Shown here: piece by piece, positions 1-64,000 of the stretch
How positions within the stretch are numbered: position 1 is the stretch's first letter
Layout: each line of letters opens with the position of its first letter
Origin: Chitinophagaceae bacterium
Lineage (GTDB): Bacteria; Bacteroidota; Bacteroidia; Chitinophagales; Chitinophagaceae
DNA: 64,000 nt
Reading direction: 5' to 3'
Assembly (NCBI GenBank): GCA_044233655.1
Contig: JBIIJQ010000004.1
Coordinates: 16,079-80,078 of the forward strand
Translations under genes and position numbers: made by a program
Notes under the pieces: generated by a model
The model's database searches: none
What the model was told of the DNA's origin: nothing
What the model saw: the letters and a program-made list of their open reading frames with translations, nothing else

Positions 1-390
1 ATCATCTTTCAATAAGCCTGCTTTATTGGCAAGCCAAAAAAAGGTACTAGCGATAAACAATACAAAAAAAGTATATAAAAGGCCACCTGTTAAGTTATTG
101 ACCCATCCTAGAAATACTTTATCGAGAAAAGTTTCAACTAATTTCACACCTGATCGAAATGCAAACAATACTAGTAAAAAAATAATTATAAAACTAAGCA
201 ACAATGTGTATTGACCTGTAAGAATATTGTTTTTGAATAAATAGTCGGCGAGTGTATGCGATAGTTTTAAAGAAAGTATAATGCCTATGATTACAGCTAC
301 AAATGAAAAAACAGCCCATAATAATCCCTTTTTCCAGCCTCTTATAAAAGCGAGAATTGAAATAATGAGTACGATGCCATCTAATATCAT
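1..390 (-). CDS. cvpA: CvpA-family membrane protein; the 3' end runs off the window
   Basis: Absent from the ORF track because there is no stop in the window. My minus-strand translation from the ATG at 388-390 reads MILDGIVLIISILAFIRGWKKGLLWAVFSFVAVIIGIILSLKLSH... It is polytopic and hydrophobic, with the RGWKKGL motif typical of CvpA N-termini. Confidence 0.55.
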   Translation of the reverse strand, partial: MILDGIVLIISILAFIRGWKKGLLWAVFSFVAVIIGIILSLKLSHTLADYLFKNNILTGQYTLLLSFIIIFLLVLFAFRSGVKLVETFLDKVFLGWVNNLTGGLLYTFFVLFIASTFFWLANKAGLLKDD

Positions 391-400
391 AGAAAGTGAA

Positions 401-853
401 TTAAGAAGCTAAAAGTTCTTTTACAATAGAGGAAATTAATTTACCATCAGCTTTGCCAGCAAGTTGTTTGGTCGCTACTCCCATTACTTTTCCCATGTCG
501 GCAGGTGAATTGGCGCCAGTACTTGCAATGATTGATTTTACAGCCTCACGTATTTCGTTTTCATCGAGTTGTGTTGGAAGGAATTTTTCAATGATGGCGA
601 GTTCTTCACGTTCTTTCAATGCAAGATCTTCTCTATTTTGAGCTACAAATACTTCAAGTGAATCTTTACGCTGTTTAGCTAATTTTTGCAATAGCTTAAT
701 CTCGTCGTCTTCTGTAATTTCTCCTACTTTGCCATCAGCTGTTTTGGCAAGTAAAATAGCCGATTTGATAGCTCGTAAACCACGAAGAGCAGCTTCGTTT
801 TTTGCCAGCATGGCAGCCTTTAATTCGGTCATTATATTTTGTTCGAGTGACAT
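401..853 (-). CDS. yqeY: GatB/YqeY domain-containing protein
   Basis: 150 aa. The N-terminus ELKAAMLAKNEAALRGLRAIKSAILLAK and the C-terminal GKADGKLISSIVKELL match the YqeY pattern. Confidence 0.9.
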   Translation of the reverse strand: MSLEQNIMTELKAAMLAKNEAALRGLRAIKSAILLAKTADGKVGEITEDDEIKLLQKLAKQRKDSLEVFVAQNREDLALKEREELAIIEKFLPTQLDENEIREAVKSIIASTGANSPADMGKVMGVATKQLAGKADGKLISSIVKELLAS

Positions 854-874
854 ATGTTGAAATTTTATTATAGT

Positions 875-1222
875 TTATAATTGATTTTTTTTCATTTCCT
901 CTTCCATTTTTACTTTAAATGATTTTGAAAATGTTCTAATTTCTTCTGCTAACTCAGGTTGATTGGTGGCACGTTGGTAGGTGTCAGCCATGGTCATCAT
1001 AGTTTGAAAAAAGAAATCATTCATTTCATCTACCATCATTTTTTTAGTCCAAAGGTCTATACGCAACGCTGCATTTTCGTTCAAATCCCAAATGCTCAAC
1101 ATGAAAGCTTTTGCTTCAGTGGGTTTTTCTACGCCACCTTCGGCTGCTTGCCAATGGATGGTTTCAGGTACTTTTTGTTCGTCGAGGGTTATATTAAGTT
1201 GTATAGTAGAAGATGGTTTCAT
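875..1222 (-). CDS. gldC: Gliding motility protein GldC
   Basis: 115 aa. LNITLDEQKVPETIHWQA...AKAFMLSIWD...LRIDLWTKKMMVDEMNDFFFQT matches my recollection of GldC from Flavobacterium. It sits next to T9SS genes. Confidence 0.75.
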   Translation of the reverse strand: MKPSSTIQLNITLDEQKVPETIHWQAAEGGVEKPTEAKAFMLSIWDLNENAALRIDLWTKKMMVDEMNDFFFQTMMTMADTYQRATNQPELAEEIRTFSKSFKVKMEEEMKKNQL

Positions 1223-1288
1223 TCCTTGATAATTTTGTTAGAAAGTGCAAATTAAAAGGATATTCTACACAAAAAGTAATAAAACAAA

Positions 1289-2305
1289 TTAAAATCTAGG
1301 ACAGCCGTAGGTTCTACTTAATTCGTTGCCTTTCTTGTAATTACCTTGCAATATCAAGGATAATTCAAATGCACCAAGTCCATTATTACCTTGGCTCATT
1401 TGTGAGATAGTGTGGTCATAGCTGAATATAAATTTATTTTGTTTGAATTTATATCCTGCTGCGGCAATTACGGCATCTTTATTACGATAAAATGCGCCTA
1501 GTATCAATTCATTTGAAATGATACTTGTGCCACCACCTGTATTGATATTGAAGAGGGACCCCATAACCAATTCACTTGCTTTTTTCTCACGAGTATAATA
1601 AACAGATGGGTTCAACATTACATTGTCACTAGCTTTAAATACAATATCCAAATTAGCAATTGGTCTAAAACCTTTACGATTGCTCATGCCATAAAATGTT
1701 TCGATGGGCTGATTGATATGCATACCACCTACACTCATGGTGATGAATAAGTTATTATTGTTGGCATATGAGTAATTCATTCCAGCACTCATGTCCATAT
1801 AAGTCGACTTTTGCCTTGTAAATGTTTCTTGATTGGAAACTCCTTTATTAAACGAAAACTCATCCCATTGCACATCAAAAGTCAATTTACTTATATCTAC
1901 GCTTCGCTGATTATATGACATTCCTAAACCTGCAGATAACGTACTTCGATCACTTACCAGTAAATGATAGGCTAAGTTGGCCTGTATCTTAGTCAATGCG
2001 AGGTTGCCATTACCTGCTACATCACGCCACATAGCAAGTCCTGTGCCTATCCAGCTTGTTTCCCACTTGTCGCGCATCAATCCAAAATCGGCAAACGCAC
2101 TAAACGTGTTATAGGGAATTGGTGTTGTCGCCCATTGATTTCTGAGGTTGACTCCTGCACGCCAATCATTGTCTTGTAGAAAGCCAGTATTTGCTGGATT
2201 CAATAACATAGGTGCATTATAGTATTGAGAAAAATGCATTCCTTGTGCTTTTGCAATCGAGCTAGAAATACTAGCAAGGATAAAAAATGTAAATAATTTT
2301 TTCAC
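1289..2305 (-). CDS. PorP/SprF family type IX secretion system membrane protein
   Basis: 338 aa with a signal peptide, then AQGMHFSQYYNAPMLLNPANTG, the canonical PorP/SprF N-terminus. It lies immediately downstream of a type-B CTD cargo gene. Confidence 0.85.
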   Translation of the reverse strand: MKKLFTFFILASISSSIAKAQGMHFSQYYNAPMLLNPANTGFLQDNDWRAGVNLRNQWATTPIPYNTFSAFADFGLMRDKWETSWIGTGLAMWRDVAGNGNLALTKIQANLAYHLLVSDRSTLSAGLGMSYNQRSVDISKLTFDVQWDEFSFNKGVSNQETFTRQKSTYMDMSAGMNYSYANNNNLFITMSVGGMHINQPIETFYGMSNRKGFRPIANLDIVFKASDNVMLNPSVYYTREKKASELVMGSLFNINTGGGTSIISNELILGAFYRNKDAVIAAAGYKFKQNKFIFSYDHTISQMSQGNNGLGAFELSLILQGNYKKGNELSRTYGCPRF

Positions 2306-2316
2306 GATACGTAAGT

Positions 2317-5300
2317 TTATTTGAGTAAAGTAATATTGCCTTTTTTGAAATCTTTGGTGCCATCAAAAAATGTAACTGAAAGTGTATAGCCATATACTTC
2401 CATTTCTTGCATTATGCTTTTATAACGACCATCCCAACCATCGGATTTACGAGTAGATTCAAAGACTTTTTCGCCCCAACGATTAAATATTCTAAAAGTC
2501 ATTTTGTCTATACCATAACCTTTTACATACACTACATCATTGATGCCGTCTCCATTGGGAGAAAAGCCGGTAGGAACATCAACGAGTGGTAACACGATTC
2601 CTCTAACAGGTTTGCAAACTGTATCGACACAGCCATATTCATTCGTAGCTGTAAGACATACATTATAGGTGCCATCTTTATCGTACACATGTACTGGGTT
2701 TGTGATTGTATCTGTCGTACCATCACCAAAGTCCCAGAGGTAACGTTTAGCACCCGTCGATAAATTTGTAAATTGGTTTGGTGTATTTGGTTCAGGAGGA
2801 TTAGGTGTCCAACTAAAGTCGGCCACTGGAGATGGAAATACATTTATAACTTTTTGAGATGTATCAAAAAGATTACAAGTAGCTGGATTCCCTGATACTA
2901 AGAAAACGGTATAAGTACCAGCAGAGTTGTAGGTATTAGATGGGTTAGCTTGTGTAGATGTATTGCCATCGCCAAATATCCAATTCCAAGTAGTTGCATT
3001 TGTTGATTGATCTATAAAATTGACAAGGGCCGGTAAGCAGACTGAGTCGGGCATATCAAACGCTGATAGTACGACGCTTGAGATAAAATCGAGCACAATT
3101 GTTTTTACAGAGGGATTGTTACAAGCATTGGTATCGTTCATTGTAAGCGTGATAGTATATGTACTTGCCGATGGGTAAGGGATCAAGCCTGGATTTGGAC
3201 CTGAGAATGATGACCCATTTCCAAGATCCCAAGTATATATTACACCAGGTCCTGGAGGGCCATTATTGGTGGTACTGGTATTGGTAATCGTAGCGGTATA
3301 AGGCCCGCATGAATCTACTTTTGTAACCGTAAAATTTGCAAAAATTGAATCGTCTACTACGGTCACTACAATTTGGTTAGTATCGCTCGTTGCTGTACAT
3401 CCATTTGGATTCGATGCAACTAAAGTAACTGTAAATATACCAGCTGTTGTATAAGTATGGGTTGGTGCAAATGCATTGGAGGTATTACCATCGCCAAAAT
3501 CCCACGAATAGGTGGTTGAACTAGAGCTATTATTTTGAAAAGTAACTGCAAAAGGGACACAACCTTTTAATGGTCCTGCTGCCGAGGCAATTGCATTTGG
3601 GTTTTGTAATTGAAAATCAATTTTTACAGCACCTAGATTACAGTTCAAGCTACCATTTGTTGTAGACCATGCACCAACAGTTGTTGGGAAAAGTTGACTT
3701 CCTCCACAGGCAGCACAAATAGCTTGATATATAACACCATTTGGGTCAAATCGACTCGTCCCTCCATCCACATGTTCTCCTCCGCCACCACTTTGTCCAA
3801 AAAAGGTTGCATATAATAGATTTTGAAAGTTTTTGCTAAACACAATGAAATAAAAATCGCTACCATCTGTAGTCGATTGAATTGCTCCTGCCGTAGTAGG
3901 CATTCCTATTGTGTTGCCAGGGTTTCCGCCTGTAGGGCCTCCCCATCCAGAAACATAAATACTACCGCATTTGTCAACTAAAAAAGCAACAGGTGAAATG
4001 TTCGTTGTAAAGTTAGTGCCACTACCATATACAGTGGATGCCAAAATAGAAGTAAGTGTATTGTTTATTTTGGTTACAAATTGAGATGAGCTTGGATTTG
4101 TATATACACCTGCAGTAACTGGATATGGACCAGTTGTTTGGCCCATTACATATACATGGTTACTATCATCGGTTTGTACACCATATACTTGGTCGTAAGA
4201 GTTAGTTCCTATAAATGTACCAGCTTGTAATGCATGCGTACTAGCATTAAATTTTAGTAAAAAACCATCTATGGCCCCTTGATATGAAGGATTTAAAGTG
4301 CCGGGTGTTACAGTTAAATTACTACTTTCGGTACCCCCCGCAACATACAATGTATTTGGGTTGGTTTTATCAAAAGATAATACATAACAAGCATCGTTAG
4401 CCGAACCACCCCAATAAGTACTCCAAATAAGGTTAGAACAAGTGTTATTTAATTCAAATATTACGCCATCTTGACTTCCAGATAGGGCAGCTTGGTTAGG
4501 TTGAGCTGTTGGGAAATTGACTGAAGAAGTACTAGCCGCAATCCATAAATTATTATTGGCGTCTGTAATTATTTCAGATCGTGCATCATCGCCATAATTA
4601 TGTTTTAAGCTAAGTAAAGTTGTATAAACAGGTGTTATATTTTCTCCGTCAGCACCGTTTCCACCTATGTATGTTGAGCCAATAAGTGCAGTACCAGTGC
4701 TATTAAGTTTTGTAACAAATAAATCAGCTGCTCCATTCGCTGTATTGTCAAAACAACCTGCAGAAGTAGGAAAATTATTAGAATAAGTTCTTCCGGCTAT
4801 TGCTAAATTGCCATTGTTGTCTACTACAATACTATGAGGTTGGTCATTGTCTACACCTCCTAAATAAGTGGAGTATATAAGTGCACTGCCCGCGGCATTG
4901 AATTTGCTAATAACTGCATCACATCCAAATCCACCGCCCCCTATACCGCTTCCACCATAGGTGGCTTGGAATGCACCAGCAATAAGTGGGTATCCTAGGC
5001 CTTGTGCAATGCCTCCAGAATAAAAATTGCCAGATGTGTCGTAAGTCGCTGTAAATCCCCAGTTATCTGCTGTAGAGCCAGTAAGGGAAGAGAAAATAAG
5101 AACGGGGTCGACAATCAATTGAACATCATCGTTAAAACCTTTTGGAAATTGAAAGCTAACTTGGTTTTCTTCGTTTAAAACATATTTACAAGGAACTTCT
5201 TTTTTAGTATTATTGATAAACTGATAAGCATAAGGTGCTAATTCAGTATTTGTTCCTACAGATGTTGTGATGATTAATTTGTTATTTTCAAGCTTGATTG

Positions 5301-5916
5301 AATTAATACCTGTATAACTTATTTTTATTTTTTTTACGTCCGCACCTGGATTTACAATTAAATCATATTTTACATTTCCAGATTCTGAATAAATATGGGC
5401 ATCAATGCCATCATAGAGGTCTTTATAGTTAACTGCTAATACAGGATATATTTCAGATTTCCACTTAGATGCATCGTTTCCAAGAAAATAATTATAATAA
5501 TGCTTTTGTTTTTTTTCTACAGAAACATCATGTACTTGATTAGAATTTACAAAATTCATATCATATACATGGTAATTGAAAGTCTGAATGCTTGGTGTAG
5601 GAGTTGAGTGAAGCTGTCTTCTTAATTCATGAAAGTCAGCACCTAATTGCATAATTCTAAACCCACTGCGTTTAAGAAATATATCGCCATTTGGCGTATT
5701 GCCTCGATAAATAAAATCGCCATCCCATTGTCCTTTATTTTCGATATACTCTACAGTAGAATAATTATGTGCATGCTGTGCATATAAGATTTGGCTTGAT
5801 AAAAAAACCAATAACACAAAAGGGATTAAAAATATCTTTTTCAAAGCAAACGATTTTGTAAGTAAATATAAAGATTTTATTGCGAAAGTCAATAATCTAT
5901 AGACGAAAAAAAACAA
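2317..5916 (-). CDS. Large T9SS cargo protein with beta-propeller-like repeats, several PKD-like domains and a gliding-motility-type (type B) C-terminal sorting domain
   Basis: 1199 aa. PKD-type motifs recur (YSWDFGDGNTS, WNWIFGDGNTS, YLWDFGDGTTD). The C-terminal VPTGFSPNGDGINDVVYVKGYG...FRIFNRWGEKVF is the CHU_C/type B sorting signature. The true start is possibly the TTG at 5844 (LKKIFLIPFVLLVF signal peptide). Confidence 0.85.
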   Translation of the reverse strand: MFFFVYRLLTFAIKSLYLLTKSFALKKIFLIPFVLLVFLSSQILYAQHAHNYSTVEYIENKGQWDGDFIYRGNTPNGDIFLKRSGFRIMQLGADFHELRRQLHSTPTPSIQTFNYHVYDMNFVNSNQVHDVSVEKKQKHYYNYFLGNDASKWKSEIYPVLAVNYKDLYDGIDAHIYSESGNVKYDLIVNPGADVKKIKISYTGINSIKLENNKLIITTSVGTNTELAPYAYQFINNTKKEVPCKYVLNEENQVSFQFPKGFNDDVQLIVDPVLIFSSLTGSTADNWGFTATYDTSGNFYSGGIAQGLGYPLIAGAFQATYGGSGIGGGGFGCDAVISKFNAAGSALIYSTYLGGVDNDQPHSIVVDNNGNLAIAGRTYSNNFPTSAGCFDNTANGAADLFVTKLNSTGTALIGSTYIGGNGADGENITPVYTTLLSLKHNYGDDARSEIITDANNNLWIAASTSSVNFPTAQPNQAALSGSQDGVIFELNNTCSNLIWSTYWGGSANDACYVLSFDKTNPNTLYVAGGTESSNLTVTPGTLNPSYQGAIDGFLLKFNASTHALQAGTFIGTNSYDQVYGVQTDDSNHVYVMGQTTGPYPVTAGVYTNPSSSQFVTKINNTLTSILASTVYGSGTNFTTNISPVAFLVDKCGSIYVSGWGGPTGGNPGNTIGMPTTAGAIQSTTDGSDFYFIVFSKNFQNLLYATFFGQSGGGGEHVDGGTSRFDPNGVIYQAICAACGGSQLFPTTVGAWSTTNGSLNCNLGAVKIDFQLQNPNAIASAAGPLKGCVPFAVTFQNNSSSSTTYSWDFGDGNTSNAFAPTHTYTTAGIFTVTLVASNPNGCTATSDTNQIVVTVVDDSIFANFTVTKVDSCGPYTATITNTSTTNNGPPGPGVIYTWDLGNGSSFSGPNPGLIPYPSASTYTITLTMNDTNACNNPSVKTIVLDFISSVVLSAFDMPDSVCLPALVNFIDQSTNATTWNWIFGDGNTSTQANPSNTYNSAGTYTVFLVSGNPATCNLFDTSQKVINVFPSPVADFSWTPNPPEPNTPNQFTNLSTGAKRYLWDFGDGTTDTITNPVHVYDKDGTYNVCLTATNEYGCVDTVCKPVRGIVLPLVDVPTGFSPNGDGINDVVYVKGYGIDKMTFRIFNRWGEKVFESTRKSDGWDGRYKSIMQEMEVYGYTLSVTFFDGTKDFKKGNITLLK

Positions 5917-5952
5917 GAAACAGTTAGTAATCTACATTTTCAATTCAAATAG

Positions 5953-6576
5953 ATGTATTTTTGCTACACTATTAATAGTACAACTATGTTAAAAACAGGA
6001 AACCCAATTGTAAGTATATACACAGAAATGACTCCAAACCCTGAAACTATGAAGTTTGTGGCCAATAAATTATTATATCCTAGCAAAAGTATTGAATTTC
6101 AAAATGAAGTAGCAGCAGCTCCTTCGCCCTTGGCAAAAGAGTTGTTTGGGTTTCCATTTGTAAAAGGGGTCTTTATTGCAAGCAATTTTGTAACGCTAAC
6201 CAAAACACCCGATACCGATTGGAATGATGTGATTCCTAGTCTTCGCGAGTTTTTGAAAGAATATCTTGAGGAAGGGAAAGTGGTTATCAATGAAAATGAA
6301 ATTGTTGCAAAACAAGATAACAATATTGTATTGAGTGAGGATACTGATATCGTAGCTCGTATAAAAGAATTACTTGAAAACTATGTAAAACCTGCCGTAG
6401 AAATGGATGGCGGCGCCATTGCATTTAAAAGTTACAATGATGGAGTTGTATCATTGGTTTTGCAAGGTTCATGTAGTGGTTGTCCTTCATCTATGATTAC
6501 CTTAAAGTCGGGTATTGAAGGTATGATGAAGCGTATGATACCTGAAGTGAAAGAAGTAGTTGCAGAAGCAAACTAA
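5953..6576 (+). CDS. NifU/Nfu-type Fe-S cluster assembly protein
   Basis: The Nfu N-domain (TPNPETMKFVAN) plus a C-terminal NifU domain with the CSGCPSS motif. The likely true start is the ATG at 5986 (MLKTGNPIV). Confidence 0.85.
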   Translation: MYFCYTINSTTMLKTGNPIVSIYTEMTPNPETMKFVANKLLYPSKSIEFQNEVAAAPSPLAKELFGFPFVKGVFIASNFVTLTKTPDTDWNDVIPSLREFLKEYLEEGKVVINENEIVAKQDNNIVLSEDTDIVARIKELLENYVKPAVEMDGGAIAFKSYNDGVVSLVLQGSCSGCPSSMITLKSGIEGMMKRMIPEVKEVVAEAN

Positions 6577-6680
6577 ATTTCTAAGAATGCAATATTTATT
6601 TTACGGAAAGATAATAAAAGAACTAGAATAATAAAATCGTTTTTTGTTCTTCTTATTTATATTTTTGTGACTGACGTATT

Positions 6681-8183
6681 ATGCAATCACTTTCTCAACA
6701 GCAACGGTTACTTCAAAAGTTATCTCCTCAGCAAATTCAATTGATGAAATTGTTGCAGGTGCCTACTGCCATGCTTGAAGAACGTATCAAAGAGGAAATG
6801 GAAGAGAATCCTGCCTTGGAAGTTAGCAGTGAAGATTATGAAGAAAAAACACTCGATGAAAAAACGAATGAGGAAATAAAAGATGAATTTTCGACCGATG
6901 ATAATGATGATTATATTGCCGAAGAAACAGATACAGACGAGTTTGAACGAATCGATATCACCGAGTATGTAAAAGAAGGAGACGATGATGATGCTGATTA
7001 CAATTTCCAAGCAGACGCCTACAATGCCGATGACGAAAAAGTAGGTTATCAACCTCGTTTTGAAGTTTCATTTTACGAGCATTTAAAAGCACAAATTAAT
7101 TTATTGAATCTGGATTCTAAACGCTATCAAATAGCAGAATTCATTATTGGGAGTATTGACGATGATGGCTACTTGCGTCGCGATATTCCATCTATTGTTG
7201 ATGATTTATCGTTTCGTCAAAATGTATCAACAGATGAAAAAGAAGTTCGAGAAATAGTGAAATTAGTTCAGGAACTCGAACCTGCAGGTGTTGCTGCGGC
7301 CGATTTGAGAGAATGCCTTTTACTTCAATTGAAGAAGAAAGGTTCAAATATGAATGTGCTTTATGCAATCAAAATTCTTGAAAAGTTTTTTTATGAATTT
7401 ACCAAAAAGCATTACAAAAAAATTCAACGTTCGATGAATCTGAATGATGAAGATTTGAAAGAAATTATTCAAGTAATCGTTAAACTAAATCCAAAGCCAG
7501 GGGCATATTATACAGGAGGTAGCAAAACTGAAGCATACATAGTACCAGATTTTATAATCTACAACAATAACGGCGTATTGGAAATTCAGTTGAATCAAAA
7601 AAATGCACCCGACTTAAGAGTAAGTTCAACTTTCAGAGATATGCTCAAGGATTATGACCGAGGGGATAAAAAGGATAATAGGCAGAAAGAAGCTGTACTC
7701 TTTATCAAGCAAAAAATTGATTCGGCCAAATGGTTTATCGATGCAGTAAGACAGCGGCAAGAGACATTGATGCTTACCATGACAAGAATTATGCATTTGC
7801 AAGAAGAGTTTTTTCTAACAGGCGATGAAACAAGCTTGAGGCCAATGATACTGAAAGATGTCTCTGATCGAACAGGCATGGATATTTCGACGATTTCGAG
7901 AGTAGTTAATAGTAAATTTGTTCAAACCGAGTTTGGTACATTCAAACTCAAGTATTTTTTCTCAGAATCCATGTCAACCGATAGTGGTGAAGAGGTATCG
8001 ACTCGAGAAGTGAAGATGATATTGAATCAGATGATACAACAAGAAGAGAAACGGTCGCCATTGTCGGATGAAAAACTAACCGAGATGCTCAACGAAAAAG
8101 GCTATAATATAGCAAGGAGAACTGTTGCGAAATATCGAGAACAACTCAATTTACCAGTCGCTAGACTGCGAAAAGAATTGTAA
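6681..8183 (+). CDS. rpoN: RNA polymerase sigma-54 factor
   Basis: 500 aa. N-terminal QQRLLQKLSPQQIQLMKLLQ, an acidic linker, and the C-terminal RpoN box ARRTVAKYREQL. Confidence 0.95.
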   Translation: MQSLSQQQRLLQKLSPQQIQLMKLLQVPTAMLEERIKEEMEENPALEVSSEDYEEKTLDEKTNEEIKDEFSTDDNDDYIAEETDTDEFERIDITEYVKEGDDDDADYNFQADAYNADDEKVGYQPRFEVSFYEHLKAQINLLNLDSKRYQIAEFIIGSIDDDGYLRRDIPSIVDDLSFRQNVSTDEKEVREIVKLVQELEPAGVAAADLRECLLLQLKKKGSNMNVLYAIKILEKFFYEFTKKHYKKIQRSMNLNDEDLKEIIQVIVKLNPKPGAYYTGGSKTEAYIVPDFIIYNNNGVLEIQLNQKNAPDLRVSSTFRDMLKDYDRGDKKDNRQKEAVLFIKQKIDSAKWFIDAVRQRQETLMLTMTRIMHLQEEFFLTGDETSLRPMILKDVSDRTGMDISTISRVVNSKFVQTEFGTFKLKYFFSESMSTDSGEEVSTREVKMILNQMIQQEEKRSPLSDEKLTEMLNEKGYNIARRTVAKYREQLNLPVARLRKEL

Positions 8184-8280
8184 AATGCTATTGTATATTT
8201 ATAGAGTTAGAACAGTAAAATAACGTTAATTTCCTATTATTTTTCATACATTTGTCACCTTTCCTAATAAGAAATTTCAT

Positions 8281-10062
8281 ATGTCTACAAGCGAAAATTA
8301 TATACTCAAAGAAGAGAAGGTATTTATTCCTTCTACTACATGGTTTGAAGAACGAGCCATCGCCGATTTACCTACAGAACATAATCAACAGAATTTAATC
8401 GATGCATTGGTCGAGCGCTTTCAGGAGTTAGTCGATAAAGTAAACGAACTTCAAAAAGAATTTGATGCCACTTCGGATAAAATAAAACTGGCTGGTAAAG
8501 TAGTTCGAACAAAGTCATATATATGTACAGCAAAGGCTATAGGAGATTATCCATCGTTGCTCACGGTATTAGATAAAATTGAAGCTGTAATCAAAGTGGC
8601 AGTGGATGAAGTGTTGGTGCAAAAAGAGAAATTGTGTAATGAAGTTGAAGCCTTACTAGAGACTAAAGAATGGAAAAATGCAACAGACCAATTAAGAGAT
8701 TTGCAAAAAGCATTTAAAGATTTGCCAACTGTACCTGATTTGAAAAACGAAGAATTTAGACTACGTTTTGAAAAAGCGAAAGATGAATTTTTTAAAGGAA
8801 AACAAGCTAGTTTCGAAAGCTTTGAATTAGACCTCCTCGATAATTTATCAAAGAAACTAGAATTGTGTGAAAAAGCCGAAGCTTTACAGAATTCAGGTGA
8901 ATGGAAAAAGACAACTGAACTCTATCAGGAATTGAATGAGGAGTGGAAAAAAATAGGGATGGTGCCAAAGCATCGCATAGAAGAGTTGTGGTTTAGATTT
9001 AGTACTGCAAAGGATATTTTCTTTAACCGAAAAAGAGAACATATTGATGAAATAAAAGTAGAGCAAGGTGGTAACTTGGAGAAAAAATTAGAAATAGTTG
9101 CCAAAGCTGAAAGCATCAAAGAAAGTAAAGACTGGAAAAAAACATCTGAAGAGTTTGTTCAATTGATGGAAGATTGGAAGAAAATCGGACGTGTATCTCA
9201 AGATAAAAGCGATGAAGTATGGAATCAATTTCTGGAAGCAAAAAATCACTTTTTTCAAAATAAAGATGCCTACTATTCTAAAATAAAAGTACAACTCGAA
9301 GATAATTATGCTCGCAAAATGTCTATCGTAAATCATGCGGAGGAATTGCAACATTCAATGGATTTTGAAAATGCAACCAAAGAATTTATGGAGATGTTTG
9401 ATGAGTGGAAAACCATAGGAAGAACTCCCAAAGAATATGGCGATGATGCATGGGAACGTTTCCAAAAGGCAAAGAAAAATTTCTTTGATCGTAAGGATGC
9501 CAATCGTGATTTACGTAAACAAGAGATGTCGAAAGACTTGCAAGAAAGACTTATTCGAAATCGTGGCTTTTACAATAAAGTGAATCGTGAATTACAACGT
9601 GAAGAAGAATTGCTTTTTGATGTAAATGATCGATTGCAAAATTTGCCTGCCACACTTCGTTCGTATGAGAAACGAGAAGAGCTAAAAGAAATGGTGGAAG
9701 AAATTGAAAATAAAATCAACCAACTTAAAGCGAAGGTAAAAGATGTAAAAGAAAAAATATTTCAAGACGAACGAGAGATAAATTACATTTTGCGTGGTCC
9801 AAGAAAGAAAGAAAACACAAAAGAACAGCAATCTAAATCACATAAAAGCGAGTCATCAACCATTAAAAATGTAGTTATTGTAAATGATGCACCTATTGAT
9901 GAAACTCCAACTACAACAGAGGTTGAAACGAATGATGTAGATATGAATACAGCAACAATAGAACAAGATTCTACAACACCTGTTTCTTCTCCAGAGACTG
10001 AAATAACAGAAATAAACGTAGAAACAACCCCAACTTCAATCAATGATGAAATGGCCGACTAA
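8281..10062 (+). CDS. DUF349 domain-containing protein
   Basis: 593 aa with repeated about 75-aa units of the form W..A......L...WK.IG.V.......W.RF......FF, as in DUF349 proteins. It has an acidic T/E-rich tail. Confidence 0.75.
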   Translation: MSTSENYILKEEKVFIPSTTWFEERAIADLPTEHNQQNLIDALVERFQELVDKVNELQKEFDATSDKIKLAGKVVRTKSYICTAKAIGDYPSLLTVLDKIEAVIKVAVDEVLVQKEKLCNEVEALLETKEWKNATDQLRDLQKAFKDLPTVPDLKNEEFRLRFEKAKDEFFKGKQASFESFELDLLDNLSKKLELCEKAEALQNSGEWKKTTELYQELNEEWKKIGMVPKHRIEELWFRFSTAKDIFFNRKREHIDEIKVEQGGNLEKKLEIVAKAESIKESKDWKKTSEEFVQLMEDWKKIGRVSQDKSDEVWNQFLEAKNHFFQNKDAYYSKIKVQLEDNYARKMSIVNHAEELQHSMDFENATKEFMEMFDEWKTIGRTPKEYGDDAWERFQKAKKNFFDRKDANRDLRKQEMSKDLQERLIRNRGFYNKVNRELQREEELLFDVNDRLQNLPATLRSYEKREELKEMVEEIENKINQLKAKVKDVKEKIFQDEREINYILRGPRKKENTKEQQSKSHKSESSTIKNVVIVNDAPIDETPTTTEVETNDVDMNTATIEQDSTTPVSSPETEITEINVETTPTSINDEMAD

Positions 10063-10113
10063 TGAGCCTCTCACTTAAAAAGAACTTTTACTCCAAATTA
10101 TAAATAAAAAACA

Positions 10114-11184
10114 ATGTCAAACAAAGTATTCGAACTTATGAAAGATATGGAACACGAGCAAGTCGTGTTTTGTCATGATCCAAAATCAAATCTAAAAGCA
10201 ATAATCGCTATACACAATACAACACTTGGGCCTGCACTAGGAGGAACTCGTATGTGGAATTATGCATCAGATGATGACGCTGTCGTAGATGCATTGCGCT
10301 TATCACGTGGTATGTCCTACAAAGCGGCTATCTCAGGGTTAAATCTTGGAGGTGGTAAAGCGGTTATTATTGGAGATCCTGCTTTAAAAAGCGAAGCGTT
10401 GTGGCGACGATATGGCAAGTTTGTAAACTCGCTTAATGGTAAATATATCACAGCCGAAGATGTGAATACTTCTGCAAGTGATATGGAGTTCATTCACTTG
10501 GAAACAAAACATGTTACTGGTATTCCAGAATATATGGGAGGAAGTGGAGATCCTTCTCCATTTACTGCCTATGGTGTATTTGTAGGTATGAAAGCGTGTG
10601 CTCAAAAACATTGGGGCAATGATAGTTTAGCCGGAAAAAAAGTGATGGTACAAGGCGTAGGTCATGTTGGTCAATATTTAGTAGGACATTTAACCGAAGC
10701 TGGAGCCAAGGTGTATATCACCGATATTAATGAAGCTCGTATCAAAGAAACAGTTGATAAATATAAAGCAGAATATGTAGAACCTTCGAAAATGTTAGAT
10801 ATGGAGTTAGATATATACGCACCATGTGCATTGGGTGCAACCGTCAATTCGGAAACGATTCCAATGTTGAAATGCCCTATCATTGCTGGCGCTGCCAATA
10901 ATCAATTAGCAGTTGAAAAAGAACATGGTCGTCAATTAATTGAAAAAGGAATTATCTATGCACCTGATTTTTTAATCAATGCAGGAGGGCTTATAAATGT
11001 AGCTGCAGAAGCAGATGGTTCATATAACCGTGAGAAAGTAACCAAGGATGTAGAGAAAATTTATCAACGTATTTTAGATATTTTCACTTTGTCTGAAACA
11101 GAAAATATTACAACCCAAGAAGCAGCAATGAAAATTGCTCAAAAACGAATTGATGATATTGCAAATGTGAAATCAAGATTGTAA
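10114..11184 (+). CDS. Leu/Phe/Val dehydrogenase (Glu/Leu/Phe/Val dehydrogenase family)
   Basis: 356 aa. Contains LGPALGGTRMW, the catalytic-Lys region LNLGGGKAVI and the Rossmann motif VQGVGHVG. Confidence 0.85.
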   Translation: MSNKVFELMKDMEHEQVVFCHDPKSNLKAIIAIHNTTLGPALGGTRMWNYASDDDAVVDALRLSRGMSYKAAISGLNLGGGKAVIIGDPALKSEALWRRYGKFVNSLNGKYITAEDVNTSASDMEFIHLETKHVTGIPEYMGGSGDPSPFTAYGVFVGMKACAQKHWGNDSLAGKKVMVQGVGHVGQYLVGHLTEAGAKVYITDINEARIKETVDKYKAEYVEPSKMLDMELDIYAPCALGATVNSETIPMLKCPIIAGAANNQLAVEKEHGRQLIEKGIIYAPDFLINAGGLINVAAEADGSYNREKVTKDVEKIYQRILDIFTLSETENITTQEAAMKIAQKRIDDIANVKSRL

Positions 11185-11206
11185 TAAAAGGATTTGCATA
11201 TATTAT

Positions 11207-11236
11207 TAAAAGCCCGAATTTGATGTTCGGGCTTTT
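11207..11236. terminator. Bidirectional stem-loop terminator between convergent genes
   Basis: AAAAGCCCGAA-N8-TTCGGGCTTTT, an 11-bp perfect stem flanked by A and T runs. Confidence 0.75.
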
Positions 11237-11271
11237 ATTATCAGTCAATACTTATATAATATTATCAGAGA

Positions 11272-13050
11272 TTATTGTGTTCTATTGACTCTAAATGTAC
11301 ATTTTACATTTCTATCAGGAATGTTTAAGCCTTTAATATTTCCATTAAAACTGCCTTCAATTTTACCTCCTATAGCTTCATATTTTGTTAATGTTACTGG
11401 TATGATCGTATTGATATATGAATTTGTAGTGTCATTTAAAAGGTCGTAATCTAAATGGTCGCCATAATGAACTAAATAATGATTGCCATTCATTGATTGT
11501 GCACCATCGAATGCGAAAGCTATTGCTTTAGTTGTAAAAGAATCAGCAGCACCTATTCCATTTAAGCTTGGTCCAAAATCTAAGGTTAATCCGCCTTCAA
11601 AAACCCCTTTAATATCTGTTATTGTATAACTCGTTTTAACCCCATTGATCGTATTTTCGCATTTTACAAATTGATCATATGCATTGCCACATGCTATTAA
11701 ATTTCCTACATTGTTTAGCCCTGAGTTTAAACTGTAATTAGTTTCTGACCCAAAGACTTCTTCGTCAAAATCATAAGGAATCAATTTTACGTTAATTGGG
11801 GTAATGCATTCTATTGTAGAATTAAAAAAAATTCCATTACTTGATGCTTTAATGAATTTAACATTGTTGTTATGTTTGTACTTGACATATCCATTGGTGC
11901 AAATTTCATTCGTACAGTTTAATATTGTACCTGTAATGATGACTTGATTTGGAGTTGGTACGTTTACAATAATATTGTTCAAACTTAAATTTGCAGTTGT
12001 TGTAGTTATATTTTGAGAATAAAAAATTGTATTACATTCTAAAGTAAATAATTCTAAAAATAAGTTAGCATTCTCTGGAATCATACCATTCACTTTTCCT
12101 TGTGAATTTGTTATACTGTATCTAATAGTAGAGTTTGCAGTATTGGTTATTTTTACAATAACATTCGTTTGAGGTGTCCCATTTGTATTTTTAAAAGTGG
12201 CTTCAAATTGAATAAAATTGCCAGGTACATCACAATTCCAAAATGAAAAGTGCGACACAGAACCCACATATTCATTTCCTTGCTTTTGCGCAAAGCCTTC
12301 TTCTTTCCACATACCTGTTGTTCCGTCAAAATGCCAAAGTGGAATTGTCGTTGGGGCATTACTACTCAATGAAGAAGGAATCGGAAACGTAATTTGAGCA
12401 TTATATCCAGATGCTATTTGCAAAGCTTGATTATTGTCATCATAGAGTTCTGCACCTATCATACCATACGATTCAAGCAGTTTTTCATTATCATTACTGT
12501 CTTGACCTCGCAATGCGCCTGGTATCAATTCACCCAGTTTATCCGATGTAGGGTCTATCCACGATGAATATACTGTGACATTTCCACTGTAAGGGGCTCC
12601 AGTACTTTTATTGACAATTGAATTTGCTGCAAAGATAATCGTACCTCCTCCATTGACTTGTACTAAACCACCAGTAGTAGCATTGAAATTGGAAGGATTT
12701 TTTTTCTCAATCAGTCTTATTTTAGTGTAATTGTCTTGGTTTGCTATGATATTCATCGTACGGTAACCATTAAAGTAATTTGGTTTTGTTACTTCTAACG
12801 TTGTTTTATTCTTTGAAGTACTGATTTGCATAAATAGAAAAAACCCATCAGAGTCTGTAATGCATGTATGTGTATTGGTTTTTACGATAGCTCCAAGTAT
12901 TGGGTTGCCATTTTCATCTATAACCTGTCCAACTATATCTGCAGTTACATTGAGATTGTATGAAGTTGGATTAGGTATATTATTTTTCTTATTGCATGAA
13001 ATCATGATCGCAATAGAAAAAAGAGCTAAATAAAAAACGAATTTCTTCAT
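11272..13050 (-). CDS. Lipoprotein with an N-terminal carboxypeptidase-regulatory-like domain
   Basis: 592 aa. Lipobox-like MISCNKK. IVGQVIDENGNPILGAIVKTNTHTCITDSDGFFLF is a CarboxypepD_reg-type motif. The rest is unassigned. Confidence 0.55.
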   Translation of the reverse strand: MKKFVFYLALFSIAIMISCNKKNNIPNPTSYNLNVTADIVGQVIDENGNPILGAIVKTNTHTCITDSDGFFLFMQISTSKNKTTLEVTKPNYFNGYRTMNIIANQDNYTKIRLIEKKNPSNFNATTGGLVQVNGGGTIIFAANSIVNKSTGAPYSGNVTVYSSWIDPTSDKLGELIPGALRGQDSNDNEKLLESYGMIGAELYDDNNQALQIASGYNAQITFPIPSSLSSNAPTTIPLWHFDGTTGMWKEEGFAQKQGNEYVGSVSHFSFWNCDVPGNFIQFEATFKNTNGTPQTNVIVKITNTANSTIRYSITNSQGKVNGMIPENANLFLELFTLECNTIFYSQNITTTTANLSLNNIIVNVPTPNQVIITGTILNCTNEICTNGYVKYKHNNNVKFIKASSNGIFFNSTIECITPINVKLIPYDFDEEVFGSETNYSLNSGLNNVGNLIACGNAYDQFVKCENTINGVKTSYTITDIKGVFEGGLTLDFGPSLNGIGAADSFTTKAIAFAFDGAQSMNGNHYLVHYGDHLDYDLLNDTTNSYINTIIPVTLTKYEAIGGKIEGSFNGNIKGLNIPDRNVKCTFRVNRTQ

Positions 13051-13185
13051 ATAAAAAAGGTTTTGTTAAAGTATGACGAAGAGCATTTGATATATGTTAG
13101 CGTCTTATGGATTTATATTCTTTTCGATACTATTATGTTTTGCGGTAACCAGTAAGCGCTTAAACTATATGTTGATCGTGTATTA

Positions 13186-13227
13186 AAAAACAACGCCCGA
13201 ACAATCTGTTCGGGCGTTGTTTTTTTT
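13186..13227 (-). terminator. Rho-independent terminator after the ftsH-LUD operon
   Basis: CAACGCCCGAAC-N6-GTTCGGGCGTTG with T or A runs on both sides. Confidence 0.7.
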
Positions 13228-13240
13228 AATAAAAAATGTT

Positions 13241-13897
13241 TTACTTTTTCCAATGTTTATCAATCAAAAATATATACACTTCTTTCGGTCCATGTACTCC
13301 TACCACCAGTGTTTTTTCTATATCAGCTGTACGACTAGGACCAGTGGTCAAACTCATCATAGAAGGTAATTGATTATTGTATTTTTCTTTCAGTAAAGAA
13401 ATAGCATTGCTTATATCCCATACCAATTGATTGGTAAAGGCTATTGTAATATGAATAGGAGAGTATACAGGTAATGATCGCCCATAATCTTGTCCCGAAC
13501 TCATAATTGCACTACCTGTACGAGCTATCAAGCATTCGCACAAAGATAAGCCCACTTCAAGGTCGTGCATATCACCAGCAGGTTGAATGAATTCGATATT
13601 ATTTTCTTTAAATAAATTTAATAAAAATTGATCACGTGTATGAATGCTGCTCCATTTCATCGTATCGGCCAATGCTTCGAGTTGCTGAATCATATCGGCC
13701 TCATCGCTACAGTACACAAACTTTCCACCAAGTTTAGTAAACTCTTCTGCAAATTTTTCTTCTAAACTTATATCCGTTTTTGCAAAAAAATCGTGCACTT
13801 TTTCTGATTCGGGAAAAGGCATAGGAACAGCATTTTCACTCAATGCCTTGCGGATAGTGTTTAATATTGTTTCGCGCGATTGTCCAGACATATTCAA
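13241..13897 (-). CDS. LUD domain (LutC/YkgG-like) protein
   Basis: 218 aa. The length and overall pattern are those of LutC-family proteins, and it is tightly linked to ftsH. Confidence 0.6.
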   Translation of the reverse strand: MNMSGQSRETILNTIRKALSENAVPMPFPESEKVHDFFAKTDISLEEKFAEEFTKLGGKFVYCSDEADMIQQLEALADTMKWSSIHTRDQFLLNLFKENNIEFIQPAGDMHDLEVGLSLCECLIARTGSAIMSSGQDYGRSLPVYSPIHITIAFTNQLVWDISNAISLLKEKYNNQLPSMMSLTTGPSRTADIEKTLVVGVHGPKEVYIFLIDKHWKK

Positions 13898-13905
13898 TAC
13901 ATTTA

Positions 13906-15957
13906 TTAAGATTCAGTTGATTCGTTTGTAGGGAGTGCAGGTTCAGTTTTTATTTCAGCTTCATTTGATATGATTGGTGCAATAGTCGTTGCATCATCGT
14001 GGATTGAATGTTCTTCAAATGGACGTTTGCCTATAAGTCGCTCCAAATCATCTTTGTACAAAACTTCTTTTTGAAGCAATGCCTCAGCAATCATTTTCAC
14101 TTCTGGCATACGCTCGGTTAATAATTTCTTGACTCTATTGTAAGCATTTTCTGATAATAGTCTTACTTCATCATCAATCATTCTACCAGTTTCTTCAGAG
14201 TAAGGTTTTTGAAATGAACCTTCGCTTTGCGGATCGTAAAACGAAATATTGCCCAATTTTTCATTCATGCCATATACACTTACCATCGAATAAGCCATTT
14301 TGGTTACTTGTTGTAAATCGGATAATGCTCCTGTCGATATTTTACCGAAAACTAATTCTTCCACTGCACGCCCACCCAATGCCATCGCCATACGATCTTC
14401 TAATTCTTCTTTTAAGGTCAAGTATTTTTCTTTTGGTAAGTATTGAGCATAACCCAATGCAGCCTCACCACGTGGCACAATCGTAACTTTTACCAATGGG
14501 TAAGCATATTCTAAGAACCATCCAGATACAGCATGGCCTGCTTCGTGATAAGCAATTACTTTTTTCTCGTCGGGCGAAATAATTTTACTTCGTTTCTCAA
14601 GCCCACCAATGATACGATCAACGGCATCATTGAAATCATCAATGTTTACTTCGGTTTTACCTTTACGTGCAGCTATCAAGGCTGCTTCGTTACATACATT
14701 GGCGATATCAGCACCGGCAAAACCTGGTGTCTGGGCTGCCAATTTATGAATATCCAAATCGGCAGATGTTTTTAATTTTTTCAAATGTACTTTGAATATA
14801 TCTTCACGACCCGAAAGGTCTGGAATGTCGATTGATATCTGACGATCAAAACGTCCTGGACGTAACAAGGCTGTATCCAATACGTCAGGTCGATTCGTAG
14901 CAGCTAATACAATAATGCCACTATCGCCGCCGAAGCCATCCATCTCTACCAATAGTTGGTTCAATGTGTTTTCACGTTCGTCGTTGGTCATCATTTGATT
15001 TTTACCTCTTGCACGTCCTATTGCATCTATCTCATCGATGAAAATAATACAAGGAGATTTTTCACGAGCTTGTTTGAAAAGATCTCTAACACGACTAGCA
15101 CCTACACCTACAAACATTTCTACGAAATCAGAGCCACTCATACTAAAGAAAGGAACTTGTGCTTCACCAGCCATGGCTTTTGCCAACAAGGTTTTACCTG
15201 TACCAGGAGGACCTACTAGCAAACAACCTTTTGGTATTTTACCACCAAGTGCAGTATATTTTTTAGGATTTTTCAAAAAGTCTACCACTTCCATTACTTC
15301 TACTTTGGCTTCGTCAAGACCAGCTACATCATTGAATGTTATATTCACTTTAGTGCCTTTTTCAAATAACTGTGCCTTGGATTTCCCGATACTGAATATA
15401 CCTCCAGCGCCACCACCATTGGCACCACCGCCCATTTTACGCATGATGAGTATCCATAGTCCTACCATGATTACAATAGGTAATATGATTTGTAATAAAA
15501 AGCCAAGCCATCCGCTTTTAGCATCTTCGGCATAGGTGATTTGCACTTTGTCGTTGATTGAGAAATCCTTTTGAGCTTCTGTCATATCATCGCGAAACTG
15601 CTCATAATTACCAATGCTAAATGAGTAATGTGGTCCTTTTTCTTTTCCTTTTAATTCTTTTAATAAGGCAGCATATTCAGGTTTGCGAAGACTATCGGCT
15701 TTGAGAAATACTTCTACCGATTTGTTGAATACAACCATACTATCAACCAATTTCTTTTGAATAAAATTTTTATTGATCGTTTGAAAAGATTCTTCTTTGG
15801 TATTTTGCGCAAAATCTTTGCCCCAAAAGTTCATGACAAGTAAAGCCACAGCAAACAATCCATAAATCCAATATAGATTAAACTTAGGGCCTTTGCGCTG
15901 AGGTGAATTGGGATTTGAATTGCCCGTATTGATAGGATGTTTTTTATTTTCTTCCAT
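13906..15957 (-). CDS. ftsH: ATP-dependent zinc metalloprotease FtsH
   Basis: 683 aa with two N-terminal TM segments, Walker A GPPGTGKT, Walker B IIFIDEID, and zinc motif HEAGHA. Confidence 0.97.
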
Positions 15958-15978
15958 TGTTTGTAATTACAAAGTAAT

Positions 15979-16383
15979 TTATTTCTTAAGTTCGTTGTGT
16001 TCTTTTTGTTCTGCATCATGCCATAGGTCTTCGATGGCATAAAAGCCTCTCACGTCAGGCGTCATGCAATGTACTACTACATTTACATAATCGACTAGGA
16101 TCCATTTTTCGCCCGATTTGCCTTCAAACTTGAATGGTTTTTCACCACATTCTTGCTGTACCATTTTTTCAATGTTGTCTGCTATAGCCTTAATCAGATT
16201 GGGATTACTTCCTTCGCATACAATAAAAAAGTCGGCAACAGCCTCTGGTATTTTTTTAAGATTGATTGAAATGATTTCTTCACCTTTTTTTTCGTGAATC
16301 GCCGCTATGATTGTTTTGATAAGTTTACTATTGAGTGTGAGTCTCGGTAGTTTTTTGGGCGTTGGGTCTGTAACTGTTTTCAA
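15979..16383 (-). CDS. rsfS: Ribosome silencing factor RsfS
   Basis: 134 aa. DFFIVCEG.N........I...........EG....WILVDY..VVVH.M....R.FY.IE.LW is the RsfS/iojap pattern. Confidence 0.85.
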   Translation of the reverse strand: MKTVTDPTPKKLPRLTLNSKLIKTIIAAIHEKKGEEIISINLKKIPEAVADFFIVCEGSNPNLIKAIADNIEKMVQQECGEKPFKFEGKSGEKWILVDYVNVVVHCMTPDVRGFYAIEDLWHDAEQKEHNELKK

Positions 16384-16451
16384 GTATATAAAATAATTTT
16401 TTGTTATGTTGCGTTAATTAAATAATTTACAAAGCTAAACAAAAGTACTGA

Positions 16452-17204
16452 ATGCCGAAAATATCGCCCATAGGAGATGTAATCATTGAATTAACTGATA
16501 TAGACAGTACCAATAACTATGCCATGCGACTGATTAATGAAGGAATGGCAGAACATGGGATGGCTATAAGGGCCGATTTTCAAACCCATGGTAAAGGGCA
16601 GCTGGGAAATGTATGGCAAGCCGAGGAAAGTAAAAACCTGCTTTTGTCTGTGATACTAGATACGCAACACTTTGCTATCGAGAATCAATTCTATTTGAAT
16701 GCAGCCGCTTGCCTTTCGGTAGCCGATATGCTTATGACAAAGTACGATTTAAGGGATGTCAGTATTAAGTGGCCAAATGACATATATGCAGGGAATAAGA
16801 AAATAGCGGGTATTTTGATCGAAAACAACATTCGTGGTAATTCTTGGACCAATGCCATTATCGGCATAGGATTAAATGTAAATCAAACGCAATTTGCCGA
16901 TTTAAATCGTGCTACATCTATTTTATTGGAGAATGAAAAAAAAGTAAAGATTAATCAGGTATTGAAAAACTTGCTCAAAAGCTTGAATAATTACTACAAA
17001 TCGCTCAGTGCCAATTACAATGACGTGCTGAATAGTTATAATCAATTACTGATGGGGTATCATACAGAGATTGTATTTAAACGCAATTATGAAATGGAAA
17101 AAGGCTTTTTAAATGGAGTGGATGAGATGGGTATGTTTGAAATAACACAAGGCACTAAAACCAAAAAGTTTAAACACAAAGAGATTGAACAGGTGATAGG
17201 GTAG
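16452..17204 (+). CDS. birA: Biotin--[acetyl-CoA-carboxylase] ligase
   Basis: 250 aa. Contains QTHGKGQLGNVW (GRGRxG-type loop variant) and KWPNDIY...KIAGILIE. There is no N-terminal HTH, so it is class I. Confidence 0.85.
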   Translation: MPKISPIGDVIIELTDIDSTNNYAMRLINEGMAEHGMAIRADFQTHGKGQLGNVWQAEESKNLLLSVILDTQHFAIENQFYLNAAACLSVADMLMTKYDLRDVSIKWPNDIYAGNKKIAGILIENNIRGNSWTNAIIGIGLNVNQTQFADLNRATSILLENEKKVKINQVLKNLLKSLNNYYKSLSANYNDVLNSYNQLLMGYHTEIVFKRNYEMEKGFLNGVDEMGMFEITQGTKTKKFKHKEIEQVIG

Positions 17205-17255
17205 GGAAAGTTTTTTCATTTTTTTGAAGCTGAGCAATAGATACATTATGTAGCT

Positions 17256-17300
17256 ACTTCGCGCTATCCGTCGCGCACGGCGCTTCCTCCTATCGCGGCT
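17256..17300. repeat. GC-rich palindromic element at the left edge of the island
   Basis: ACTTCGCGCTATCCGTCGCGCACGGCGCTTCCTCCTATCGCGGCT has an inner hairpin CCGT-CGCGC-ACGG and outer arms CGCGCTA / TATCGCG. It is about 65% GC in an AT-rich spacer. Its 3' part resembles the head of the B family. Confidence 0.4.
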
Positions 17301-17439
17301 AAAATTCAGGGACATGTTCTTTATTGAGCTGATGAATGCAAAAGGCTTTGCTTAAAAGCTAAAGTCTTCCATTTATTTACACATTTAAGGATTCTTCAAA
17401 ACTGAATATTATGATTATCAGACGCTATTTTTGATAGCA

Positions 17440-20400
17440 TCAAATTTGACCACCAACCCCTTTAAACTTTTCTACAAACGAAGCAATCTTTTGAAAAACA
17501 CGTTGCTTTAATGTCAAGTATTGAGGATTCAAAGGACTCATTTTTGGTAATATCGTATTGAGTTCTGTTCCGTTTTCACTAGCATATTCACGTTTTAAAG
17601 AAGTAGAAATATATCTCTTTGCTTCTTCTTCGTTTAAATTCTCATCTACAATTAATTCTTTTGCTTCTGTTTTCAATTTGCCTTGTGCATAAGCATAGAA
17701 TGAATCTAAAATAGTTGCTTTATCTTGAATTACATCAAGGTCAGTTTCATTAATAAAATCAATAACCATACTCTCTTTTGCTCTGTTGCCTATACTAGCA
17801 CGAATAACCCTGCGAATTTCTTCTACCAATGCAACTTTATCCTTGGTCTTTTTATTATGCTCAAAAATGAGTTCCAAAATATAATCCAAGTTTATTTCTT
17901 GCGACTTCAATAAATCCACTTCAAACACCACATCATCCCAATCTATTGTTGACGCTTCTGCTTCTTTACCTTGTTTCTCACGCCTTAACCAATCTCGAAT
18001 ATCATTATATGTTGAACGATAATCTTGAATCGTTCTTTCTGGTAGCAATTCAATATTTTGCATTGAAGCTATCTGCTCGTCTGTAACAAAATGAGTTTCT
18101 TTAAATGCTTCAACTGCTTCCTGATCATTGAGGTCAATGCTTTGAAGTGCTTTTAGATTAGTAAATTCATCATAATTCTGTAAGATGTTTTCGACTCGTA
18201 AGTACTCGCCAAATAATTTCGAAAACTCTTTTTTATCTTTTTCAGTAGCAATTTCATCAGGGTTAGGAAACTTTTCATTTAACTCATTTACCAATTCATT
18301 GTATCCTCTGCGAGCTTCACCTGTGGCAATGTCTGTAAAGCCTTCCAAATATTCTTTATAACTTTTTTCAAGCACTACGTTCTTTGTGTTACTATTTCCA
18401 AATAGCGTAATAGCTTCAATGGTTGCTTTTTCTAAATCTCTAAACGTAACAATATTGCCAAAGGTTTTGGTAGCATCATAAATACGATTGGTTCGAGAAA
18501 ATGCTTGTATTAAACCATGATAACGCAAATTCTTATCTACAAAAATGGTATTAAGCTCTGGTGCATCAAAGCCAGTAAGAAACATCCCCACTACAATGAG
18601 AAAGTCTACTTTTTCTTCAGGTGGAAGTTTTTTGTTTTGACTATCTCTTCCTTTTACACGTTTCGCAAGGTCTTTATAGTAGTTCTGAAACTCTTTGCTT
18701 TCAACACCATAATTCATGTTAAACATGACGTTATAGTCATTAATTGCCTTGGTCAGAAACTCTTTAGCACTGCTGTCCATAGCCGAAGGCTCAAAGCTTT
18801 CATCTAAAATTTCACCGATAGCATGTTGTTCTTCGTTAGCAGCAAAAGAAAAGATAGTGGCTATTTTTAGCGGCTTGTCGCTTCCTTTTTGCAAACGATT
18901 AAATTCCTCATAATAACATTTAGCAGCATCCACACTACTCACAGCAAACATGGCATTAAAGCCTATATTACTACCTTGATTTCTTTTTGTTTTATATTTA
19001 TAATTCTGTAAAATATATTTAGAAATTTCAGTAATACGTGCAGGATGCAAAAATGCTTTTTTATTTTCTGCTGCACTTAGTTTCTTTTCATCTTGTTCTT
19101 TTTCTATATCCTTAAACTTTGGTCGCACATCATTGTAGTCAACTTTAAACTTCAATACTTTTTCATCTCTAATGGCATCTGTAATTACATATGAATGCAA
19201 CTCTCTACCAAATACACTGGCTGTAGTTTCAGACCCTAATGCATTTTGTGGAAAGATAGGCGTTCCTGTAAAACCAAATTGATAGAACTTTTTAAATTTT
19301 TTTTGAAGGTTTTGTTGCGCCTCACCAAATTGAGAGCGATGCGCTTCATCAAATATAAATACCACTTGCTTGTTATAGATAGCTAAATCATTTTCACTTT
19401 TCATTAAGTGATTTAGTTTTTGAATCGTAGTGACAATAATTTTATTATCATCTTTTTCAATATTTCGTTTCAAACCTGCTGTACTATCAGAACCATTTAC
19501 ACTATCGGGCGAAAATTTTTGATATTCTTTCATGGTTTGATAGTCTAAATCTTTTCTATCAACCACAAAAAATACTTTATCAATATAATCCAATTGTGTA
19601 GCTAATCGTGCTGCCTTAAAACTGGTTAATGTTTTGCCTGAACCTGTAGTGTGCCATATATAACCACCACCATCAATGCTCGATTGTTTTTTAGCTAAAT
19701 ATGAACTTTCTATTTTCCATAAAATTCGTTCAGTAGCTGCTATTTGATAAGGACGCATTATCAGTAATGTATCGCTCGTGTCAAATACAGAATAAGTAAG
19801 CAATACTTTTAACAGTGTATTTTTCTCAAAAAAGGTTGCTGTGAAATCTTTTAAATCTTTTATCAACGAATTATCTGCCTTTGCCCAATTCATCGTAAAA
19901 TCAAAACTATTTTTATTTCGCTCAACTGTGTTGGCAAAATAACGGCTATCAGTTCCGTTACTAATAACAAAAATTTGTAAGTATTTAAACAATGAATTTT
20001 TACTATTAAAACTCTCTTTGGTATAACGATGCACTTGATTAAACGCTTCACGAATAGCCACCCCTCGTTTTTTGAGTTCTACTTGAACCAATGGCAAACC
20101 ATTCACTAAAATAGTAACATCATATCGGTTGGCATGTTTACCTTTTTGTTCAAATTGGGCAATGACTTGTAGCTTATTACGAGTAATATTTTTCTTATCA
20201 ACTAAATAAATGTTTTGTATACGCCCATTGTCAAACACAAAATCATGAATATAGTTATCATGTATTTTTCTTGTTTTGTCTACCAAGCTATCACTGGGTT
20301 TATCTAAGTATTCCTCCAAAAACCGAGCCCATTCTCCATTGGTAAACTTCATATTATTTAGCGACTGAAGCTGTGTTCTTACATTATCAAACATGGCTTC

Positions 20401-20580
20401 TATGGTAGTAAGGTTAGTAGGGTTTTCATAACCTTGATTTACTAAGTCTTGAATAAACTCACGCTCCAAGGCATACTCTGTTTGATAGACAACAGGTGCT
20501 TCATTCAATTCTGAATGCTTGGTATATTTATCTAGTACGATAAAATTATTGGATTCTGCTATGGTGTTGTATGTGCTCAT
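17440..20580 (-). CDS. hsdR: Type I restriction enzyme R subunit
   Basis: 1046 aa. SF2 helicase motifs [11 protein letters not shown] and [10 protein letters not shown], an N-terminal nuclease region, and co-oriented hsdM/hsdS. Confidence 0.95.
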
Positions 20581-20582
20581 AA

Positions 20583-20633
20583 TGTCTGAACTATGATTTA
20601 TTTGATTCTTGTGATATTTCTGATTTATATTTT
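20583..20633 (+). repeat. TGATT 9-nt-periodic array, left direct copy flanking the GxxExxY gene
   Basis: TGTCTGAACTATGATTTATTTGATTCTTGTGATATTTCTGATTTATATTTT is 41/51 identical to 21032-21082. The first 25 nt match 23/25. GATT recurs every 9 nt. Confidence 0.7.
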
Positions 20634-21010
20634 TTATTCGTTAATCGCTTGAAATTCAAACTCGTTTCTCCAAAATTTATCAATAGTCCAATTTCTAAAT
20701 TGTAAGCTTCTAAATAATTGATTGCTTGTGCAAAGTGCACATCTTCTAATTTTGTAATAGCTTTTAACTCAACAGAAATAATTCCTTCTACTAAAAAATC
20801 TACTCTTCTTGTTCCTATTAGTTGGTTGCGATAAAAAATAGGCATTTCAAATTCTCTGTTAAACGAAATACCCATTTGTAGCATTTCAATTTCTAATGCT
20901 CTTTGATAAATTACTTCTTGAAACCCATTGCCTAATGCTTTATGCACCGTCATTGCACAACCAATTATTTTAGATGTCAATTCAGAATATTTATATTGTT
21001 CGTTTATCAT
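20591..21010 (-). CDS. GxxExxY protein (PD-(D/E)XK-like small protein)
   Basis: 139 aa. Contains [29 protein letters not shown] (GxxExxY motif: GFQEVIY) and ...[13 protein letters not shown]. It is inserted between hsdS and hsdR. Confidence 0.85.
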
Positions 21011-21031
21011 GTACTTTGATTTTGTGTCAAT

Positions 21032-21082
21032 TGTCTCAACTATGATTTGTTTGATTATTTTGATTTATTTGATTTTCATTTT
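21032..21082 (+). repeat. TGATT 9-nt-periodic array, right direct copy
   Basis: TGTCTCAACTATGATTTGTTTGATTATTTTGATTTATTTGATTTTCATTTT, with GATT at 21044, 21053, 21062 and 21071. Confidence 0.7.
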
Positions 21083-21104
21083 TCTTTTCATTTTTTATCA
21101 CTCC

Positions 21105-21140
21105 ATAATCAACCTAATCATATAAATCACAATAATCATA
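21105..21140 (-). repeat. Inverted TGATT (AATC on the plus strand) 9-nt-periodic array
   Basis: TAATCAACC TAATCATAT AAATCACAA TAATCATAG: four units at 9-nt spacing, opposite in polarity to 21044-21074, and overlapping the hsdS stop. Confidence 0.6.
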
Positions 21141-22317
21141 GTTCAGACTTTTTAAACGTCAACAATTTATCCCTATAATACTCATACTGCTGTTTTCTTA
21201 ATGCCATTTCTTTAGGTAAACTCTCACTGATAGACGTAGTGAGCGTATCAAATTTATCGAGTATGGAAACGATGCGTTCTTGTTTTTTTAAAGATGGAAT
21301 GGGGATTTGAATTTTAGCTAACACGTCTTTAGACAGTCGAGGAATACTTGCACGTCGGACTTGTGAAAATATTTTATGATTCTGTGTAAGTAGATAGAAA
21401 TATAAATATCTATTATTGATATTCTTAGGTGTAAGGCATGAAAAAACATCATCGGCAGCCCAATAATCTGCATAACTAAACCCAATTTCTCCCGCTGCAC
21501 CTGCACAAATAACAAATGTTGTATAAGCTTTTACATTACTTTCATGATAATAACCAAGTGGTGTCATAGCATTTTGATAAACAGCATATTTTCCTGTTTC
21601 TTCTAATTGACTTCTTACAAGACGTCTGCCTCGTTGCAGTGTAACAACCTCACCCAACATGTTCCATTCCACTTCACCCTCATTAAAACTAAACAATTGC
21701 TCACGATAAAAGTTATATTGCTGTTTACGAGCTGTAAGTTCTGTGCTTAATGCTGTGCCTAGTTCTGTGGTAAGTGCTGTAAAAGTGTCGAGTATTCGTA
21801 CAATTTCCTTTTGAATGGAAAGGGATGGGATGGGAATTGAAAATCCATTCATAACAGAAGAACTTAAATTATTAATAGTAGAACTATTAAGCATTTCATC
21901 AAGATATTTTTGGAAGAGACTACTAGTTAAAATATGAAACATGAATCGTGGTTCTATTTGTTTTGAACATCTAACAACAGCCATAAAACCACCAAAGAAA
22001 TAATCAAGATCAGAGAAAACAAAAGCGACTTTTCCTACATGTTCACGGCTTCCACTTGCTGCACTAATCAATATGTCATTTTTAAATAGTTTTTGACTTT
22101 CTTTAACTTTGGTGTCAGATTTTATGTATTTAACATCATCAAAATTTAATGTATGTCGTGAAAGTGTGATGTTATTTGCTCTAATTATTTTGTAACCAGT
22201 ATTATTTCCACTTTCATTACTTTTATTATAAGTTAACCCTCGAACATAATCAGCAACTTCCCCTAAACTTTTCCATTCCACTTCAACTCCTTCTAATAAT
22301 TTATTTAATTGACTCAT
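21136..22317 (-). CDS. hsdS: Type I R-M specificity subunit
   Basis: 393 aa. Two target-recognition halves are each followed by a conserved helix ([15 protein letters not shown]...[13 protein letters not shown] and [15 protein letters not shown]...[13 protein letters not shown]). There is a 4-nt overlap with hsdM. Confidence 0.92.
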
Positions 22318-23861
22318 GCTTCAATTTCTTTTACAATGTCATCAATACTCATGCGTAGTGCATTTATTTTTTCAACGGTGGTGGCAATTTCTTCATTTAG
22401 CACGGCAATTTCTACTTGCTCTCTATTATCCTTTGCTTCTACATAGCTGCTTACAGAAAGGTTATAATCGTTTTCGGCAATTTTAGTATTATCTATGCTT
22501 ATGGCTACATGGGCTATATCTTCTTTGCTATCAAAGATTTGCATGATTTGATCAATATGCTTATCCTCAAGCATATTGTTGTTAGTCACTTTTTTAAAAA
22601 AGTCCTCACCACTAGCATCAATAAACTGGGTTTTATTATCGGTTTTCTTTTTAGAAAGTACCAAAAGCGAAACGGCTATACTAGTGCCATAAAACAAATT
22701 GGGTGCTACGGATATAATGGTTTCTACAAAGTTGTTATCTACCAAATATTTTCTAATTTTTTGCTCAGCACCACCACGGTAAAAAATACCGGGGAAACAA
22801 ACAATAGCGGCTCTTCCTTTGCTCGATAAATAACTAAGTGCATGCAATACAAAAGCAAAATCGGCTTTGGATTTCGGAGCCAACACACCAGCAGGTGCAA
22901 ACCTATCATCGTTAATCAACGTAGGATCGCCATCCCCAATCCAATTGACCGAGTAAGGGGGGTTAGAAACAATGGCATCAAAGGGTTTGTCATCGCCAAA
23001 ATTAGGGTTACGAAGCGTATCACCCAATGCAATATTAAATTTGTCGTAGTTCACGTTGTGTAAAAACATATTCATACGAGCCAAGTTGTAAGTAGTATGA
23101 TTTAATTCCTGCCCAAAAAAACCTTCTTCTATAATATGATTATCGAAATGTTTTTTGGCTTGCAACAACAACGAACCCGAACCACAAGCAGGGTCATATA
23201 TTTTGTTTACCTTTTCTTGCTTGTGCATGGCAAGTTGTGCGATGAGTTTAGACACATTTTGTGGTGTAAAAAATTCTCCTCCAGATTTACCTGCGTTGGC
23301 TGCATAATTGCCAATCAAAAATTCGTAGGCATCACCAAAGAGGTCTATTTGATTATCTTCAAAATCACCAAAATCAAGTCCTTCCACACCTTTCAAAACG
23401 GCCGCCAAGCGAAGGTTTTTGCTTTCAACGTTATTGCCAAGTCTTGTACTTGTTGTGTCAAAATCGGCAAACAATCCTTTAATATCTTGTTCTGATGGAA
23501 AACCATTTGCCGAATTTTCAATAGCATCAAAAATATCTTTAAGGTCTGTGTTTAAATTGGCATTGGTATTGCCTGTCTTAGCCACATTTACAAATAGTTG
23601 ACTAGGATATATAAAATAGCCTTTTGTTTTTACGGCATCCTCTTTTATTTCGGAAGTAATTACCTCGTCAGATACGTTTTTGTAGTCCACACTTTCATCA
23701 CCTCCTTCAATGTATATCGAAAAGTTTTCACTTATGAAGCGATAGAATAGGGTCCCTAACACAAACTGTTTAAAATCCCATCCATCTACCGAGCCACGGA
23801 CATCGTTGGCTATCTTCCAAATTTTTGCTTGTAATTCTGCTCTTTGTTGCGTACTTGTCAT
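22314..23861 (-). CDS. hsdM: Type I R-M N6-adenine DNA methyltransferase subunit
   Basis: 515 aa. Contains GEFFTPQNV, AdoMet motif [10 protein letters not shown] and catalytic NPPYS. Confidence 0.95.
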
Positions 23862-23960
23862 TTTTTATCTTTTATTAAGTCTGTTGGTTTTATCTTTATT
23901 TGATTCACAACCGTATAAATTTAAGTTGCTAAGTTAGATTAAATTTTTTATCCTTTGGTT

Positions 23961-24049
23961 TTCCGCCGCAATTGGTGTTATCACCAATTGCTATTAAAAA
24001 ATTGTTGGCAAAAACACCAGCAATGGCGGAAAACCAGCAATGGCGGAAA
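23961..24049 (+). repeat. A-family structured repeat, copy A1
   Basis: TTCCGCC-GCAATTGGTG-TTAT-CACCAATTGC...AACACCAGCAATGGCGGAA. It has a perfect 10-bp inner palindrome (23968-23991), terminal arms TTCCGCC/GGCGGAA, and a 17-nt tandem duplication ACCAGCAATGGCGGAAA x2 (24016-24049). Confidence 0.75.
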
Positions 24050-24252
24050 TAATAGACCAAGAAAAGTCTTGAATATTTAACACCGAACGAATATATTTAC
24101 AAAACTGTTACCATTGATTCTTGAATTCAGCTTTGAATAAATCCTAATGAATTAAAAGGTGAATTAGACCGTACAATAATATTTGAATATGAGTATCTCA
24201 TAAATCAATATATAACTTTTAATAAAATAGGTACTAATTAAAATAGAATAAT

Positions 24253-24735
24253 ATGAAAGAAAATGAAATTGTAATAAATATTTGGTTTATTGTAGATATA
24301 GGAACGAACCTGTGTTATGCTTGGCGCATAAAAGCCTACAACATGCAAGGCTCTGATGATGAAAAATTAAACATTCTAAATCATCTATCTAGTTCAGATT
24401 TTACCACTGTACCTGATAGAAAATTACCTGATACTGCTGTAACTGTATATCCTAACAAAGAAATTAAGGCTTCCTTACCTATTTCTGGTATTAATCATTA
24501 TTTCGAAAGTAATATTGATTATTTTATTACTACACTTGAAAAGGAATTGCCAGTAATCAAAAATATTATTGATAATGAAGTGCAACCCTTAGAGCAAAAA
24601 ATAGTAGATAATCCATTATATACTTCCACTATTGTATTTGAAAATGAAAAAGGCGAAGCAAGAGCATTATTGACCCAAGAGAATAAAATGTGGTATGAAC
24701 TTGAATTGATCAGAATGCAAAATTTGAAAATATAA
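24253..24735 (+). CDS. Hypothetical protein (160 aa, no recognisable domain)
   Basis: An intact ORF with no TM segment or signal peptide, followed by repeat D1. Confidence 0.5.
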   Translation: MKENEIVINIWFIVDIGTNLCYAWRIKAYNMQGSDDEKLNILNHLSSSDFTTVPDRKLPDTAVTVYPNKEIKASLPISGINHYFESNIDYFITTLEKELPVIKNIIDNEVQPLEQKIVDNPLYTSTIVFENEKGEARALLTQENKMWYELELIRMQNLKI

Positions 24736-24756
24736 ATATTAAATAAGGGAATAACC

Positions 24757-24834
24757 CTCTCTCAGAAGGCTATTGTCTTCGTGATGCTTATGTTCCTTAT
24801 TTACCACAGGCAAGTTTGTTGGCTTTGCCAACAC
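24757..24834 (+). repeat. D-family structured repeat, copy D1
   Basis: ...TATGTTCCTTATTTACCACAGGCAAGTTTGTTGGCTTTGCCAACAC is about 75% identical to 32872-32946. It ends in hairpins TGCC-ACA-GGCA (imperfect in D1, which has TACC in the left arm) and GTTGGC-TTT-GCCAAC. Confidence 0.7.
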
Positions 24835-24867
24835 ATAATGCTGTTCGTGGTGAGTATTAATCACTCC

Positions 24868-25071
24868 CTACATCCCCTTCTTTATTTCCGCTTGCAGTTT
24901 GGCCAATTGTGCAGGTGTAAGCTTCGCTATATCGGGCAATATATTGATAGTTTCCTTGGGCTTAAGTGCTTGTAAGGGATGTGCGGGTACGTCCTTGATA
25001 GGATCGTCGGGTACCCGTTCTACGAAGCATATTTGCTTCGTAGGTGTATTCTGTTGCGTTCCGCAACACAA
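24868..25071 (-). CDS. Small protein sharing the C-terminal 47-aa module of the adjacent HTH regulator but lacking the HTH
   Basis: 67 aa. The last 47 aa are identical to those of 25103-25444, while the DNA differs at 13 positions, all synonymous. That argues it is a maintained gene. Confidence 0.6.
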   Translation of the reverse strand: MCCGTQQNTPTKQICFVERVPDDPIKDVPAHPLQALKPKETINILPDIAKLTPAQLAKLQAEIKKGM

Positions 25072-25102
25072 ACGAAATCATGTTAGATAGCGTATTCACT
25101 CC

Positions 25103-25444
25103 TTACATCCCCTTCTTTATTTCCGCTTGAAGTTTTGCCAATTGCGCAGGCGTAAGCTTCGCTATATCGGGCAATATATTTATGGTCTCTTTGGGCTTAA
25201 GAGCTTGCAAGGGATGCGCGGGTACATCCTTTATAGGATCGTCGGGTATCCACTCAAACAAGTCGGAGGGTGTACACCATGCTGCCTCGCAAATGGTATG
25301 CAATACATCGATGGGTATACGTTGAGAAGGTTTGTGGAGTAGCTTGTAGGCCATGTGATGGTAAATGCCATTTGCTTTAAGCCAAGTATAAGGTTTATCA
25401 ACCCCCTTAGACTTTAATAGCTTTTCAATACATAGGATAAACAT
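25103..25444 (-). CDS. XRE/Cro-C1-type helix-turn-helix transcriptional regulator
   Basis: 113 aa. IEKLLKSKGVDKPYTWLKANGIYHHMAYKLLHKPSQRIPIDVLHTICEAAWCTPSDLFEW fits the HTH_XRE pattern (the ...CTP.DLF ending is typical). Confidence 0.7.
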   Translation of the reverse strand: MFILCIEKLLKSKGVDKPYTWLKANGIYHHMAYKLLHKPSQRIPIDVLHTICEAAWCTPSDLFEWIPDDPIKDVPAHPLQALKPKETINILPDIAKLTPAQLAKLQAEIKKGM

Positions 25445-25489
25445 AGTTTAAACTAATTTTAAGTTATTCGTAGTTACTTTTTCAATAAT

Positions 25490-25497
25490 CAAATTTA
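25490..25497 (-). promoter_or_regulatory. Candidate Bacteroidota -7 box (TAAATTTG) for the HTH gene
   Basis: The minus strand reads TAAATTTG, which matches TAnnTTTG, 46 nt upstream of the ATG at 25444. No convincing -33 element. Confidence 0.3.
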
Positions 25498-25552
25498 GGA
25501 TTTAAACACACAAAAAAATCATTCTACATGGGTGAATTTCTGTTCTAAAATT

Positions 25553-25720
25553 GCAATGCGTAATCTTAGTAGCGCAATGCGTACTCTTGGTACTGCAATG
25601 CGTACTCTTGGTAGTGCAATGCGTACTCTTGGTAGTGCAATGCGTACTCTTAGTACTGCAATACGTACTCTTAGTACTGCAATGCGTAATAGTAGTATTA
25701 AAGTGCGTAATAGTAGTATT
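25553..25720. repeat. Iteron-like array: 7 x 21-bp tandem repeat plus 1 degenerate unit
   Basis: GCAATGCGTACTCTTGGTAGT consensus. Units start at 25553, 25574, 25595, 25616, 25637, 25658 and 25679, with a degenerate unit at 25700. It is centred in the divergent intergenic region. Confidence 0.9.
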
Positions 25721-25827
25721 GAAATGCTCTAAAACCATTATGAACAGAGGGTTTCGAGAGTTTTAATTTTATGATTTTATTTAACAAAAAAGTCTGTGCA
25801 CATTGAAGTTGAATGTAAAAAAATAAA

Positions 25828-25835
25828 TAAATTTG
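25828..25835 (+). promoter_or_regulatory. Candidate -7 box (TAAATTTG) for the 316-aa orphan gene
   Basis: TAAATTTG lies 25 nt upstream of the ATG at 25860. It overlaps the ORF-track start at 25833, which favours 25860 as the real start. Confidence 0.3.
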
Positions 25836-25859
25836 GTTTCACTTAAAAAATTTACAAAC

Positions 25860-26810
25860 ATGAATGACGTACAAACAAACCGAGTTAACTCGCTCATTAA
25901 ATCGAGTGATTTCCTAGACGACCACGCAAGCGAATTATCCGCAGTGGCACAATTAGCACCTCTTGCACTTGAATTGAAAAATCTTATCAGCGACATTGAA
26001 ACAGCAGCCGGTAAAGGTTCGCTTGACCTTACAGGTGTAGCCGAACAAAAAAGTATTACAAGGCAAAACTTGATTGACAGTATGATGAAAGTCTCGCGCG
26101 GTGCAGCGGCTTATTATTTGAGTGTCAATCAACTTCGCGAATTGCGTATGGTAGAATTTACACCCAATGAGTTGACCAAAAAGCGTGACAATGACCTGTA
26201 TGCTACTGCAAAGGAAATGCACCAAATGGCAACCGTAGATGGCGCAAATTATATTGCCGTTTCGGCTCCTGATATTACCATGCTGGATGATGTGAAAGAG
26301 AAATTCTTCGATTACATACAAGACCCTAAGCGTGAAGTAGAAATAGCAGCGCAACAAAATGCATTGATAGACCCATACATTACGCAGGGTATGGAAATCC
26401 GCAAAAAGCTAGACATCTATATGCAAACCTTTATCGCTACCAATGCCCTACTCTACAACGAATGGAATGCATCACAAAGCATAGACGATACAGGGGCTAA
26501 TACATCTGCATCCTATACCGTTACACTCATGATACCTCCTACATCTATCAAAAGTATAGACTACAGCAGTGTAGCACTTCAAGGCAATACCGAAATCAAA
26601 CTCATCAATAATTCGGCTGCTGAGTTGGTCTATGGTTTTGGCAACGACTCCAACAGCTTTGCTGGTACGCAAACAGTATACTCCAATACGCAAAAACGTC
26701 AATCTGCTTCGAGCTTGGGTTACAATGCACTCTCTGCTATCATACTCAATATTCAAAACAATCAAGCCGTAGACCTCGAATGCACGATTGAGATTTATGA
26801 CATGGGTTAA
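25860..26810 (+). CDS. Hypothetical protein (316 aa from the ATG at 25860; the track ORF starts at 25833)
   Basis: Helical N-terminal half and Ser/Thr/Asn-rich beta-looking C-terminal half. No motif recognised. Followed by a stem-loop. Confidence 0.55.
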   Translation: MNDVQTNRVNSLIKSSDFLDDHASELSAVAQLAPLALELKNLISDIETAAGKGSLDLTGVAEQKSITRQNLIDSMMKVSRGAAAYYLSVNQLRELRMVEFTPNELTKKRDNDLYATAKEMHQMATVDGANYIAVSAPDITMLDDVKEKFFDYIQDPKREVEIAAQQNALIDPYITQGMEIRKKLDIYMQTFIATNALLYNEWNASQSIDDTGANTSASYTVTLMIPPTSIKSIDYSSVALQGNTEIKLINNSAAELVYGFGNDSNSFAGTQTVYSNTQKRQSASSLGYNALSAIILNIQNNQAVDLECTIEIYDMG

Positions 26811-26836
26811 TAGCGTTGGGAACAATGTTTTATAAT

Positions 26837-26863
26837 AAAGCCCTCACGGATGTGGGGGCTTTA
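26837..26863 (+). terminator. Stem-loop terminator
   Basis: AAAGCCC-N12-GGGCTTT followed by ATTATTTT. Confidence 0.6.
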
Positions 26864-27052
26864 TTATTTTGACATTTTTATGAGTTGTAGGAAATAGAGT
26901 ATATATTTGGTAATATAAGCAACAAACTATTGATGCCATTTACCGTTTTGTAGCGCTTGCTAGTAGTGGAAAGTTGGTTATAAAACAAGTTGGCTGTAAG
27001 CTAATCGCCCAAAACACTATACGAAAATATATAACTCAAAGAACTAATAAAC

Positions 27053-27463
27053 ATGGCACAGATTTTTGACAAATTCCCTTCTAATATGGGAGAAACTTTA
27101 GGAAAAATAGAAAGAAACCCTTTTACATTCAATTTTACACGATTTGAAGTTTGGAGGGGTGGTCAAATAATTGACGCAGATATTATTTTCGGCACCATTA
27201 AAGGAACAGTCTTTGCTGAAATTCTATTTGTTAATGTTAAATGTGAGAGAATTTCAAAATACACATTAAGTGAATTTTCATTATGGCAAATTTCTACAAA
27301 CAATGAAAGGGTTATGTGGAGCAAAGATATTTTTGGCAATGAGGAAAAATACATAAATTGCTATCCTGATATTATTTCACTTTTTTACCAATTGGGAATA
27401 TTATCTAAAATGTCTTTTGCTATAAGAAACCCTGGAACTTTAATTGAATTTTTCATTGATTAA
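27053..27463 (+). CDS. Hypothetical small cytoplasmic protein (136 aa)
   Basis: An intact ORF and first gene of a two-gene unit. No TM segment or signal peptide. A candidate -7 box TATATTTG lies at 26902-26909. Confidence 0.5.
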   Translation: MAQIFDKFPSNMGETLGKIERNPFTFNFTRFEVWRGGQIIDADIIFGTIKGTVFAEILFVNVKCERISKYTLSEFSLWQISTNNERVMWSKDIFGNEEKYINCYPDIISLFYQLGILSKMSFAIRNPGTLIEFFID

Positions 27464-27488
27464 TAAAGCAAATAAAAACAATTTTCTA

Positions 27489-27845
27489 ATGACAGAATAC
27501 ATTTACAAAATCGAAAAAAATACTTTTAAAACTTATTATATTTTAAAAGAAAAATTCGATAATAAATTTGATGAAAATTATAGATTCTTGAAGATTATTC
27601 AAGAAGGGAATAGCGCATCATCGGAATTCATTGATACCCAAAAACCAATGAATCTATCTGATAGCAAAATGTTTGTAAAACTAGAAATTAAATTTATGTA
27701 CCCTAATAAAAAGCATGAAGTGATTTTCTTTTTTATTGACAACTCTTTTGGTAGTGTAAAAGAAATTACTACCAAATATATTGGAGAATTTAATTTTCAA
27801 AATGGGTTTCAAAATTTAATCAAGCAAGCTCTAGAGAATAAATAA
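27489..27845 (+). CDS. Hypothetical small cytoplasmic protein (118 aa from the ATG at 27489; alternative TTG start at 27444 overlaps the upstream gene)
   Basis: An intact ORF ending in TAA TAA TAA immediately before repeat B1. Confidence 0.5.
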   Translation: MTEYIYKIEKNTFKTYYILKEKFDNKFDENYRFLKIIQEGNSASSEFIDTQKPMNLSDSKMFVKLEIKFMYPNKKHEVIFFFIDNSFGSVKEITTKYIGEFNFQNGFQNLIKQALENK

Positions 27846-27852
27846 TAATAAA

Positions 27853-27908
27853 TTCCGTTCTCGCCGTGTCTCCAGCCTCTGCGACTCGGCGACTTAGAAA
27901 ACGAAATC
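27853..27908 (+). repeat. B-family GC-rich hairpin repeat, copy B1
   Basis: TTCCGTTCT-CGCCGTGTC-[TCCAGCCTCTGC]-GACTCGGCG-ACTT-AGAAAACGAAATC. A 9-position inner stem (8 pairs), a 12-nt asymmetric loop, and an outer stem CGTTCT/AGAAAACG. Confidence 0.8.
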
Positions 27909-27936
27909 GTACTTACATTCCTGTGATATATTATGT

Positions 27937-28008
27937 TTCCGCTGCAATTGATGTTATCACCAATTGTCATTTAAAAAATTGTTGGTAAAAACACCTACAT
28001 TGGCGTAA
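27937..28008 (+). repeat. A-family structured repeat, copy A2
   Basis: TTTCCGCTGCAATTGATGTTATCACCAATTGTCATTTAAAAAATTGTTGGTAAAAACACCTACATTGGCGTAAA is about 85% identical to A1. Confidence 0.75.
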
Positions 28009-28016
28009 ATAGATTT

Positions 28017-28024
28017 TATATTTG
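28017..28024 (+). promoter_or_regulatory. Candidate -7 box (TATATTTG) for the three-gene J-domain operon
   Basis: Matches TAnnTTTG, 78-105 nt upstream of the first gene. Confidence 0.25.
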
Positions 28025-28128
28025 ATAATGCATGTAACAAACTGTCAAAGCCACTTTACTAACTTTTTTGGTTTTTTGGGTGTAAATTAGCTTCTATATG
28101 TGTGTTGGCAATAAAACAGAACACTAAA

Positions 28129-28545
28129 ATGATTTGGATAATTATTTTTTTTACAGGCTTGATAATTTTAATTGGAACATTTATCCAAAATTCAAAATTG
28201 CGTAACAAATATAATGATGAACTTGACCTTGCTTTAATCACTTTAACGCATTCGACAAATCGAATGGAAGAAATTTCTAAGCCAGTTTTTGAACTAATTT
28301 TGAAACAATATGGCGATAGATTTGCTTCAAATGTAGCCAATAGAAAAATTTGCGAAAAAATGCCATCCGAGCTTTTAATTCTTAGTTGGGGTAAACCTGG
28401 CGACATTAAGTCTGAATATTACAAAGGTTCAAAATCAGAAAGTTGGTTTTATGACAGTTTTGTTAATCGACTTGGCAATAAAAAATATCGAACCGAAGTA
28501 TATATTGAAAATAATAAAATAATTGGTTGGAGAGACTTATCTTAA
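28129..28545 (+). CDS. Membrane-anchored protein with a BamE/SmpA-OmlA-like C-terminal fold (tentative)
   Basis: N-terminal TM segment MIWIIIFFTGLIILIGTFI. The C-terminus reads ...SELLILSWGKPGDIKSEYYKGSKSESWFYD...EVYIENNKIIGWRDL. The track start at 28102 is a GTG. Confidence 0.5.
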   Translation: MIWIIIFFTGLIILIGTFIQNSKLRNKYNDELDLALITLTHSTNRMEEISKPVFELILKQYGDRFASNVANRKICEKMPSELLILSWGKPGDIKSEYYKGSKSESWFYDSFVNRLGNKKYRTEVYIENNKIIGWRDLS

Positions 28546-28549
28546 TATT

Positions 28550-28810
28550 ATGGCAAATTGTAATAACTGTGGATGCTACATCCCAACTAGCGAAAGAGTG
28601 CTAAAAAGAGAAATGTATAGTGGAACTTCCCAAAGAACTAACTATGGAAAACGAATTAGTTTTGGAACTTCACGTTACTATTCTATGAAATCTGTTTGTG
28701 AAAATTGTGCTAGGCAAATAGACCAATCCAATGCAGAGCAAAACAAGACAATAATGGTTGTTCTAATGGTTCTTGGGATTATAATAGCACTTTATTTTTT
28801 GTTAAAGTAA
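28550..28810 (+). CDS. Tail-anchored zinc-ribbon-like protein
   Basis: CNNCGC...CENCARQ (two CxxC pairs) and a C-terminal TM segment IMVVLMVLGIIIALYFLL. The ATG is 4 nt after the upstream stop. Confidence 0.5.
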   Translation: MANCNNCGCYIPTSERVLKREMYSGTSQRTNYGKRISFGTSRYYSMKSVCENCARQIDQSNAEQNKTIMVVLMVLGIIIALYFLLK

Positions 28811-28812
28811 CT

Positions 28813-29982
28813 ATGAAGAATTTTTACGAAGTATTAGGGTTGTATCAAAACGCAACCGATGAAGAAATAAAAACAGCTTACAGAAAGCTATCATTAAAGT
28901 TCCACCCAGACAAAAATGATGGCGATAAATATTTTGAAGAGTGGGCAAAGAAAATAAATGAAGCCTACGAAACTCTTGGCAACAGAGATAAAAAAAAATC
29001 TTATGATGAAACTTTAAAAGCCAACAACAATCAAAAAAGCAATACAAACTCATACAGTTCTCAATCTTCAACATCAAACCACTCTTCTACATATGAATAC
29101 GATGTATTAAGCCAAATTAAAAAACTAACCCCTGAATTTTTAAATGCAAAAGCTGGTTTAGCAGATGCTCAATATAATTACAACAACATAGCGGCACAAT
29201 CCGTTCCAAACAAATTTTCTACAACTAGAATTCTTTTCATTATTTTGTTATTTATAGTATCAGCATTTGGTTTTAAAAAGAGTTTCTTAAATCAGCTGAC
29301 AATAGCAGTAGAAAACATCAAAACTAATGACAGTAAACCTAAATCAAACAAAAAGTCAAAACCTATTTTAGAGGACATTGTTGGTGAGCCAATTGAAAAC
29401 ATAGGAAATTCTATCTTGTACACAATATATAGTGGTGTTGAGCAAAATGAAACCAATGAAATTTACGCAGTTCCAATTGTTGTTTTTTATAACAATCAGT
29501 ATTTAGACCCACCAACTTGTGAATTTGGTACTACTGAACAAAAAGCAATTGATGAATGCGAAAAAGCAAAAGAAATATTATTGCCTTCAGTAAATTCAGG
29601 TTCTACTCTTTTTGTTTTAGACAATGGCAAACAATCATATGACATTAGTGTTTTAGATACTAAAGAATTTGGGTACAGCGACTGGACAAGATATTCAGCT
29701 CACATAAGTATAAAGCCGAAAACATCTATTCTTACAGACAATCCAAAAATTGGTACTAATAGACTTACCACTATTAAAGACAGACCAACTTTACCAAAGC
29801 GAAAAGACCCCGAAGGAAATATTTTAAGCGATAAACTACTTTCAAAAGTTGACATTAATGGAGATGGAATGCCAGAACTTATTTATGAATGTTCAGACTA
29901 CGAAGGGACTTTTTATCAAATATACACCAACAAAAATGGCACTTGGACTCTCGTTTACGAAGGAGGTTATCAAGGAGTTTAA
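28813..29982 (+). CDS. Membrane J-domain (DnaJ-like) protein with an uncharacterised C-terminal domain
   Basis: YEVLGL...EEIKTAYRKLSLKFHPDKN is a J domain with an intact HPD. It is followed by an S/N-rich linker, the TM segment ILFIILLFIVSAFGF, and a C-terminal domain containing DINGDGMPELIY (FG-GAP/VCBS-like). The ATG is 2 nt after the upstream stop. Confidence 0.75.
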   Translation: MKNFYEVLGLYQNATDEEIKTAYRKLSLKFHPDKNDGDKYFEEWAKKINEAYETLGNRDKKKSYDETLKANNNQKSNTNSYSSQSSTSNHSSTYEYDVLSQIKKLTPEFLNAKAGLADAQYNYNNIAAQSVPNKFSTTRILFIILLFIVSAFGFKKSFLNQLTIAVENIKTNDSKPKSNKKSKPILEDIVGEPIENIGNSILYTIYSGVEQNETNEIYAVPIVVFYNNQYLDPPTCEFGTTEQKAIDECEKAKEILLPSVNSGSTLFVLDNGKQSYDISVLDTKEFGYSDWTRYSAHISIKPKTSILTDNPKIGTNRLTTIKDRPTLPKRKDPEGNILSDKLLSKVDINGDGMPELIYECSDYEGTFYQIYTNKNGTWTLVYEGGYQGV

Positions 29983-29997
29983 CAACTTTTCTCTAAT

Positions 29998-30068
29998 GGT
30001 TGGTGTCCCACCAAACATTCCGTTCTCTTCGAGTCTTCAGCTTCTGGGACACGGCGATTTAAGAAACG
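29998..30068 (+). repeat. Composite repeat: C-family left arm (C1) fused to B-family copy B3
   Basis: GGTTGGTGTCCCACCAAACA (contains TTGGTG-TCC-CACCAA), then TTCCGTTCTCTTCGAGTC-[TTCAGCTTCTGG]-GACACGGCGATTTAAGAAACG. Confidence 0.75.
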
Positions 30069-30218
30069 TCGTCATGAATTAAGTTCTCGTGTATTCAATT
30101 ATGATCTTATTTTATCTTTACTTCATGACAGGTGGCACATAACATGAAAAATGTTGACTTTGATTGCAAGTAGCATGTCGATTATAAAAATTGATAGTCA
30201 AAAATTTATTTCCATGCT

Positions 30219-30262
30219 GCAAGCCGCGGAGTCCCCTAGGCGGGAGACTATGCGGGACGAAA
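30219..30262 (-). repeat. B-family repeat, copy B4 (minus orientation)
   Basis: The reverse complement reads TTCGTCCCGCATAGTC-[TCCCGCCTAGGG]-GACTCCGCGGCTT. It lies just downstream of the minus-strand RCC1 gene. Confidence 0.7.
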
Positions 30263-30300
30263 TAACATAGGAAATTTTTTACATAGAAATTTCATTTATT

Positions 30301-31671
30301 CTATTCCTTAATTAATTTAAAAACCTTATTCTCTAATTTGATAAAATAAATCCCTTTTTTCAAAGTACTTACTTGCACTGGTGAATTAAAATAGAATATT
30401 CCCGACTGAATTATTTGGCCTAATGAATTTGCTATTTCATATTTGATATCTTCATTTTGGTATAAACCATAGACAGATAATTCATTAGTAAAAGGATTCG
30501 GATATAATATAATTTTTCCGTCGGAAATATTGTGAATGTAACTGGGAGAACAATTTAAGGTATTTATTATTGCAGGCATATAATGGTTAACATTAGTGCC
30601 ATCACCAAGTGAACCATAAAAATTTTGGCCCCAGGACCACAGCGTACCATCTTGTCGAACGGCAAAGGAATGAGTGCTACCTCCACTAACTGACACCCAA
30701 TTGCTTGTAATGCCTATTAATGTGGGAACATTTTTATCTAGTTGTGTACCATCGCCAAGACGACCTTCATTATTATAACCCCACGCCCAAAGTGTACCGT
30801 CTTGTTTAATCGCAAGAGAATGATGGATGCCCGCGCTTAGACTTTGCCAATTTGTAGCTACTCCAATGTGAGTAGGAATATACTTTTCAGCATTAGTACC
30901 ATCACCGAGCTCACCGTAAAAGTTCAGGCCCCAAGCCCACAGTGTACCATCTTGCTTGATAGCAAGTGAATGGTTATTTCCGCCGCTTATAGATTTCCAA
31001 TTTGTGTCTAAACTTATTTGAGTCGGCATATTTCTATCGATGTTTGTGCCATCTCCGAGCTTCCCTCCAGCATTATTGCCCCACGCCCAAAGTGAACCGT
31101 CTTGTTTAATAGCAAGAGAATGACGGATGCCTGCACTTATACTTTGCCAATTGCTGCCAATTCCTATTTGAGTTGGAATAATTTTGTCTAAATTTGTGCC
31201 ATCCCCGAGTTGTCCATAAGAATTATTACCCCAAGACCACAAGGTGCCGTCTTGTTTAATTGCGAGTGAGTGACCATTTCCGGCACTAATTTGTTGCCAG
31301 TTAGTATCCATACCTATTTGAGTTGGTATATTCTTATCTATATAAGTACCATCTCCTAAGCGACCATCAGCGTTATGTCCCCAAGCCCATAAGGTACCAT
31401 CATGCTTAATTGCGAGAGAAAACCCATTGCCAGCGCTAACATATTTCCAATTATTATCTACCCCAATTTGGGTTGGAACGTTTTTATTAACATAGGTGCC
31501 ATCTCCTAACTCCCCATAAATATTGCCACCCCAAGCCCAAAGAGTACTGTCATTTTTGATTGCAAGAGAATAGAATTGACCTGCATCAATATATCGCCAA
31601 CATTGCGCTTTTACTTTGCCCCCTATTATCAATAAAAAGTAACAAAGAATAATTTGTAAAATGTATTTCAT
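30301..31671 (-). CDS. RCC1-repeat beta-propeller protein with a T9SS type A C-terminal sorting domain
   Basis: Seven or more repeats of the form HSLAIKQDGTLWAWGxNxxGxLGDGT. Signal peptide from the ATG at 31671 (MKYILQIILCYFLL). C-terminus YPNPFTNELSV...GIYFIKL. Confidence 0.85.
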   Translation of the reverse strand: MKYILQIILCYFLLIIGGKVKAQCWRYIDAGQFYSLAIKNDSTLWAWGGNIYGELGDGTYVNKNVPTQIGVDNNWKYVSAGNGFSLAIKHDGTLWAWGHNADGRLGDGTYIDKNIPTQIGMDTNWQQISAGNGHSLAIKQDGTLWSWGNNSYGQLGDGTNLDKIIPTQIGIGSNWQSISAGIRHSLAIKQDGSLWAWGNNAGGKLGDGTNIDRNMPTQISLDTNWKSISGGNNHSLAIKQDGTLWAWGLNFYGELGDGTNAEKYIPTHIGVATNWQSLSAGIHHSLAIKQDGTLWAWGYNNEGRLGDGTQLDKNVPTLIGITSNWVSVSGGSTHSFAVRQDGTLWSWGQNFYGSLGDGTNVNHYMPAIINTLNCSPSYIHNISDGKIILYPNPFTNELSVYGLYQNEDIKYEIANSLGQIIQSGIFYFNSPVQVSTLKKGIYFIKLENKVFKLIKE

Positions 31672-31852
31672 ATTTAAAATGTTTTTATTTTTTTTCAATT
31701 GTACTATCTTATTATTTTTTTGCGGGTAGTTTAGATGAACTTTTAAATATAAACAATTATATTGTATCTCAGCATTCATACCTAATAAATTTTTGCCATA
31801 GCTAAAGTTAACCCATTAAATAATCTAGCCCCGAACTATCTTCTTTTGAGCT

Positions 31853-31908
31853 TCCGTTCTCGCCGTGTCTCCAGCCTCTGGGACTTTGCGACTTAGAAAA
31901 CGAAATCG
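31853..31908 (+). repeat. B-family repeat, copy B2 (orphan; no plus-strand ORF precedes it)
   Basis: About 93% identical to B1 over 56 nt, with weaker similarity (about 60%) over roughly 25 further nt. The inner stem is partly degraded (GACTTTGCG). Confidence 0.8.
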
Positions 31909-32096
31909 CAATTGCATTCCACTTATAGAATGATTATGTATTTTTATTTATCATTACTGAATGGCAGTACGAAAAAAATACCTTATCAAATTGGCATTTT
32001 TTTTTATTACATATTTAATATGAAAGATATTAATTATGATCATAGGCTAGTAGCATAAAATGAATAAATGTCCACAAAATATAAGGATGAACATAT

Positions 32097-32148
32097 CGTT
32101 CGGCGAGTCGCGGAGTCCCCGAGGCGAGAGAGTCCGCGAGGATAGAAG
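32097..32148 (-). repeat. B-family repeat, copy B5 (minus orientation)
   Basis: The reverse complement reads CTTCTATCCT-CGCGGACTC-[TCTCGCCTCGGG]-GACTCCGCG-ACTCGCCGAACG. It abuts the stop of the minus-strand gene 32150-32767. Confidence 0.75.
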
Positions 32149-32149
32149 T

Positions 32150-32767
32150 CTAGTCTTTAAAGTCTTTAAAAGCCCTTTCATTATTATTTATACCCAAATA
32201 GATATAATGTAAAGTGTTTACTCTTTGTTCAATAATTTCATTCACGTTAGGCCAAATATACAGCAACGAATTAGCCAAACCGGTACTATACAATCCTAAG
32301 AGAAAATCCTTTTCCTTAGTATAGTAATCCAACCATCTACGTTGAGAAATGATCAACTGCTTTTTATATTCTTCACTTAATATACCCAATGCTAACTTGT
32401 AGTATTTATTTAATAAAAGATCATATGCATTGTTGTAAAAAATAAATCCTTCATTTTGTGCCTGTGCTGAAGTGCCTTCTGCAATAATCTTATAGAATGC
32501 ATTAATAGAAATTGTGTCCTCCATAAACACAAAATCTTCTCCATCATTATCTTTTGACAAAGAGCTACTCTTTATCTTAATATCTTTACGAGTAGTTGCG
32601 ATAATATTCTTCAAGTCTACGTTTGAATAATCCTTAAAACTGGTAGTATTTGTAAATAAAACCTCTATATCAGAATTAAATTGATTTATAGGCTTAGTTT
32701 GAGAGATGACTGATTCCGAAACCATAAATAAAATAGAAAAACATAAAATTCGAATATTTACTTTCAT
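32150..32767 (-). CDS. DUF1311/LprI-like (lysozyme-inhibitor-type) secreted protein
   Basis: Signal peptide MKVNIRILCFSILFMVSESVISQ (the track ORF extends to 32824). LLNKYYKLALGILSEEYKKQLIISQRRWLDYYTKEKDF fits the LN..Y......L......L...Q..W..Y pattern of DUF1311. Confidence 0.55.
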   Translation of the reverse strand: MKVNIRILCFSILFMVSESVISQTKPINQFNSDIEVLFTNTTSFKDYSNVDLKNIIATTRKDIKIKSSSLSKDNDGEDFVFMEDTISINAFYKIIAEGTSAQAQNEGFIFYNNAYDLLLNKYYKLALGILSEEYKKQLIISQRRWLDYYTKEKDFLLGLYSTGLANSLLYIWPNVNEIIEQRVNTLHYIYLGINNNERAFKDFKD

Positions 32768-32871
32768 GCTTTCTGATTCCGAAAATTTCATAATAGTTGG
32801 TTTTAATAATACAAATGTATACAAGGTTTAAAACAAATGCAATTACATTTTTCATTTTGATAGAATCACCA

Positions 32872-32946
32872 TCTCTCCGAAGTTTATGGCTTAGTGAGGT
32901 CTATGTTCCCTGTTTGCCACAGGCATTTAGTTGGCTTTGCCAACAT
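32872..32946 (+). repeat. D-family structured repeat, copy D2
   Basis: ATCTCTCCGAAG...TATGTTCCCTGTTTGCCACAGGCATTTAGTTGGCTTTGCCAACAT. Confidence 0.7.
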
Positions 32947-33081
32947 TACTTGCATTTCATCTAGAGTGTTTAATTTATTCCAAATAATTTACTTTTCGAT
33001 TGGTTTTATTTATCTTCGATTGACGCAGTCGATTGAGTTTTTTCACAGACTGAGGTTGTACGGTTAATAGAAAATAACGAC

Positions 33082-33852
33082 ATGAGCAAGAAAACAATAA
33101 TTGATTCGATTATAGTGATATTGACATTTTCGATTGCCTTTTATGGTAAACGGATACTGGCTGAATATTATACTATTTCCATTTCTTCTGCGTATTTGAA
33201 AATTGCCTATTCGTATTTATGGTGGGTATTACCAACAGCATTAATTACCGGTCTATTATACGGAGTCAGTAATATATTTTACAATATCGGTATTCAAACA
33301 GGCCTTATCAGAGGGCTTTTATTTTCAATTATAACAGTATTGCCTATGTTTCTGAGCTCTGCTATCATTGGACGCATAGGTGCAGATTTAAATGTGTTAC
33401 ATCTGGTTCATCAAACAATTGTTGCAGGGTTGATGGAGGAATATCTTTTTAGAGGTTTTTTATTTGGATTATTATTCAGAAAATTAGGCTGGGGATTTAT
33501 TCCTGCTTCAATATTAGGTGCCTTTATTTTCGGATTAGGACATATTTATCAAGGCTCTACGTTTCTGGAAACCATGGGGGTCTTTTTCATAACTTCAATT
33601 GGGGGTGTTTGGTTTGCATGGTTATACATTGAATGGAATAATAACTTATGGGTTCCCATTTTCCTTCATATTCTAATGAATCTTTCCTGGGGATTGTTTG
33701 AAGTAAGTAGTAACGCATTGGGAGGATTTTATACAAACCTGTTTAGAATAATTACAATTGCGTTAACAATAATAATAACCATTAAATACAATCAGAAAAA
33801 AGGATTAAGAATCAACAGCAAGAATTTGATGGTAAACAATAACAACCGCTAA
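33082..33852 (+). CDS. CPBP family intramembrane glutamic endopeptidase (CAAX protease/Abi family)
   Basis: 256 aa, polytopic. Contains the EEYLFRGFLF, FGLGHIYQG and HILMN motifs. Confidence 0.85.
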   Translation: MSKKTIIDSIIVILTFSIAFYGKRILAEYYTISISSAYLKIAYSYLWWVLPTALITGLLYGVSNIFYNIGIQTGLIRGLLFSIITVLPMFLSSAIIGRIGADLNVLHLVHQTIVAGLMEEYLFRGFLFGLLFRKLGWGFIPASILGAFIFGLGHIYQGSTFLETMGVFFITSIGGVWFAWLYIEWNNNLWVPIFLHILMNLSWGLFEVSSNALGGFYTNLFRIITIALTIIITIKYNQKKGLRINSKNLMVNNNNR

Positions 33853-33946
33853 CAGGCTGAAAGAAATTGGCTTCATTGTATGCCTAATGAAAATTTATTT
33901 TACATTCGAAGTGTGGTTTTACAAAGAAAGATTGTGCTTCTCAATT

Positions 33947-33997
33947 GGTTGGTATCCCACCAAACATAAGTGGATTTCGTTAGGTGGGACACCAACC
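33947..33997 (+). repeat. C-family hairpin repeat, copy C2
   Basis: GGTTGGTATCCCACCAAAC-[ATAAGTGGATTTC]-GTTAGGTGGGACACCAACC: a 19-bp stem with 2 mismatches. Confidence 0.8.
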
Positions 33998-34147
33998 TTT
34001 AGGTGAGTTGCTTTTATTATGAATTGTAAGAATTGCATTTTATATTCGTTTAAACAAGTAACAATTTATTATTGGAACTTTGCTTCCTACTGTGCGTGTT
34101 TAATGGGAGAAAAGTAGGTGCTATAAGTAAGTTACCTAAAATTTCGT

Positions 34148-34789
34148 ATGACAAAATACTTCATCATATTTATTCTAATTCTTACTTCTTGTGATAATAG
34201 AAAGACAGAACAAAACTTTATTATACCTAGTAATGAAGAAGTAGGAAAAATTATTGAAGCTATTATTTATTCAAATAGTTTGTCATTGTCAAGTCAAATA
34301 TTCAAAGTAGAAATTGACAAAGTAAACAAACCGAAAAGAAAGAATTGGATACCAATCTATACTCCAATGTCAGTGGACTTGAGGAAACTTCATGTTGCTT
34401 TACCAGATAAAGGGGTAAAGGTGCAACCATTAGACATGAACATTGTGTTGATTCCTAGACTCTTTAAAATTGATGGAATAGGAAAGGAATTTATAGACCA
34501 TGCGGACTCATCATATTTATTGTTCCAAAATGAAGCAATTACAGAGTTTAGAATTAGTGATGAATTAGCAAGAAAGTTAAATACCACAAATTCTATTGAA
34601 CAAGAGAATAAAAGAAGCAAAGGAGAAAGCTACAGGTTTTATGAATTGACGATTCCTATTTTATCATCTGATATGAATAAGGCTTACGTAGAATTAACTC
34701 TATATAGTTCGAGAGCAGAAGCTCTATATTTGGAAAAAATAAATTATAAATGGACAATTATACGTAGAATTGGACTATGGATATGCTGA
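34148..34789 (+). CDS. Hypothetical lipoprotein
   Basis: 213 aa with lipobox ILILTSC. No recognisable domain. Confidence 0.55.
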   Translation: MTKYFIIFILILTSCDNRKTEQNFIIPSNEEVGKIIEAIIYSNSLSLSSQIFKVEIDKVNKPKRKNWIPIYTPMSVDLRKLHVALPDKGVKVQPLDMNIVLIPRLFKIDGIGKEFIDHADSSYLLFQNEAITEFRISDELARKLNTTNSIEQENKRSKGESYRFYELTIPILSSDMNKAYVELTLYSSRAEALYLEKINYKWTIIRRIGLWIC

Positions 34790-34885
34790 CAAAAACTGTA
34801 GGTAACACTTTGCAATAGCAAGCTGGACTTTGTAGCTTTTCAATCATTTGGTTCTTTAATAATCTTTTGTACTTTTACAAAGCTT

Positions 34886-34927
34886 TTGTTCTCTGAACTC
34901 CCAGCCTTCTGCAGCAAAGGAACCGTT
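34886..34927 (+). repeat. Degenerate B-family repeat, copy B6
   Basis: TTGTTCTCTGAACTCCCAGCCTTCTGCAGCAAAGGAACCGTT retains the head GTTCTC and the loop motif TCCCAGCCTTCTGC. Confidence 0.45.
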
Positions 34928-34956
34928 AGGCACAATTACAAAAACCGAAACTACAG

Positions 34957-35919
34957 ATGGATAGTAAGAAAATAATAACTACAGCAAAAATTATAGCCAT
35001 ACCGACAATATATGCATTGTTGTTAAGAACAGTTTTTGGAGAATCAACATGGAGTGGAGTTTTCAATATGATGTCAAAAACATTTCTTTTTCTCTTGCCT
35101 TCAATTGTTGGTGCTTTGACAATATACTTTTCCAAAGAAGAAAAAGTTAGAAAATTTTCATACAGATTTTTTATTCCTTGGATACCGATTTTTGTATTTT
35201 TCTTTATAACACTTGCTTTTGGAATTGAAGGTTGGCCATGTTTGCTAATGATATTACCAATCTTTTTACTTGCTTCTTCTATTGGTGGACTTGTTGGTGG
35301 ATATTTTAAGCTTAAAAAGAAAGACAATAATTTATATATTTCTGTATTGACACTTTTGCCATTATTAGTATCACCAATTGAAAACTATATAGGTGCGAAT
35401 TCGACACCTTATAAAGCATACACATACATTGACATAAATGCACCCGTTGAAAAAATTTGGGACAATGTTACACGAGTTAGAGAAATAAGTAAAGAACAAG
35501 ACAAAGGTTGGTTGACAAATTTATTAAACTTTCCAAGACCAGTTAAAGCAGAATTAAACTATGAAGGAGTTGGTGCCTATAGAGAAGCGATTTTTACAAA
35601 TGGACTTGTTTTTCATGAGACAGTTACTGAATATATTGACAATAAGAAAATGTCATTTACAATTAAAGCGCTTCCACACGAAATTCCTTTAACAACTATG
35701 GACGAACATTTGATAATTGGTGGAAAATATTTTGACGTGTTAAATGGTACGTATGAACTTGAAAAATTAAATAACAAAACTTGCAGACTTCATTTATGGA
35801 GTAACTTCAAGTTGACAACAACGTTTAATTTTTATGCAAGTTGGTGGGCAAATAACATAATGAAAGATATTCAAAACAATATTTTGCAAATTGAAAAACA
35901 AAGAGCGGAGCATGAATAA
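34957..35919 (+). CDS. Membrane protein with a C-terminal SRPBCC (START/polyketide-cyclase-like) domain
   Basis: 320 aa with about four N-terminal TM helices. Then YTYIDINAPVEKIWDNVTRVREI..., the typical opening of SRPBCC domains. Confidence 0.6.
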   Translation: MDSKKIITTAKIIAIPTIYALLLRTVFGESTWSGVFNMMSKTFLFLLPSIVGALTIYFSKEEKVRKFSYRFFIPWIPIFVFFFITLAFGIEGWPCLLMILPIFLLASSIGGLVGGYFKLKKKDNNLYISVLTLLPLLVSPIENYIGANSTPYKAYTYIDINAPVEKIWDNVTRVREISKEQDKGWLTNLLNFPRPVKAELNYEGVGAYREAIFTNGLVFHETVTEYIDNKKMSFTIKALPHEIPLTTMDEHLIIGGKYFDVLNGTYELEKLNNKTCRLHLWSNFKLTTTFNFYASWWANNIMKDIQNNILQIEKQRAEHE

Positions 35920-35989
35920 AATATCTGTACCTGACATGGGTAACTGATACCCAACTCCATTTTCAAAAACAGAAAAATCCTTTTCTATT

Positions 35990-36040
35990 GGATGGTTTCC
36001 CACCAAACATTATTTGGATTTTATTTGGTGGTCACCAACC
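35990..36040 (+). repeat. C-family hairpin repeat, copy C3 (right edge of the island)
   Basis: GGATGGTTTCCCACCAAACATTATTTGGATTTTATTTGGTGGTCACCAACC contains the perfect TTGGTG-GT-CACCAA. Confidence 0.75.
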
Positions 36041-36068
36041 GATAGGTAAAAACTTGTACTAAGTTATC

Positions 36069-38909
36069 CTATTTCCCCTCACTCAACTCTATTTTTTGAG
36101 TTTTCTTTTCACCATTGGGGTGTTGTAGTTGAATCGTATATTTTCCAATTGAGAGGTAATAATTTCCATCATCTGCTTTGACTGGTTTTTTTGCAAATAC
36201 ACCTAACATAGATTCGTCTACCTTGAAATTATATTCAAACGTATTAATACCTTCATTGGCTTTGAATAGGGTAGTATATATTTGTTGATTTTTTTCTGTA
36301 AAGATTGACAGTTTAAAATCACCTGCTTGTTTTGTGAAAAATGAAATGGGTAATTTATCTTCAACTGGTTCAGCATATGAAGCAAATTTGCTTCCAAGTC
36401 TATTATTCCAGATCGAATTTGGTATGGTAAACAAGGCCCATGCTTGCGAACTTACCTTAGCATATTCTTGTATCAAATCCAACTTCGCAATATAGATCGA
36501 TCTGCCATGGGTGCCCAATATAATTTCGTTTTCACGATCTTGTATAGCTATATCATGGATGGCTACGCGAGGCAATTCGCTATTCCATGTTGTATAGGTT
36601 TTACCTTGATCGAAAGATACATACAATCCATTGTCGGTACCAACGTAAATGATTTGAGCATTCTTTGGATCCTCACGAATTACATTGATAGGTTCGCTTG
36701 GTAAATTTTGTGCGATGGATGTCCATGTATTTCCATAGTCGTTGCTTTTGTATGCATAAGCAGTAAAGTCATCATTGCGATAGCCATTTAATGTAGCATA
36801 TACAATGCTTTCTTGATGTCGACTTGCTATCACTCTTGATATCCATCTACTCTGTGGGAGATTGTTAGATATTTTTGTCCAAGTATATCCTGCATCTTTA
36901 CTTAGATGGATATTGCCATCATCTGTACCAACATAAATCAATCCAAACCGAAGTGGACTTTCATGTATGGTAGTTAGAGTGCCATAGGGTACATTGCCTT
37001 TAAAATTAGTCGAAGTTAAATCACCACTCCATGTTTGTAAATTTTCACCTTGATTCATGGATCTGTGAAATTGATTGGATCCCATATAGAAAATAGACTG
37101 ATTGTGTTTGCTTAAGCAAATAGGTGTTTGCCAATTGAATCGATAGGGCTTTTGACCTATATCATGTATTGGTTTTATTTCTTTGGAATCTTGGGATGAT
37201 TTATTGTATTTAAAATAATTTCCAAATTGATATCCTAGGTATACATCATCATTCGTACGAGTATCTACTTGCACTTGCATGCCATCTCCATCGCCAATGC
37301 CTTTGTAGGCGTATTCGCCACTTTGATGCCATGCTACCGATTCGGAATGGTTAGAAGGGCCTACCCAAGTTCCATTGTCTTGTAAGCCACCATATACATT
37401 GTAAGGGTCAGCATTGTCAACTTCGATCGCATAGAATTGCCCTACGGCAGGATTGTTTGCCTTGAACCAAATTTTGCCATTATCATAACTGATATTGATA
37501 CCACCATCATTGCCCGTTATTATATGATTGTCGTTGTTCGGATTGATCCATATACGATGATAATCGGGATGACAGTTATCACCATCTATTTGTTTGAATG
37601 TTTTACCACCATCGGTACTCATGATAATAGGATAACCAGCAATGCATACCTTCTCGGGGTTTGTAGGTGAAACTGAAACGGTTCCGAAGTAATACCCATA
37701 GGTAAAGAAAACACCTTCTAATAATTCAGTATGTGTTTTTTCCCAATGAACTCCGCCGTCGTCACTTCGATAGAGTTCAGCACCTTTTACAGGTGTGTTG
37801 AATAAGTTAGCATCGGCATCGGCTAGTTTCCAGTCAGCTACATCTTTTACAGTGTATTTTTTTTGTCTTATATTTTCTTTTACATTTTCGGCAGTATATT
37901 TTTTGGGATACCCATTGCTTTTGAGATAGGTGTCTAATTTTTTATTTTCTAGTTTGAAAAAATCTACTTCACTCATAGAAGAGATATCTCTTGCATTTAA
38001 TTTTTTTTCTTCGTTGCTTTCTTTTTTATCTTGATTGAAATTGTTGTCAACTACTGCATAAATTATTTGCGGATTTGAGTTGCATAAACTCAAACCTATA
38101 CGACCTACACCAGTGCCTGTAGGAAATCCTGATTGTTCATTCGAAATCAATGACCAATGTTCGCCACCATCAGTGCTTTTGTAGATGCCACTTGCAGCAC
38201 CACAACCACTAAAGTTCCAGGCCGTTCGGCTTCGAGTCCAAGAAGCAGTATACAAAGTAGATGGATGCAAAGGGTCAATGGTTAAATCAACACAGCCAGT
38301 ACTATCATTGATATAAAGGGTTTGTTTCCATGTTTTTCCTCCATCGATGGTTTTGTAGATACCACGTTCTTTATTGTGCGTATACAAATGTCCTAGTACT
38401 GCAACATACGCAGTCGAAGGTTGTGTAAGGTCAAGGCATATTTTGCCTATATGATGACTTTCTTCAAGTCCAACATGCGTCCATGATTTGCCATTGTCAT
38501 TGGTTTTATATACACCTGTTCCTGCATAAGATGATCGAGATGAATTTACCTCGCCGGTTCCTACCCAAAGGGTGCGTGTGTTCCAGTCCATAGCCATATC
38601 ACCAATGGTGATTGAAGATTCATGATCAAATATTGGTGTAAAAGATTGACCATTATTCATTGTATGAAATACTCCACCACTCGCATAAGCAACATAAAAT
38701 TCAATTGAATTTGCTGGATTTACCTCTATATCGGTTACCCGCCCACTCATCACTGTCGGGCCAATATTTTTAAACTTGACTCCTTGTAATGGTGTTGATA
38801 CCGAATTGCTTTTGTTAGATGAAGCGATTCTTTTTTGAGTACTAGTTTGAGAAAAAATGTATAGTGAATTAAAAATTAAAAACAACGATAATAAAATGTG
38901 TTTGTGCAT
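36069..38909 (-). CDS. BNR/Asp-box repeat (sortilin/VPS10-like) beta-propeller protein
   Basis: 946 aa with a signal peptide and at least 9 Asp-boxes (TNDNGKSW, TIDGGKTW, STDGGEHW, SDDGGVHW, STDGGKTF, SYDNGKIW, SKDAGYTW, SNDYGNTW, SFDQGKTY). Confidence 0.85.
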   Translation of the reverse strand: MHKHILLSLFLIFNSLYIFSQTSTQKRIASSNKSNSVSTPLQGVKFKNIGPTVMSGRVTDIEVNPANSIEFYVAYASGGVFHTMNNGQSFTPIFDHESSITIGDMAMDWNTRTLWVGTGEVNSSRSSYAGTGVYKTNDNGKSWTHVGLEESHHIGKICLDLTQPSTAYVAVLGHLYTHNKERGIYKTIDGGKTWKQTLYINDSTGCVDLTIDPLHPSTLYTASWTRSRTAWNFSGCGAASGIYKSTDGGEHWSLISNEQSGFPTGTGVGRIGLSLCNSNPQIIYAVVDNNFNQDKKESNEEKKLNARDISSMSEVDFFKLENKKLDTYLKSNGYPKKYTAENVKENIRQKKYTVKDVADWKLADADANLFNTPVKGAELYRSDDGGVHWEKTHTELLEGVFFTYGYYFGTVSVSPTNPEKVCIAGYPIIMSTDGGKTFKQIDGDNCHPDYHRIWINPNNDNHIITGNDGGINISYDNGKIWFKANNPAVGQFYAIEVDNADPYNVYGGLQDNGTWVGPSNHSESVAWHQSGEYAYKGIGDGDGMQVQVDTRTNDDVYLGYQFGNYFKYNKSSQDSKEIKPIHDIGQKPYRFNWQTPICLSKHNQSIFYMGSNQFHRSMNQGENLQTWSGDLTSTNFKGNVPYGTLTTIHESPLRFGLIYVGTDDGNIHLSKDAGYTWTKISNNLPQSRWISRVIASRHQESIVYATLNGYRNDDFTAYAYKSNDYGNTWTSIAQNLPSEPINVIREDPKNAQIIYVGTDNGLYVSFDQGKTYTTWNSELPRVAIHDIAIQDRENEIILGTHGRSIYIAKLDLIQEYAKVSSQAWALFTIPNSIWNNRLGSKFASYAEPVEDKLPISFFTKQAGDFKLSIFTEKNQQIYTTLFKANEGINTFEYNFKVDESMLGVFAKKPVKADDGNYYLSIGKYTIQLQHPNGEKKTQKIELSEGK

Positions 38910-39043
38910 GAAGGTGAAATTAATTGTGCTAAATTAGAAAATAAAATAAGAATCTAATTTGTTATTATTGCAGTACATATTATCTTTAATAGTTGCAACA
39001 TAAACTTTTAGCAGGCCAATTTAAAATTCGTAAATTCATTTTA

Positions 39044-39790
39044 ATGAATTTATGTTTATTGGTATCCATTATTTCTTTAGCACAAAAGAAAAAAACAACT
39101 CCTCCAGCGCCTATAGTCAATCAAGTTGCAAAAATAGTTTCATATGAAGTATTAGAAAATGGGGATACCATTAATAAACTGGATCAGAATAAGCACAAAC
39201 AGGGCAAGTGGCTCATCTTCAATGAAGGAAAATATGGTGAAGCTTCGTTATACGAATATGGTTCATACGCCAACAATGTACGAGTAGGAAAATGGAATGT
39301 ATATGACAATGAAGGAAGGGTAGTCTCTGAAGAAAATTTTAAAACAGGTATCAAAGATGGTGAGGCTCGTTACTTTGATAATGGTAAACTTTATTGTATT
39401 GGAAATTACCTTGCATTGCGATCCAAGTATGAATATGATACAGTGATGGTAGAAGATCCTAATACGAATTTATTACGACCAGTTGTAATTAAAGCAGATG
39501 TTGGAAGTGTGCGTCATGGTCTTTGGACATATTACGAACCTACTACATCCAAAATTGAAAAAGTGATCGAATACCAAGTCGATGAAGTGATTTATGAACG
39601 TGATTATACTAATACGAATGCGGTGGATAGCAATTATAAAGAATTGAAAAATAAAACAATGCCACATATAAGTAATAAACCGCCTACGAGTGTATGGATG
39701 CTTGAAAAAGGTAAAAAGCCTGTGAAGTATACGGATATTCCAGAAAATGCTGAGTATGTGAAGCCCAATGTGCGAAAGAGTAAACGATAG
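39044..39790 (+). CDS. MORN-repeat-variant / YwqK-like secreted protein
   Basis: Signal peptide from the ATG at 39044 (the track start is 38993). Contains repeats such as GKWLIFNE.., VGKWNVYDNEGRVVSEENFKTGIKDGEARYFDNGKLY. Confidence 0.6.
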   Translation: MNLCLLVSIISLAQKKKTTPPAPIVNQVAKIVSYEVLENGDTINKLDQNKHKQGKWLIFNEGKYGEASLYEYGSYANNVRVGKWNVYDNEGRVVSEENFKTGIKDGEARYFDNGKLYCIGNYLALRSKYEYDTVMVEDPNTNLLRPVVIKADVGSVRHGLWTYYEPTTSKIEKVIEYQVDEVIYERDYTNTNAVDSNYKELKNKTMPHISNKPPTSVWMLEKGKKPVKYTDIPENAEYVKPNVRKSKR

Positions 39791-39793
39791 AGA

Positions 39794-40978
39794 TTAAGAA
39801 GAAAATTTCCCGGCTTTAAAGAGTGTTTGAATTCTATTTGATTGGTCAAATGGACATTCAATATGAAAATTTTCTATGAACACAATGCCAGGTTGTTTTC
39901 CACTTTCAAATGAACCAAGCTTTGTATTCATTCCAAGTGCCTCGGCGCCATTTGAAGTCGCCCATTTCAATTTTTCATCCAAAGAAATAGTAGGAAAATG
40001 AGCATGAAGTACAGACAATTCACCCCAAATAGATAAGTGGTCGTTTGAAGCTAAACTATCGGTCCCAACAACAAGCTTGCAATCGGAGCTATATAAAAGA
40101 TTTACATCTGGTAATGTATTCTCGATGTATAGGTTTGCAAGAGGGCACAGGCACCAATAAAGATCTTTGTTCGTTTGTTGTGCAAATTCAATATCCTCTT
40201 TTGTTGTAACAGTATTATGAACTAAAATTAAATTGTTGGTATGGGATAGCTTGGGTAAATAACTTTGAAGGGATGACTTGCCTGTAGGATGTATGTCTTT
40301 GATTGATTTTAATATCCATTGAATCAGTCGAAGAAAATCACCTGTGCCTGATTGAAATAATTCGTTTTCAGCATCGCATTCTTGATTGTGAATGGTAGAT
40401 AATTTGTTTTGATTGATGTTATCTACCAATTGTATCAATGTATCTGAAATGGAGTAGGGCGCATGCAATACAATACTTGATGGGCCAATTTCTTTAAAGG
40501 CATTCCATATGCTAAGGCTAGTTTCAAATCGATGAGTAGCTTGTTCATCTTCAAGTCCAAAGGTCTCAATGAAATTGTGATAATTTAAATCATGTTTTTT
40601 CTTTTGTTCAAGGGTGTCTAATTTGTTACTAATATCACCAACTGCAACTATACCTTGAGCGATCATTTCTTTCTCAGCCTGTTCGATTGCAATAGCTATT
40701 TCAAGATTGTTTTGAAGATTTCGAGATTGATTAATGGTCATTAAAAAATTTACAAGTCCAGAATGCTTTGGAATAACACCTTTCATATGAGAAAGTTCCA
40801 AATGGCAATGACAATTAATCATACCTGGCATGAGAAGTCCTTTCAGTTCAATTGCATCGCTTGGAAAAGGTTTTTTTGTCAGAATATCTAGTACAATACC
40901 TTCATCGTCTACTTGAATACATGAATTCATTTTCAACGAAAATCCATCAAATAAATAAGTTGGGATTAAATAAGGCAT
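39794..40978 (-). CDS. Amidohydrolase family protein (chlorohydrolase/deaminase-like)
   Basis: 394 aa with the metal motif MINCHCHLELSH and a distal VGTDSLASN. Confidence 0.75.
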   Translation of the reverse strand: MPYLIPTYLFDGFSLKMNSCIQVDDEGIVLDILTKKPFPSDAIELKGLLMPGMINCHCHLELSHMKGVIPKHSGLVNFLMTINQSRNLQNNLEIAIAIEQAEKEMIAQGIVAVGDISNKLDTLEQKKKHDLNYHNFIETFGLEDEQATHRFETSLSIWNAFKEIGPSSIVLHAPYSISDTLIQLVDNINQNKLSTIHNQECDAENELFQSGTGDFLRLIQWILKSIKDIHPTGKSSLQSYLPKLSHTNNLILVHNTVTTKEDIEFAQQTNKDLYWCLCPLANLYIENTLPDVNLLYSSDCKLVVGTDSLASNDHLSIWGELSVLHAHFPTISLDEKLKWATSNGAEALGMNTKLGSFESGKQPGIVFIENFHIECPFDQSNRIQTLFKAGKFSS

Positions 40979-41010
40979 ATCACAATAATACGTTTGTTTT
41001 TATACAAAAA

Positions 41011-41038
41011 AAAACGGCCTCCAATTGGAAGCCGTTTT
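41011..41038 (-). terminator. Stem-loop terminator
   Basis: AAAACGGCCTCC-AATT-GGAAGCCGTTTT lies downstream of the minus-strand gene ending at 41061. Confidence 0.65.
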
Positions 41039-41060
41039 GAGATTATAAAATGAATTAAAA

Positions 41061-42965
41061 TTAGTGTTTAACCATTAATTTTTCTTTCAAATCACCTTGT
41101 GCAGTTTTAACTACTACTGAATAAGTTCCAGAAGGTAAATTAGATGTATTGATTTTAATTTCTTGTTGACCAGCAGGGATAGTAGTTTCTGCGACTTTGT
41201 AAACAACTTTACCTGTTACGTCATAGATAGCCATGCTTACTTTAGTAGCGCTATTGAATTTCACAGCTACAACAGAGAAGTCGTTTGCAGGATTAGGATA
41301 TAAACCAATTGATTGGTTTTCGCCTAATTCAACTAGACCTAATGCAATGTTAGCAGATACAGATTGTAGTACGTCTCCAGTTACAGTATCTTGAACGAAT
41401 GCTACATATTCCATTTTGCCAAAACCATTCCAAAGATCAAAGCTCATTTGAGCAGGAGTACCTACTGGAGCATTAAATGTATAGCTATCATTTGAAGTAA
41501 TTGCAACACCATTAGAAATAGATGATAACATTTTACCTCCACCATTTGGCATCATTTTACGCATCGCGTGGTAATAATTTTTTTGAGATGTAGAAGCACC
41601 AGGATAATTGTATTGGTCCTGCATTAATACTTGATAAACAGCTAATCTAGAATCTGTAGGTACAGATAAAGTTGGAGTTATACTTAAGTTTGCAGTAAAT
41701 GCATTTCCAGATTTAGTCAATGTAGCAGTCATATTTGCAAAAGCAGCATCTAATTTAGCTGTATCGATTTCACCTTGTGAATGAGCTGACATGATGGTTC
41801 TACCATTAGTAATAGCTTGTGGGATTCCACTTACACCATAGAAACTTCTTCTAGTAAGACCATCGTTGTTGTAACTTGGATCGTTTCCAGGAGAAGGCCA
41901 GTTCATTTGATATTTAATTACATTTACTCTTGAACCAGTATTTGGTGTGTTTGCATTTAACAATGGGTCAAATGAAACATTTAAACTAGCACAAGGAGCA
42001 CAAGTAGAAGAAGTAAATTCTTCGATTAATGCATTTCGAGATACAGTAGTGTTTGCAACATAATATGAGTATGAAGTAAAGTTTGAAGTATCATTTGTTG
42101 CATTGGCATCAGCACCTGTACCATTTACATTAGATACCCATATTTTTAAATTGCTGTAATTGCCAGCAGTCAATGAAGCTGGATTGAAAGATATTGCTTT
42201 TGCATCTGTGTAGTTTAATGCAGGAGCAAAGTTGAAAGTTTGTGATACAGGAGCACTAGCACCTACTTGGTAATTTACAGTTGCAGATGTCATAGCGCCT
42301 GTTCCCCAGTTAGTAACTACAGCATTGAATACAGGAGCATTGCTGATATATTTACGAGTAAATGCATTTGAAACGCCAGCGTCTTTTGTAGGTGGAACCA
42401 ATACTTTGATATTGTCTAAAGCCATTGCGAATAAATAGCCACCGCCATCACTGTATTTGAAAGCAAACATTACGTTGCTTTGACCAAGGCAAGCAGCAGG
42501 TACAGCAATAGCGCGTGTAACCCAGCCAGTAGAGTTAGTACCAGTTATTGGAGCCAATTGAGTCCAAGTAGTTCCGCCATTGTTTGAATATTGAATTTCG
42601 GCAGTCTCAGTAGCACCTTGATATGTGCCTCCAGCAAATACTAAATCGTATTGCAAGTATACACCCGAAGCGTAATTACTTAGATTCATTGTTGGTGTTT
42701 TTACTAAATCATTGAGTTTGATGCAATTACAAGCGTCATCGTTGGTAGCAATAAAGCGTGAGTGTTCAGAAAAGCCGAAACTTGAAGAGGATAATGTAGA
42801 TGCAGTGCCTGATAGCCAACCACCATCAGTTGCTTGTGTAACTTGTGTGAAACCTGCTGGCAACGCTGTTCCAGCGGTTGCTTCAAAATTTTCTTGCCAG
42901 ATTACTTGTGCATTAGCTGCAGCAAAACTTGCCATTGCTAACAGAGATAATAGAACTTTTTTCAT
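41061..42965 (-). CDS. T9SS type A CTD cargo protein with an N-terminal choice-of-anchor-J-like domain and an Omp28/thioredoxin-like region
   Basis: Signal peptide from the ATG at 42965 (MKKVLLSLLAMASFAAANAQ). Contains VIWQENFE...GW and EEFTSSTCAPCA. C-terminus LYPNPANDFSVV...GTYSVVVKT. Confidence 0.8.
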   Translation of the reverse strand: MKKVLLSLLAMASFAAANAQVIWQENFEATAGTALPAGFTQVTQATDGGWLSGTASTLSSSSFGFSEHSRFIATNDDACNCIKLNDLVKTPTMNLSNYASGVYLQYDLVFAGGTYQGATETAEIQYSNNGGTTWTQLAPITGTNSTGWVTRAIAVPAACLGQSNVMFAFKYSDGGGYLFAMALDNIKVLVPPTKDAGVSNAFTRKYISNAPVFNAVVTNWGTGAMTSATVNYQVGASAPVSQTFNFAPALNYTDAKAISFNPASLTAGNYSNLKIWVSNVNGTGADANATNDTSNFTSYSYYVANTTVSRNALIEEFTSSTCAPCASLNVSFDPLLNANTPNTGSRVNVIKYQMNWPSPGNDPSYNNDGLTRRSFYGVSGIPQAITNGRTIMSAHSQGEIDTAKLDAAFANMTATLTKSGNAFTANLSITPTLSVPTDSRLAVYQVLMQDQYNYPGASTSQKNYYHAMRKMMPNGGGKMLSSISNGVAITSNDSYTFNAPVGTPAQMSFDLWNGFGKMEYVAFVQDTVTGDVLQSVSANIALGLVELGENQSIGLYPNPANDFSVVAVKFNSATKVSMAIYDVTGKVVYKVAETTIPAGQQEIKINTSNLPSGTYSVVVKTAQGDLKEKLMVKH

Positions 42966-43087
42966 TTGTATATAATTTTTTTTGGATACGAATATACGCC
43001 TATTATTATGTTTTGAAAATAATTTAACATTTTTTAGCATTTGTATTTGTTAGAGTTCGTATATTGCAGTCACAAATAAATTACAAA

Positions 43088-43765
43088 ATGAAAAAAATAG
43101 TACTTTCTTTGATGATGTTGTTTTTCGCAACAAGTCAACTTTTAGCACAAACTACTATAGCACATGATACTGTATGGTATAATAACTTCCCAAAAGATGG
43201 ATACACACATGCGTTGAAGGACTCGATTATAAATAACTCTGCCAGTCCAGCAGTAGTAACATGGAGTAAGTCATCAGAATTATTATTGACAGGATGGACA
43301 GGAACGGGTATTTGCGATCCAAATGCATGCTACAATTTTGATAATAATTCTCATACCGTAACACTTGCTCCTAATTCTACAGCTGTATTTTATGTAGATA
43401 TGAAAGCAATAAGCACAGCGGCAGATGGAAATTCGTGGGTGACTTTAGCTACCAATTTTGGTAATATGACTTTTAAGTTCACATCATGGCCTACTCAAGT
43501 GAAAGATTTTGAAAATAATAACCTTGTAACGGTTTATCCTAATCCTGCTACTAGCTTTATTAATATCTCAATCAATGATAATCGTGTAACTACATTGAAT
43601 GTAATCAATGTAGTAGGTCGTAAAGTAGCTCGATTTGATATTAATTCATCTACACCTAATCCGATACGTGTTCCATTGGATAATATTTCTGATGGAGTCT
43701 ATTTACTTCAGTTTGCAGATGCAAATGGTAAATTGCTTGGTGTACGACGAGTAACAAAAAACTAA
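43088..43765 (+). CDS. T9SS type A CTD-containing secreted protein
   Basis: Signal peptide MKKIVLSLMMLFFATSQLLAQ. C-terminus VYPNPATSFINISI...GVYLLQF. Confidence 0.8.
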   Translation: MKKIVLSLMMLFFATSQLLAQTTIAHDTVWYNNFPKDGYTHALKDSIINNSASPAVVTWSKSSELLLTGWTGTGICDPNACYNFDNNSHTVTLAPNSTAVFYVDMKAISTAADGNSWVTLATNFGNMTFKFTSWPTQVKDFENNNLVTVYPNPATSFINISINDNRVTTLNVINVVGRKVARFDINSSTPNPIRVPLDNISDGVYLLQFADANGKLLGVRRVTKN

Positions 43766-43786
43766 ATTTTTAATTTAAATATTTCC

Positions 43787-43820
43787 AAAGAAGGCTTTCA
43801 TATGAAAGCCTTCTTTATTT
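43787..43820 (+). terminator. Rho-independent terminator
   Basis: AAAGAAGGCTTTCATATGAAAGCCTTCTTT (a perfect palindrome) followed by ATTTTT. Confidence 0.75.
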
Positions 43821-43857
43821 TTACAATTTATCAAATAAAAATTCATACCAACCTTAC

Positions 43858-44628
43858 ATGAAAATTATATCCTATAATGTAAATGGAATACGCTCTGCAT
43901 TGAATAAAGGGCTTATTGATTGGATTAAAGAACATCAAGCTGACATCTATTGCTTTCAAGAGTTGAAAGCAAATAAAGAGGATATACCTACAGAGCGTTT
44001 CGAAGAACTAGGCTATACATGTTATTGGTTTTCTGCGCAGAAAAAAGGATACAGTGGTGTTGGTGTTATTACAAAATTAAAACCGCTTGCTGTTACTTAT
44101 GGTTGTGGATTGGAACAAGCAGATTATGAGGGTCGTGTATTGCAATTGAAATTCAATGAATTTACGTTGATCAATACGTACTTTCCAAGTGGTAGTAGTG
44201 GTGATGAACGACAAGGCTACAAAATGAAATTTCTATCTGAATATCTTGATTTAATTAAAACAACACTTGCAACAGAAAATAAACAATTAATAGTAGCTGG
44301 TGATTATAATATTTGTCATCAAGCGATTGATATTCATGATCCGAAAGGAAATAAAGATTCAAGTGGATTCTTGCCCGAAGAGCGTGCATGGATGGATCAA
44401 TTTTTTGATCAAGGCATGATAGATTCATTCAGAATTGTAAACCAGGAACCACATCAATACAGTTGGTGGAGTTTCAGAGCCAATGCTCGTAATAATAATA
44501 AAGGTTGGCGGATTGATTATATCAATGTATCTGCCGCATTGAAAGACCATATTCAACATGCTGAAATATTACCACATATTAAGCATTCAGATCATTGTCC
44601 GGTAGAATTAGTATTGAAATTTGACTAG
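43858..44628 (+). CDS. xth: Exodeoxyribonuclease III
   Basis: 256 aa. Contains MKIISYNVNGIRSA, CFQELK, GDYNI, WWSFR and SDHCPV. Confidence 0.92.
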   Translation: MKIISYNVNGIRSALNKGLIDWIKEHQADIYCFQELKANKEDIPTERFEELGYTCYWFSAQKKGYSGVGVITKLKPLAVTYGCGLEQADYEGRVLQLKFNEFTLINTYFPSGSSGDERQGYKMKFLSEYLDLIKTTLATENKQLIVAGDYNICHQAIDIHDPKGNKDSSGFLPEERAWMDQFFDQGMIDSFRIVNQEPHQYSWWSFRANARNNNKGWRIDYINVSAALKDHIQHAEILPHIKHSDHCPVELVLKFD

Positions 44629-44697
44629 ATAATTTCGTAAATCATAAAAATGGAATTAAACATTTTCAACCATAGAATCACATCAAATACCTAAATT

Positions 44698-45009
44698 ATG
44701 TATATCTACAATGTAACAATAAAAATAACTCCAGCTATAGAATTAGACTGGATTGACTGGATGAAAAATGAACACATGGATGAAGTTATTGCTACTGGCG
44801 CTTTTGATCGTTATTCTTTCTATAAATTAATAGACCCAATTAGCGAAGATGATGATGGTATTACATATATAGCACAATACTTCACCGATTCGAAAGAAAG
44901 ATATGAATTGTATATCAACCAATATGCTCCTTTGCTTCGCGAAAAAGGGTATGCACTGTTTGGGGGTCAATTTATAGCATTTAGAACAGTCATGAAGTCT
45001 ATGGACTAA
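44698..45009 (+). CDS. DUF4286 family protein
   Basis: 103 aa. MYIYNVTIKI...W..WM..EH..EV..TG.F is typical of DUF4286. Confidence 0.7.
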   Translation: MYIYNVTIKITPAIELDWIDWMKNEHMDEVIATGAFDRYSFYKLIDPISEDDDGITYIAQYFTDSKERYELYINQYAPLLREKGYALFGGQFIAFRTVMKSMD

Positions 45010-45173
45010 GCTAAAACTAGGTCTGGTAAAGAGTTTAATTGATATTAATTGTTGATAACATGTGTAAATCCTTTAATGGTAAGGGTTTCAGCGAAAAAAA
45101 AATTTTGCAAACCCGTAAAACGTAGTATTTTAGCGGTATTAAAAACATTTTATAACTCAAAAAATTAAAAAAA

Positions 45174-45449
45174 ATGAACAAAGCGGAATTAATTGAAGCA
45201 ATGGCAAAAGCTGCCGACTGTACTAAAACTCAAGCTGGTGCTGCATTAGATGGTTTTATCGATGCGGTTACTGCTACTTTGAAAAAAGGTAACAAAGTAA
45301 CTTTAGTAGGATTTGGAACTTTCTCAGTATCTAAGCGTGCTGCACGTATTGGTCGTAATCCACAAACTGGAAAAGAAATCAAAATCGCTGCTAAGAAAGT
45401 TGCTAAATTTAAAGCAGGTAAAGAATTGAGTACAAAAGTTGCAAAATAA
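45174..45449 (+). CDS. hup: HU family DNA-binding protein
   Basis: 91 aa. Contains [11 protein letters not shown] and [26 protein letters not shown]. Confidence 0.95.
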
Positions 45450-45470
45450 TTTTTGACACTCTCAAAATTA

Positions 45471-45498
45471 AAAGTCCGCTTCGTGCGGGCTTTTTTTT
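45471..45498 (+). terminator. Rho-independent terminator
   Basis: AAAGTCCGC-TTCGT-GCGGGCTTTTTTTT. Confidence 0.75.
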
Positions 45499-45633
45499 GA
45501 TATAATGGCAGTTGATTATTTAAACATTTATATGGCTTTTGATTGTATTATTTACTTAAGAATAGTGCCTATTGAATATTTATAAACTGGATTAAATAGT
45601 TTACCTTATATTTGCCTTCTAAATTTATTTTTT

Positions 45634-45744
45634 ATGGGCCGAGGCGACAAAAAAACAAAACGTGGTAAAATCTTCAAAGGATCTTTTGGAAAAATGAGAC
45701 CACGCACAGCAGCAAGAAGAAAAGCATTAGAGAAGAAAGCATAA
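45634..45744 (+). CDS. 30S ribosomal protein bTHX
   Basis: Absent from the ORF track (36 aa). My translation is MGRGDKKTKRGKIFKGSFGKMRPRTAARRKALEKKA*, matching the very basic THX peptide of Bacteroidota and Thermus. Confidence 0.8.
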   Translation: MGRGDKKTKRGKIFKGSFGKMRPRTAARRKALEKKA

Positions 45745-45762
45745 GCTTTCTTTTTTTTATTT

Positions 45763-46425
45763 CTAGATGTTGATATAATGCATAAGCATATCATAATTGG
45801 ATTGTAAATCCTCTTTATGATTCTCTACTGCAAATGTATCTACAACTGTATAGCTAAATCGTTCAAAGGTTGCAATAAGCGCTTGCACATCCGTTTTGTT
45901 CACCTTAATTGTTACCCATTGTAATCCATTTTCATCTTTTGTTTTTACAAATAGACACAATATGTTTGTGTCATTGCTTTCGCAAATGCGAGCTATTTCT
46001 GATAAGCTATAGTTACGTTGTTCTATTTCTAACACAATGATACCTCCGGGTTCGATAATGGCATTATTGTCTGCAATGTAATTAAATAGACCTTCGATGG
46101 TAATTAAGCCAGCATAGTGGTTATGTTCATCTACTACGGGCAATACGGAAAGATTAAATTCTTTCGCTACCTTCATTGCTTCAAAAGGATGAGTGTGCTC
46201 AACAATTGCAGGCCTGAAATTTACAAATTCTGCAAGTGACAAAGGTTCTTCGGGCGTATCCCAATCTAATAGGTCATCCTCGGAGATAAGTGAAAGGTAA
46301 TTATCACGATGTACGAGTGGCAAATGAAATACACGGTATTCATTCATTAAGCGCATGGCTTTAGTTCCACTGTCATTAAGTGATAGTACTGGTAATTCGT
46401 AGGATATTAAACTCTTGGTGTTCAT
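45763..46425 (-). CDS. CBS domain-containing protein
   Basis: A tandem CBS pair (...VFHLPLV..., ...LSVLPVVD...GLITIEGL) plus a C-terminal ACT-like part. The ATG at 46425 is preferred over the track start at 46449. Confidence 0.75.
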   Translation of the reverse strand: MNTKSLISYELPVLSLNDSGTKAMRLMNEYRVFHLPLVHRDNYLSLISEDDLLDWDTPEEPLSLAEFVNFRPAIVEHTHPFEAMKVAKEFNLSVLPVVDEHNHYAGLITIEGLFNYIADNNAIIEPGGIIVLEIEQRNYSLSEIARICESNDTNILCLFVKTKDENGLQWVTIKVNKTDVQALIATFERFSYTVVDTFAVENHKEDLQSNYDMLMHYINI

Positions 46426-46480
46426 ACTTAGATAGAACGTAAATATCACAAATAAAAGTGTAAAACCAACATGATTTTTA

Positions 46481-47236
46481 TCAATGTTTACTTAAAAATT
46501 CGCTAAAAACTAAATTGAACTCTTTTGGGACTTCCATCATAGGAGCATGTCCACATTTATCTATCCAATGCAATTCTGAATTAGGTAATAATTTTTTAAA
46601 TTCTTCGGCTACCATAGGTGGTGTGATTGTATCGTTCTTTCCCCATATTAAACATACAGGTTGTTTGATATTTTGAAGTTCTTCACCCAAGTGATGTCGG
46701 ATAGCTGATTTGGCTAGGTAAATGATTTTGACTGCTTTCAATCGGTTATTTACGATGTTATAAACTTCATCAACCAATTCTTGAGAAGCCGATTTTGCAT
46801 CATAAAAAGTAAGTTCTACTTTTTTACGAATGTAATCTTTATCGCCTCGTTTTGGATAGGTTTCGCCCATGCCATTTTCAAATAATCCAGAGCTTCCTGT
46901 AAGTGTAATTGTTTTTACACGTTCAGGATGCTTAAGTGCATATACAAGTGCTATATGACCACCTAGCGAATTGCCTAATAAATTTACATTGGTGAGATTT
47001 TTTGTTTCAATGAATTTTGAAACATGCTTTGCAAGACCAGATACTGATGTGTCCAAATTGGTAAGGTCATACAAGGGTAACATAGGTATGTATACTGTGT
47101 ATTTTTCTTTGAAACAATCAACTAGATCTTTGAAGTTACTCAACGCTCCAAATAGCCCATGAAGTAAAATAAGACTTTCGCCTTGACCTTCCATTACATA
47201 TTTGAATTTTCCTGATTGCTTGATTTCGTATTGCAT
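46481..47236 (-). CDS. Alpha/beta hydrolase
   Basis: 251 aa. Contains the HGLFG oxyanion region, nucleophile elbow GNSLGG and distal GHAPMME. Confidence 0.85.
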   Translation of the reverse strand: MQYEIKQSGKFKYVMEGQGESLILLHGLFGALSNFKDLVDCFKEKYTVYIPMLPLYDLTNLDTSVSGLAKHVSKFIETKNLTNVNLLGNSLGGHIALVYALKHPERVKTITLTGSSGLFENGMGETYPKRGDKDYIRKKVELTFYDAKSASQELVDEVYNIVNNRLKAVKIIYLAKSAIRHHLGEELQNIKQPVCLIWGKNDTITPPMVAEEFKKLLPNSELHWIDKCGHAPMMEVPKEFNLVFSEFLSKH

Positions 47237-47356
47237 AGCGTAATTACTTAGCGCTAAAGTAGTTTTTTAAATGGTAAAAGTGAAATATTCTCAATAATGA
47301 ATTGTTATCTTTCGGTATACAAATTCTTTATTTATAAATTCAAAGTGAGAATTTAT

Positions 47357-47782
47357 TTACTTTGATGAATCTTTCTCAATGGGAATAATTTTTGTTTCCG
47401 TGAAAGTTCCATCACTTGATTCTACTACTACTACACACAAACCTTGATCCTTGAAACACAATTCACGTGCGGCTTTTTCAGTAAGGTCAATCACACGATT
47501 ATTATTGGGTGCCATACGGTCATTGACTTTTACAATAACTGATTTGCCCGTTTTTTTATTAGTAACTTTTACAAGGGTTCCAAGGGGGAAATGGTTGGAA
47601 GCGCCTGTCATGTTCTGATTGCTGAAGATTTCGCCAGTAGCGGTTTTGCGCCCATTGAATTTGGTATGATAATAGCTTGCAATGCCTTCTTTCTTTTTTA
47701 TATCTGTTTTGATTCCTTGGCCAAATGTTGCCCATGAAATGAAAATGAATAGAATGATAAAAACTATACGAAGTTGCATCAT
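47357..47782 (-). CDS. RlpA-like (DPBB) septal-ring lytic transglycosylase family protein
   Basis: 141 aa. GIASYYHTKFNGRKTATGEIFS....GASNHFPLGTLVKVTN..GKSVIVKVNDR. Confidence 0.8.
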   Translation of the reverse strand: MMQLRIVFIILFIFISWATFGQGIKTDIKKKEGIASYYHTKFNGRKTATGEIFSNQNMTGASNHFPLGTLVKVTNKKTGKSVIVKVNDRMAPNNNRVIDLTEKAARELCFKDQGLCVVVVESSDGTFTETKIIPIEKDSSK

Positions 47783-47799
47783 GTAAATATAAATGAAAT

Positions 47800-48228
47800 T
47801 TATCTATTGACCCATAGCTTGTTTACATCTGCTACTTGGTCTTTGAAGTCAACTACTTCTATAATAACTTCACCAATTCCTTGTTTTACTAACCCTAACT
47901 TATTAGCAGCAGCATGAGAAAGATCAATTAATCGTTTGTTGCTTTTGTTCATACGATCATTGATTTTTACAACTACACTTTTTCCATTGAGTTTATTGGT
48001 TACTCTTACAATTGTACCAAGTTGTAAAAAGTTATTCGCTGCAGTAAATTTAGCATTGCTAAAAATTTCGCCTGTACTTGTAAGTCTGCCATTGAACTTA
48101 GGATGATAGTAACTAGCAATACCTTTCCATTGATTCGTTGCTATTTTTTTTACTGGTGTAAATGAAAATAAAATACATATAGTTGCTAAACCGATTATGA
48201 TGAAAGCTGTTTGAATAAGTTTGTTCAT
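47800..48228 (-). CDS. RlpA-like (DPBB) protein, tandem paralog
   Basis: 142 aa. GIASYYHPKFNGRLTSTGEIFS...AANNFLQLGTIVRVTN..GKSVVVKINDR. Confidence 0.8.
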   Translation of the reverse strand: MNKLIQTAFIIIGLATICILFSFTPVKKIATNQWKGIASYYHPKFNGRLTSTGEIFSNAKFTAANNFLQLGTIVRVTNKLNGKSVVVKINDRMNKSNKRLIDLSHAAANKLGLVKQGIGEVIIEVVDFKDQVADVNKLWVNR

Positions 48229-48327
48229 ATGCGTTTAGTTGATAGTGTGCAAATGTAACCCTTCATGTAAAGCTAAAATCTTGTTTAGGCTTTTGTAAAC
48301 ATAATGAAATGTTAGGCAGGCTAGTTT

Positions 48328-49341
48328 TTACCAGATGTTAACTTCTCGCTCTAATGTAATGTTAAAGCGCTGTTGAACTGATATGATAATTTGTTCTGAA
48401 AGTTGGTAAATAGCAGAACCTTCTGCATTTGAAAAATTCACCAAGACCAATGCTTGCTTTTCATGTACGCCGATTTTACCAACTTTATATCCTTTCCAGC
48501 CGCATTGTTCAATAAGCCATCCAGCTGGAATTTTTATACCATTTTCTGCAGGGTAGTTAGGTAATTGGGGATATTGAGATAATAATGTATCAAATAGTTG
48601 TTTAGTTATAACTGGGTTTTTAAAAAAGCTACCTGCATTGCCTATCACTTTTGGATCAGGTAATTTTGAAGATCTTATTTCAATAACAGCTTTTGAAATA
48701 GATTCAATTGAAACCTGATTGTTAAACTTAGAAGCTAAAATATGTTTTATATCACCGTATTCAATTTTGAATGTAGGTTTTTTTTGTAAGCATAAGTTTA
48801 CAGATAAAATAAAATAGTTTCCTTTTTCTTTAGTTTTGAAAATGCTTTCTCTGTATCCAAATTGACATTCATCCAAAGAGAAGGTTTTTCGTTCTTTACT
48901 TGCCAAGTTTATTGTTTCGCATGAAGCAAAAACATCTTTTAATTCAACTCCATAAGCGCCTATATTTTGTATCGGTGCCGCACCTATTGTGCCTGGTATA
49001 AGCGAAAGATTTTCTACGCCACCATATCCATTATTTACACACCACATCACACTTTCGTGCCACGATTCACCCGACATAAATTCCACTATTACTTCATGTT
49101 CATTTTCAGAAATTAACGTGATTCCTTTTAATTTATTTAAAACCGTAATACCTTCTATTGGCTTTGTAAGTAAGATATTGCTACCACCACCAATGAATTG
49201 AATGGAGTATTGATAGGCCTCATTGTAGTATAATAATTCTATTAGTTCGTCTACAGTATGAATAGTTGTAAAGAGTGAAGCGTTTTCATTGATATGAAAC
49301 GTATTATAATCTTTAAGATTTACATTATGGAGCAATTGCAT
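48328..49341 (-). CDS. murB: UDP-N-acetylenolpyruvoylglucosamine reductase
   Basis: Contains LKDYNTFHI, IGGGSNIL, GAAPIQNIGAYG and GSFFKNP. The ATG at 49341 is preferred; the track start at 49350 is a TTG. Confidence 0.92.
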   Translation of the reverse strand: MQLLHNVNLKDYNTFHINENASLFTTIHTVDELIELLYYNEAYQYSIQFIGGGSNILLTKPIEGITVLNKLKGITLISENEHEVIVEFMSGESWHESVMWCVNNGYGGVENLSLIPGTIGAAPIQNIGAYGVELKDVFASCETINLASKERKTFSLDECQFGYRESIFKTKEKGNYFILSVNLCLQKKPTFKIEYGDIKHILASKFNNQVSIESISKAVIEIRSSKLPDPKVIGNAGSFFKNPVITKQLFDTLLSQYPQLPNYPAENGIKIPAGWLIEQCGWKGYKVGKIGVHEKQALVLVNFSNAEGSAIYQLSEQIIISVQQRFNITLEREVNIW

Positions 49342-49404
49342 ACATCGCAAATCTAATCATATTCTATAGCTCTTAAAAGGATTCTTTTCATATTCTTCAT
49401 TTCT

Positions 49405-50637
49405 ATGATTATCTTTCGAGTCGATTTGAGCATGATCAGACACATACCTTTTTTGAAAGAGGTGTTTAAATACTCTTTGTCGGCCTTTGGCGGACCGCAA
49501 GGACATATCGGTATGATGATGAAAACCTTTGTAGAAAAACGAAAAGATGTGACTCAAGAAGAGTTGATAGATTACATGTCGTTTTGCCAAATGTTACCCG
49601 GTCCTTCTTCCACTCAAACAATTACATTGATAGGTTATAAGCGAGGAGGAATATTACTCGCAATCGTCACGTTGTTGATTTGGATTTTGCCAGCTAGTAT
49701 CATGATGGGAGCATTGTCGTTTCTTATACAATATTTTGATGCGCAATCTATCCAAACTAATTTATTCAAATTTATTCAACCAATGGCAGTTGGGTTTTTG
49801 ATTTATGCTGCATACAAAGCAATGCGCATCAGTGTGAATCATCCTGCAACATACACGATTATGTTCATTGCTGGTATTCTTACAATTTTGTTAAGATCTC
49901 CTTGGCTTTTCCCTTTGTTGATAATAGCTGGGGGCCTTATTTCTAACTTTAGCGATAAGCGTATTCCAGAAATTCAAAAGAATAAAAAGCCAATCAAATG
50001 GGTCAATATTTTAGGGTTTGTATTGGTATTTTTAATTGCAGGAATATTTTCTGAATTAGCTCGTATTCAACATTGGCATTATGCAAGAGCTTTTAATTTG
50101 TTTGAAAATTTTTATCGATTTGGTAGTTTCGTATTTGGTGGAGGACATGCCTTGATGCCTATGATGTACGAACAATTTGTAATACGTCCTGAACATTTGC
50201 AAATAGGACAATACTTGACTCCTTCTCAGTTTTTAACTGGAGCTGGCATTATCAATGCAATACCAGGTCCTGTTTTTTCAATTTGCTCCTATATTGGTGG
50301 TATGAGTATGAGTGAATATGGTTGGCAAGCACAATTACTAGGATGTGCTGTAGCAACTGTTGGTGTATTTTTACCAAGTGTGTTATTGCTCTTTTTCTTT
50401 TTTCCTATTTATCAAAATTTAAAACAACATACTATAATTTTTAGAGCATTGGAAGGTATCCATGCGGTAGTTGTAGGTATAATGTGGGCATCAGGATATA
50501 TATTATTTCAGTCCCTACCATTTGATTGGACCAATTTGGTTGTTATTTTAATTACATTCAGTTTGTTGATGTATTCAAAAATTCCAGCTCCATTGATAGT
50601 GGTTGCTTGGTTGTTGCTTGGGTTAGCTTTGAAATAG
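49405..50637 (+). CDS. chrA: Chromate transporter ChrA (two CHR domains)
   Basis: [23 protein letters not shown] in the first half and [16 protein letters not shown] in the second, with about 10-12 TM segments. The probable start is the ATG at 49432. Confidence 0.85.
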
Positions 50638-50701
50638 TCATTTGACTGCGCTGTGGAATTATGCAAACTAAAATTTAAACTAAATCTATTACTTTTGAAG
50701 T

Positions 50702-51838
50702 ATGTATAAATTATTTTTTACACTATCTGTAATGGTTATCTTAGGCTTTTGTACGAGCCTTCATGCTCAGATTAATAATGATTTATTGAAGCAAGATATT
50801 GAGCTAAATGATAGTTTAGATAACAAGGTTTTGTTTTCTGTTGCCAATCAAAACTTTTTAAAGAACAATGAATATTTTCATGATATTACAACTGGGTATA
50901 CATTGTTTGGATCTATGTTGAGTACGCAGGTGGCCTACCTACCTACACCGAATCTTCGATTACAAGCGGGTGTTTTTTTTCGAAAGGATTTTGGCAATGC
51001 ATCTTTATATTCTGTTGAGCCTTTACTTACGTTGAAATATCAGAAAAACGGATATGCTGTAATGATAGGTAATCTGGAGGGTAACCTTTCTCATCGATTA
51101 ATCGAACCTGTTTTTAATTACGAACGATTTATTACAAACTACAATGAAAATGGAATACAAGTAAAAATTGATAAGAAAAAAATATGGTCAGATACTTGGA
51201 TCAATTGGGAAGTAATGCAATACTATAAATCCAATTATCAGGAGGAATTTGCAGCGGGTAATTCTACAATCCTTCATTTGATAGATGATGGGAAAAATAG
51301 ATTTTCAATACCATTGCAAGGTATTATTACCCATATTGGTGGCCAAGTTGACATTGACACAAATGCAGTTCGCTCCAAAACAAATCTTGCTATTGGATTT
51401 GATTATACAAGAAAATTGGATGGTTTTTTCACGGAGTTTAATACAAAGAATTATTACACAATTTATAAAGAACTGGCCCCTTCTAAACTAGTTGCTATTT
51501 CAAAAGGAAGGGGCGCTTATTTCAATACAGAATTAAAAACGAAGTATCATATCAATGCTTCTGTAAGTTATTGGAATGGACTCAATTATCTTGCTCCTCG
51601 CGGCGGAGATTTATTTCAATCTATGTCATCTTATTATTCTCAAGTGAACGTGCTGGAACGAAATCGAAGTTTACTATTTGTAAGATTACTTTATCAAAAA
51701 ACAATCCTTGAAAATTTTAATTTAGATATACGTTTCGAACCTTATTTCGATTTAATCAATCAATTCTTCGAACATTCTTATTCTATTTATCTTACCTACA
51801 AAAAAGATTTTGGTTTAGTAAAATTGAAAAAGAAATAA
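50702..51838 (+). CDS. Hypothetical outer-membrane beta-barrel-like protein
   Basis: 378 aa with a signal peptide ending in HAQ, alternating aromatic/polar strands, and a terminal aromatic-rich segment. Confidence 0.5.
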   Translation: MYKLFFTLSVMVILGFCTSLHAQINNDLLKQDIELNDSLDNKVLFSVANQNFLKNNEYFHDITTGYTLFGSMLSTQVAYLPTPNLRLQAGVFFRKDFGNASLYSVEPLLTLKYQKNGYAVMIGNLEGNLSHRLIEPVFNYERFITNYNENGIQVKIDKKKIWSDTWINWEVMQYYKSNYQEEFAAGNSTILHLIDDGKNRFSIPLQGIITHIGGQVDIDTNAVRSKTNLAIGFDYTRKLDGFFTEFNTKNYYTIYKELAPSKLVAISKGRGAYFNTELKTKYHINASVSYWNGLNYLAPRGGDLFQSMSSYYSQVNVLERNRSLLFVRLLYQKTILENFNLDIRFEPYFDLINQFFEHSYSIYLTYKKDFGLVKLKKK

Positions 51839-51898
51839 GGTCTATTATTTATTTAAAGGATAACCCAATTTAACCATATATGCCTATAATACATGAAC

Positions 51899-51947
51899 AC
51901 TGATTAGACTGATTTGTGCGATTCACATAGTGATTTTAGGACTGATT
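51899..51947 (+). repeat. TGATT periodic motif in a 354-bp non-coding gap
   Basis: ACTGATT appears 3 times (51899, 51908, 51941), plus GCGATTC and GTGATTT. GATT spacing is 9, 9, 12, 12 nt. This is the same motif type as the arrays flanking the GxxExxY gene. Confidence 0.5.
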
Positions 51948-52192
51948 TCTTCCCTTGGAACTGGATAATGAAATCAATATCCTTTGTAAGAAGTTTAAAA
52001 TCTGTTCTAATCTTTCCAACCCGCTAAATCCGTTTTCTATTGTTCGCTTTTAGAGTAGGTTTTTATGGGTGATTCAATTGTTTTATTTAAACTTAAGTAG
52101 TTCACACTATTAGAAATTATTAACTTAATAAATGGTAAATCTCACAACGAACAGATTTCGCTCGAGTCTAATACCCTATATTTGAATCAAAC

Positions 52193-52987
52193 ATGAATTC
52201 TCACATGAAATATCAATTGTTGTTACTTGTTGTTCTTACATCTTTTGCTTTGAAAGGGCAAGCCGCTTTTCGTACAATTAATCATCAAGCCTTCAAGCGG
52301 GGCGAAAAATTGACCTATAGAATCCATTACGGATTTATTGATGCCGCTATTGCAACCATTGAGATCAAAGAAGAAAATAAAAAATTCTCAGACCGTAATA
52401 CATATCATGTAGTTGGAATTGGCCAATCAAAAGGCAGTTTTGATTTCTTTTTCAAAATACGTGACCGATACGAAACCTTTATAGACGAGGAAGCTTTATT
52501 GCCCTGGTTTTTTGGACGAAGGGTTGATGAAGGTGGATATAAAATTGCGCAAGATTATATATTTCATCATCACCTAAATAAAGTGAATGTAGGTAATAAC
52601 AAAATGGTAGATATATGGCAAAACACACAGGATATGTTGTCGGGTTTTTATTTAGCGCGTACTATGGATCTAAGTAATGCGAAGCCGGGGCAATTATTTT
52701 CTGTTCCAACTATTGTAGATGGTGAAATGTATAATTTACAAATCAAATTTAAAGGAAAGGAAACTATCAAGTGCGATTGGGGCAAAATACGTTGTCTAAA
52801 ATTTGTGCCTGTACTACAGAAAGGGCGAATTTTCAAACATGAAGAAGATATGATTGTGTGGTTGAGCGACGATAAAAATCATATTCCGATACGCGCTAAG
52901 GCAGACATTCTATTTGGCTCGCTCAAAATGGATTTGATTGACTATAAAGGAATTGCGAGCCCTTTTGCTTTTATAAATTTTAAATAG
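52193..52987 (+). CDS. DUF3108 domain-containing protein
   Basis: 264 aa with a signal peptide. FKRGEKLTYRIHYGFIDAAIATIEI is the typical DUF3108 opening. Confidence 0.7.
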   Translation: MNSHMKYQLLLLVVLTSFALKGQAAFRTINHQAFKRGEKLTYRIHYGFIDAAIATIEIKEENKKFSDRNTYHVVGIGQSKGSFDFFFKIRDRYETFIDEEALLPWFFGRRVDEGGYKIAQDYIFHHHLNKVNVGNNKMVDIWQNTQDMLSGFYLARTMDLSNAKPGQLFSVPTIVDGEMYNLQIKFKGKETIKCDWGKIRCLKFVPVLQKGRIFKHEEDMIVWLSDDKNHIPIRAKADILFGSLKMDLIDYKGIASPFAFINFK

Positions 52988-53109
52988 AATTAATCACAAA
53001 TCTATTTATTGATATTTATCATAGTTAATACCTATAAAAAACATCGTACGATTTGATTTTCGAAATGTAAATTTGCATTTCTTAATTCAAAAAATCTAAA
53101 ATCAAAACG

Positions 53110-55947
53110 ATGGATTTACGTTCAAAACAACAACACGAATTTATTGGTCGACATATTGGCCCAAATGAAATAGAGACAACTCAAATGCTTAAAATCATTG
53201 GAATGTCTTCAATGGATGAGTTAATTGAAAAAACTGTTCCTGCAAATATCCGTTTGAAGTCAGCATTGAATGTAAGTGATCCAATCAGTGAATTTGATTA
53301 CTTACTGAAGATTTCTGCCATGGGCAAAAAAAATGAATTGAAGAAAGATTTTATAGGTAAAGGGTATTATGGTACTATAACACCAAGCGTTATCCTACGC
53401 AATTTGTTTGAAAATCCAGGATGGTACACGCAATATACACCTTACCAAGCTGAAATAGCACAAGGTCGTTTGGAAAGTTTATTGAATTACCAAACTATGA
53501 TTTCAGATTTGACTGGTTTACCTATCGCCAATGCATCTTTGTTGGACGAAGCTACAGCAGCTGCAGAAGCTATGACCTTGTTGAACGGTGCCAAAGGAGC
53601 CGATCACAAACATCGTTTTTTTGTAGATCATGGGGTGTTTGCTCAAACAGTTGATGTATTGAAAACACGTGCTATACCTGTTGGCGTTGAACTTGTTTTC
53701 GGCGACTACAAAACTACAACCTTAGACGAAACCTATTTTGGAGCTTTAGTTCAGTATCCAAATGCAGAAGGTGCAATTAATGATTATCGCACCTTTATTG
53801 AACAAGCACATGCTATGAATGCTGGAGTAGTAATGGCCTGCGATATTTTAGCGTTAGCATTGCTCACACCTCCTGGAGAATTAGGTGCTGACATTGCTGT
53901 AGGTAATACACAACGATTTGGTGTACCAATGGGTTTTGGTGGACCACATGCAGCCTATTTTGCTACCAAAGACGAATACAAACGTGTCATTCCTGGTCGT
54001 ATAATCGGGGTAAGTGTGGATGCACAAGGCAACCGTTGTTTGCGTATGGCGTTGCAAACAAGAGAGCAACATATTCGTCGTGAAAAAGCAACTTCAAATA
54101 TTTGTACAGCACAAGCATTGTTATCCAACATAGCTGCAATGTATGCTGTTTATCATGGTCCAACTGGCATTAGCGATATCGCTAAACGAGTTTCAATTTA
54201 TACTAAAGCCTTAGCAGATGCATTGGGCGATAAAAATATTAATCAACATTATTTTGATACATTAAAAATTGCAGTTGCTGATGAAGCTGCTACAATCAAA
54301 TCACTTGAGACAGCAGGATATAATGTATATGCCTTTGGTACAGGTCATATTGGTATTTCGTTCGACGAAACTGCTCGACCTGAAGATATAGATGCTATTG
54401 CGTCAATATTAGGAGCGGGTGCTATTTCGTATGCCGATACATTGACAAATATTCCTGATTTTGCCACACGTACTTCGGAGTATTTGACGCATCCAGTGTT
54501 CAACTCTCATCATAGCGAAAGCCAAATGATGCGTTACCTCAAATCATTAGAAGATAAAGATTTGGCGTTAAACCGATCTATGATTTCCCTAGGTAGCTGT
54601 ACCATGAAGTTGAATGCAGCTTCTGAAATGATTCCTGTGAGCGATCCGCATTGGGGTAGTTTGCACCCGTTTGCTCCAAAACATCAATGGAAAGGGTATC
54701 AAGAAATGGTAGCAGAACTAGAGCAAGATTTATGCGCTGTAACAGGTTTTGATGCATGTAGTTTGCAACCTAATTCAGGCGCACAAGGCGAATATGCTGG
54801 ATTGTTAGTCATCAAAGCTTACCACGAAAGCAGAGGCGATCATCATAGAAATGTCATTATTATACCGATTTCGGCTCATGGTACAAACCCTGCTAGTGCT
54901 GCAATGTGTGGTTTTAAAATAGTGATTGTAGCCTGCGATGACAAAGGTAATATTGATGTAAATGATATGAAAGCGAAGGTAGAAGCCAATGCCGCTAATT
55001 TGGCAGGTTTGATGGTGACTTACCCTTCTACGCATGGTGTATTTGAAGAAACGATTATCGAAATTTGTGACTTGATACACGCCAATGGCGGACAAGTGTA
55101 TATGGATGGTGCCAACATGAATGCACAAGTTGGATTGACTAGTCCGGGCAATATTGGTGCGGATGTTTGTCACTTAAACTTACACAAAACATTTGCAATA
55201 CCACATGGTGGTGGTGGACCTGGTATGGGGCCAATTTGTGTAAAATCGCAATTAGCACCATTCTTACCTACACACGTCGTACATGCAGTTGGTGGCGATA
55301 CACCTACACATGCTGTGAGTGCAGCGCCTTATGGTAGTGCAAGTATTTTATTGATATCGTATGCATACATTAAAATGCTTGGAGCATCTGGCATGCGCAA
55401 AGCGACTGAATACGCCATTTTGAATGCCAACTATATGAAGGCTCGTTTGGAAAAGGAATACAAAATATTATATACAGGTACCAATGGAACCTGTGCGCAC
55501 GAGTTTATCGTAGATTTACGTCCATTCAAGGCGGCACATGTCGAAGCTGAAGATGTTGCAAAACGATTGATGGACTTTGGTTTTCATGCACCTACATTGT
55601 CATTCCCTGTAGCTGGTACCTTGATGATTGAGCCTACTGAAAGTGAAGATAAAGCCGAATTGGATCGTTTTTGTGATGCCTTATTACACATTCGTAAAGA
55701 AATAGAAGCGGTAGTAACTGGTCAAGTAGATGAGAAAAATAATATCTTAAAACATGCACCACATACGCAATGGGTTATCACAGCCGATGAGTGGACTATG
55801 CCATATACACGTCAGCAAGCTGCATTTCCATTGCCTTGGGTTAAAGCCAACAAATTTTGGCCTACAGTAAGTCGTGTAAACAATACAGCTGGAGATCGAA
55901 ATCTAGTATGTACTTGTGAGCCGATTGAGAGTTATATGGAAGCGTAG
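53110..55947 (+). CDS. gcvP: Glycine dehydrogenase (decarboxylating), single-chain P protein
   Basis: 945 aa. Contains FIGRHIGP, YTPYQAEIAQGRLE and the PLP-Lys region NLHKTFAIPHGGGGPG. Confidence 0.97.
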   Translation: MDLRSKQQHEFIGRHIGPNEIETTQMLKIIGMSSMDELIEKTVPANIRLKSALNVSDPISEFDYLLKISAMGKKNELKKDFIGKGYYGTITPSVILRNLFENPGWYTQYTPYQAEIAQGRLESLLNYQTMISDLTGLPIANASLLDEATAAAEAMTLLNGAKGADHKHRFFVDHGVFAQTVDVLKTRAIPVGVELVFGDYKTTTLDETYFGALVQYPNAEGAINDYRTFIEQAHAMNAGVVMACDILALALLTPPGELGADIAVGNTQRFGVPMGFGGPHAAYFATKDEYKRVIPGRIIGVSVDAQGNRCLRMALQTREQHIRREKATSNICTAQALLSNIAAMYAVYHGPTGISDIAKRVSIYTKALADALGDKNINQHYFDTLKIAVADEAATIKSLETAGYNVYAFGTGHIGISFDETARPEDIDAIASILGAGAISYADTLTNIPDFATRTSEYLTHPVFNSHHSESQMMRYLKSLEDKDLALNRSMISLGSCTMKLNAASEMIPVSDPHWGSLHPFAPKHQWKGYQEMVAELEQDLCAVTGFDACSLQPNSGAQGEYAGLLVIKAYHESRGDHHRNVIIIPISAHGTNPASAAMCGFKIVIVACDDKGNIDVNDMKAKVEANAANLAGLMVTYPSTHGVFEETIIEICDLIHANGGQVYMDGANMNAQVGLTSPGNIGADVCHLNLHKTFAIPHGGGGPGMGPICVKSQLAPFLPTHVVHAVGGDTPTHAVSAAPYGSASILLISYAYIKMLGASGMRKATEYAILNANYMKARLEKEYKILYTGTNGTCAHEFIVDLRPFKAAHVEAEDVAKRLMDFGFHAPTLSFPVAGTLMIEPTESEDKAELDRFCDALLHIRKEIEAVVTGQVDEKNNILKHAPHTQWVITADEWTMPYTRQQAAFPLPWVKANKFWPTVSRVNNTAGDRNLVCTCEPIESYMEA

Positions 55948-55965
55948 TATGATACTATAAAATTT

Positions 55966-56000
55966 AAAAACGCCGCTGGGAAACTAACGGCGTTTTTTTA
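55966..56000 (+). terminator. Rho-independent terminator
   Basis: AAAAACGCCG-N12-CGGCGTTTTTTT. Confidence 0.75.
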
Positions 56001-56169
56001 TGATTTAATTCTGCAAGCAACTTACTTTTAGTTAAAAACTGCTTTACTCATCATTACTATTTCTTTTGAATAAGACTGTTTCTTCACTACGAACATTTTG
56101 AATAATATTTTAAAAAGAAAAAATGCTATACAGTGAAAAATGTTTATTTTTATAACAAAATTAAATAAG

Positions 56170-56412
56170 ATGACTACTGATTTGACAATTCAAGCAAAAA
56201 AAATAGAACTTATTCAATGGCTATCCACAACTGAAGATTTGAATATTGTTGATAAGGTTTTAGAATTGATGCTATCTGAGCGTAAAAAAGATTGGTGCTC
56301 AAACACCACTAGTGAAGAGAGAGAGTCAATTGACAAGGGGATACAAGATGCTGATACTGGAAAATTAAATCCGCATTCAAAAGCACGAGAAATATATGGT
56401 AAATGGTTATGA
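56170..56412 (+). CDS. Putative antitoxin / addiction-module component
   Basis: 80 aa from the ATG at 56170 (the track start is 56140). Its 3' end overlaps the start of a ParE/RelE-like reading frame by 17 nt. Confidence 0.5.
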   Translation: MTTDLTIQAKKIELIQWLSTTEDLNIVDKVLELMLSERKKDWCSNTTSEERESIDKGIQDADTGKLNPHSKAREIYGKWL

Positions 56413-56698
56413 AATACGTTGGACCGATCATGCACTTGATGAGTTAAACTCGATATATGAATATTTAATTGTAAATTTTACAGAACGCGAATTAAGGAAT
56501 CTTGCAGTATAAATTGAACATATAATGTATTTAATTTCTATAAATCCTTATTTATTTCAAGAGTCTGAAATTAAGAAAGGAGTTAGGAAAGCTGTTATAC
56601 TGAAATTTAATACAATGTACTATCGTATTGAAAATGATACTATTGAAATTCTCTCGTTTTTTTCAAACAGACAAAGCCAAGAGAAATTAAAGTTGTAG
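56396..56698 (+). pseudogene. ParE/RelE-family toxin interrupted by an in-frame TAA
   Basis: My translation is MVNGYEIRWTDHALDELNSIYEYLIVNFTERELRNLAV*IEHIMYLISINPYLFQESEIKKGVRKAVILKFNTMYYRIENDTIEILSFFSNRQSQEKLKL*. The premature stop is at 56510-56512 and the frame stays open to 56698. Confidence 0.7.
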
Positions 56699-56906
56699 TA
56701 TTAGTTTCTAATACAAAAAGTATTTCACTTCTATTTTACCAACCCATTGTTTGTTAACTAGTCTATCATTTTAAAATGATTGTCGCAACAATGTTTTAAG
56801 ATTATTAATGCTACAATAGAAACTATTTATCGTTGATTTTGTTATCAATTATATGAAATAGGAAGTAAATTAAAATTAAACACAAAAACAACAATGCGCA
56901 TAACAC

Positions 56907-57009
56907 GGCATTTTTAGGGCTAAAAAGTCACGATTTTGTGCCAAAAATGCCCCTATTCTGACACTCTTGCACGGTTTTATGCAAAAAACTGCTGTGGCAC
57001 AAGATTTGA
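56907..57009 (+). promoter_or_regulatory. Structured leader/operator region upstream of dnaK
   Basis: Three inverted repeats: GGCATTTTT (56907-15)/AAAAATGCC (56943-51), TTGTGCCA (56936-43)/TGGCACAA (56995-57002), and TTGCA (56967-71)/TGCAA (56980-84). There is also TGGCAC-N5-TTGA at 56995-57009. Confidence 0.4.
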
Positions 57010-57033
57010 CCATAAGAAAGAAAACAAATTAAA

Positions 57034-58932
57034 ATGGGAAAAATTATAGGAATTGACCTTGGTACAACCAACTCATGTGTGAGTGTAATGGAAGGTAACG
57101 AACCGGTAGTAATTGCAAATGATGAAGGGAAACGCACTACCCCTTCCGTGGTCGCTTTTTTGAAAAATGGCGAGCGCAAAATTGGTGATCCGGCAAAACG
57201 TCAGGCTATCACGAATCCAGTGAATACAATTATGAGTATCAAACGCTTTATGGGTCGTCGATTTGACGAAGTTGGTGGCGAAATAGCTCAAAGTACATAT
57301 AAAATAGTAAAAGGCGACAACAATACACCGCGTGTGGATATTGATGGTCGTTTGTATACACCACAAGAAATTTCTGCTATGGTGTTGCAAAAAATGAAAA
57401 AAACGGCTGAAGATTTCTTAGGTCATGAAGTGACTGAAGCTGTTATCACAGTTCCGGCTTACTTTAACGATGCACAACGTCAAGCTACAAAAGAAGCGGG
57501 CGAAATAGCAGGTTTAACTGTAAAACGTATCATCAACGAGCCTACTGCAGCTGCTTTGGCTTATGGTTTGGACAAAAAGAATCAAGATTCTAAAATCGTA
57601 GTTTTTGATTTAGGTGGTGGTACATTTGACGTATCCGTACTTGAATTGGGCGATGGTGTATTTGAAGTAAAATCTACCAATGGTGATACACACTTGGGTG
57701 GCGATGACTTTGATAAAATGGTAATGGACTGGTTAGCTGACGAATTTAAAGCGGAAGAAAATGTGGATTTGAGAAAAGATCCTATGAGCTGGCAGCGTTT
57801 GAAAGAAGCTTCTGAAAAAGCGAAGATTGAACTTTCGTCTTCTACAGAAACAGAAATCAATTTGCCGTACATCACAGCCATCGATAATGTACCGAAACAC
57901 TTGGTGAAGAAATTGACACGTGCTAAATTTGAACAATTAGTAGATAGTTTAGTAGAAAGAACCTTGGAGCCATGTCGTAAAGCATTGAAAGATGCAGGTA
58001 TTACAGCAGCTGAATTAGACGAAGTGATATTGGTAGGTGGTAGTACGCGTATACCTAAAATACAAGAAGTTGTTGAGAAATTTTTTGGCAAAAAACCAAA
58101 CAGAAGTGTAAACCCTGATGAAGTTGTAGCAATTGGTGCATCTATTCAAGGTGGTGTTTTGACAGGAGAAGTAAAGGATGTATTGCTTTTAGATGTAACA
58201 CCTTTGTCATTGGGTATTGAAACCCTTGGTGGTGTGTTCACAAAATTGATCGAAAGCAACACGACGATCCCTTCAAAAAAATCAGAAGTGTTCTCTACAG
58301 CAGCTGAAAACCAACCAAGTGTTGAAATCAATGTATTGCAAGGAGAGCGTCCAATGGCCAAAGACAACAAAAATTTAGGTCGATTTATCTTGGATGGCAT
58401 TCCGCCAGCACCACGTGGTGTTCCACAAGTGGAAGTAACATTTGACATTGATGCCAATGGTATCTTGCAAGTGAGTGCAATGGATAAAGGAACAGGTAAA
58501 AAACAAAATATCCGTATCGAAGCAGGCAGTGGTTTGAGCAAAGAAGACATCGAAAAGATGAAAAACGATGCTAAAATGAACGAAGAAGCGGACAATAAAT
58601 TGAAAGAAGAGATTGAAAAAGTAAATATGGCTGATAGTCAAATTTTCAATACTGAAAAGCAATTGAAAGATTACGGCGAAAAATTACCAGCTGACAAGAA
58701 AATTGTGATTGAAGAAGCATTGGTTAAGTTGAAAACTGCTCATGCAGCTAAAGACATAGTTGCAATTGATTCTTCACTCGAAGAGTTAAACAATGCATGG
58801 CAAGCGGCAAGTGAGGAGCTTTATAAAGCTATGAATGATCAGCAAGCAGGCGGAACTCAAGAACCAGGCTCTGAAGGTCCTACAGCTTCAACCGACGATG
58901 TTCAAGATGCTGAAATCGTAGAGGAAAAATAA
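57034..58932 (+). CDS. dnaK: Molecular chaperone DnaK (Hsp70)
   Basis: 632 aa. Contains [22 protein letters not shown] and [14 protein letters not shown]. Confidence 0.98.
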
Positions 58933-58952
58933 ATTGGATAATGTTTATTATA

Positions 58953-58982
58953 AAAAAGGCTACCGTAAAAGGTAGCCTTTTT
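58953..58982 (+). terminator. Rho-independent terminator
   Basis: AAAAAGGCTACC-GTAAAA-GGTAGCCTTTTT. Confidence 0.8.
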
Positions 58983-59450
58983 GGGTTTAAAAAATGGGAT
59001 TGACATTAATGTGTTTTGAGAATGTTTGGAAAAACAAGTATGAAATAATTATTGACAGTTCAATCAAGAATTTTTATTTTATTAGGATACAGGTTCTAAT
59101 GTTTATATTATTCTAGATACATTATGCTCCAATTTTAACATATTTATTAAAGCTAAAACCTGCCTTTTTTTAATTTAATAGAGCAAATACTTATTTAATG
59201 TATGTGTAAAATTTGTTTAAGATTGAAATTTATATTTTGTTGTTAACCAACAAAGTAGAATCTAAACGAAATCAACATACCTATATGTATAGAAACAGGC
59301 TATTTATAGAACTTTATAAATTAATAAAAAACGTAATATAAGTACAATTAACAATAAAAAAACAAAAAAAAGTGGGTGTAAAAAAGGTATTAAGTACCTG
59401 TAAATCAAGCATTTAAGGATGATTTTTATAATAAATACAAAAAAATAACA

Positions 59451-59467
59451 ATTGGTGTAACACCAAT
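59451..59467. repeat. Isolated A-core-like palindrome upstream of the giant adhesin gene
   Basis: ATTGGTG-TAA-CACCAAT is perfect. It has the same arms as the inner palindrome of A1 and A2. Confidence 0.5.
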
Positions 59468-59606
59468 AATGCAACTAGTAATCAAAAGTTTTTATACTTT
59501 CGCGTACTACTTAAAATTATAATCTACTAATAACCTAAAAGTAATGAAAGAATCGTGCCAAACTTTAAAAAAAGTTAGTTTTTTTAAAAAAAATAATCAA
59601 AACAAC

Positions 59607-62600
59607 ATGAAAAAATTTTATTCAACCTCAGCCAAAGGTATTTTAAGCTTAATTCTTATTTTATTAAGTTTATTCAAATCAAATGCTCAATGTACTTGTA
59701 TTGGAAATTTGGTTCAAAATCCAAGTTTTGAAAGTGGAACAAATAGCTGGAATTGGTCGGGAGGAAATCTCTCAGCTGGCGGTGGAGCGATTGCTTGTGG
59801 AGCATTCTCTGGTGATTTTCAAATTACAAATGCTGGCAGTAACTGGGCTTCTCAGACTATAGGTAGTGGAAATTTGTTGCCAGGAGGTACACTCGCGTTA
59901 GGTGTTTTTGCAGGCACTCATGATGCAAGCTATTACCATAGCGTTGGGTTTGATTTTTTTGATGCCAACTGGAATTGGATTTCTAGTAGTAAAGTTGAGG
60001 TAAATAAGGTATTGGCAAACTCGCCAGTAGGTCCTCAATTGTATAACCTTTCTGCAACTATCCCAGCCAATACATATTATGTTAGCGTTGCTTTTACAGG
60101 AACAGGGAGTTGGATTAAAACAGACGGCTGGTGTGTAACCTATACAGCGCCCAATTCAGTTTGTGATCCCAATAATACATCTGCATCAAGCGGATTTTGC
60201 GCACCTATTGTTTCATGTACAGGTACATCGTTTAATTGGTCTCAGACTATCAATCAGTCAACTGGAAATCCTTCTATTGTAAAACTAATTTCAGGAAGTA
60301 CTAATTCTTATACAATTAATTCGGGTTTGCCTACTGCGCTTGTTAATGGGCCAGCTACAATAAATATATCTAACATAGTTACTTATGATGGATATTCTAC
60401 AAGAAATACTGTTACCCAATCAAATGAAAGATTAAGAATGATATTTAAAAAAGGTGGAATCGTTGTTTACACTTCACCTTATACCAATGATTTGGCTGAT
60501 TTACAAAAACAAGCTTATTGGCAAGGTGCTTTGGGTACAAGTTTTTATGCCGCAAATGGTATTGATCAAATTATATTCGAACATTATGATGTAGCAAATG
60601 GATATAATGGACCTGGGTCTTTAGTACCTTCTAGTTTTTGTTTAAATTATTCTACTTGCGATAATGTGACTTCGGCAGGTTCTATTGGCTATGACGAAAC
60701 ATTATGTGGTACTTCTGTAGACCCAACATTAATTCAAAATTTAAGTCTCCCATCAGGTGGTTCTGGTACAATTGAATATGTATGGTTAGCTTCTATAGAT
60801 GGAGGAACAACCACAACGGTTATTGCAGGTGCAAACTCAGCTTCATACGATCCAGGTGTTATAACTCAAACCACTTGGTACCGTCGTTGCGCTCGTCGTT
60901 CCGGTTGTACTGATTATGTAGGTGAATCTAATTGGGTAATGAAAGAAGTTACCTCATGTTGCAGCAACGTAACTAGTGGTGGTACAATTGGATCTAATGA
61001 AACTTTTTGTGGTTCAAGTTTTGATCCTGTAAATATTACGAATATCACTTTGCCATCAGGTGGAACAGGGACCTTAGAATATGTTTGGTTAGTTTCTACA
61101 GATGCTGGTGTGAATTATACAGTTATTGCTGGTGCAAATGCTTCGTTTTACGATCCAGGTGTAATAACACAAACTACATGGTATCGTAGATGTGCTCGTC
61201 GTGCAGGTTGTGCAAGTTATGTAGGGGAATCAGATTGGATTAAAAAAGAAGTATGTCCATTGCCAACAGCGAATGCTGGAGTTGATAAAAATCTAAATTG
61301 TACTACGACTTCAACTACAATAGGCTCAACATCTATTGCTGGTAATACTTACAGTTGGAGTCCTTCAACTGGATTGAGTTCTACTTCAATAGCTCAACCA
61401 ACAGCAAATCCTTCAGTTACAACTACTTATACAGTTACAATCACAAATGCATGTGGATGTACTTCAACAGATGCAGTAATAGTAAATGTAAATAATACAA
61501 TACCTGTTGCAGATGCTGGCATAGATAAAAACTTAAACTGTACAACAACATCAACAACAATAGGAACAACGGGTATAGTTGGAAATTCATACAGTTGGAG
61601 TCCTTCAACAGGTTTGAGTTCATCAACAATAGCTCAACCAACTGCAAGTCCATCTGCAACAACTACTTATACAGTAACAGTAACAGGTGCTAATGGTTGT
61701 GTAGCAACAGACGTAGTAATTGTAAATGTGAACACTACATTGCCAACAATAAATGCAGGTGTAGATAAAAACTTAAATTGTACAACAACATCAACAACAA
61801 TTGGTTCTACTTCAATAGTAGGAAATACCTATAGTTGGAGTCCATCAACAGGTTTGAGTTCATCAACAATAGCTCAACCAACTGCAAGTCCATCTGTAAC
61901 AACTACTTATACAGTAACAGTAACAGGTGCAAATGGTTGTACAGCAACAGATGCTGTAGTTGTGAATGTAAACACAACATCACCAAGTGCAGATGCTGGT
62001 GTAGATAAAAATCTAAATTGTACAACTACTTCTACAACCATAGGAACAACGGGTATTGTTGGTAATTCATATTCATGGAGCCCAGCATCAGGCTTGAGTT
62101 CTACAACTGTAGCGCAACCGATCGCTAACCCAACAACTACAACCACTTACACAGTAACAGTAACGAATGCAGCAAATGGATGTACATCTACTGATGCAAT
62201 TGTAGTAAATGTAAACACAACATTACCAACAGCAAATGCTGGTTTAGATATTAACTTGAATTGTACAACTACTTCAGGATTGATAGGAACTGCATCTATA
62301 GTTGGAAATACATACAGTTGGAGTCCTTCAACCGGCTTAAGTTCTACAACAATTGCTCAACCAACAGCTAATCCATCAGTAACAACAACTTACACAGTAA
62401 CAGTAACAGGTGCCAACGGATGTACAGCAACAGATGCAGTAGTTGTAAATGTAAATACAACTTTACCAACAGTAGATGCTGGTTTAGATAAAAACCATGA
62501 CTGCAATACAACAAGTTCACCAATAGGAACAATAGCAATCGTAGGCAATACTTATACCTGGTCACCTGCAACAGGTTTAAGCTCAACAACTGATGCTCAG

Positions 62601-64000
62601 CCAACAGCAAGCCCATCAGTAACAACAACCTATACAGTAACCGTAACAGGTGCAAATGGATGTACAGCAACAGATGCAGTAGTAGTGAATGTAAATACAA
62701 CATTGCCAACTGTAAATGCAGGTGTAGATAAAAACTTAAATTGTACAACAACATCAACAACAATTGGTTCTACATCAATCGTTGGAAATACATACAGCTG
62801 GAGTCCTTCAACAGGCTTAAGTTCTACAACAATTGCTCAACCAACAGCAAACCCAACAACCTCAATAACTTATACAGTAACTGTAACTGGTGCAAATGGA
62901 TGTACATCTACTGATGCAATTGTCATAAATGTAAACACAACATTACCAACAGCAAATGCTGGTTTAGATATTAACTTGAATTGTACAACTACTTCAGGAT
63001 TGATAGGAACTGCATCTATAGTAGGAAATACGTATAGTTGGAGTCCTTCAACAGGTTTGAGTTCTACAACAATTGCTCAACCAACAGCTAATCCATCTGT
63101 ATCTACAACTTACACCGTAACAGTAACAGGTGCAAATGGTTGTGTAGCAACAGATGCAGTAGTAGTAAATGTAAACACAACATTACCAACAGCAAATGCT
63201 GGTGCGGATATCAACTTGAATTGTACAACTACTTCAGGAATGATAGGAACTGCATCTATAGTAGGAAATACTTACAGTTGGAGTCCTTCAACCGGCTTAA
63301 GTTCAACAACAATAGCTCAACCAACAGCTAATCCATCTGTAACAACAACCTATACAGTAACCGTAACAGGTGCAAATGGATGTATAGCAACAGATGCAGT
63401 AGTAGTGAATGTAAATACTACATTGCCAACTGTAAATGCAGGTATAGATAAAAACTTAAATTGTACAACAACATCAACAACAATTGGATCTACATCAATC
63501 GTTGGAAATACATACAGTTGGAGTCCAGCTTCAGGTTTAAGCTCTACAACAATAGCGCAACCAACAGCTAATCCTTCAACAACAACAACTTATATAGTAA
63601 CCGTAACTGGTGCAAATGGATGTACTGCAACAGATGCAGTAGTTGTGAATGTAAACACAACATCACCAACTGTGGATGCTGGTACAGACAAAAACCATGA
63701 CTGTAACACAACAAGTTCAATGATCGGAACTGTAGCAATCGTAGGTAATTCATATAGCTGGAGCCCTTCAACAGGCTTAAGTTCAACAACAGATGCAATG
63801 CCAACAGCAAGCCCATCAGTAACAACAACTTATACAATAACCGTAACTGGTGCAAATGGATGTACATCAACAGATGCAGTAGTTGTGAATGTAAATACTA
63901 CATTACCAACAGTGGATGCTGGTACAGACAAAAACCATGACTGTAACACAACAAGTTCAATGATCGGAACTGCAGCAATCGTAGGTAATACCTATAGCTG
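59607..64000 (+). CDS. Giant repeat-rich cell-surface protein (probable T9SS adhesin); the 3' end runs off the window
   Basis: Absent from the ORF track because there is no stop in the window. ATG at 59607 and signal peptide MKKFYSTSAKGILSLILILLSLFKSNAQ. A CBM-like N-domain (NPSFESGTNSWNWSG) is followed by 2 x 101-aa modules and at least 11 x 80-aa repeats. The frame is open for 1464 codons. Confidence 0.85.
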   Translation, partial: MKKFYSTSAKGILSLILILLSLFKSNAQCTCIGNLVQNPSFESGTNSWNWSGGNLSAGGGAIACGAFSGDFQITNAGSNWASQTIGSGNLLPGGTLALGVFAGTHDASYYHSVGFDFFDANWNWISSSKVEVNKVLANSPVGPQLYNLSATIPANTYYVSVAFTGTGSWIKTDGWCVTYTAPNSVCDPNNTSASSGFCAPIVSCTGTSFNWSQTINQSTGNPSIVKLISGSTNSYTINSGLPTALVNGPATINISNIVTYDGYSTRNTVTQSNERLRMIFKKGGIVVYTSPYTNDLADLQKQAYWQGALGTSFYAANGIDQIIFEHYDVANGYNGPGSLVPSSFCLNYSTCDNVTSAGSIGYDETLCGTSVDPTLIQNLSLPSGGSGTIEYVWLASIDGGTTTTVIAGANSASYDPGVITQTTWYRRCARRSGCTDYVGESNWVMKEVTSCCSNVTSGGTIGSNETFCGSSFDPVNITNITLPSGGTGTLEYVWLVSTDAGVNYTVIAGANASFYDPGVITQTTWYRRCARRAGCASYVGESDWIKKEVCPLPTANAGVDKNLNCTTTSTTIGSTSIAGNTYSWSPSTGLSSTSIAQPTANPSVTTTYTVTITNACGCTSTDAVIVNVNNTIPVADAGIDKNLNCTTTSTTIGTTGIVGNSYSWSPSTGLSSSTIAQPTASPSATTTYTVTVTGANGCVATDVVIVNVNTTLPTINAGVDKNLNCTTTSTTIGSTSIVGNTYSWSPSTGLSSSTIAQPTASPSVTTTYTVTVTGANGCTATDAVVVNVNTTSPSADAGVDKNLNCTTTSTTIGTTGIVGNSYSWSPASGLSSTTVAQPIANPTTTTTYTVTVTNAANGCTSTDAIVVNVNTTLPTANAGLDINLNCTTTSGLIGTASIVGNTYSWSPSTGLSSTTIAQPTANPSVTTTYTVTVTGANGCTATDAVVVNVNTTLPTVDAGLDKNHDCNTTSSPIGTIAIVGNTYTWSPATGLSSTTDAQPTASPSVTTTYTVTVTGANGCTATDAVVVNVNTTLPTVNAGVDKNLNCTTTSTTIGSTSIVGNTYSWSPSTGLSSTTIAQPTANPTTSITYTVTVTGANGCTSTDAIVINVNTTLPTANAGLDINLNCTTTSGLIGTASIVGNTYSWSPSTGLSSTTIAQPTANPSVSTTYTVTVTGANGCVATDAVVVNVNTTLPTANAGADINLNCTTTSGMIGTASIVGNTYSWSPSTGLSSTTIAQPTANPSVTTTYTVTVTGANGCIATDAVVVNVNTTLPTVNAGIDKNLNCTTTSTTIGSTSIVGNTYSWSPASGLSSTTIAQPTANPSTTTTYIVTVTGANGCTATDAVVVNVNTTSPTVDAGTDKNHDCNTTSSMIGTVAIVGNSYSWSPSTGLSSTTDAMPTASPSVTTTYTITVTGANGCTSTDAVVVNVNTTLPTVDAGTDKNHDCNTTSSMIGTAAIVGNTYS
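60657..61262 (+). repeat. 2 x 303-bp (101-aa) tandem modules inside the adhesin gene
   Basis: C(D/S)NVTS.G.IG..ET.CG.S.DP..I.N..LPSGG.GT.EYVWL.S.D.G......I.GAN...YDPGVITQTTWYRRCARR.GC..YVGES.W..KEV, present twice. Confidence 0.85.
61263..64000 (+). repeat. Tandem 240-bp (80-aa) coding repeats, 11.4 units in the window
   Basis: Units start at about 61270 + 240n. The consensus is PTANAG.DKNLNCTTTSTTIG...IVGNTYSWSP.TGLSS..IAQPTANPS.TTTYTVTVTGANGC.ATDAVVVNVN. Blocks 62183-62322 and 62903-63042 are near-identical, at a 720-bp offset. Confidence 0.9.

Follow-up and report, generated by a model that had tools for sequence, protein, structure and literature searches.

The 18.9-kb interval between birA and a BNR-propeller gene of an uncultured Bacteroidota bacterium is probably a lineage-specific accessory island at a permissive junction, in which relics of a REP/RAYT system make up the spacer repeats and do not act as cassette recombination sites. 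We analysed the island within a 64-kb stretch of DNA (the window). It is an ordinary island of the accessory or defence type, seeded with REP/RAYT debris.

An accessory island between two convergent core genes

The island (17205–36068) separates two convergent core genes, birA (+) and the BNR-propeller gene (−), and is bounded by their stop codons. In the relatives L070/L071 and L080 the BNR gene (65% and 70% identical to that of the window, respectively) directly adjoins birA with a 4-nt overlap, and the flanking synteny is collinear and the same as in the window. Because these relatives show an empty site within collinear synteny, the 18.9 kb is an insertion between two core genes. The sister lineage L069 has different content at the same BNR junction, where it carries a RAYT gene (tblastn E 6e-39; NCBIfam 1.8e-13); its contig stops inside this gene, leaving the far side unseen. 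An island at this position had been proposed in a first-pass annotation, and the empty sites bear it out. That annotation had also rightly described the flanks as housekeeping-like: they consist of housekeeping genes, and strong stem-loop plus T-tract terminators were confirmed at 41011, 43787, 45470 and 55966. No recombinase or transposase was found in the flanks. No recombinase was found in the whole 64 kb either, as it had stated. It had further suggested scoring presence/absence and cassette turnover among relatives; the former is seen in L070/L071 and L080, whereas no turnover was seen across 11 metagenome contigs from independent samples, all with identical gene order. Three metagenome contigs break at 33015–33040, in or near repeat G.

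The island is headed by a Type I R-M operon (17440–23861, −) of hsdR (17440–20580), a PDDEXK_3 gene (20591–21010), hsdS (21136–22317) and hsdM (22314–23861), already recognised at first pass and confirmed by Pfam matches (N6_Mtase 2.9e-115, Methylase_S 5.6e-51, PDDEXK_3 3.8e-38, HSDR_N/ResIII/EcoR124_C). Next come a 160-aa ORF (24253–24735, +), with no match in Pfam, NCBIfam, PHROGs or PADLOC, and a higher-GC module (24858–26870) that holds a partial duplicate of the 3′ end of its HTH gene (24858–25027), an HTH_26 gene (25103–25444, −), eight 21-nt tandem repeats (25552–25720), a 325-aa ORF (25833–26810, +) and a terminator hairpin (26832–26868) with which repeat F starts. The same module of HTH gene, 21-nt tandem array and 316-aa ORF adjoins an MmeI-type R-M gene in another genome (L087–L091). 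Further along lie two small ORFs of 136 and 133 aa (27053–27845, +), for which profile searches gave no family; three ORFs (28102–29982, +) of 147 aa, 95 aa and 389 aa, the last a DnaJ-domain protein (Pfam DnaJ 4e-22); an RCC1-repeat protein with a type IX secretion C-terminal sorting domain (30301–31779, −; Pfam RCC1 1.8e-83, Por_Secre_tail 2.2e-9); a 224-aa secreted or lipoprotein-like ORF (32150–32824, −) with a weak LprI-like match below cut-off (Pfam LprI 0.0049); a CPBP/Rce1-like intramembrane protease (33082–33852, +; Pfam Rce1-like 1.2e-17); and a 213-aa lipoprotein-like ORF (34148–34789, +), to which profile searches again assigned no family. The last gene (34957–35919, +) encodes a 320-aa SRPBCC-like membrane protein of patchy distribution and high conservation: its homologues in Dyadobacter, Pseudopedobacter and Ginsengibacter share 86–87% amino acid identity and lie in unrelated contexts, and the gene has clearly moved between orders. 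The homologues in other orders are not accompanied by the repeats of the island, and nucleotide similarity stops at the ORF edge. Canonical stem-loop plus T-tract terminators, present after flank genes, are absent after the island genes.

Family B and RAYT genes in other Bacteroidota

Family B is a 30-nt bulged hairpin, in which a stem of 9 bp is followed by a bulged T, three more base pairs and the loop GCCTC. Genome matches fell in Bacteroidota in 55 of 58 cases, across Cytophagales, Chitinophagales and others. The 101 distinct copies align gap-free and 77 of them are intergenic; the stem is supported by compensatory changes across these copies (87% of cells paired, double changes at nine pairs, and none of 500 shuffles equally good). 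RAYT genes or fragments adjoin the hairpin in 22 of the 55 Bacteroidota loci. Six loci (L014, L023, L038, L039, L059 and L067) have intact RAYT ORFs, placed between hairpins or next to them and carrying the motifs PNHLH and YIHxNP. All of these match NCBIfam NF047646 (REP-associated tyrosine transposase; E 1e-11 to 2e-33); that of L059 scores above the curated cut-off and also matches Pfam Y1_Tnp. The best PDB match of the RAYT profile was TnpA-REP (4ER8, E 2.8e-7), and in other genomes two inverted B copies flank an intact RAYT gene. A search for a RAYT or IS200-type Y1 transposase had been suggested at first pass, and it was this check that held the answer. These data show that a REP-RAYT system of the Bacteroidota has family B as its REP hairpin.

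Copies that fit the exact pattern number 1–8 per genome under this strict definition, far below classical REP systems. The 30-nt core is near-identical across orders, whereas the RAYT proteins are only 53–62% identical; REPs normally co-diverge with their RAYT, and the cross-order identity of the core is therefore unusual. Genes beside B in other genomes are diverse and include ordinary metabolic and housekeeping genes, and the orientation of the hairpin relative to its upstream gene is random (27 same versus 24 opposite, n=51). An IS110 element sits inside one B hairpin of L021, an insertion showing that such hairpins attract other mobile DNA.

Family B copies in the window

A covariance model run with filters off counted exactly five B copies in the window, all within 27.8–32.2 kb (27850, 30015, 30213(−), 31849 and 32097(−)). 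A sixth copy, 'B6' at 34886, was rejected: the model did not detect it (E>10) and it folds like shuffled sequence (z +0.9). B1 (27850–27935, +; 50.3 bits, E 1.9e-13) combines a solo REP hairpin with the left-hand flank of a relic RAYT element and is cut short by A2; it is 95% identical to 31852–31908 (compared from 27853). The other four copies are the ends of two inverted doublets of ~260–300 nt. One doublet (30015–30270, +) has hairpins at 30015–30068 (+) and 30213–30266 (−), scoring 20.3 and 42.5 bits, keeps in its interior the RAYT C-terminal remnant HNMKNVDFDCK, and aligns over its full length with 31840–32160 and with L021 2370–2680. The other (31849–32150, +), with hairpins at 31849–31902 (+) and 32097–32150 (−), retains MAVRKKYLIKLAFFFIT (from 31961) of the N-terminal codons and YIFNMKDINYDHRLV (32008–32052) of the C-terminal ones and is 84% identical over 281 nt to L021 2389–2663; window positions 32017–32142 match the 3′ end and hairpin of the intact RAYT gene of L067 at 77% identity (E 1.7e-22). 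These alignments show the doublets to be deletion derivatives of RAYT elements, with only the first and last codons left. The hairpin at 31849/31852 closes no gene, and no RAYT remnant of the L069 type was detectable in the window.

Distribution and structure of the spacer repeats

Repeats occupy nearly every spacer of 24–36 kb. Of the 13 island spacers, 8 are connected by seven repeat links; the 24 flank spacers have one link among them. The first-pass claim that the repeats are restricted to the island within the 64 kb held, since none of them recurred elsewhere in the window; an A-core-like palindrome lies at 59449–59468. Of the four families then distinguished, A and D stand with two copies each; B has five copies instead of six; C has three, one of them (C1) a half-arm; and families E, F and G had been missed. 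The description of the repeats as structured sites applies to A1, C2, C3 and D1, the only clearly structured copies by fold z-score, but not to several others with decayed folds (z −1.3 to −2.4 for B copies, +0.65 for B3, −0.4 for A2). Most repeat copies in the window are structurally decayed, and none matched Rfam.

A1 (23950–24052) is a nested palindrome of about 80 nt that carries a terminal duplication of 17 nt; as DNA it folds at −28.7 kcal/mol (z −6.9). It is 90% identical to 27936–27995; its decayed copy A2 (27936–28010) gives the 90% match to 23960. D1 (24745–24860, +), weakly structured at z −2.8, is 87% identical over 45 nt to 32902–32945 (match pair 24789/32902) in D2 (32860–32960). 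D2 and G (32988–33057) together occupy 32860–33057 (+), and G is 86% identical over 71 nt to L053 251–321, a copy 85 nt from a B hairpin. The C copies match one another (29989/33937/35980): C1 (29989–30018, +) is the left half-arm only, directly abutted by B, C2 (33937–34004; −15.6 kcal/mol, z −4.1) is a complete hairpin with arms of ~24 nt, and C3 (35980–36047; z −2.8) lies 21 nt from the BNR stop codon. The counterpart of C3 in L021 is 18 nt away from the stop of metH, and L069 has a remnant of C adjoining the BNR stop. Repeat E (17225–17340, +), about 120 nt directly after the birA stop, is 74% identical to L069 5720–5860 and matches L021 3220–3357 (nhmmer E 2.6e-22). In both loci E and the C hairpin form a composite beside a core-gene stop, which in L069 adjoins the RAYT gene at the BNR junction. 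Repeat F (26832–27040, +) consists of the terminator hairpin and some 170 nt of non-coding sequence that is conserved; it is 75% identical to L021 260–440, where the flanking genes are non-homologous. L021 shares F, B, E and C with the window as non-coding modules, and the genes around these are non-homologous. Besides B, the families A, C, D, E, F and G are palindromic or non-coding repeats of restricted lineage. We regard the spacer repeats as relics of small selfish or domesticated DNA elements; no relatives of A and D were found in any sequence searched, so for these two families we infer this origin.

Origin of the island and its repeats

In the account we favour, the island has built up where the 3′ ends of two convergent core genes abut. 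It carries the Type I R-M system, the small module of HTH gene, tandem repeats and unknown ORF, and about ten orphan or patchily distributed genes. Of B there remain the two internally deleted RAYT relics and the truncated end at 27850–27935. By analogy with E. coli TnpA-REP and IS608, the hairpin would have spread by RAYT-catalysed single-strand cleavage and joining, and would persist in the island because long, non-essential spacers tolerate it. Why seven repeat families should be concentrated in a single island is explained only loosely by this account.

RAYT elements may also have driven the building of the island: an element made of the C–E composite, a RAYT gene and an inverted copy would first have colonised the birA/BNR junction, and its REP hairpins would then have served as entry or recombination points, so that the island grew inside and its genes became bracketed by REPs. 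L069, in which BNR is directly followed by a C remnant, by E and by a RAYT gene, fits this course, as do C3 and a junction segment abutting BNR in the window, an inverted junction segment and E abutting birA, the REP and deleted-RAYT relics of the interior, and the IS110 insertion in L021. However, the inverted terminal similarity is short and A/T-rich and may reflect chance or a terminator-like sequence, the contig of L069 stops within the RAYT gene, the window lacks an L069-type remnant, and we know of no mechanism by which RAYTs capture passenger genes; we consider this course unlikely. Still less likely, though compatible with the relic account, is an exapted role at the RNA level, in which the repeats would be retained to terminate transcription or stabilise mRNA for foreign genes that are weakly integrated. 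The lack of canonical terminators after island genes, the position of B1, C2 and C3 directly 3′ of ORFs, and reports that REPs influence termination and mRNA stability in other bacteria (PMC3733652) argue for it; the random orientation elsewhere, the copies that are decayed or not 3′ of any gene (31849, A1, D2) and the absence of an Rfam match argue against.

At first pass the repeats had been read as structured sites closing cassettes, and the arrangement had been likened to integrons and Bacteroidales immunity arrays. Recombination sites of mobile cassettes, served by a recombinase encoded elsewhere, would fit repeats confined to the spacers of 24–36 kb, several of them within 8–40 nt of a stop codon, the L021 modules and the between-order movement of 34957–35919. 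Yet the 64 kb holds no recombinase, gene orientation is mixed, the R''/L''...L'/R' box geometry is absent, and many copies have lost their structure, unlike attC sites. B is instead a RAYT-flanking REP, with four of its five copies ending deleted RAYT elements, one (31849) closing no gene and 'B6' nonexistent; elsewhere it stands in random orientation beside diverse, ordinary genes. Nor do the repeat-free homologues of 34957–35919, where similarity stops at the ORF, or the constant gene order of the 11 contigs suit such an array. Neither the proposed grammar nor the likeness survives these results, and the cassette reading, already largely refuted, is very improbable.

Comparison with known systems

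Like an integron array, the island has short ORF units split by structured repeats and promoter-poor orphan genes, but it lacks intI, attI, Pc and attC geometry, and its genes are of mixed orientation, its repeats of several unrelated and decayed families, its order without visible turnover. With the rAID (recombinase-associated acquired interbacterial defence) arrays that Ross et al. reportedly described in Bacteroidales in 2019 it has in common that small orphan genes and repeated intergenic sequence form an accessory array in a member of the Bacteroidota; it differs in having no head recombinase, genes that are not co-oriented, repeats explained by REP/RAYT, and no recognised immunity domains, the only candidate being the sub-threshold LprI match. 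It resembles integration hotspots and defence islands as a single large indel in collinear core synteny, with different content in a sister lineage and a cargo of R-M, orphan genes and mobile-element debris, although its edges showed no integrase, tRNA or direct-repeat att sites.

[quoted passage not shown] B likewise is an imperfect palindrome, short and with one base bulged, that occurs between genes in multiple copies and often as inverted doublets, and the gene between inverted hairpins encodes an HUH/Y1 transposase of about 200 aa with the motifs NH[LV]H and YIHxNP, closest to TnpA-REP in the PDB and named REP-associated tyrosine transposase in NCBIfam. IS110-family insertion into REP hairpins, as in L021, has been described for Pseudomonas (PMC12288879). 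The differences are that nothing but relics is present in the window, namely two RAYT elements with internal deletions and a single truncated end, that the B core is far more uniform across orders than the RAYT proteins, and that apparent copy number per genome is low; the B doublets, with 250–320-nt spacers, are RAYT deletion derivatives and not classical short REPINs. CGTC-tagged REPs have been reported in Bacteroidetes (Di Nocera et al., 2013; PMC3733652), and B resembles them in a (C/T)GTC motif just 5′ of the stem in most copies, a 5-nt loop and head-to-head dimers. In B, however, the tag lies 2–3 nt from the stem, the CCA tail is absent, the stem has 12 bp plus a bulge (versus 8–9 bp) and starts with CG (versus AT), and there is a dedicated transposase, whereas CGTC REPs were reported without one (PMC3733652). 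The conspicuous repeats of this island are best seen as a known selfish-DNA system, REP hairpins with their RAYT, in decay, and not as a new integron-like cassette machine.

A variable junction between birA and the BNR-propeller gene

The window (GC content about 34%) comes from an uncultured Bacteroidota bacterium and encodes type IX secretion (T9SS) cargo; the closest named homologues of its BNR protein are from Chitinophagaceae. The first-pass annotation had described an accessory island with a Type I restriction-modification (R-M) system between housekeeping flanks, and the gene content bears this out. The left flank encodes YqeY, GldC, PorP/SprF, NifU, RpoN, DUF349, GDH, FtsH, RsfS and birA, and the right flank the BNR/sortilin propeller, MORN, an amidohydrolase, T9SS cargo, MurB, GcvP and DnaK. 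Between them, at 17205-36068, lie a complete Type I R-M operon, in which a PDDEXK_3 gene is embedded, and about a dozen small ORFs. The domains recognized in island ORFs are HTH_26, DnaJ, RCC1 with a T9SS tail, a CPBP/Rce1-like protease, a weak LprI and a weak SRPBCC; the remaining island ORFs had no match in Pfam, NCBIfam, PHROGs or PADLOC. We found no tRNA or tmRNA genes and, by eye, no convincing direct repeats at the island edges. A blastn search with 23.9-30.3 kb gave no match among plasmids and only a DnaJ-domain match among phages.

The birA-to-BNR alignment across relatives, which the first-pass annotation had proposed, was then informative. In L070 and L071 (BNR 65% identical) and in L080 (70%) the two genes adjoin convergently with a 4-nt overlap, and the gene order of L070 agrees with that of the window on both sides over more than 20 kb. 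Because birA and BNR abut in these relatives, the ancestral junction is taken to be empty, and the 18.9 kb of the window occupies it. Another relative, L069 (BNR 75% identical), carries yet other DNA after BNR, so that the interval shows the presence/absence polymorphism between conserved core genes that characterizes a genomic island. The locus is near-identical in JGI, ENA and Logan metagenome contigs, and gene order is unchanged in 11 contigs of independent samples, which agree at 99% identity or more; the island is fixed within the metagenome-sampled population. At a different site in L070, an IS1595-family transposase (5356-6045) lies between two T9SS cargo genes; the equivalent position in the window is uninterrupted.

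Repeat families in the island spacers

Comparing every island spacer with the whole window by blastn-short recovered families A (two copies), B, C (three) and D (two), and none of them outside the island, as had been noticed by eye for the 64 kb. Of the 13 island spacers (3,560 bp), 8 are joined by seven repeat links; the 24 flank spacers (3,770 bp) have a single link among them and are also shorter and lower in GC. The original inventory held for A, C and D, but C1 is a half arm only, B has five copies rather than six, and three families had been missed: E (17225-17340), F (26832-27040) and G (32988-33057). A covariance model built from family B found, with filters off, exactly five window copies, all within 27.8-32.2 kb and scoring 20-52 bits. 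It did not detect the supposed 'B6' at 34886, whose fold does not surpass that of shuffled sequence. Structural decay affects many copies; a fold clearly superior to the shuffles is confined to A1, C2, C3 and D1. Rfam held no family for any repeat at gathering or E-value thresholds.

Independent metagenome contigs of the locus repeatedly end at repeats, namely at 30058 (B3), 32103 (B5), 33015-33040 (G, three contigs) and 35995 (C3). Such breaks are what additional copies elsewhere in the genome would produce, and they hint at such copies. A palindrome at 59449-59468, CAATTGGTGTAACACCAAT, resembles the inner palindrome of A (CAATTGGTGTTATCACCAATTG); the likeness may reflect a shared protein-binding motif or chance. 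It lies upstream of a 1485-aa ORF with PKD-like domains that continues past the window end and contains eleven tandem 240-nt (80-aa) repeats (61209-63960).

Family B is a REP hairpin associated with RAYT genes

Family B has the canonical sequence CGCAGAGTC-T-CCC GCCTC GGG GACTCTGCG. A strict pattern for its core matched 58 loci in the genome collection, 55 of them in Bacteroidota (Chryseolinea, Ohtaekwangia, Cyclobacteriaceae, other Cytophagales, Chitinophagales and unclassified MAGs); the other three were GC-rich coding coincidences. The 101 distinct copies align without gaps on a stem of 9 bp, a bulged T and 3 bp. Compensatory changes support this stem at five or more positions, which exceeds every shuffle and slid control. 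Inverted pairs are frequent and 77 of the 101 copies are intergenic. B is thus a short imperfect palindromic hairpin, repeated and mainly intergenic, as expected of a REP. A tetranucleotide guide, GTAG or CGTC, was sought 5' of the stem, where we found the consensus TTnnGTCnC (T9 in at least 90%) and a tag offset by 2-3 nt that reads CGTT in the window copies. The 30-nt REP core is essentially identical from Cytophagales to Chitinophagales (alignment A4, loci L011-L068), whereas the flanking RAYT proteins share only 53-62% identity with one another. A literature search with the hairpin sequence found no paper, and scans of viral contigs for A, D and B gave zero matches each.

The genes beside B are diverse. 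In the 110 nearest ORFs, 117 different Pfam families are represented (for example IMPDH, dehydrogenases, transporters and sigma factors); among the families listed there was no recurrent recombinase and none was common to more than three ORFs. B points the same way as its nearest upstream gene in 27 cases and the opposite way in 24; as this orientation is random, we dropped a directional role at the RNA level as the main explanation.

The first-pass annotation had also suggested searching relatives for a RAYT or IS200-type Y1 transposase, and one was indeed found. A search for HUH/Y1 motifs revealed intact ORFs (PNHLH ... YIHxNP) between or beside B hairpins in six loci. In L038, hairpins at 2056(+) and 2815(-) flank an ORF at 2195-2794; L023 has the same geometry, and L039, L059, L067 and L014 are arranged likewise. 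All six ORFs match NCBIfam NF047646 (REP-associated tyrosine transposase; E 1e-11 to 2e-33), that of L059 above the curated cut-off and with a Pfam Y1_Tnp match too, and the best match of a six-ORF profile is E. coli TnpA-REP (PDB 4ER8, E 2.8e-7). Pfam Y1_Tnp missed four of five RAYT-like ORFs tested, so that NCBIfam, PDB profile searches and motif matching were needed. By tblastn, 22 of the 55 loci have RAYT genes or fragments adjoining their hairpins.

One of the B hairpins, in the MAG locus L021, is interrupted by an IS110-family element (968-2420; transposase 1049-2140, Pfam DEDD_Tnp_IS110 and Transposase_20), which splits it into a left half TTCCGTTCTCGCAGAG| and a right half |AGTCTCCAGCC. 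A Flammeovirgaceae MAG that is not related to it (L062 1730-1783) likewise has this IS end (AAACATAGG|AGTCTCC) directly against a hairpin. Since it meets hairpins in two unrelated genomes, the IS appears to target the B REP specifically. IS110 elements target REPs in Pseudomonas and E. coli.

Window B pairs as deleted RAYT elements

The two inverted B pairs of the window (30005-30275 and 31840-32160) are homologous over their full length to each other and to L021 2370-2680. The second pair keeps a RAYT start, MAVRKKYLIKLAFFFIT (compare MAVRREMPEYDGIYFIT in L014), and a RAYT end, YIFNMKDINYDHRLV (compare HVMNMKDINFDKREIK in L067), and its right 125 nt (32017-32142) match the 3' end plus hairpin of the intact RAYT in L067 with 77% identity (E 1.7e-22). 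The first pair (30015-30270) retains HNMKNVDFDCK, and B1 (27850-27935) is a truncated left end that A2 abuts. By the covariance scores and these alignments, the window copies belong to the RAYT-flanking hairpin family, and the pairs are internally deleted RAYT elements; RAYT genes between inverted hairpins occur in the other genomes, and the window has relics only. A classical DDE-type MITE would also have inverted ends, as here, but the interior of the pairs derives from the RAYT gene and there is no flanking direct repeat, inspection by eye having found no convincing target-site duplications. An internally deleted RAYT element between two genes leaves each neighbor with one outward-pointing hairpin, which dissolves the apparent cassette grammar.

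Many doublets of 250-320 nt in other genomes (for example L026 2961-3307 and 5403-5748) keep the first 46 RAYT codons. Such doublets make up a class of deletion-derivative mini-elements.

Other repeat families and the island edges

L021 (MAG RE-26jul17-130) and L069 also have families C and E; in both, a composite of C hairpin, short junction segment and E stands immediately after a core-gene stop, that of metH in L021 and of BNR in L069. A RAYT gene follows the composite in L069, a sister lineage in which RAYT thus occupies the same BNR junction. In the window, BNR is directly bordered by C3 with the junction segment, and birA by an inverted junction segment with E, a thin hint that the island grew inside an element of this kind. 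F is common to the window and L021, around non-homologous genes, and G to the window and L053, there near a B hairpin. Profiles run with nhmmer found no relatives of A or D in about 600 kb of comparison loci. A metagenome scan with the left arm of C gave eight coding coincidences and no hairpins, so that C is lineage-restricted or not represented in that collection.

Individual island genes

The 320-aa product of 34957-35919, a membrane protein that is weakly SRPBCC-like, has homologues in Dyadobacter, Pseudopedobacter and Ginsengibacter (86-87% aa identity) and in Sphingobacterium (80%). At 86-87%, the identity is far above that of the core BNR protein (roughly 50-65%), so the gene has been transferred horizontally. 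In the first three genomes it stands alone in unrelated contexts, nucleotide similarity ends at the ORF ends and there is no C hairpin; the gene therefore does not travel with the repeat. Its conservation is unusually high and its distribution patchy, always as a single gene and each time in other surroundings.

A three-part module at 24858-26870 comprises a divergent HTH_26 gene, a tandem array of about eight 21-nt repeats and an ORF of 316-325 aa without known family, for which there are only 16 homologue clusters. The module recurs in L087 (9215-10951) and in L088-L091, with the Type I R-M system nearby in the window and, in another organism, an MmeI-type R-M gene immediately adjacent. The 21-nt arrays share one architecture but differ in sequence, suggesting that they are operators or iterons that co-evolve with the HTH protein. 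The first 170 nt of the region (24858-25027) are a partial duplicate of the HTH gene 3' end. Within 30301-31779, a 150-nt periodicity at 30574-31571 corresponds to its seven RCC1 repeats.

Discussion

The first-pass annotation had likened the island to an integron cassette array and to the recombinase-associated immunity-gene arrays of Bacteroidales, noting that no recombinase was visible. That observation stands for the ORFs scanned across the 64 kb: neither island ORFs of at least 100 aa nor the larger flank ORFs have a Phage_integrase, other recombinase or transposase domain. An integron would have intI with adjacent attI and Pc, and one co-oriented attC per cassette with R''-L''...L'-R' boxes (RYYYAAC...GTTRRRY outermost) and extrahelical bases. 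By inspection no family has outer R boxes; in C a GTTAGGT motif adjoins the loop. Orientation is mixed, several families are involved and the copies are decayed. Cassettes would be gained, lost or permuted, and the 11 independent-sample contigs have identical gene order; a gene would travel with its site, and homologues of 34957-35919 occur in three other genomes without the repeats. With the B pairs read as deleted RAYT elements, the integron-like interpretation is not supported. The Bacteroidales arrays, in which a conserved recombinase heads co-oriented immunity genes, fare no better as a model, given the lack of a recombinase, the mixed orientation and a sub-threshold LprI as the only immunity-domain match.

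We favor, with good confidence, the reading of the interval as an ordinary accessory, defense-type island at a permissive junction of convergent genes, whose spacers hold REP-RAYT debris and other small palindromic repeats. A more elaborate history, which we consider improbable, is that a RAYT element took the birA/BNR junction first, as in L069, that B and C-E hairpins then served as points of entry or recombination, and that accessory genes accumulated inside, bracketed by REPs. If true, the island would have formed by RAYT seeding, and a REP hairpin that is phylum-wide and unusually conserved would act as portable homology.

On the favored reading, the island itself is a hotspot-type accessory region of the ordinary kind, and the tempting idea of a new, integron-like type of element in Bacteroidota is removed as a false lead. 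REP/RAYT debris can mimic a cassette grammar, two deleted RAYT elements between genes sufficing to give each neighboring gene a "closing" hairpin. The by-product is a concrete REP hairpin for Bacteroidota RAYTs, conserved across orders, with deletion-derivative mini-elements and an apparent role as an IS110-family target; its description may serve work on REPINs, RAYTs and IS110 target choice. Loci of the L038 type match the classical layout of REP-RAYT systems, a RAYT flanked by REPs, and fit the description of RAYT subclass 2.6, which is mostly found in Bacteroidetes and whose flanking atypical secondary structures recur elsewhere in the genome (PMC6006769).

What the first reader, a model, noticed from the sequence alone, without database searches (positions are those of the whole stretch)
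27853..34927. B-family GC-rich hairpin: a conserved asymmetric loop, a maintained stem, and orientation that follows the strand of the preceding gene
There are six copies of 45-56 nt at about 60% GC in a roughly 33% GC background.
- **Shared architecture:** head (T)TCCGTTCT, a 9-position inner stem, a 12-nt loop with the non-palindromic motif TC(C/T)C-N-GCCT, the return arm, a 4-nt bulge, and an outer arm ending AACG.
- **Orientation:** the asymmetric loop fixes it unambiguously. B1, B3 and B6 (+) follow plus-strand genes. B4 and B5 (-) follow minus-strand genes.
- **Stem conservation:** pairing potential is kept despite sequence change. B1 has CGCCGTGTC/GACTCGGCG and B5 has CGCGGACTC/GACTCCGCG, which includes a C:G to G:C swap at one stem position.
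A conserved loop with a co-varying stem and transcript-sense polarity points to an element read as RNA or as single-stranded DNA by a specific factor. A simple terminator is less likely because no T-tract follows.
Basis: seen in the sequence. Interest (0 to 1): 0.7.

Follow-up and report, generated by a model that had tools for sequence, protein, structure and literature searches.

The report
Bacteroidota REP hairpins with RAYT transposase
The GC-rich hairpins are copies of a small repeated DNA element (a REP) that in related Bacteroidota genomes brackets a RayT-type tyrosine transposase gene, so this is a new example of a known kind of element, not a transcript signal.

Summary
Five of the six reported copies are real (27856-27897+, 30021-30062+, 30219-30260-, 31855-31896+, 32103-32144-). 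The sixth (34884-34927) is not detectable by any model.

The "12-nt loop" is mostly paired: a 9-bp lower stem, an invariant bulged T, a 4-bp upper stem and a CCT triloop, preceded by an unpaired 5' foot TTnn(T/G)TC(C/T).

The claimed gene-strand polarity fails. B3(+) lies upstream of a minus-strand gene. Over 194 copies from about 85 Bacteroidota contigs, the upstream gene is co-oriented in 78 cases and opposed in 64.

About 200 copies were found in Chitinophagaceae, Cyclobacteriaceae, Cryomorphaceae/Flavobacteriales and Chryseolinea. They often sit as convergent doublets.

Twenty of 150 neighbouring ORFs belong to one ~200-aa HUH/Tyr family. It matches NCBIfam REP-associated tyrosine transposase (E 1e-16 to 1e-20) and E. 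coli TnpA_REP, PDB 4ER8 (E 2e-7). All ten complete genes with both flanks on the contig have hairpin(+) on the left and hairpin(-) on the right.

The window has no RAYT gene. Its 31852-32147 doublet is a ~296-nt gene-less shell found 84-85% identical in two other contexts.

Verdict: a REP/REPIN-RAYT system of Bacteroidota with an atypical, non-GTAG foot. It is a new member of a known kind, and mobilisation is inferred.

The parts
27853..27897 (+). REP copy B1: 5' foot TTCCGTTCT plus bulged hairpin CGCCGTGTC-T-CCAG-CCT-CTGC-GACTCGGCG. A singleton, 8 nt after the stop of ORF 27444-27845. The subfamily-specific 3' extension runs to 27928.
   Evidence: Model R1 gives 49.6 bits, E 1.8e-13. Direct repeat family D14. 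B1 plus the following hairpin match L021 4822-4676 at 81% over 155 nt.
30018..30062 (+). REP copy B2, the most diverged (two stem mismatches). It is the left member of a convergent doublet with Bx.
   Evidence: R1 gives 37.0 bits, E 2.2e-9. Family D14.
30219..30262 (-). REP copy Bx, the right member of the doublet B2/Bx (156 nt between hairpins). It lies about 40 nt after the stop of the minus-strand RCC1/T9SS gene 30301-31779.
   Evidence: R1 gives 40.1 bits, E 2.2e-10. ORFs and Pfam.
31852..31896 (+). REP copy B3, the left end of the ~296-nt gene-less shell. It lies upstream (5') of the minus-strand gene 30301-31779, so it does not follow a plus-strand gene.
   Evidence: R1 gives 49.0 bits, E 3e-13. 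ORF list.
32103..32147 (-). REP copy By, the right end of the shell, with its foot on the outside. It lies just after the stop of the minus-strand ORF 32150-32824.
   Evidence: R1 gives 48.9 bits, E 3.2e-13.
31852..32147 (.). Composite doublet B3...By: a non-autonomous unit with a REP at each end and feet outward. Its interior looks like an internally deleted RAYT gene. A weak N-terminal remnant MAVRKKYL..FFIT starts at 31961, and a C-terminal remnant NMKDINYD lies at about 32008-32052.
   Evidence: The whole unit is 84.6% identical over 298 nt to L021 and 83.6% over 281 nt to L013, between different genes. The right half matches L043 7522-7402, which is the RAYT 3' end plus hairpin (77% over 127 nt, E 6e-21). 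The protein remnants are individually weak (E 0.2-0.4).
30018..30262 (.). Composite doublet B2...Bx (245 nt) between two convergent genes. It has the same architecture but is more decayed.
   Evidence: only the ends match relatives. Pair statistics.
34884..34927 (+). It is not a detectable family member and is at best an unrecognisable relic.
   Evidence: No hit (filters off, E<=10) or 76 (nhmmer --max, E<=100).

Best explanation
The B hairpins are REP-type elements (repetitive extragenic palindromes) of a Bacteroidota genome.

**Anatomy.** Each copy is about 40 nt:
- an unpaired 5' foot, TTnn(T/G)TC(C/T)nn;
- an 8-9-bp lower stem whose sequence drifts by compensatory change;
- a nearly invariant apical module, GTC-T(bulged)-CCCG-CCT-CGGG-GAC.

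**Associated gene.** In related genomes two such copies in inverted orientation, feet outward, bracket a ~200-aa HUH/Tyr gene of the RAYT (TnpA_REP) family.

**Proposed mechanism (inferred).** By analogy with E. coli TnpA_REP (PDB 4ER8) and the IS200/IS605 transposases, the enzyme binds the folded hairpin on one DNA strand when that strand is single-stranded. It reads the asymmetric bulge, the apical module and the foot. It then cuts and rejoins near the foot. This spreads single REPs and convergent doublets (REPIN-like units) into intergenic DNA.

**In this window.** The window carries no RAYT gene, so its copies are passive. There is one singleton and two convergent doublets. One doublet (31852-32147) is a ~296-nt shell of a RAYT unit that lost its gene and still spread to at least three sites in two genomes.

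**Shown:** the repeat family, the structure and covariation, the extragenic location, the doublets, and the RAYT association and its geometry.
**Inferred:** binding, cleavage and mobilisation by the RAYT, and the strand that is read.
For: **The family is real and widespread.** About 200 full-length model hits of at least 30 bits were found in about 85 Bacteroidota contigs, clearly separated from core-only chance hits of 20-28 bits in high-GC contigs.

**Structure.** 93.9% of cells pair, 7 of 13 pairs carry double compensatory changes, and 0 of 500 shuffles reach the covariation score. An unbiased flank test agrees.

**Location.** 172 of 194 copies lie outside long ORFs.

**Clustering.** Copies form mosaic clusters, for example 9 copies in about 0.9 kb of L163.

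**Pair geometry.** Convergent pairs dominate adjacent pairs (42, against 19 divergent and 27 tandem). Their gaps are bimodal: 15-275 nt for doublets and 584-756 nt for pairs holding a gene.

**Neighbouring genes.**
- Y1_Tnp is the top Pfam family among 150 neighbouring ORFs.
- Twenty of them form one family with the motifs MPNHxH and QKLxYIHxNP.
- That family matches NCBIfam NF047646, REP-associated tyrosine transposase, at E 1e-16 to 1e-20 over its full length, against E 0.03 to 1e-4 for the IS200 model.
- A profile of the family hits 4ER8 (TnpA_REP) at E 1.9e-7.
- There are at least 3814 homologues, and JGI names them RayT.

**Flank geometry.** All ten complete genes with both flanks in the locus have hairpin(+) on the left and hairpin(-) on the right, whichever strand the gene is on.

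**Independent test.** RAYT loci chosen by protein from cultured Panacibacter and Sediminibacterium carry the hairpins on both flanks, and in Panacibacter nowhere else in 20 kb.

**Co-variation of REP and RAYT.** The stem variant tracks the RAYT clade: ATC/GAT with the L037/L054 clade, AGA/TCT with the L143/L155 clade.

**Literature.** A Bacteroidetes TnpA_REP subclass (2.6) flanked by atypical, non-GTAG secondary structures is described in PMC6006769.
Against: - No experiment or population data here show movement.
- The defining GT[AG]G foot of canonical REPs is absent.
- The RAYT hits fall below NCBIfam's equivalog cut-off (59-74 bits against 80).
- One of three independently chosen RAYT loci (Terrimonas, L164) has no B hairpin. 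It has a different inverted repeat instead.
- Genome-wide copy number and RAYT copy number could not be measured. One contig holds two RAYT paralogues that are 84% identical.
- The near-invariance of the apical module across several orders is unusual for REPs, which are normally lineage-specific. It could reflect an additional host-level constraint.
- The loci were found through the hairpin itself, so the counts carry ascertainment bias.
- ORFs were called crudely.
Confidence: 0.85

Rival explanations
1. The hairpin is primarily an RNA element in 3' untranslated regions: a T-tract-less terminator, an exonuclease block or a processing site read in the sense of the upstream gene.
For: - B1, B2, Bx and By each lie 8-40 nt after a co-oriented stop codon.
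- Among 47 singletons with a neighbour within 300 nt, the upstream gene is co-oriented in 15 and opposed in 5.
- G.T pairs outnumber A.C pairs 31 to 17 on the foot strand.
- E. coli REPs are known, from the general literature, to stabilise upstream mRNA as a secondary effect.
Against: - B3(+) is upstream of a minus-strand gene.
- Family-wide there is no polarity: the upstream gene is on the same strand in 78 cases and opposed in 64; the downstream gene in 69 and 74.
- Near gene 3' ends, sense and antisense orientations are about equal (15 against 11).
- Copies occur in both orientations in dense clusters and as convergent doublets.
- No copy has a T-tract or a terminator-like call.
- No Rfam family matches.
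- The G.T excess may come from the orientation of the model used to collect the copies.
- No RNA data exist for this organism.
Confidence: 0.07
2. The hairpins are the left and right ends of an autonomous IS200/IS605-type insertion sequence, and the short copies are its PATE/MITE derivatives. They would not be part of a domesticated REP-RAYT system.
For: - The flanked gene is a Y1 HUH enzyme with weak Pfam Y1_Tnp hits.
- Gene-less shells spread like MITEs.
- Two paralogues lie on one contig.
Against: - The flanking hairpins are inverted relative to each other (10 of 10). IS200/IS605 ends carry their hairpins on the same strand (established knowledge of IS608/ISDra2).
- The protein matches the RAYT model far better than the IS200 model (E 1e-20 against 0.03).
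- It has the YIHxNP tyrosine motif and the ~200-aa length of class 2 TnpA_REP proteins (PMC6006769).
- The two paralogues are only 84% identical, which is not IS-like identity.
Confidence: 0.05
3. The hairpins are attC-like recombination sites that delimit gene cassettes in an integron-like or CALIN array. This was hinted at in the reader's proposed checks.
For: - The copies lie in a patch of small genes of unknown function (24-36 kb) next to a type I restriction-modification system.
- Metagenome contigs from two samples diverge from the window exactly at 31850, the left edge of B3.
- The hairpin is imperfect, with an extrahelical base.
Against: - The copies are in mixed orientation and form convergent doublets with no gene between them.
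- The terminal boxes read GTT...AAC, not the RYYYAAC...GTTRRRY order of attC.
- No integrase domain was found among the annotated neighbours in the window or among the top families near 150 copies.
- The associated enzyme is an HUH transposase, not a tyrosine recombinase.
Confidence: 0.02
4. Each hairpin is the 3' end of a small RNA gene with its own Bacteroidetes-type promoter (TAnnTTTG box 80-95 nt away).
For: A conserved GATATTAAYTTTGATAAAAGG motif lies 80-95 nt from the By-type hairpin in the window, L013, L021, L043, L017 and L002.
Against: - In L043 that motif is the coding sequence of the last residues of the RAYT protein (..MNMKDINFDKREIK*), so its conservation is inherited from the gene.
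- It is absent from most other copies.
- No conserved ORF or RNA family spans the hairpin.
Confidence: 0.01

Closest known systems
REP / REPIN elements with their RAYT (TnpA_REP) transposase: E. coli REP/BIMEs with YafM (PDB 4ER8) and Pseudomonas fluorescens REPINs
   Same: - Short extragenic imperfect palindromes with an unpaired 5' foot.
- Dispersed copies, often clustered in mosaics.
- Frequent inverted doublets.
- A Y1 HUH gene bracketed by two inverted copies.
- Stem sequence that tracks the enzyme clade.

   Different: - The foot is TTnn(T/G)TC(C/T), set 3-4 nt from the stem, not GT[AG]G at the stem base.
- The hairpin has a fixed bulged T and a conserved apical mini-helix.
- The apical module is almost invariant across several Bacteroidota orders, whereas classical REPs are species- or genus-specific.
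- Doublet spacers reach 200-275 nt.
TnpA_REP subclass 2.6 of Quentin et al. 2018 (PMC6006769), equal to Bertels group 5: Bacteroidetes RAYTs flanked by 'atypical secondary structures'
   Same: - Same phylum.
- Protein length about 180-200 aa, with an NH[LIV]H HuH motif and a YIHxNP tyrosine motif.
- No GTAG foot.
- Copies of the flanking structure occur elsewhere in the genome.

   Different: - Membership of that exact subclass was not tested by phylogeny.
- Our family has W-K where the paper lists WQ, and a variable residue in YIH-x-NP.
- The B hairpin motif is not among the subclass 2.6 sequences in the paper's Table S1 as held.
- The paper calls the structures 'weaker', whereas this one is a strong 13-bp hairpin.
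IS200/IS605 family (IS608, ISDra2) subterminal hairpins and their PATE derivatives
   Same: - A Y1 HUH enzyme recognises imperfect hairpins with extrahelical bases in ssDNA.
- Gene-less derivatives multiply.
   Different: - The two flanking hairpins here are inverted, not on one strand.
- The protein fits the RAYT model, not the IS200 model.
CGTC-tagged REPs (Di Nocera et al. 2013, PMC3733652), reported in Bacteroidetes among other phyla and said to lack a dedicated transposase
   Same: An unpaired tag of the form CGTC/TGTC at one end and an 8-9-bp stem. Many B feet read CGTC, TGTC or GGTC.
   Different: - Per the paper, CGTC REPs have A:T pairs at the first two stem positions, 4-5-nt loops and a CCA tail.
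- B has G:C-rich basal pairs, a bulge with a second helix, no conserved tail, and an associated RAYT.
- The paper's Bacteroidetes consensus could not be read because its figures are not held.
Integron attC sites
   Same: Imperfect hairpins with extrahelical bases that are read as ssDNA and lie after genes.
   Different: Box order, mixed orientation, gene-less doublets, no integrase, and an HUH enzyme instead.

Membership tests
REP / REPIN-RAYT system (REPtron) | A short (about 20-40 nt) imperfect palindrome that forms a stable hairpin | tested here: met
   A 13-bp bulged hairpin in about 31 nt plus a 9-nt foot. 93.9% of cells pair and 7 pairs carry compensatory changes.
REP / REPIN-RAYT system (REPtron) | Extragenic location | tested here: met
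   172 of 194 non-redundant copies lie outside ORFs of at least 100 aa. All 5 window copies are intergenic. ORF calling was crude.
REP / REPIN-RAYT system (REPtron) | Many dispersed copies per genome | tested here: inconclusive
   There are 5 copies in this 64-kb window, all within 4.3 kb. One related MAG has copies on 5 contigs. Extra read depth and loose ends at the copies appear in lake metagenomes. No whole genome could be scanned.
REP / REPIN-RAYT system (REPtron) | A conserved 5' GT[AG]G tetranucleotide at the foot of the hairpin | tested here: not met
   The logo of 149 copies gives a foot of TTnn(T/G)TC(C/T)nn, with no GTAG or GTGG. The same exception is described for Bacteroidetes subclass 2.6 (PMC6006769).
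REP / REPIN-RAYT system (REPtron) | A RAYT (class 2 Y1 HUH) gene flanked by two REPs in inverted orientation | tested here: met
   All ten complete genes with both flanks available fit. The protein family matches NF047646 at E 1e-16 to 1e-20 and 4ER8 at E 1.9e-7. Two of three protein-selected loci also fit. No such gene lies in the window itself.
REP / REPIN-RAYT system (REPtron) | Inverted doublets (REPINs) as a frequent unit | tested here: met
   There are 31 convergent pairs with gaps of 15-275 nt, including four consecutive doublets in L149 and two doublets in the window.
REP / REPIN-RAYT system (REPtron) | The RAYT binds and cleaves the REP as ssDNA | not testable with these tools
   This needs purified protein and oligonucleotide assays.
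IS200/IS605 insertion sequences | Left-end and right-end hairpins on the same strand, with a TnpA of the IS200 type in near-identical copies | tested here: not met
   The flanking hairpins are inverted. The IS200 model scores E 0.03 to 1e-4, against 1e-20 for the RAYT model. Paralogues are 84% identical.
Integron attC sites | R''-L''...L'-R' with RYYYAAC...GTTRRRY, co-oriented sites in an array, and an IntI integrase | tested here: not met
   The box order is reversed. Orientation is mixed and doublets hold no gene. No integrase appears among the neighbours.
Intrinsic (Rho-independent) terminators | A GC-rich hairpin followed by a T-tract, oriented with the upstream gene | tested here: not met
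   No B copy is called terminator-like on either strand. There is no orientation bias.
Any Rfam RNA family | A match to a curated covariance model | tested here: not met
   There are 0 hits in the window at gathering score. No hit at B positions appears in 8 related loci at E<=1.

The most novel reading that the evidence does not exclude
The apical module GTC-T-CCCG-CCT-CGGG-GAC is almost invariant across Chitinophagales, Cytophagales and Flavobacteriales, while the lower stem drifts freely. This could mean the Bacteroidota REP-RAYT pair is an old, vertically kept system under host-level selection. The hairpin might, for example, have a cellular role in DNA or RNA metabolism, or the recognition code centred on the bulged T might be unusually rigid. 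In that case it would not be just a lineage-specific selfish repeat. A side consequence would be that REPs with a CGTC/TGTC-like tag do have a dedicated transposase, contrary to the 2013 survey.
Probability: 0.2. Interest if true: 0.55.

Novelty: new member of a known kind. Interest (0 to 1): 0.3.

Why it matters
- **Annotation.** The result turns an unexplained GC-rich hairpin into an annotatable element for freshwater and soil Bacteroidota. These repeats break metagenome assemblies: contigs end at them.
- **A usable model.** It gives a concrete consensus and a covariance model for a REP family that Rfam and the 2018 RAYT survey table do not list.
- **A model system.** The family pairs with a large RAYT family of at least 3814 proteins, so it offers a second, non-GTAG system for studying how HUH enzymes read hairpins. 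Specificity probably sits in the bulged T and the foot.
- **Limits.** The finding does not reveal a new kind of system.

Tried and rejected
1. **Small RNA with its own promoter.** The conserved TAnnTTTG-like box near By-type copies is the last codons of the RAYT gene in L043. Rejected.
2. **Small peptide across the hairpin.** ORFs exist (32060-32212 in the window) but the hairpin is read in different frames in different copies. Rejected.
Only 50% of cells pair. Rejected.
4. **attC or integron sites.** The box order and orientation are wrong and there is no integrase. Rejected.
5. **CRISPR-like or tandem arrays** (L163, L149, L152). These turned out to be mosaics of copies in both orientations with irregular spacing.
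6. **Rfam.** No match at gathering score or at E-value threshold.
7. **RNA-seq evidence.** No RNA run holds the locus.
8. **Empty-site search.** Contigs from two lake samples diverge exactly at 31850, but the continuation is not elsewhere in the window. No clean presence/absence allele was obtained.
9. **RAYT gene in the window.** None was found.
10. **IS110 neighbours.** Two neighbouring ORFs carry IS110-family domains, but my attempt to locate them picked other genes. Left open.
11. **Strand of folding from G.T against A.C counts** (31 against 17). Too weak, and biased by the model's orientation.

Full report
**1. What is in the window**

The window is a Bacteroidota chromosome segment from a lake-water metagenome.
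- Twenty-four lake-water runs hold the stretch, wholly or in part (word share 1.00 down to 0.40), and no RNA run does.
- GC content is about 31-37% around the finding.
- The window encodes a T9SS-sorted RCC1-repeat protein, a type I restriction-modification system at 17.4-23.9 kb, and FtsH among others.

Reading 27.5-35.3 kb shows five clear GC-rich elements:

| Copy | Coordinates | Strand |
|---|---|---|
| B1 | 27853-27897 | + |
| B2 | 30018-30062 | + |
| Bx | 30219-30262 | - |
| B3 | 31852-31896 | + |
| By | 32103-32147 | - |

A degenerate pattern written from these copies finds exactly these five with up to 3 mismatches, against 0.00 expected in shuffles.

A covariance model built mostly from relatives (R1; 5 of its 71 training sequences are these window copies) also finds exactly these five. 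Scores are 37-49.6 bits, E 2e-9 to 2e-13, with filters off over all 64 kb.

It is also missed by an nhmmer profile of B1-B3 at E<=100. I count five copies, not six.

**2. Structure**

I scanned two public collections with core patterns.
- In one-genome-per-species contigs, the pattern hit Chitinophagaceae, Cyclobacteriaceae, Cryomorphaceae/Flavobacteriales, Chryseolinea and unclassified Bacteroidota MAGs. It also gave obvious chance hits in high-GC genomes.

The consensus from these copies is CGCAGAGTC-T-CCCG-CCT-CGGG-GACTCTGCG.

After the 9-bp lower stem comes an invariant unpaired T. Then comes a 4-bp helix in which C:G is replaced by A:T in the window's plus-type copies (CCAG...CTGG). The loop is CCT.

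On 71 distinct sequences:
- the 13 pairs are 93.9% paired;
- 7 pairs show changes on both sides;
- the covariation score is 0.246, against 0.084 in shuffles (0 of 500 reach it) and at most 0.062 when the 3' partners are slid.

That set had been filtered for flank pairing, so I repeated the test without the filter.
- Among hits to the 18-nt core alone in contigs under 53% GC, 75 of 86 have at least 4 of 6 Watson-Crick pairs in the six unspecified flanking positions.
- In high-GC contigs the figure is 3 of 50.

A logo of 149 copies shows that conservation starts sharply 9-10 nt before the stem, with TTnn(T/G)TC(C/T)nn. It stops at the last stem base.

**3. Orientation and context**

B3(+) has no plus-strand gene before it and lies 5' of the minus-strand gene 30301-31779.

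The five copies are better described as one singleton (B1) and two convergent doublets: B2/Bx with a 156-nt gap and B3/By with a 206-nt gap.

Model R1 recovered about 200 full-length copies of at least 30 bits in the fetched loci. They are cleanly separated from core-only chance matches of 20-28 bits.

For 194 non-redundant copies:
- 172 lie outside ORFs of at least 100 aa;
- the upstream gene is on the same strand in 78 and the opposite strand in 64;
- the downstream gene is on the same strand in 69 and the opposite strand in 74.

Among 47 singletons there is a mild preference for gene 3' ends over 5' ends (26 against 15). Next to 3' ends, sense and antisense orientations are similar (15 against 11).

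No copy in the window is terminator-like on either strand. No Rfam family matches.

Copies often pile up in one intergenic region in both orientations, for example nine copies in about 0.9 kb of L163.

Among adjacent pairs within 800 nt, convergent pairs with feet outward dominate: 42, against 19 divergent and 27 tandem. Their gaps are bimodal, at 15-275 nt and 584-756 nt.

**4. The associated gene**

I scanned the 150 ORFs nearest to copies against Pfam in one batch.
- The most frequent family was Y1_Tnp (IS200-like HUH transposase). Two ORFs carried IS110-family domains.
- All-against-all phmmer showed that 20 of the 150 ORFs are one family of about 200 aa. It has an MPNHxH (HUH) motif near residue 58 and an invariant QKLxYIHxNP tyrosine motif.
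- Individually the proteins give only weak Pfam hits.
- They match NCBIfam NF047646, 'REP-associated tyrosine transposase', at E 1e-16 to 1e-20 over the whole model. This is below the 80-bit equivalog cut-off. The IS200 model reaches only E 0.03 to 1e-4.
- A profile of the family finds E. coli TnpA_REP (PDB 4ER8) at E 1.9e-7 as the only significant solved structure.
- The family has at least 3814 members at E<=1e-10. JGI names them 'REP element-mobilizing transposase RayT'. Cultured carriers include Terrimonas, Panacibacter, Danxiaibacter and Sediminibacterium.

Geometry is consistent. All ten complete genes whose two flanks lie within the locus have a hairpin(+) on the left and a hairpin(-) on the right, between -42 and +257 nt from the ORF, whichever strand the gene is on. 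This accounts for the 584-756-nt mode of convergent pairs.

The lower-stem variant tracks the protein clade. ATC/GAT goes with the L037/L054 clade, AGA/TCT with the L143/L155/L101 clade, GGG/CCC with L003 and GGA/TCC with L122.

**5. Independent test**

The loci above had been fetched through the hairpin. I therefore fetched three RAYT loci by protein identity from cultured Chitinophagaceae and searched them with R1, filters off.
- **Panacibacter ginsenosidivorans:** a hairpin(+) ends 39 nt before the gene, and four more copies lie within 470 nt after it. All matches with E<=1 in the 20.6-kb locus lie within about 470 nt of the gene.
- **Sediminibacterium roseum:** copies lie at -116 nt (+), +8 nt (-) and +110 nt (+).
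- **Terrimonas alba:** no B hairpin. The flanks carry a different inverted repeat.

In the first two genomes the apical loop differs (TGAAA, AGA). The GTC-T-CC...GG-GAC frame with the bulged T is kept.

**6. What the window copies are**

The window has no RAYT gene (tblastn).

The B3...By unit (31852-32147) is conserved as a whole in two other places, between unrelated genes. It is 84.6% identical over 298 nt to L021 and 83.6% over 281 nt to L013. It has therefore multiplied as a unit.

Homology among the three copies begins at the TT of the left foot and ends at the outer edge of the right foot.

Its right half matches the RAYT 3' end plus hairpin of L043, L017 and L002 (77% over 127 nt, E 6e-21). 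I first took the conserved motif GATATTAAYTTTGATAAAAGG for a Bacteroidetes -7 promoter box. In L043 it encodes the last residues of the RAYT (..NMKDINFDKR).

Translation of the interior gives an N-terminal remnant MAVRKKYL..FFIT on the B3 side and NMKDINYD on the By side. They are collinear and in the gene's orientation. Each is statistically weak (E 0.2-0.4).

The unit is best read as a RAYT unit that lost about 500 nt of coding sequence and went on spreading in trans. B2/Bx has the same layout but is more decayed. B1 is a singleton followed by a hairpin of another family.

**7. Mechanism: what is shown and what is inferred**

Shown:
- a repeat family with a covarying bulged hairpin and an asymmetric foot;
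- extragenic, clustered copies, often as convergent doublets;
- no gene-strand polarity;
- a cognate RAYT-type gene bracketed by inverted copies;
- stem variants that track RAYT clades;
- a gene-less shell present at three sites.

Inferred from the established biochemistry of TnpA_REP and IS200/IS605 TnpA:
- the enzyme binds the folded hairpin on one strand of transiently single-stranded DNA;
- it uses the foot and the bulge for register;
- it cleaves and rejoins near the foot.

Which strand is read is open. The excess of G.T over A.C pairs on the foot strand (31 against 17) is weak and biased by how the copies were collected.

**8. Comparison with what is known**

Quentin et al. 2018 (PMC6006769) describe TnpA_REP subclass 2.6, which equals Bertels group 5.
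- It is mostly found in Bacteroidetes.
- Mean protein length is 179 aa, with the motifs NH[LIV]H and YIH[QN]NP.

Our family fits that description in outline. I did not place it phylogenetically. It has W-K where the paper lists WQ. The B motif is not among the subclass 2.6 sequences in the paper's Table S1 as held here.

Di Nocera et al. 2013 (PMC3733652) describe CGTC/TGTC-tagged REPs, some of them in Bacteroidetes, and state that they lack a dedicated transposase. Many B feet read CGTC or TGTC. However, the A:T basal pairs, 4-5-nt loops and CCA tail of that class are not seen here.

**9. Verdict**

It is wrong about transcript-sense polarity.

The element is a REP/REPIN family of Bacteroidota with its RAYT. 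It is a new member of a known kind.

The one feature I would not call ordinary is the near-invariance of the apical module across several orders.

**Limits**
- ORFs were called crudely.
- Loci were found through the hairpin, apart from the three protein-selected ones.
- No whole genome was scanned.
- There are no RNA or biochemical data.

Noticed in passing
window 23956-24036 and 27936-27990: A second hairpin repeat family, TTTCCGCYGCAATTGRTGTTATCACCAATTG (80% identical copies; the first sits in a larger 32-nt inverted repeat). Its core TTGGTGTTATCACCAA is identical to a Runella slithyformis REP listed for RAYT subclass 2.6 in Table S1 of PMC6006769. It is probably another REP family.
   Followed up: partly
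window 29989-30018, 33938-34004, 35981-36047: A third repeat family, TTCTCnAnTGGTTGGTnTCCCACCAAACAT. Two copies form 15-bp hairpins (GGTTGGTATCCCACC...GGTGGGACACCAACC). One abuts B2 directly. Its nature is untested.
   Followed up: no
window 25510-25740: About eight to ten tandem copies of a 21-nt unit (TGCAATGCGTACTCTTGGTAG) lie just upstream of ORF 25833-26810, which has no Pfam domain.
   Followed up: no
window 24858-25027 and 25093-25262: A 170-nt direct repeat (88% identical, 235 nt apart) in a locally GC-rich stretch with no annotated gene.
   Followed up: no
window 17243-17314: An isolated GC-rich stretch (CTTCGCGCTATCCGTCGCGCACGGCGCTTCCTCCTATCGCGGC) between the lipoate-ligase-like gene and the type I restriction R subunit. 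It is unrelated to B.
   Followed up: no
window 31850 (left edge of B3); also 31824 and 31782: Contigs from lake-metagenome runs X4 and X7 match the window up to 31850 and then continue with unrelated sequence (TTTGTAGCAGAATTC...). That sequence is not elsewhere in the window. Strain variants therefore break synteny exactly at the REP boundary.
   Followed up: partly
L037 6043-6111; L002 6697-6784 and 1804-1907: Flavo-1 RNA (RF01705) matches lie in two REP-bearing loci, at 45.5 bits (above the gathering score) in L037 and 32.1 and 29.8 bits (below it) in L002. They are not at the hairpin positions.
   Followed up: no
neighbour ORFs of alignment A3 (coordinates not resolved): Two ORFs next to hairpin copies carry IS110-family transposase domains (DEDD_Tnp_IS110 and Transposase_20, E about 1e-22). 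IS110-family elements are known to target REPs in other bacteria. My attempt to locate them failed.
   Followed up: partly
L054 113-661 and 5761-6369: Two RAYT paralogues that are 84% identical lie 5 kb apart on one contig. Between them are four regularly spaced (152-nt) weaker hairpin copies at 5299-5796.
   Followed up: partly
window 61209-63960: Eleven tandem 240-nt repeats (60-93% identical) run to the window's end. They are probably a repeat-domain coding region.
   Followed up: no
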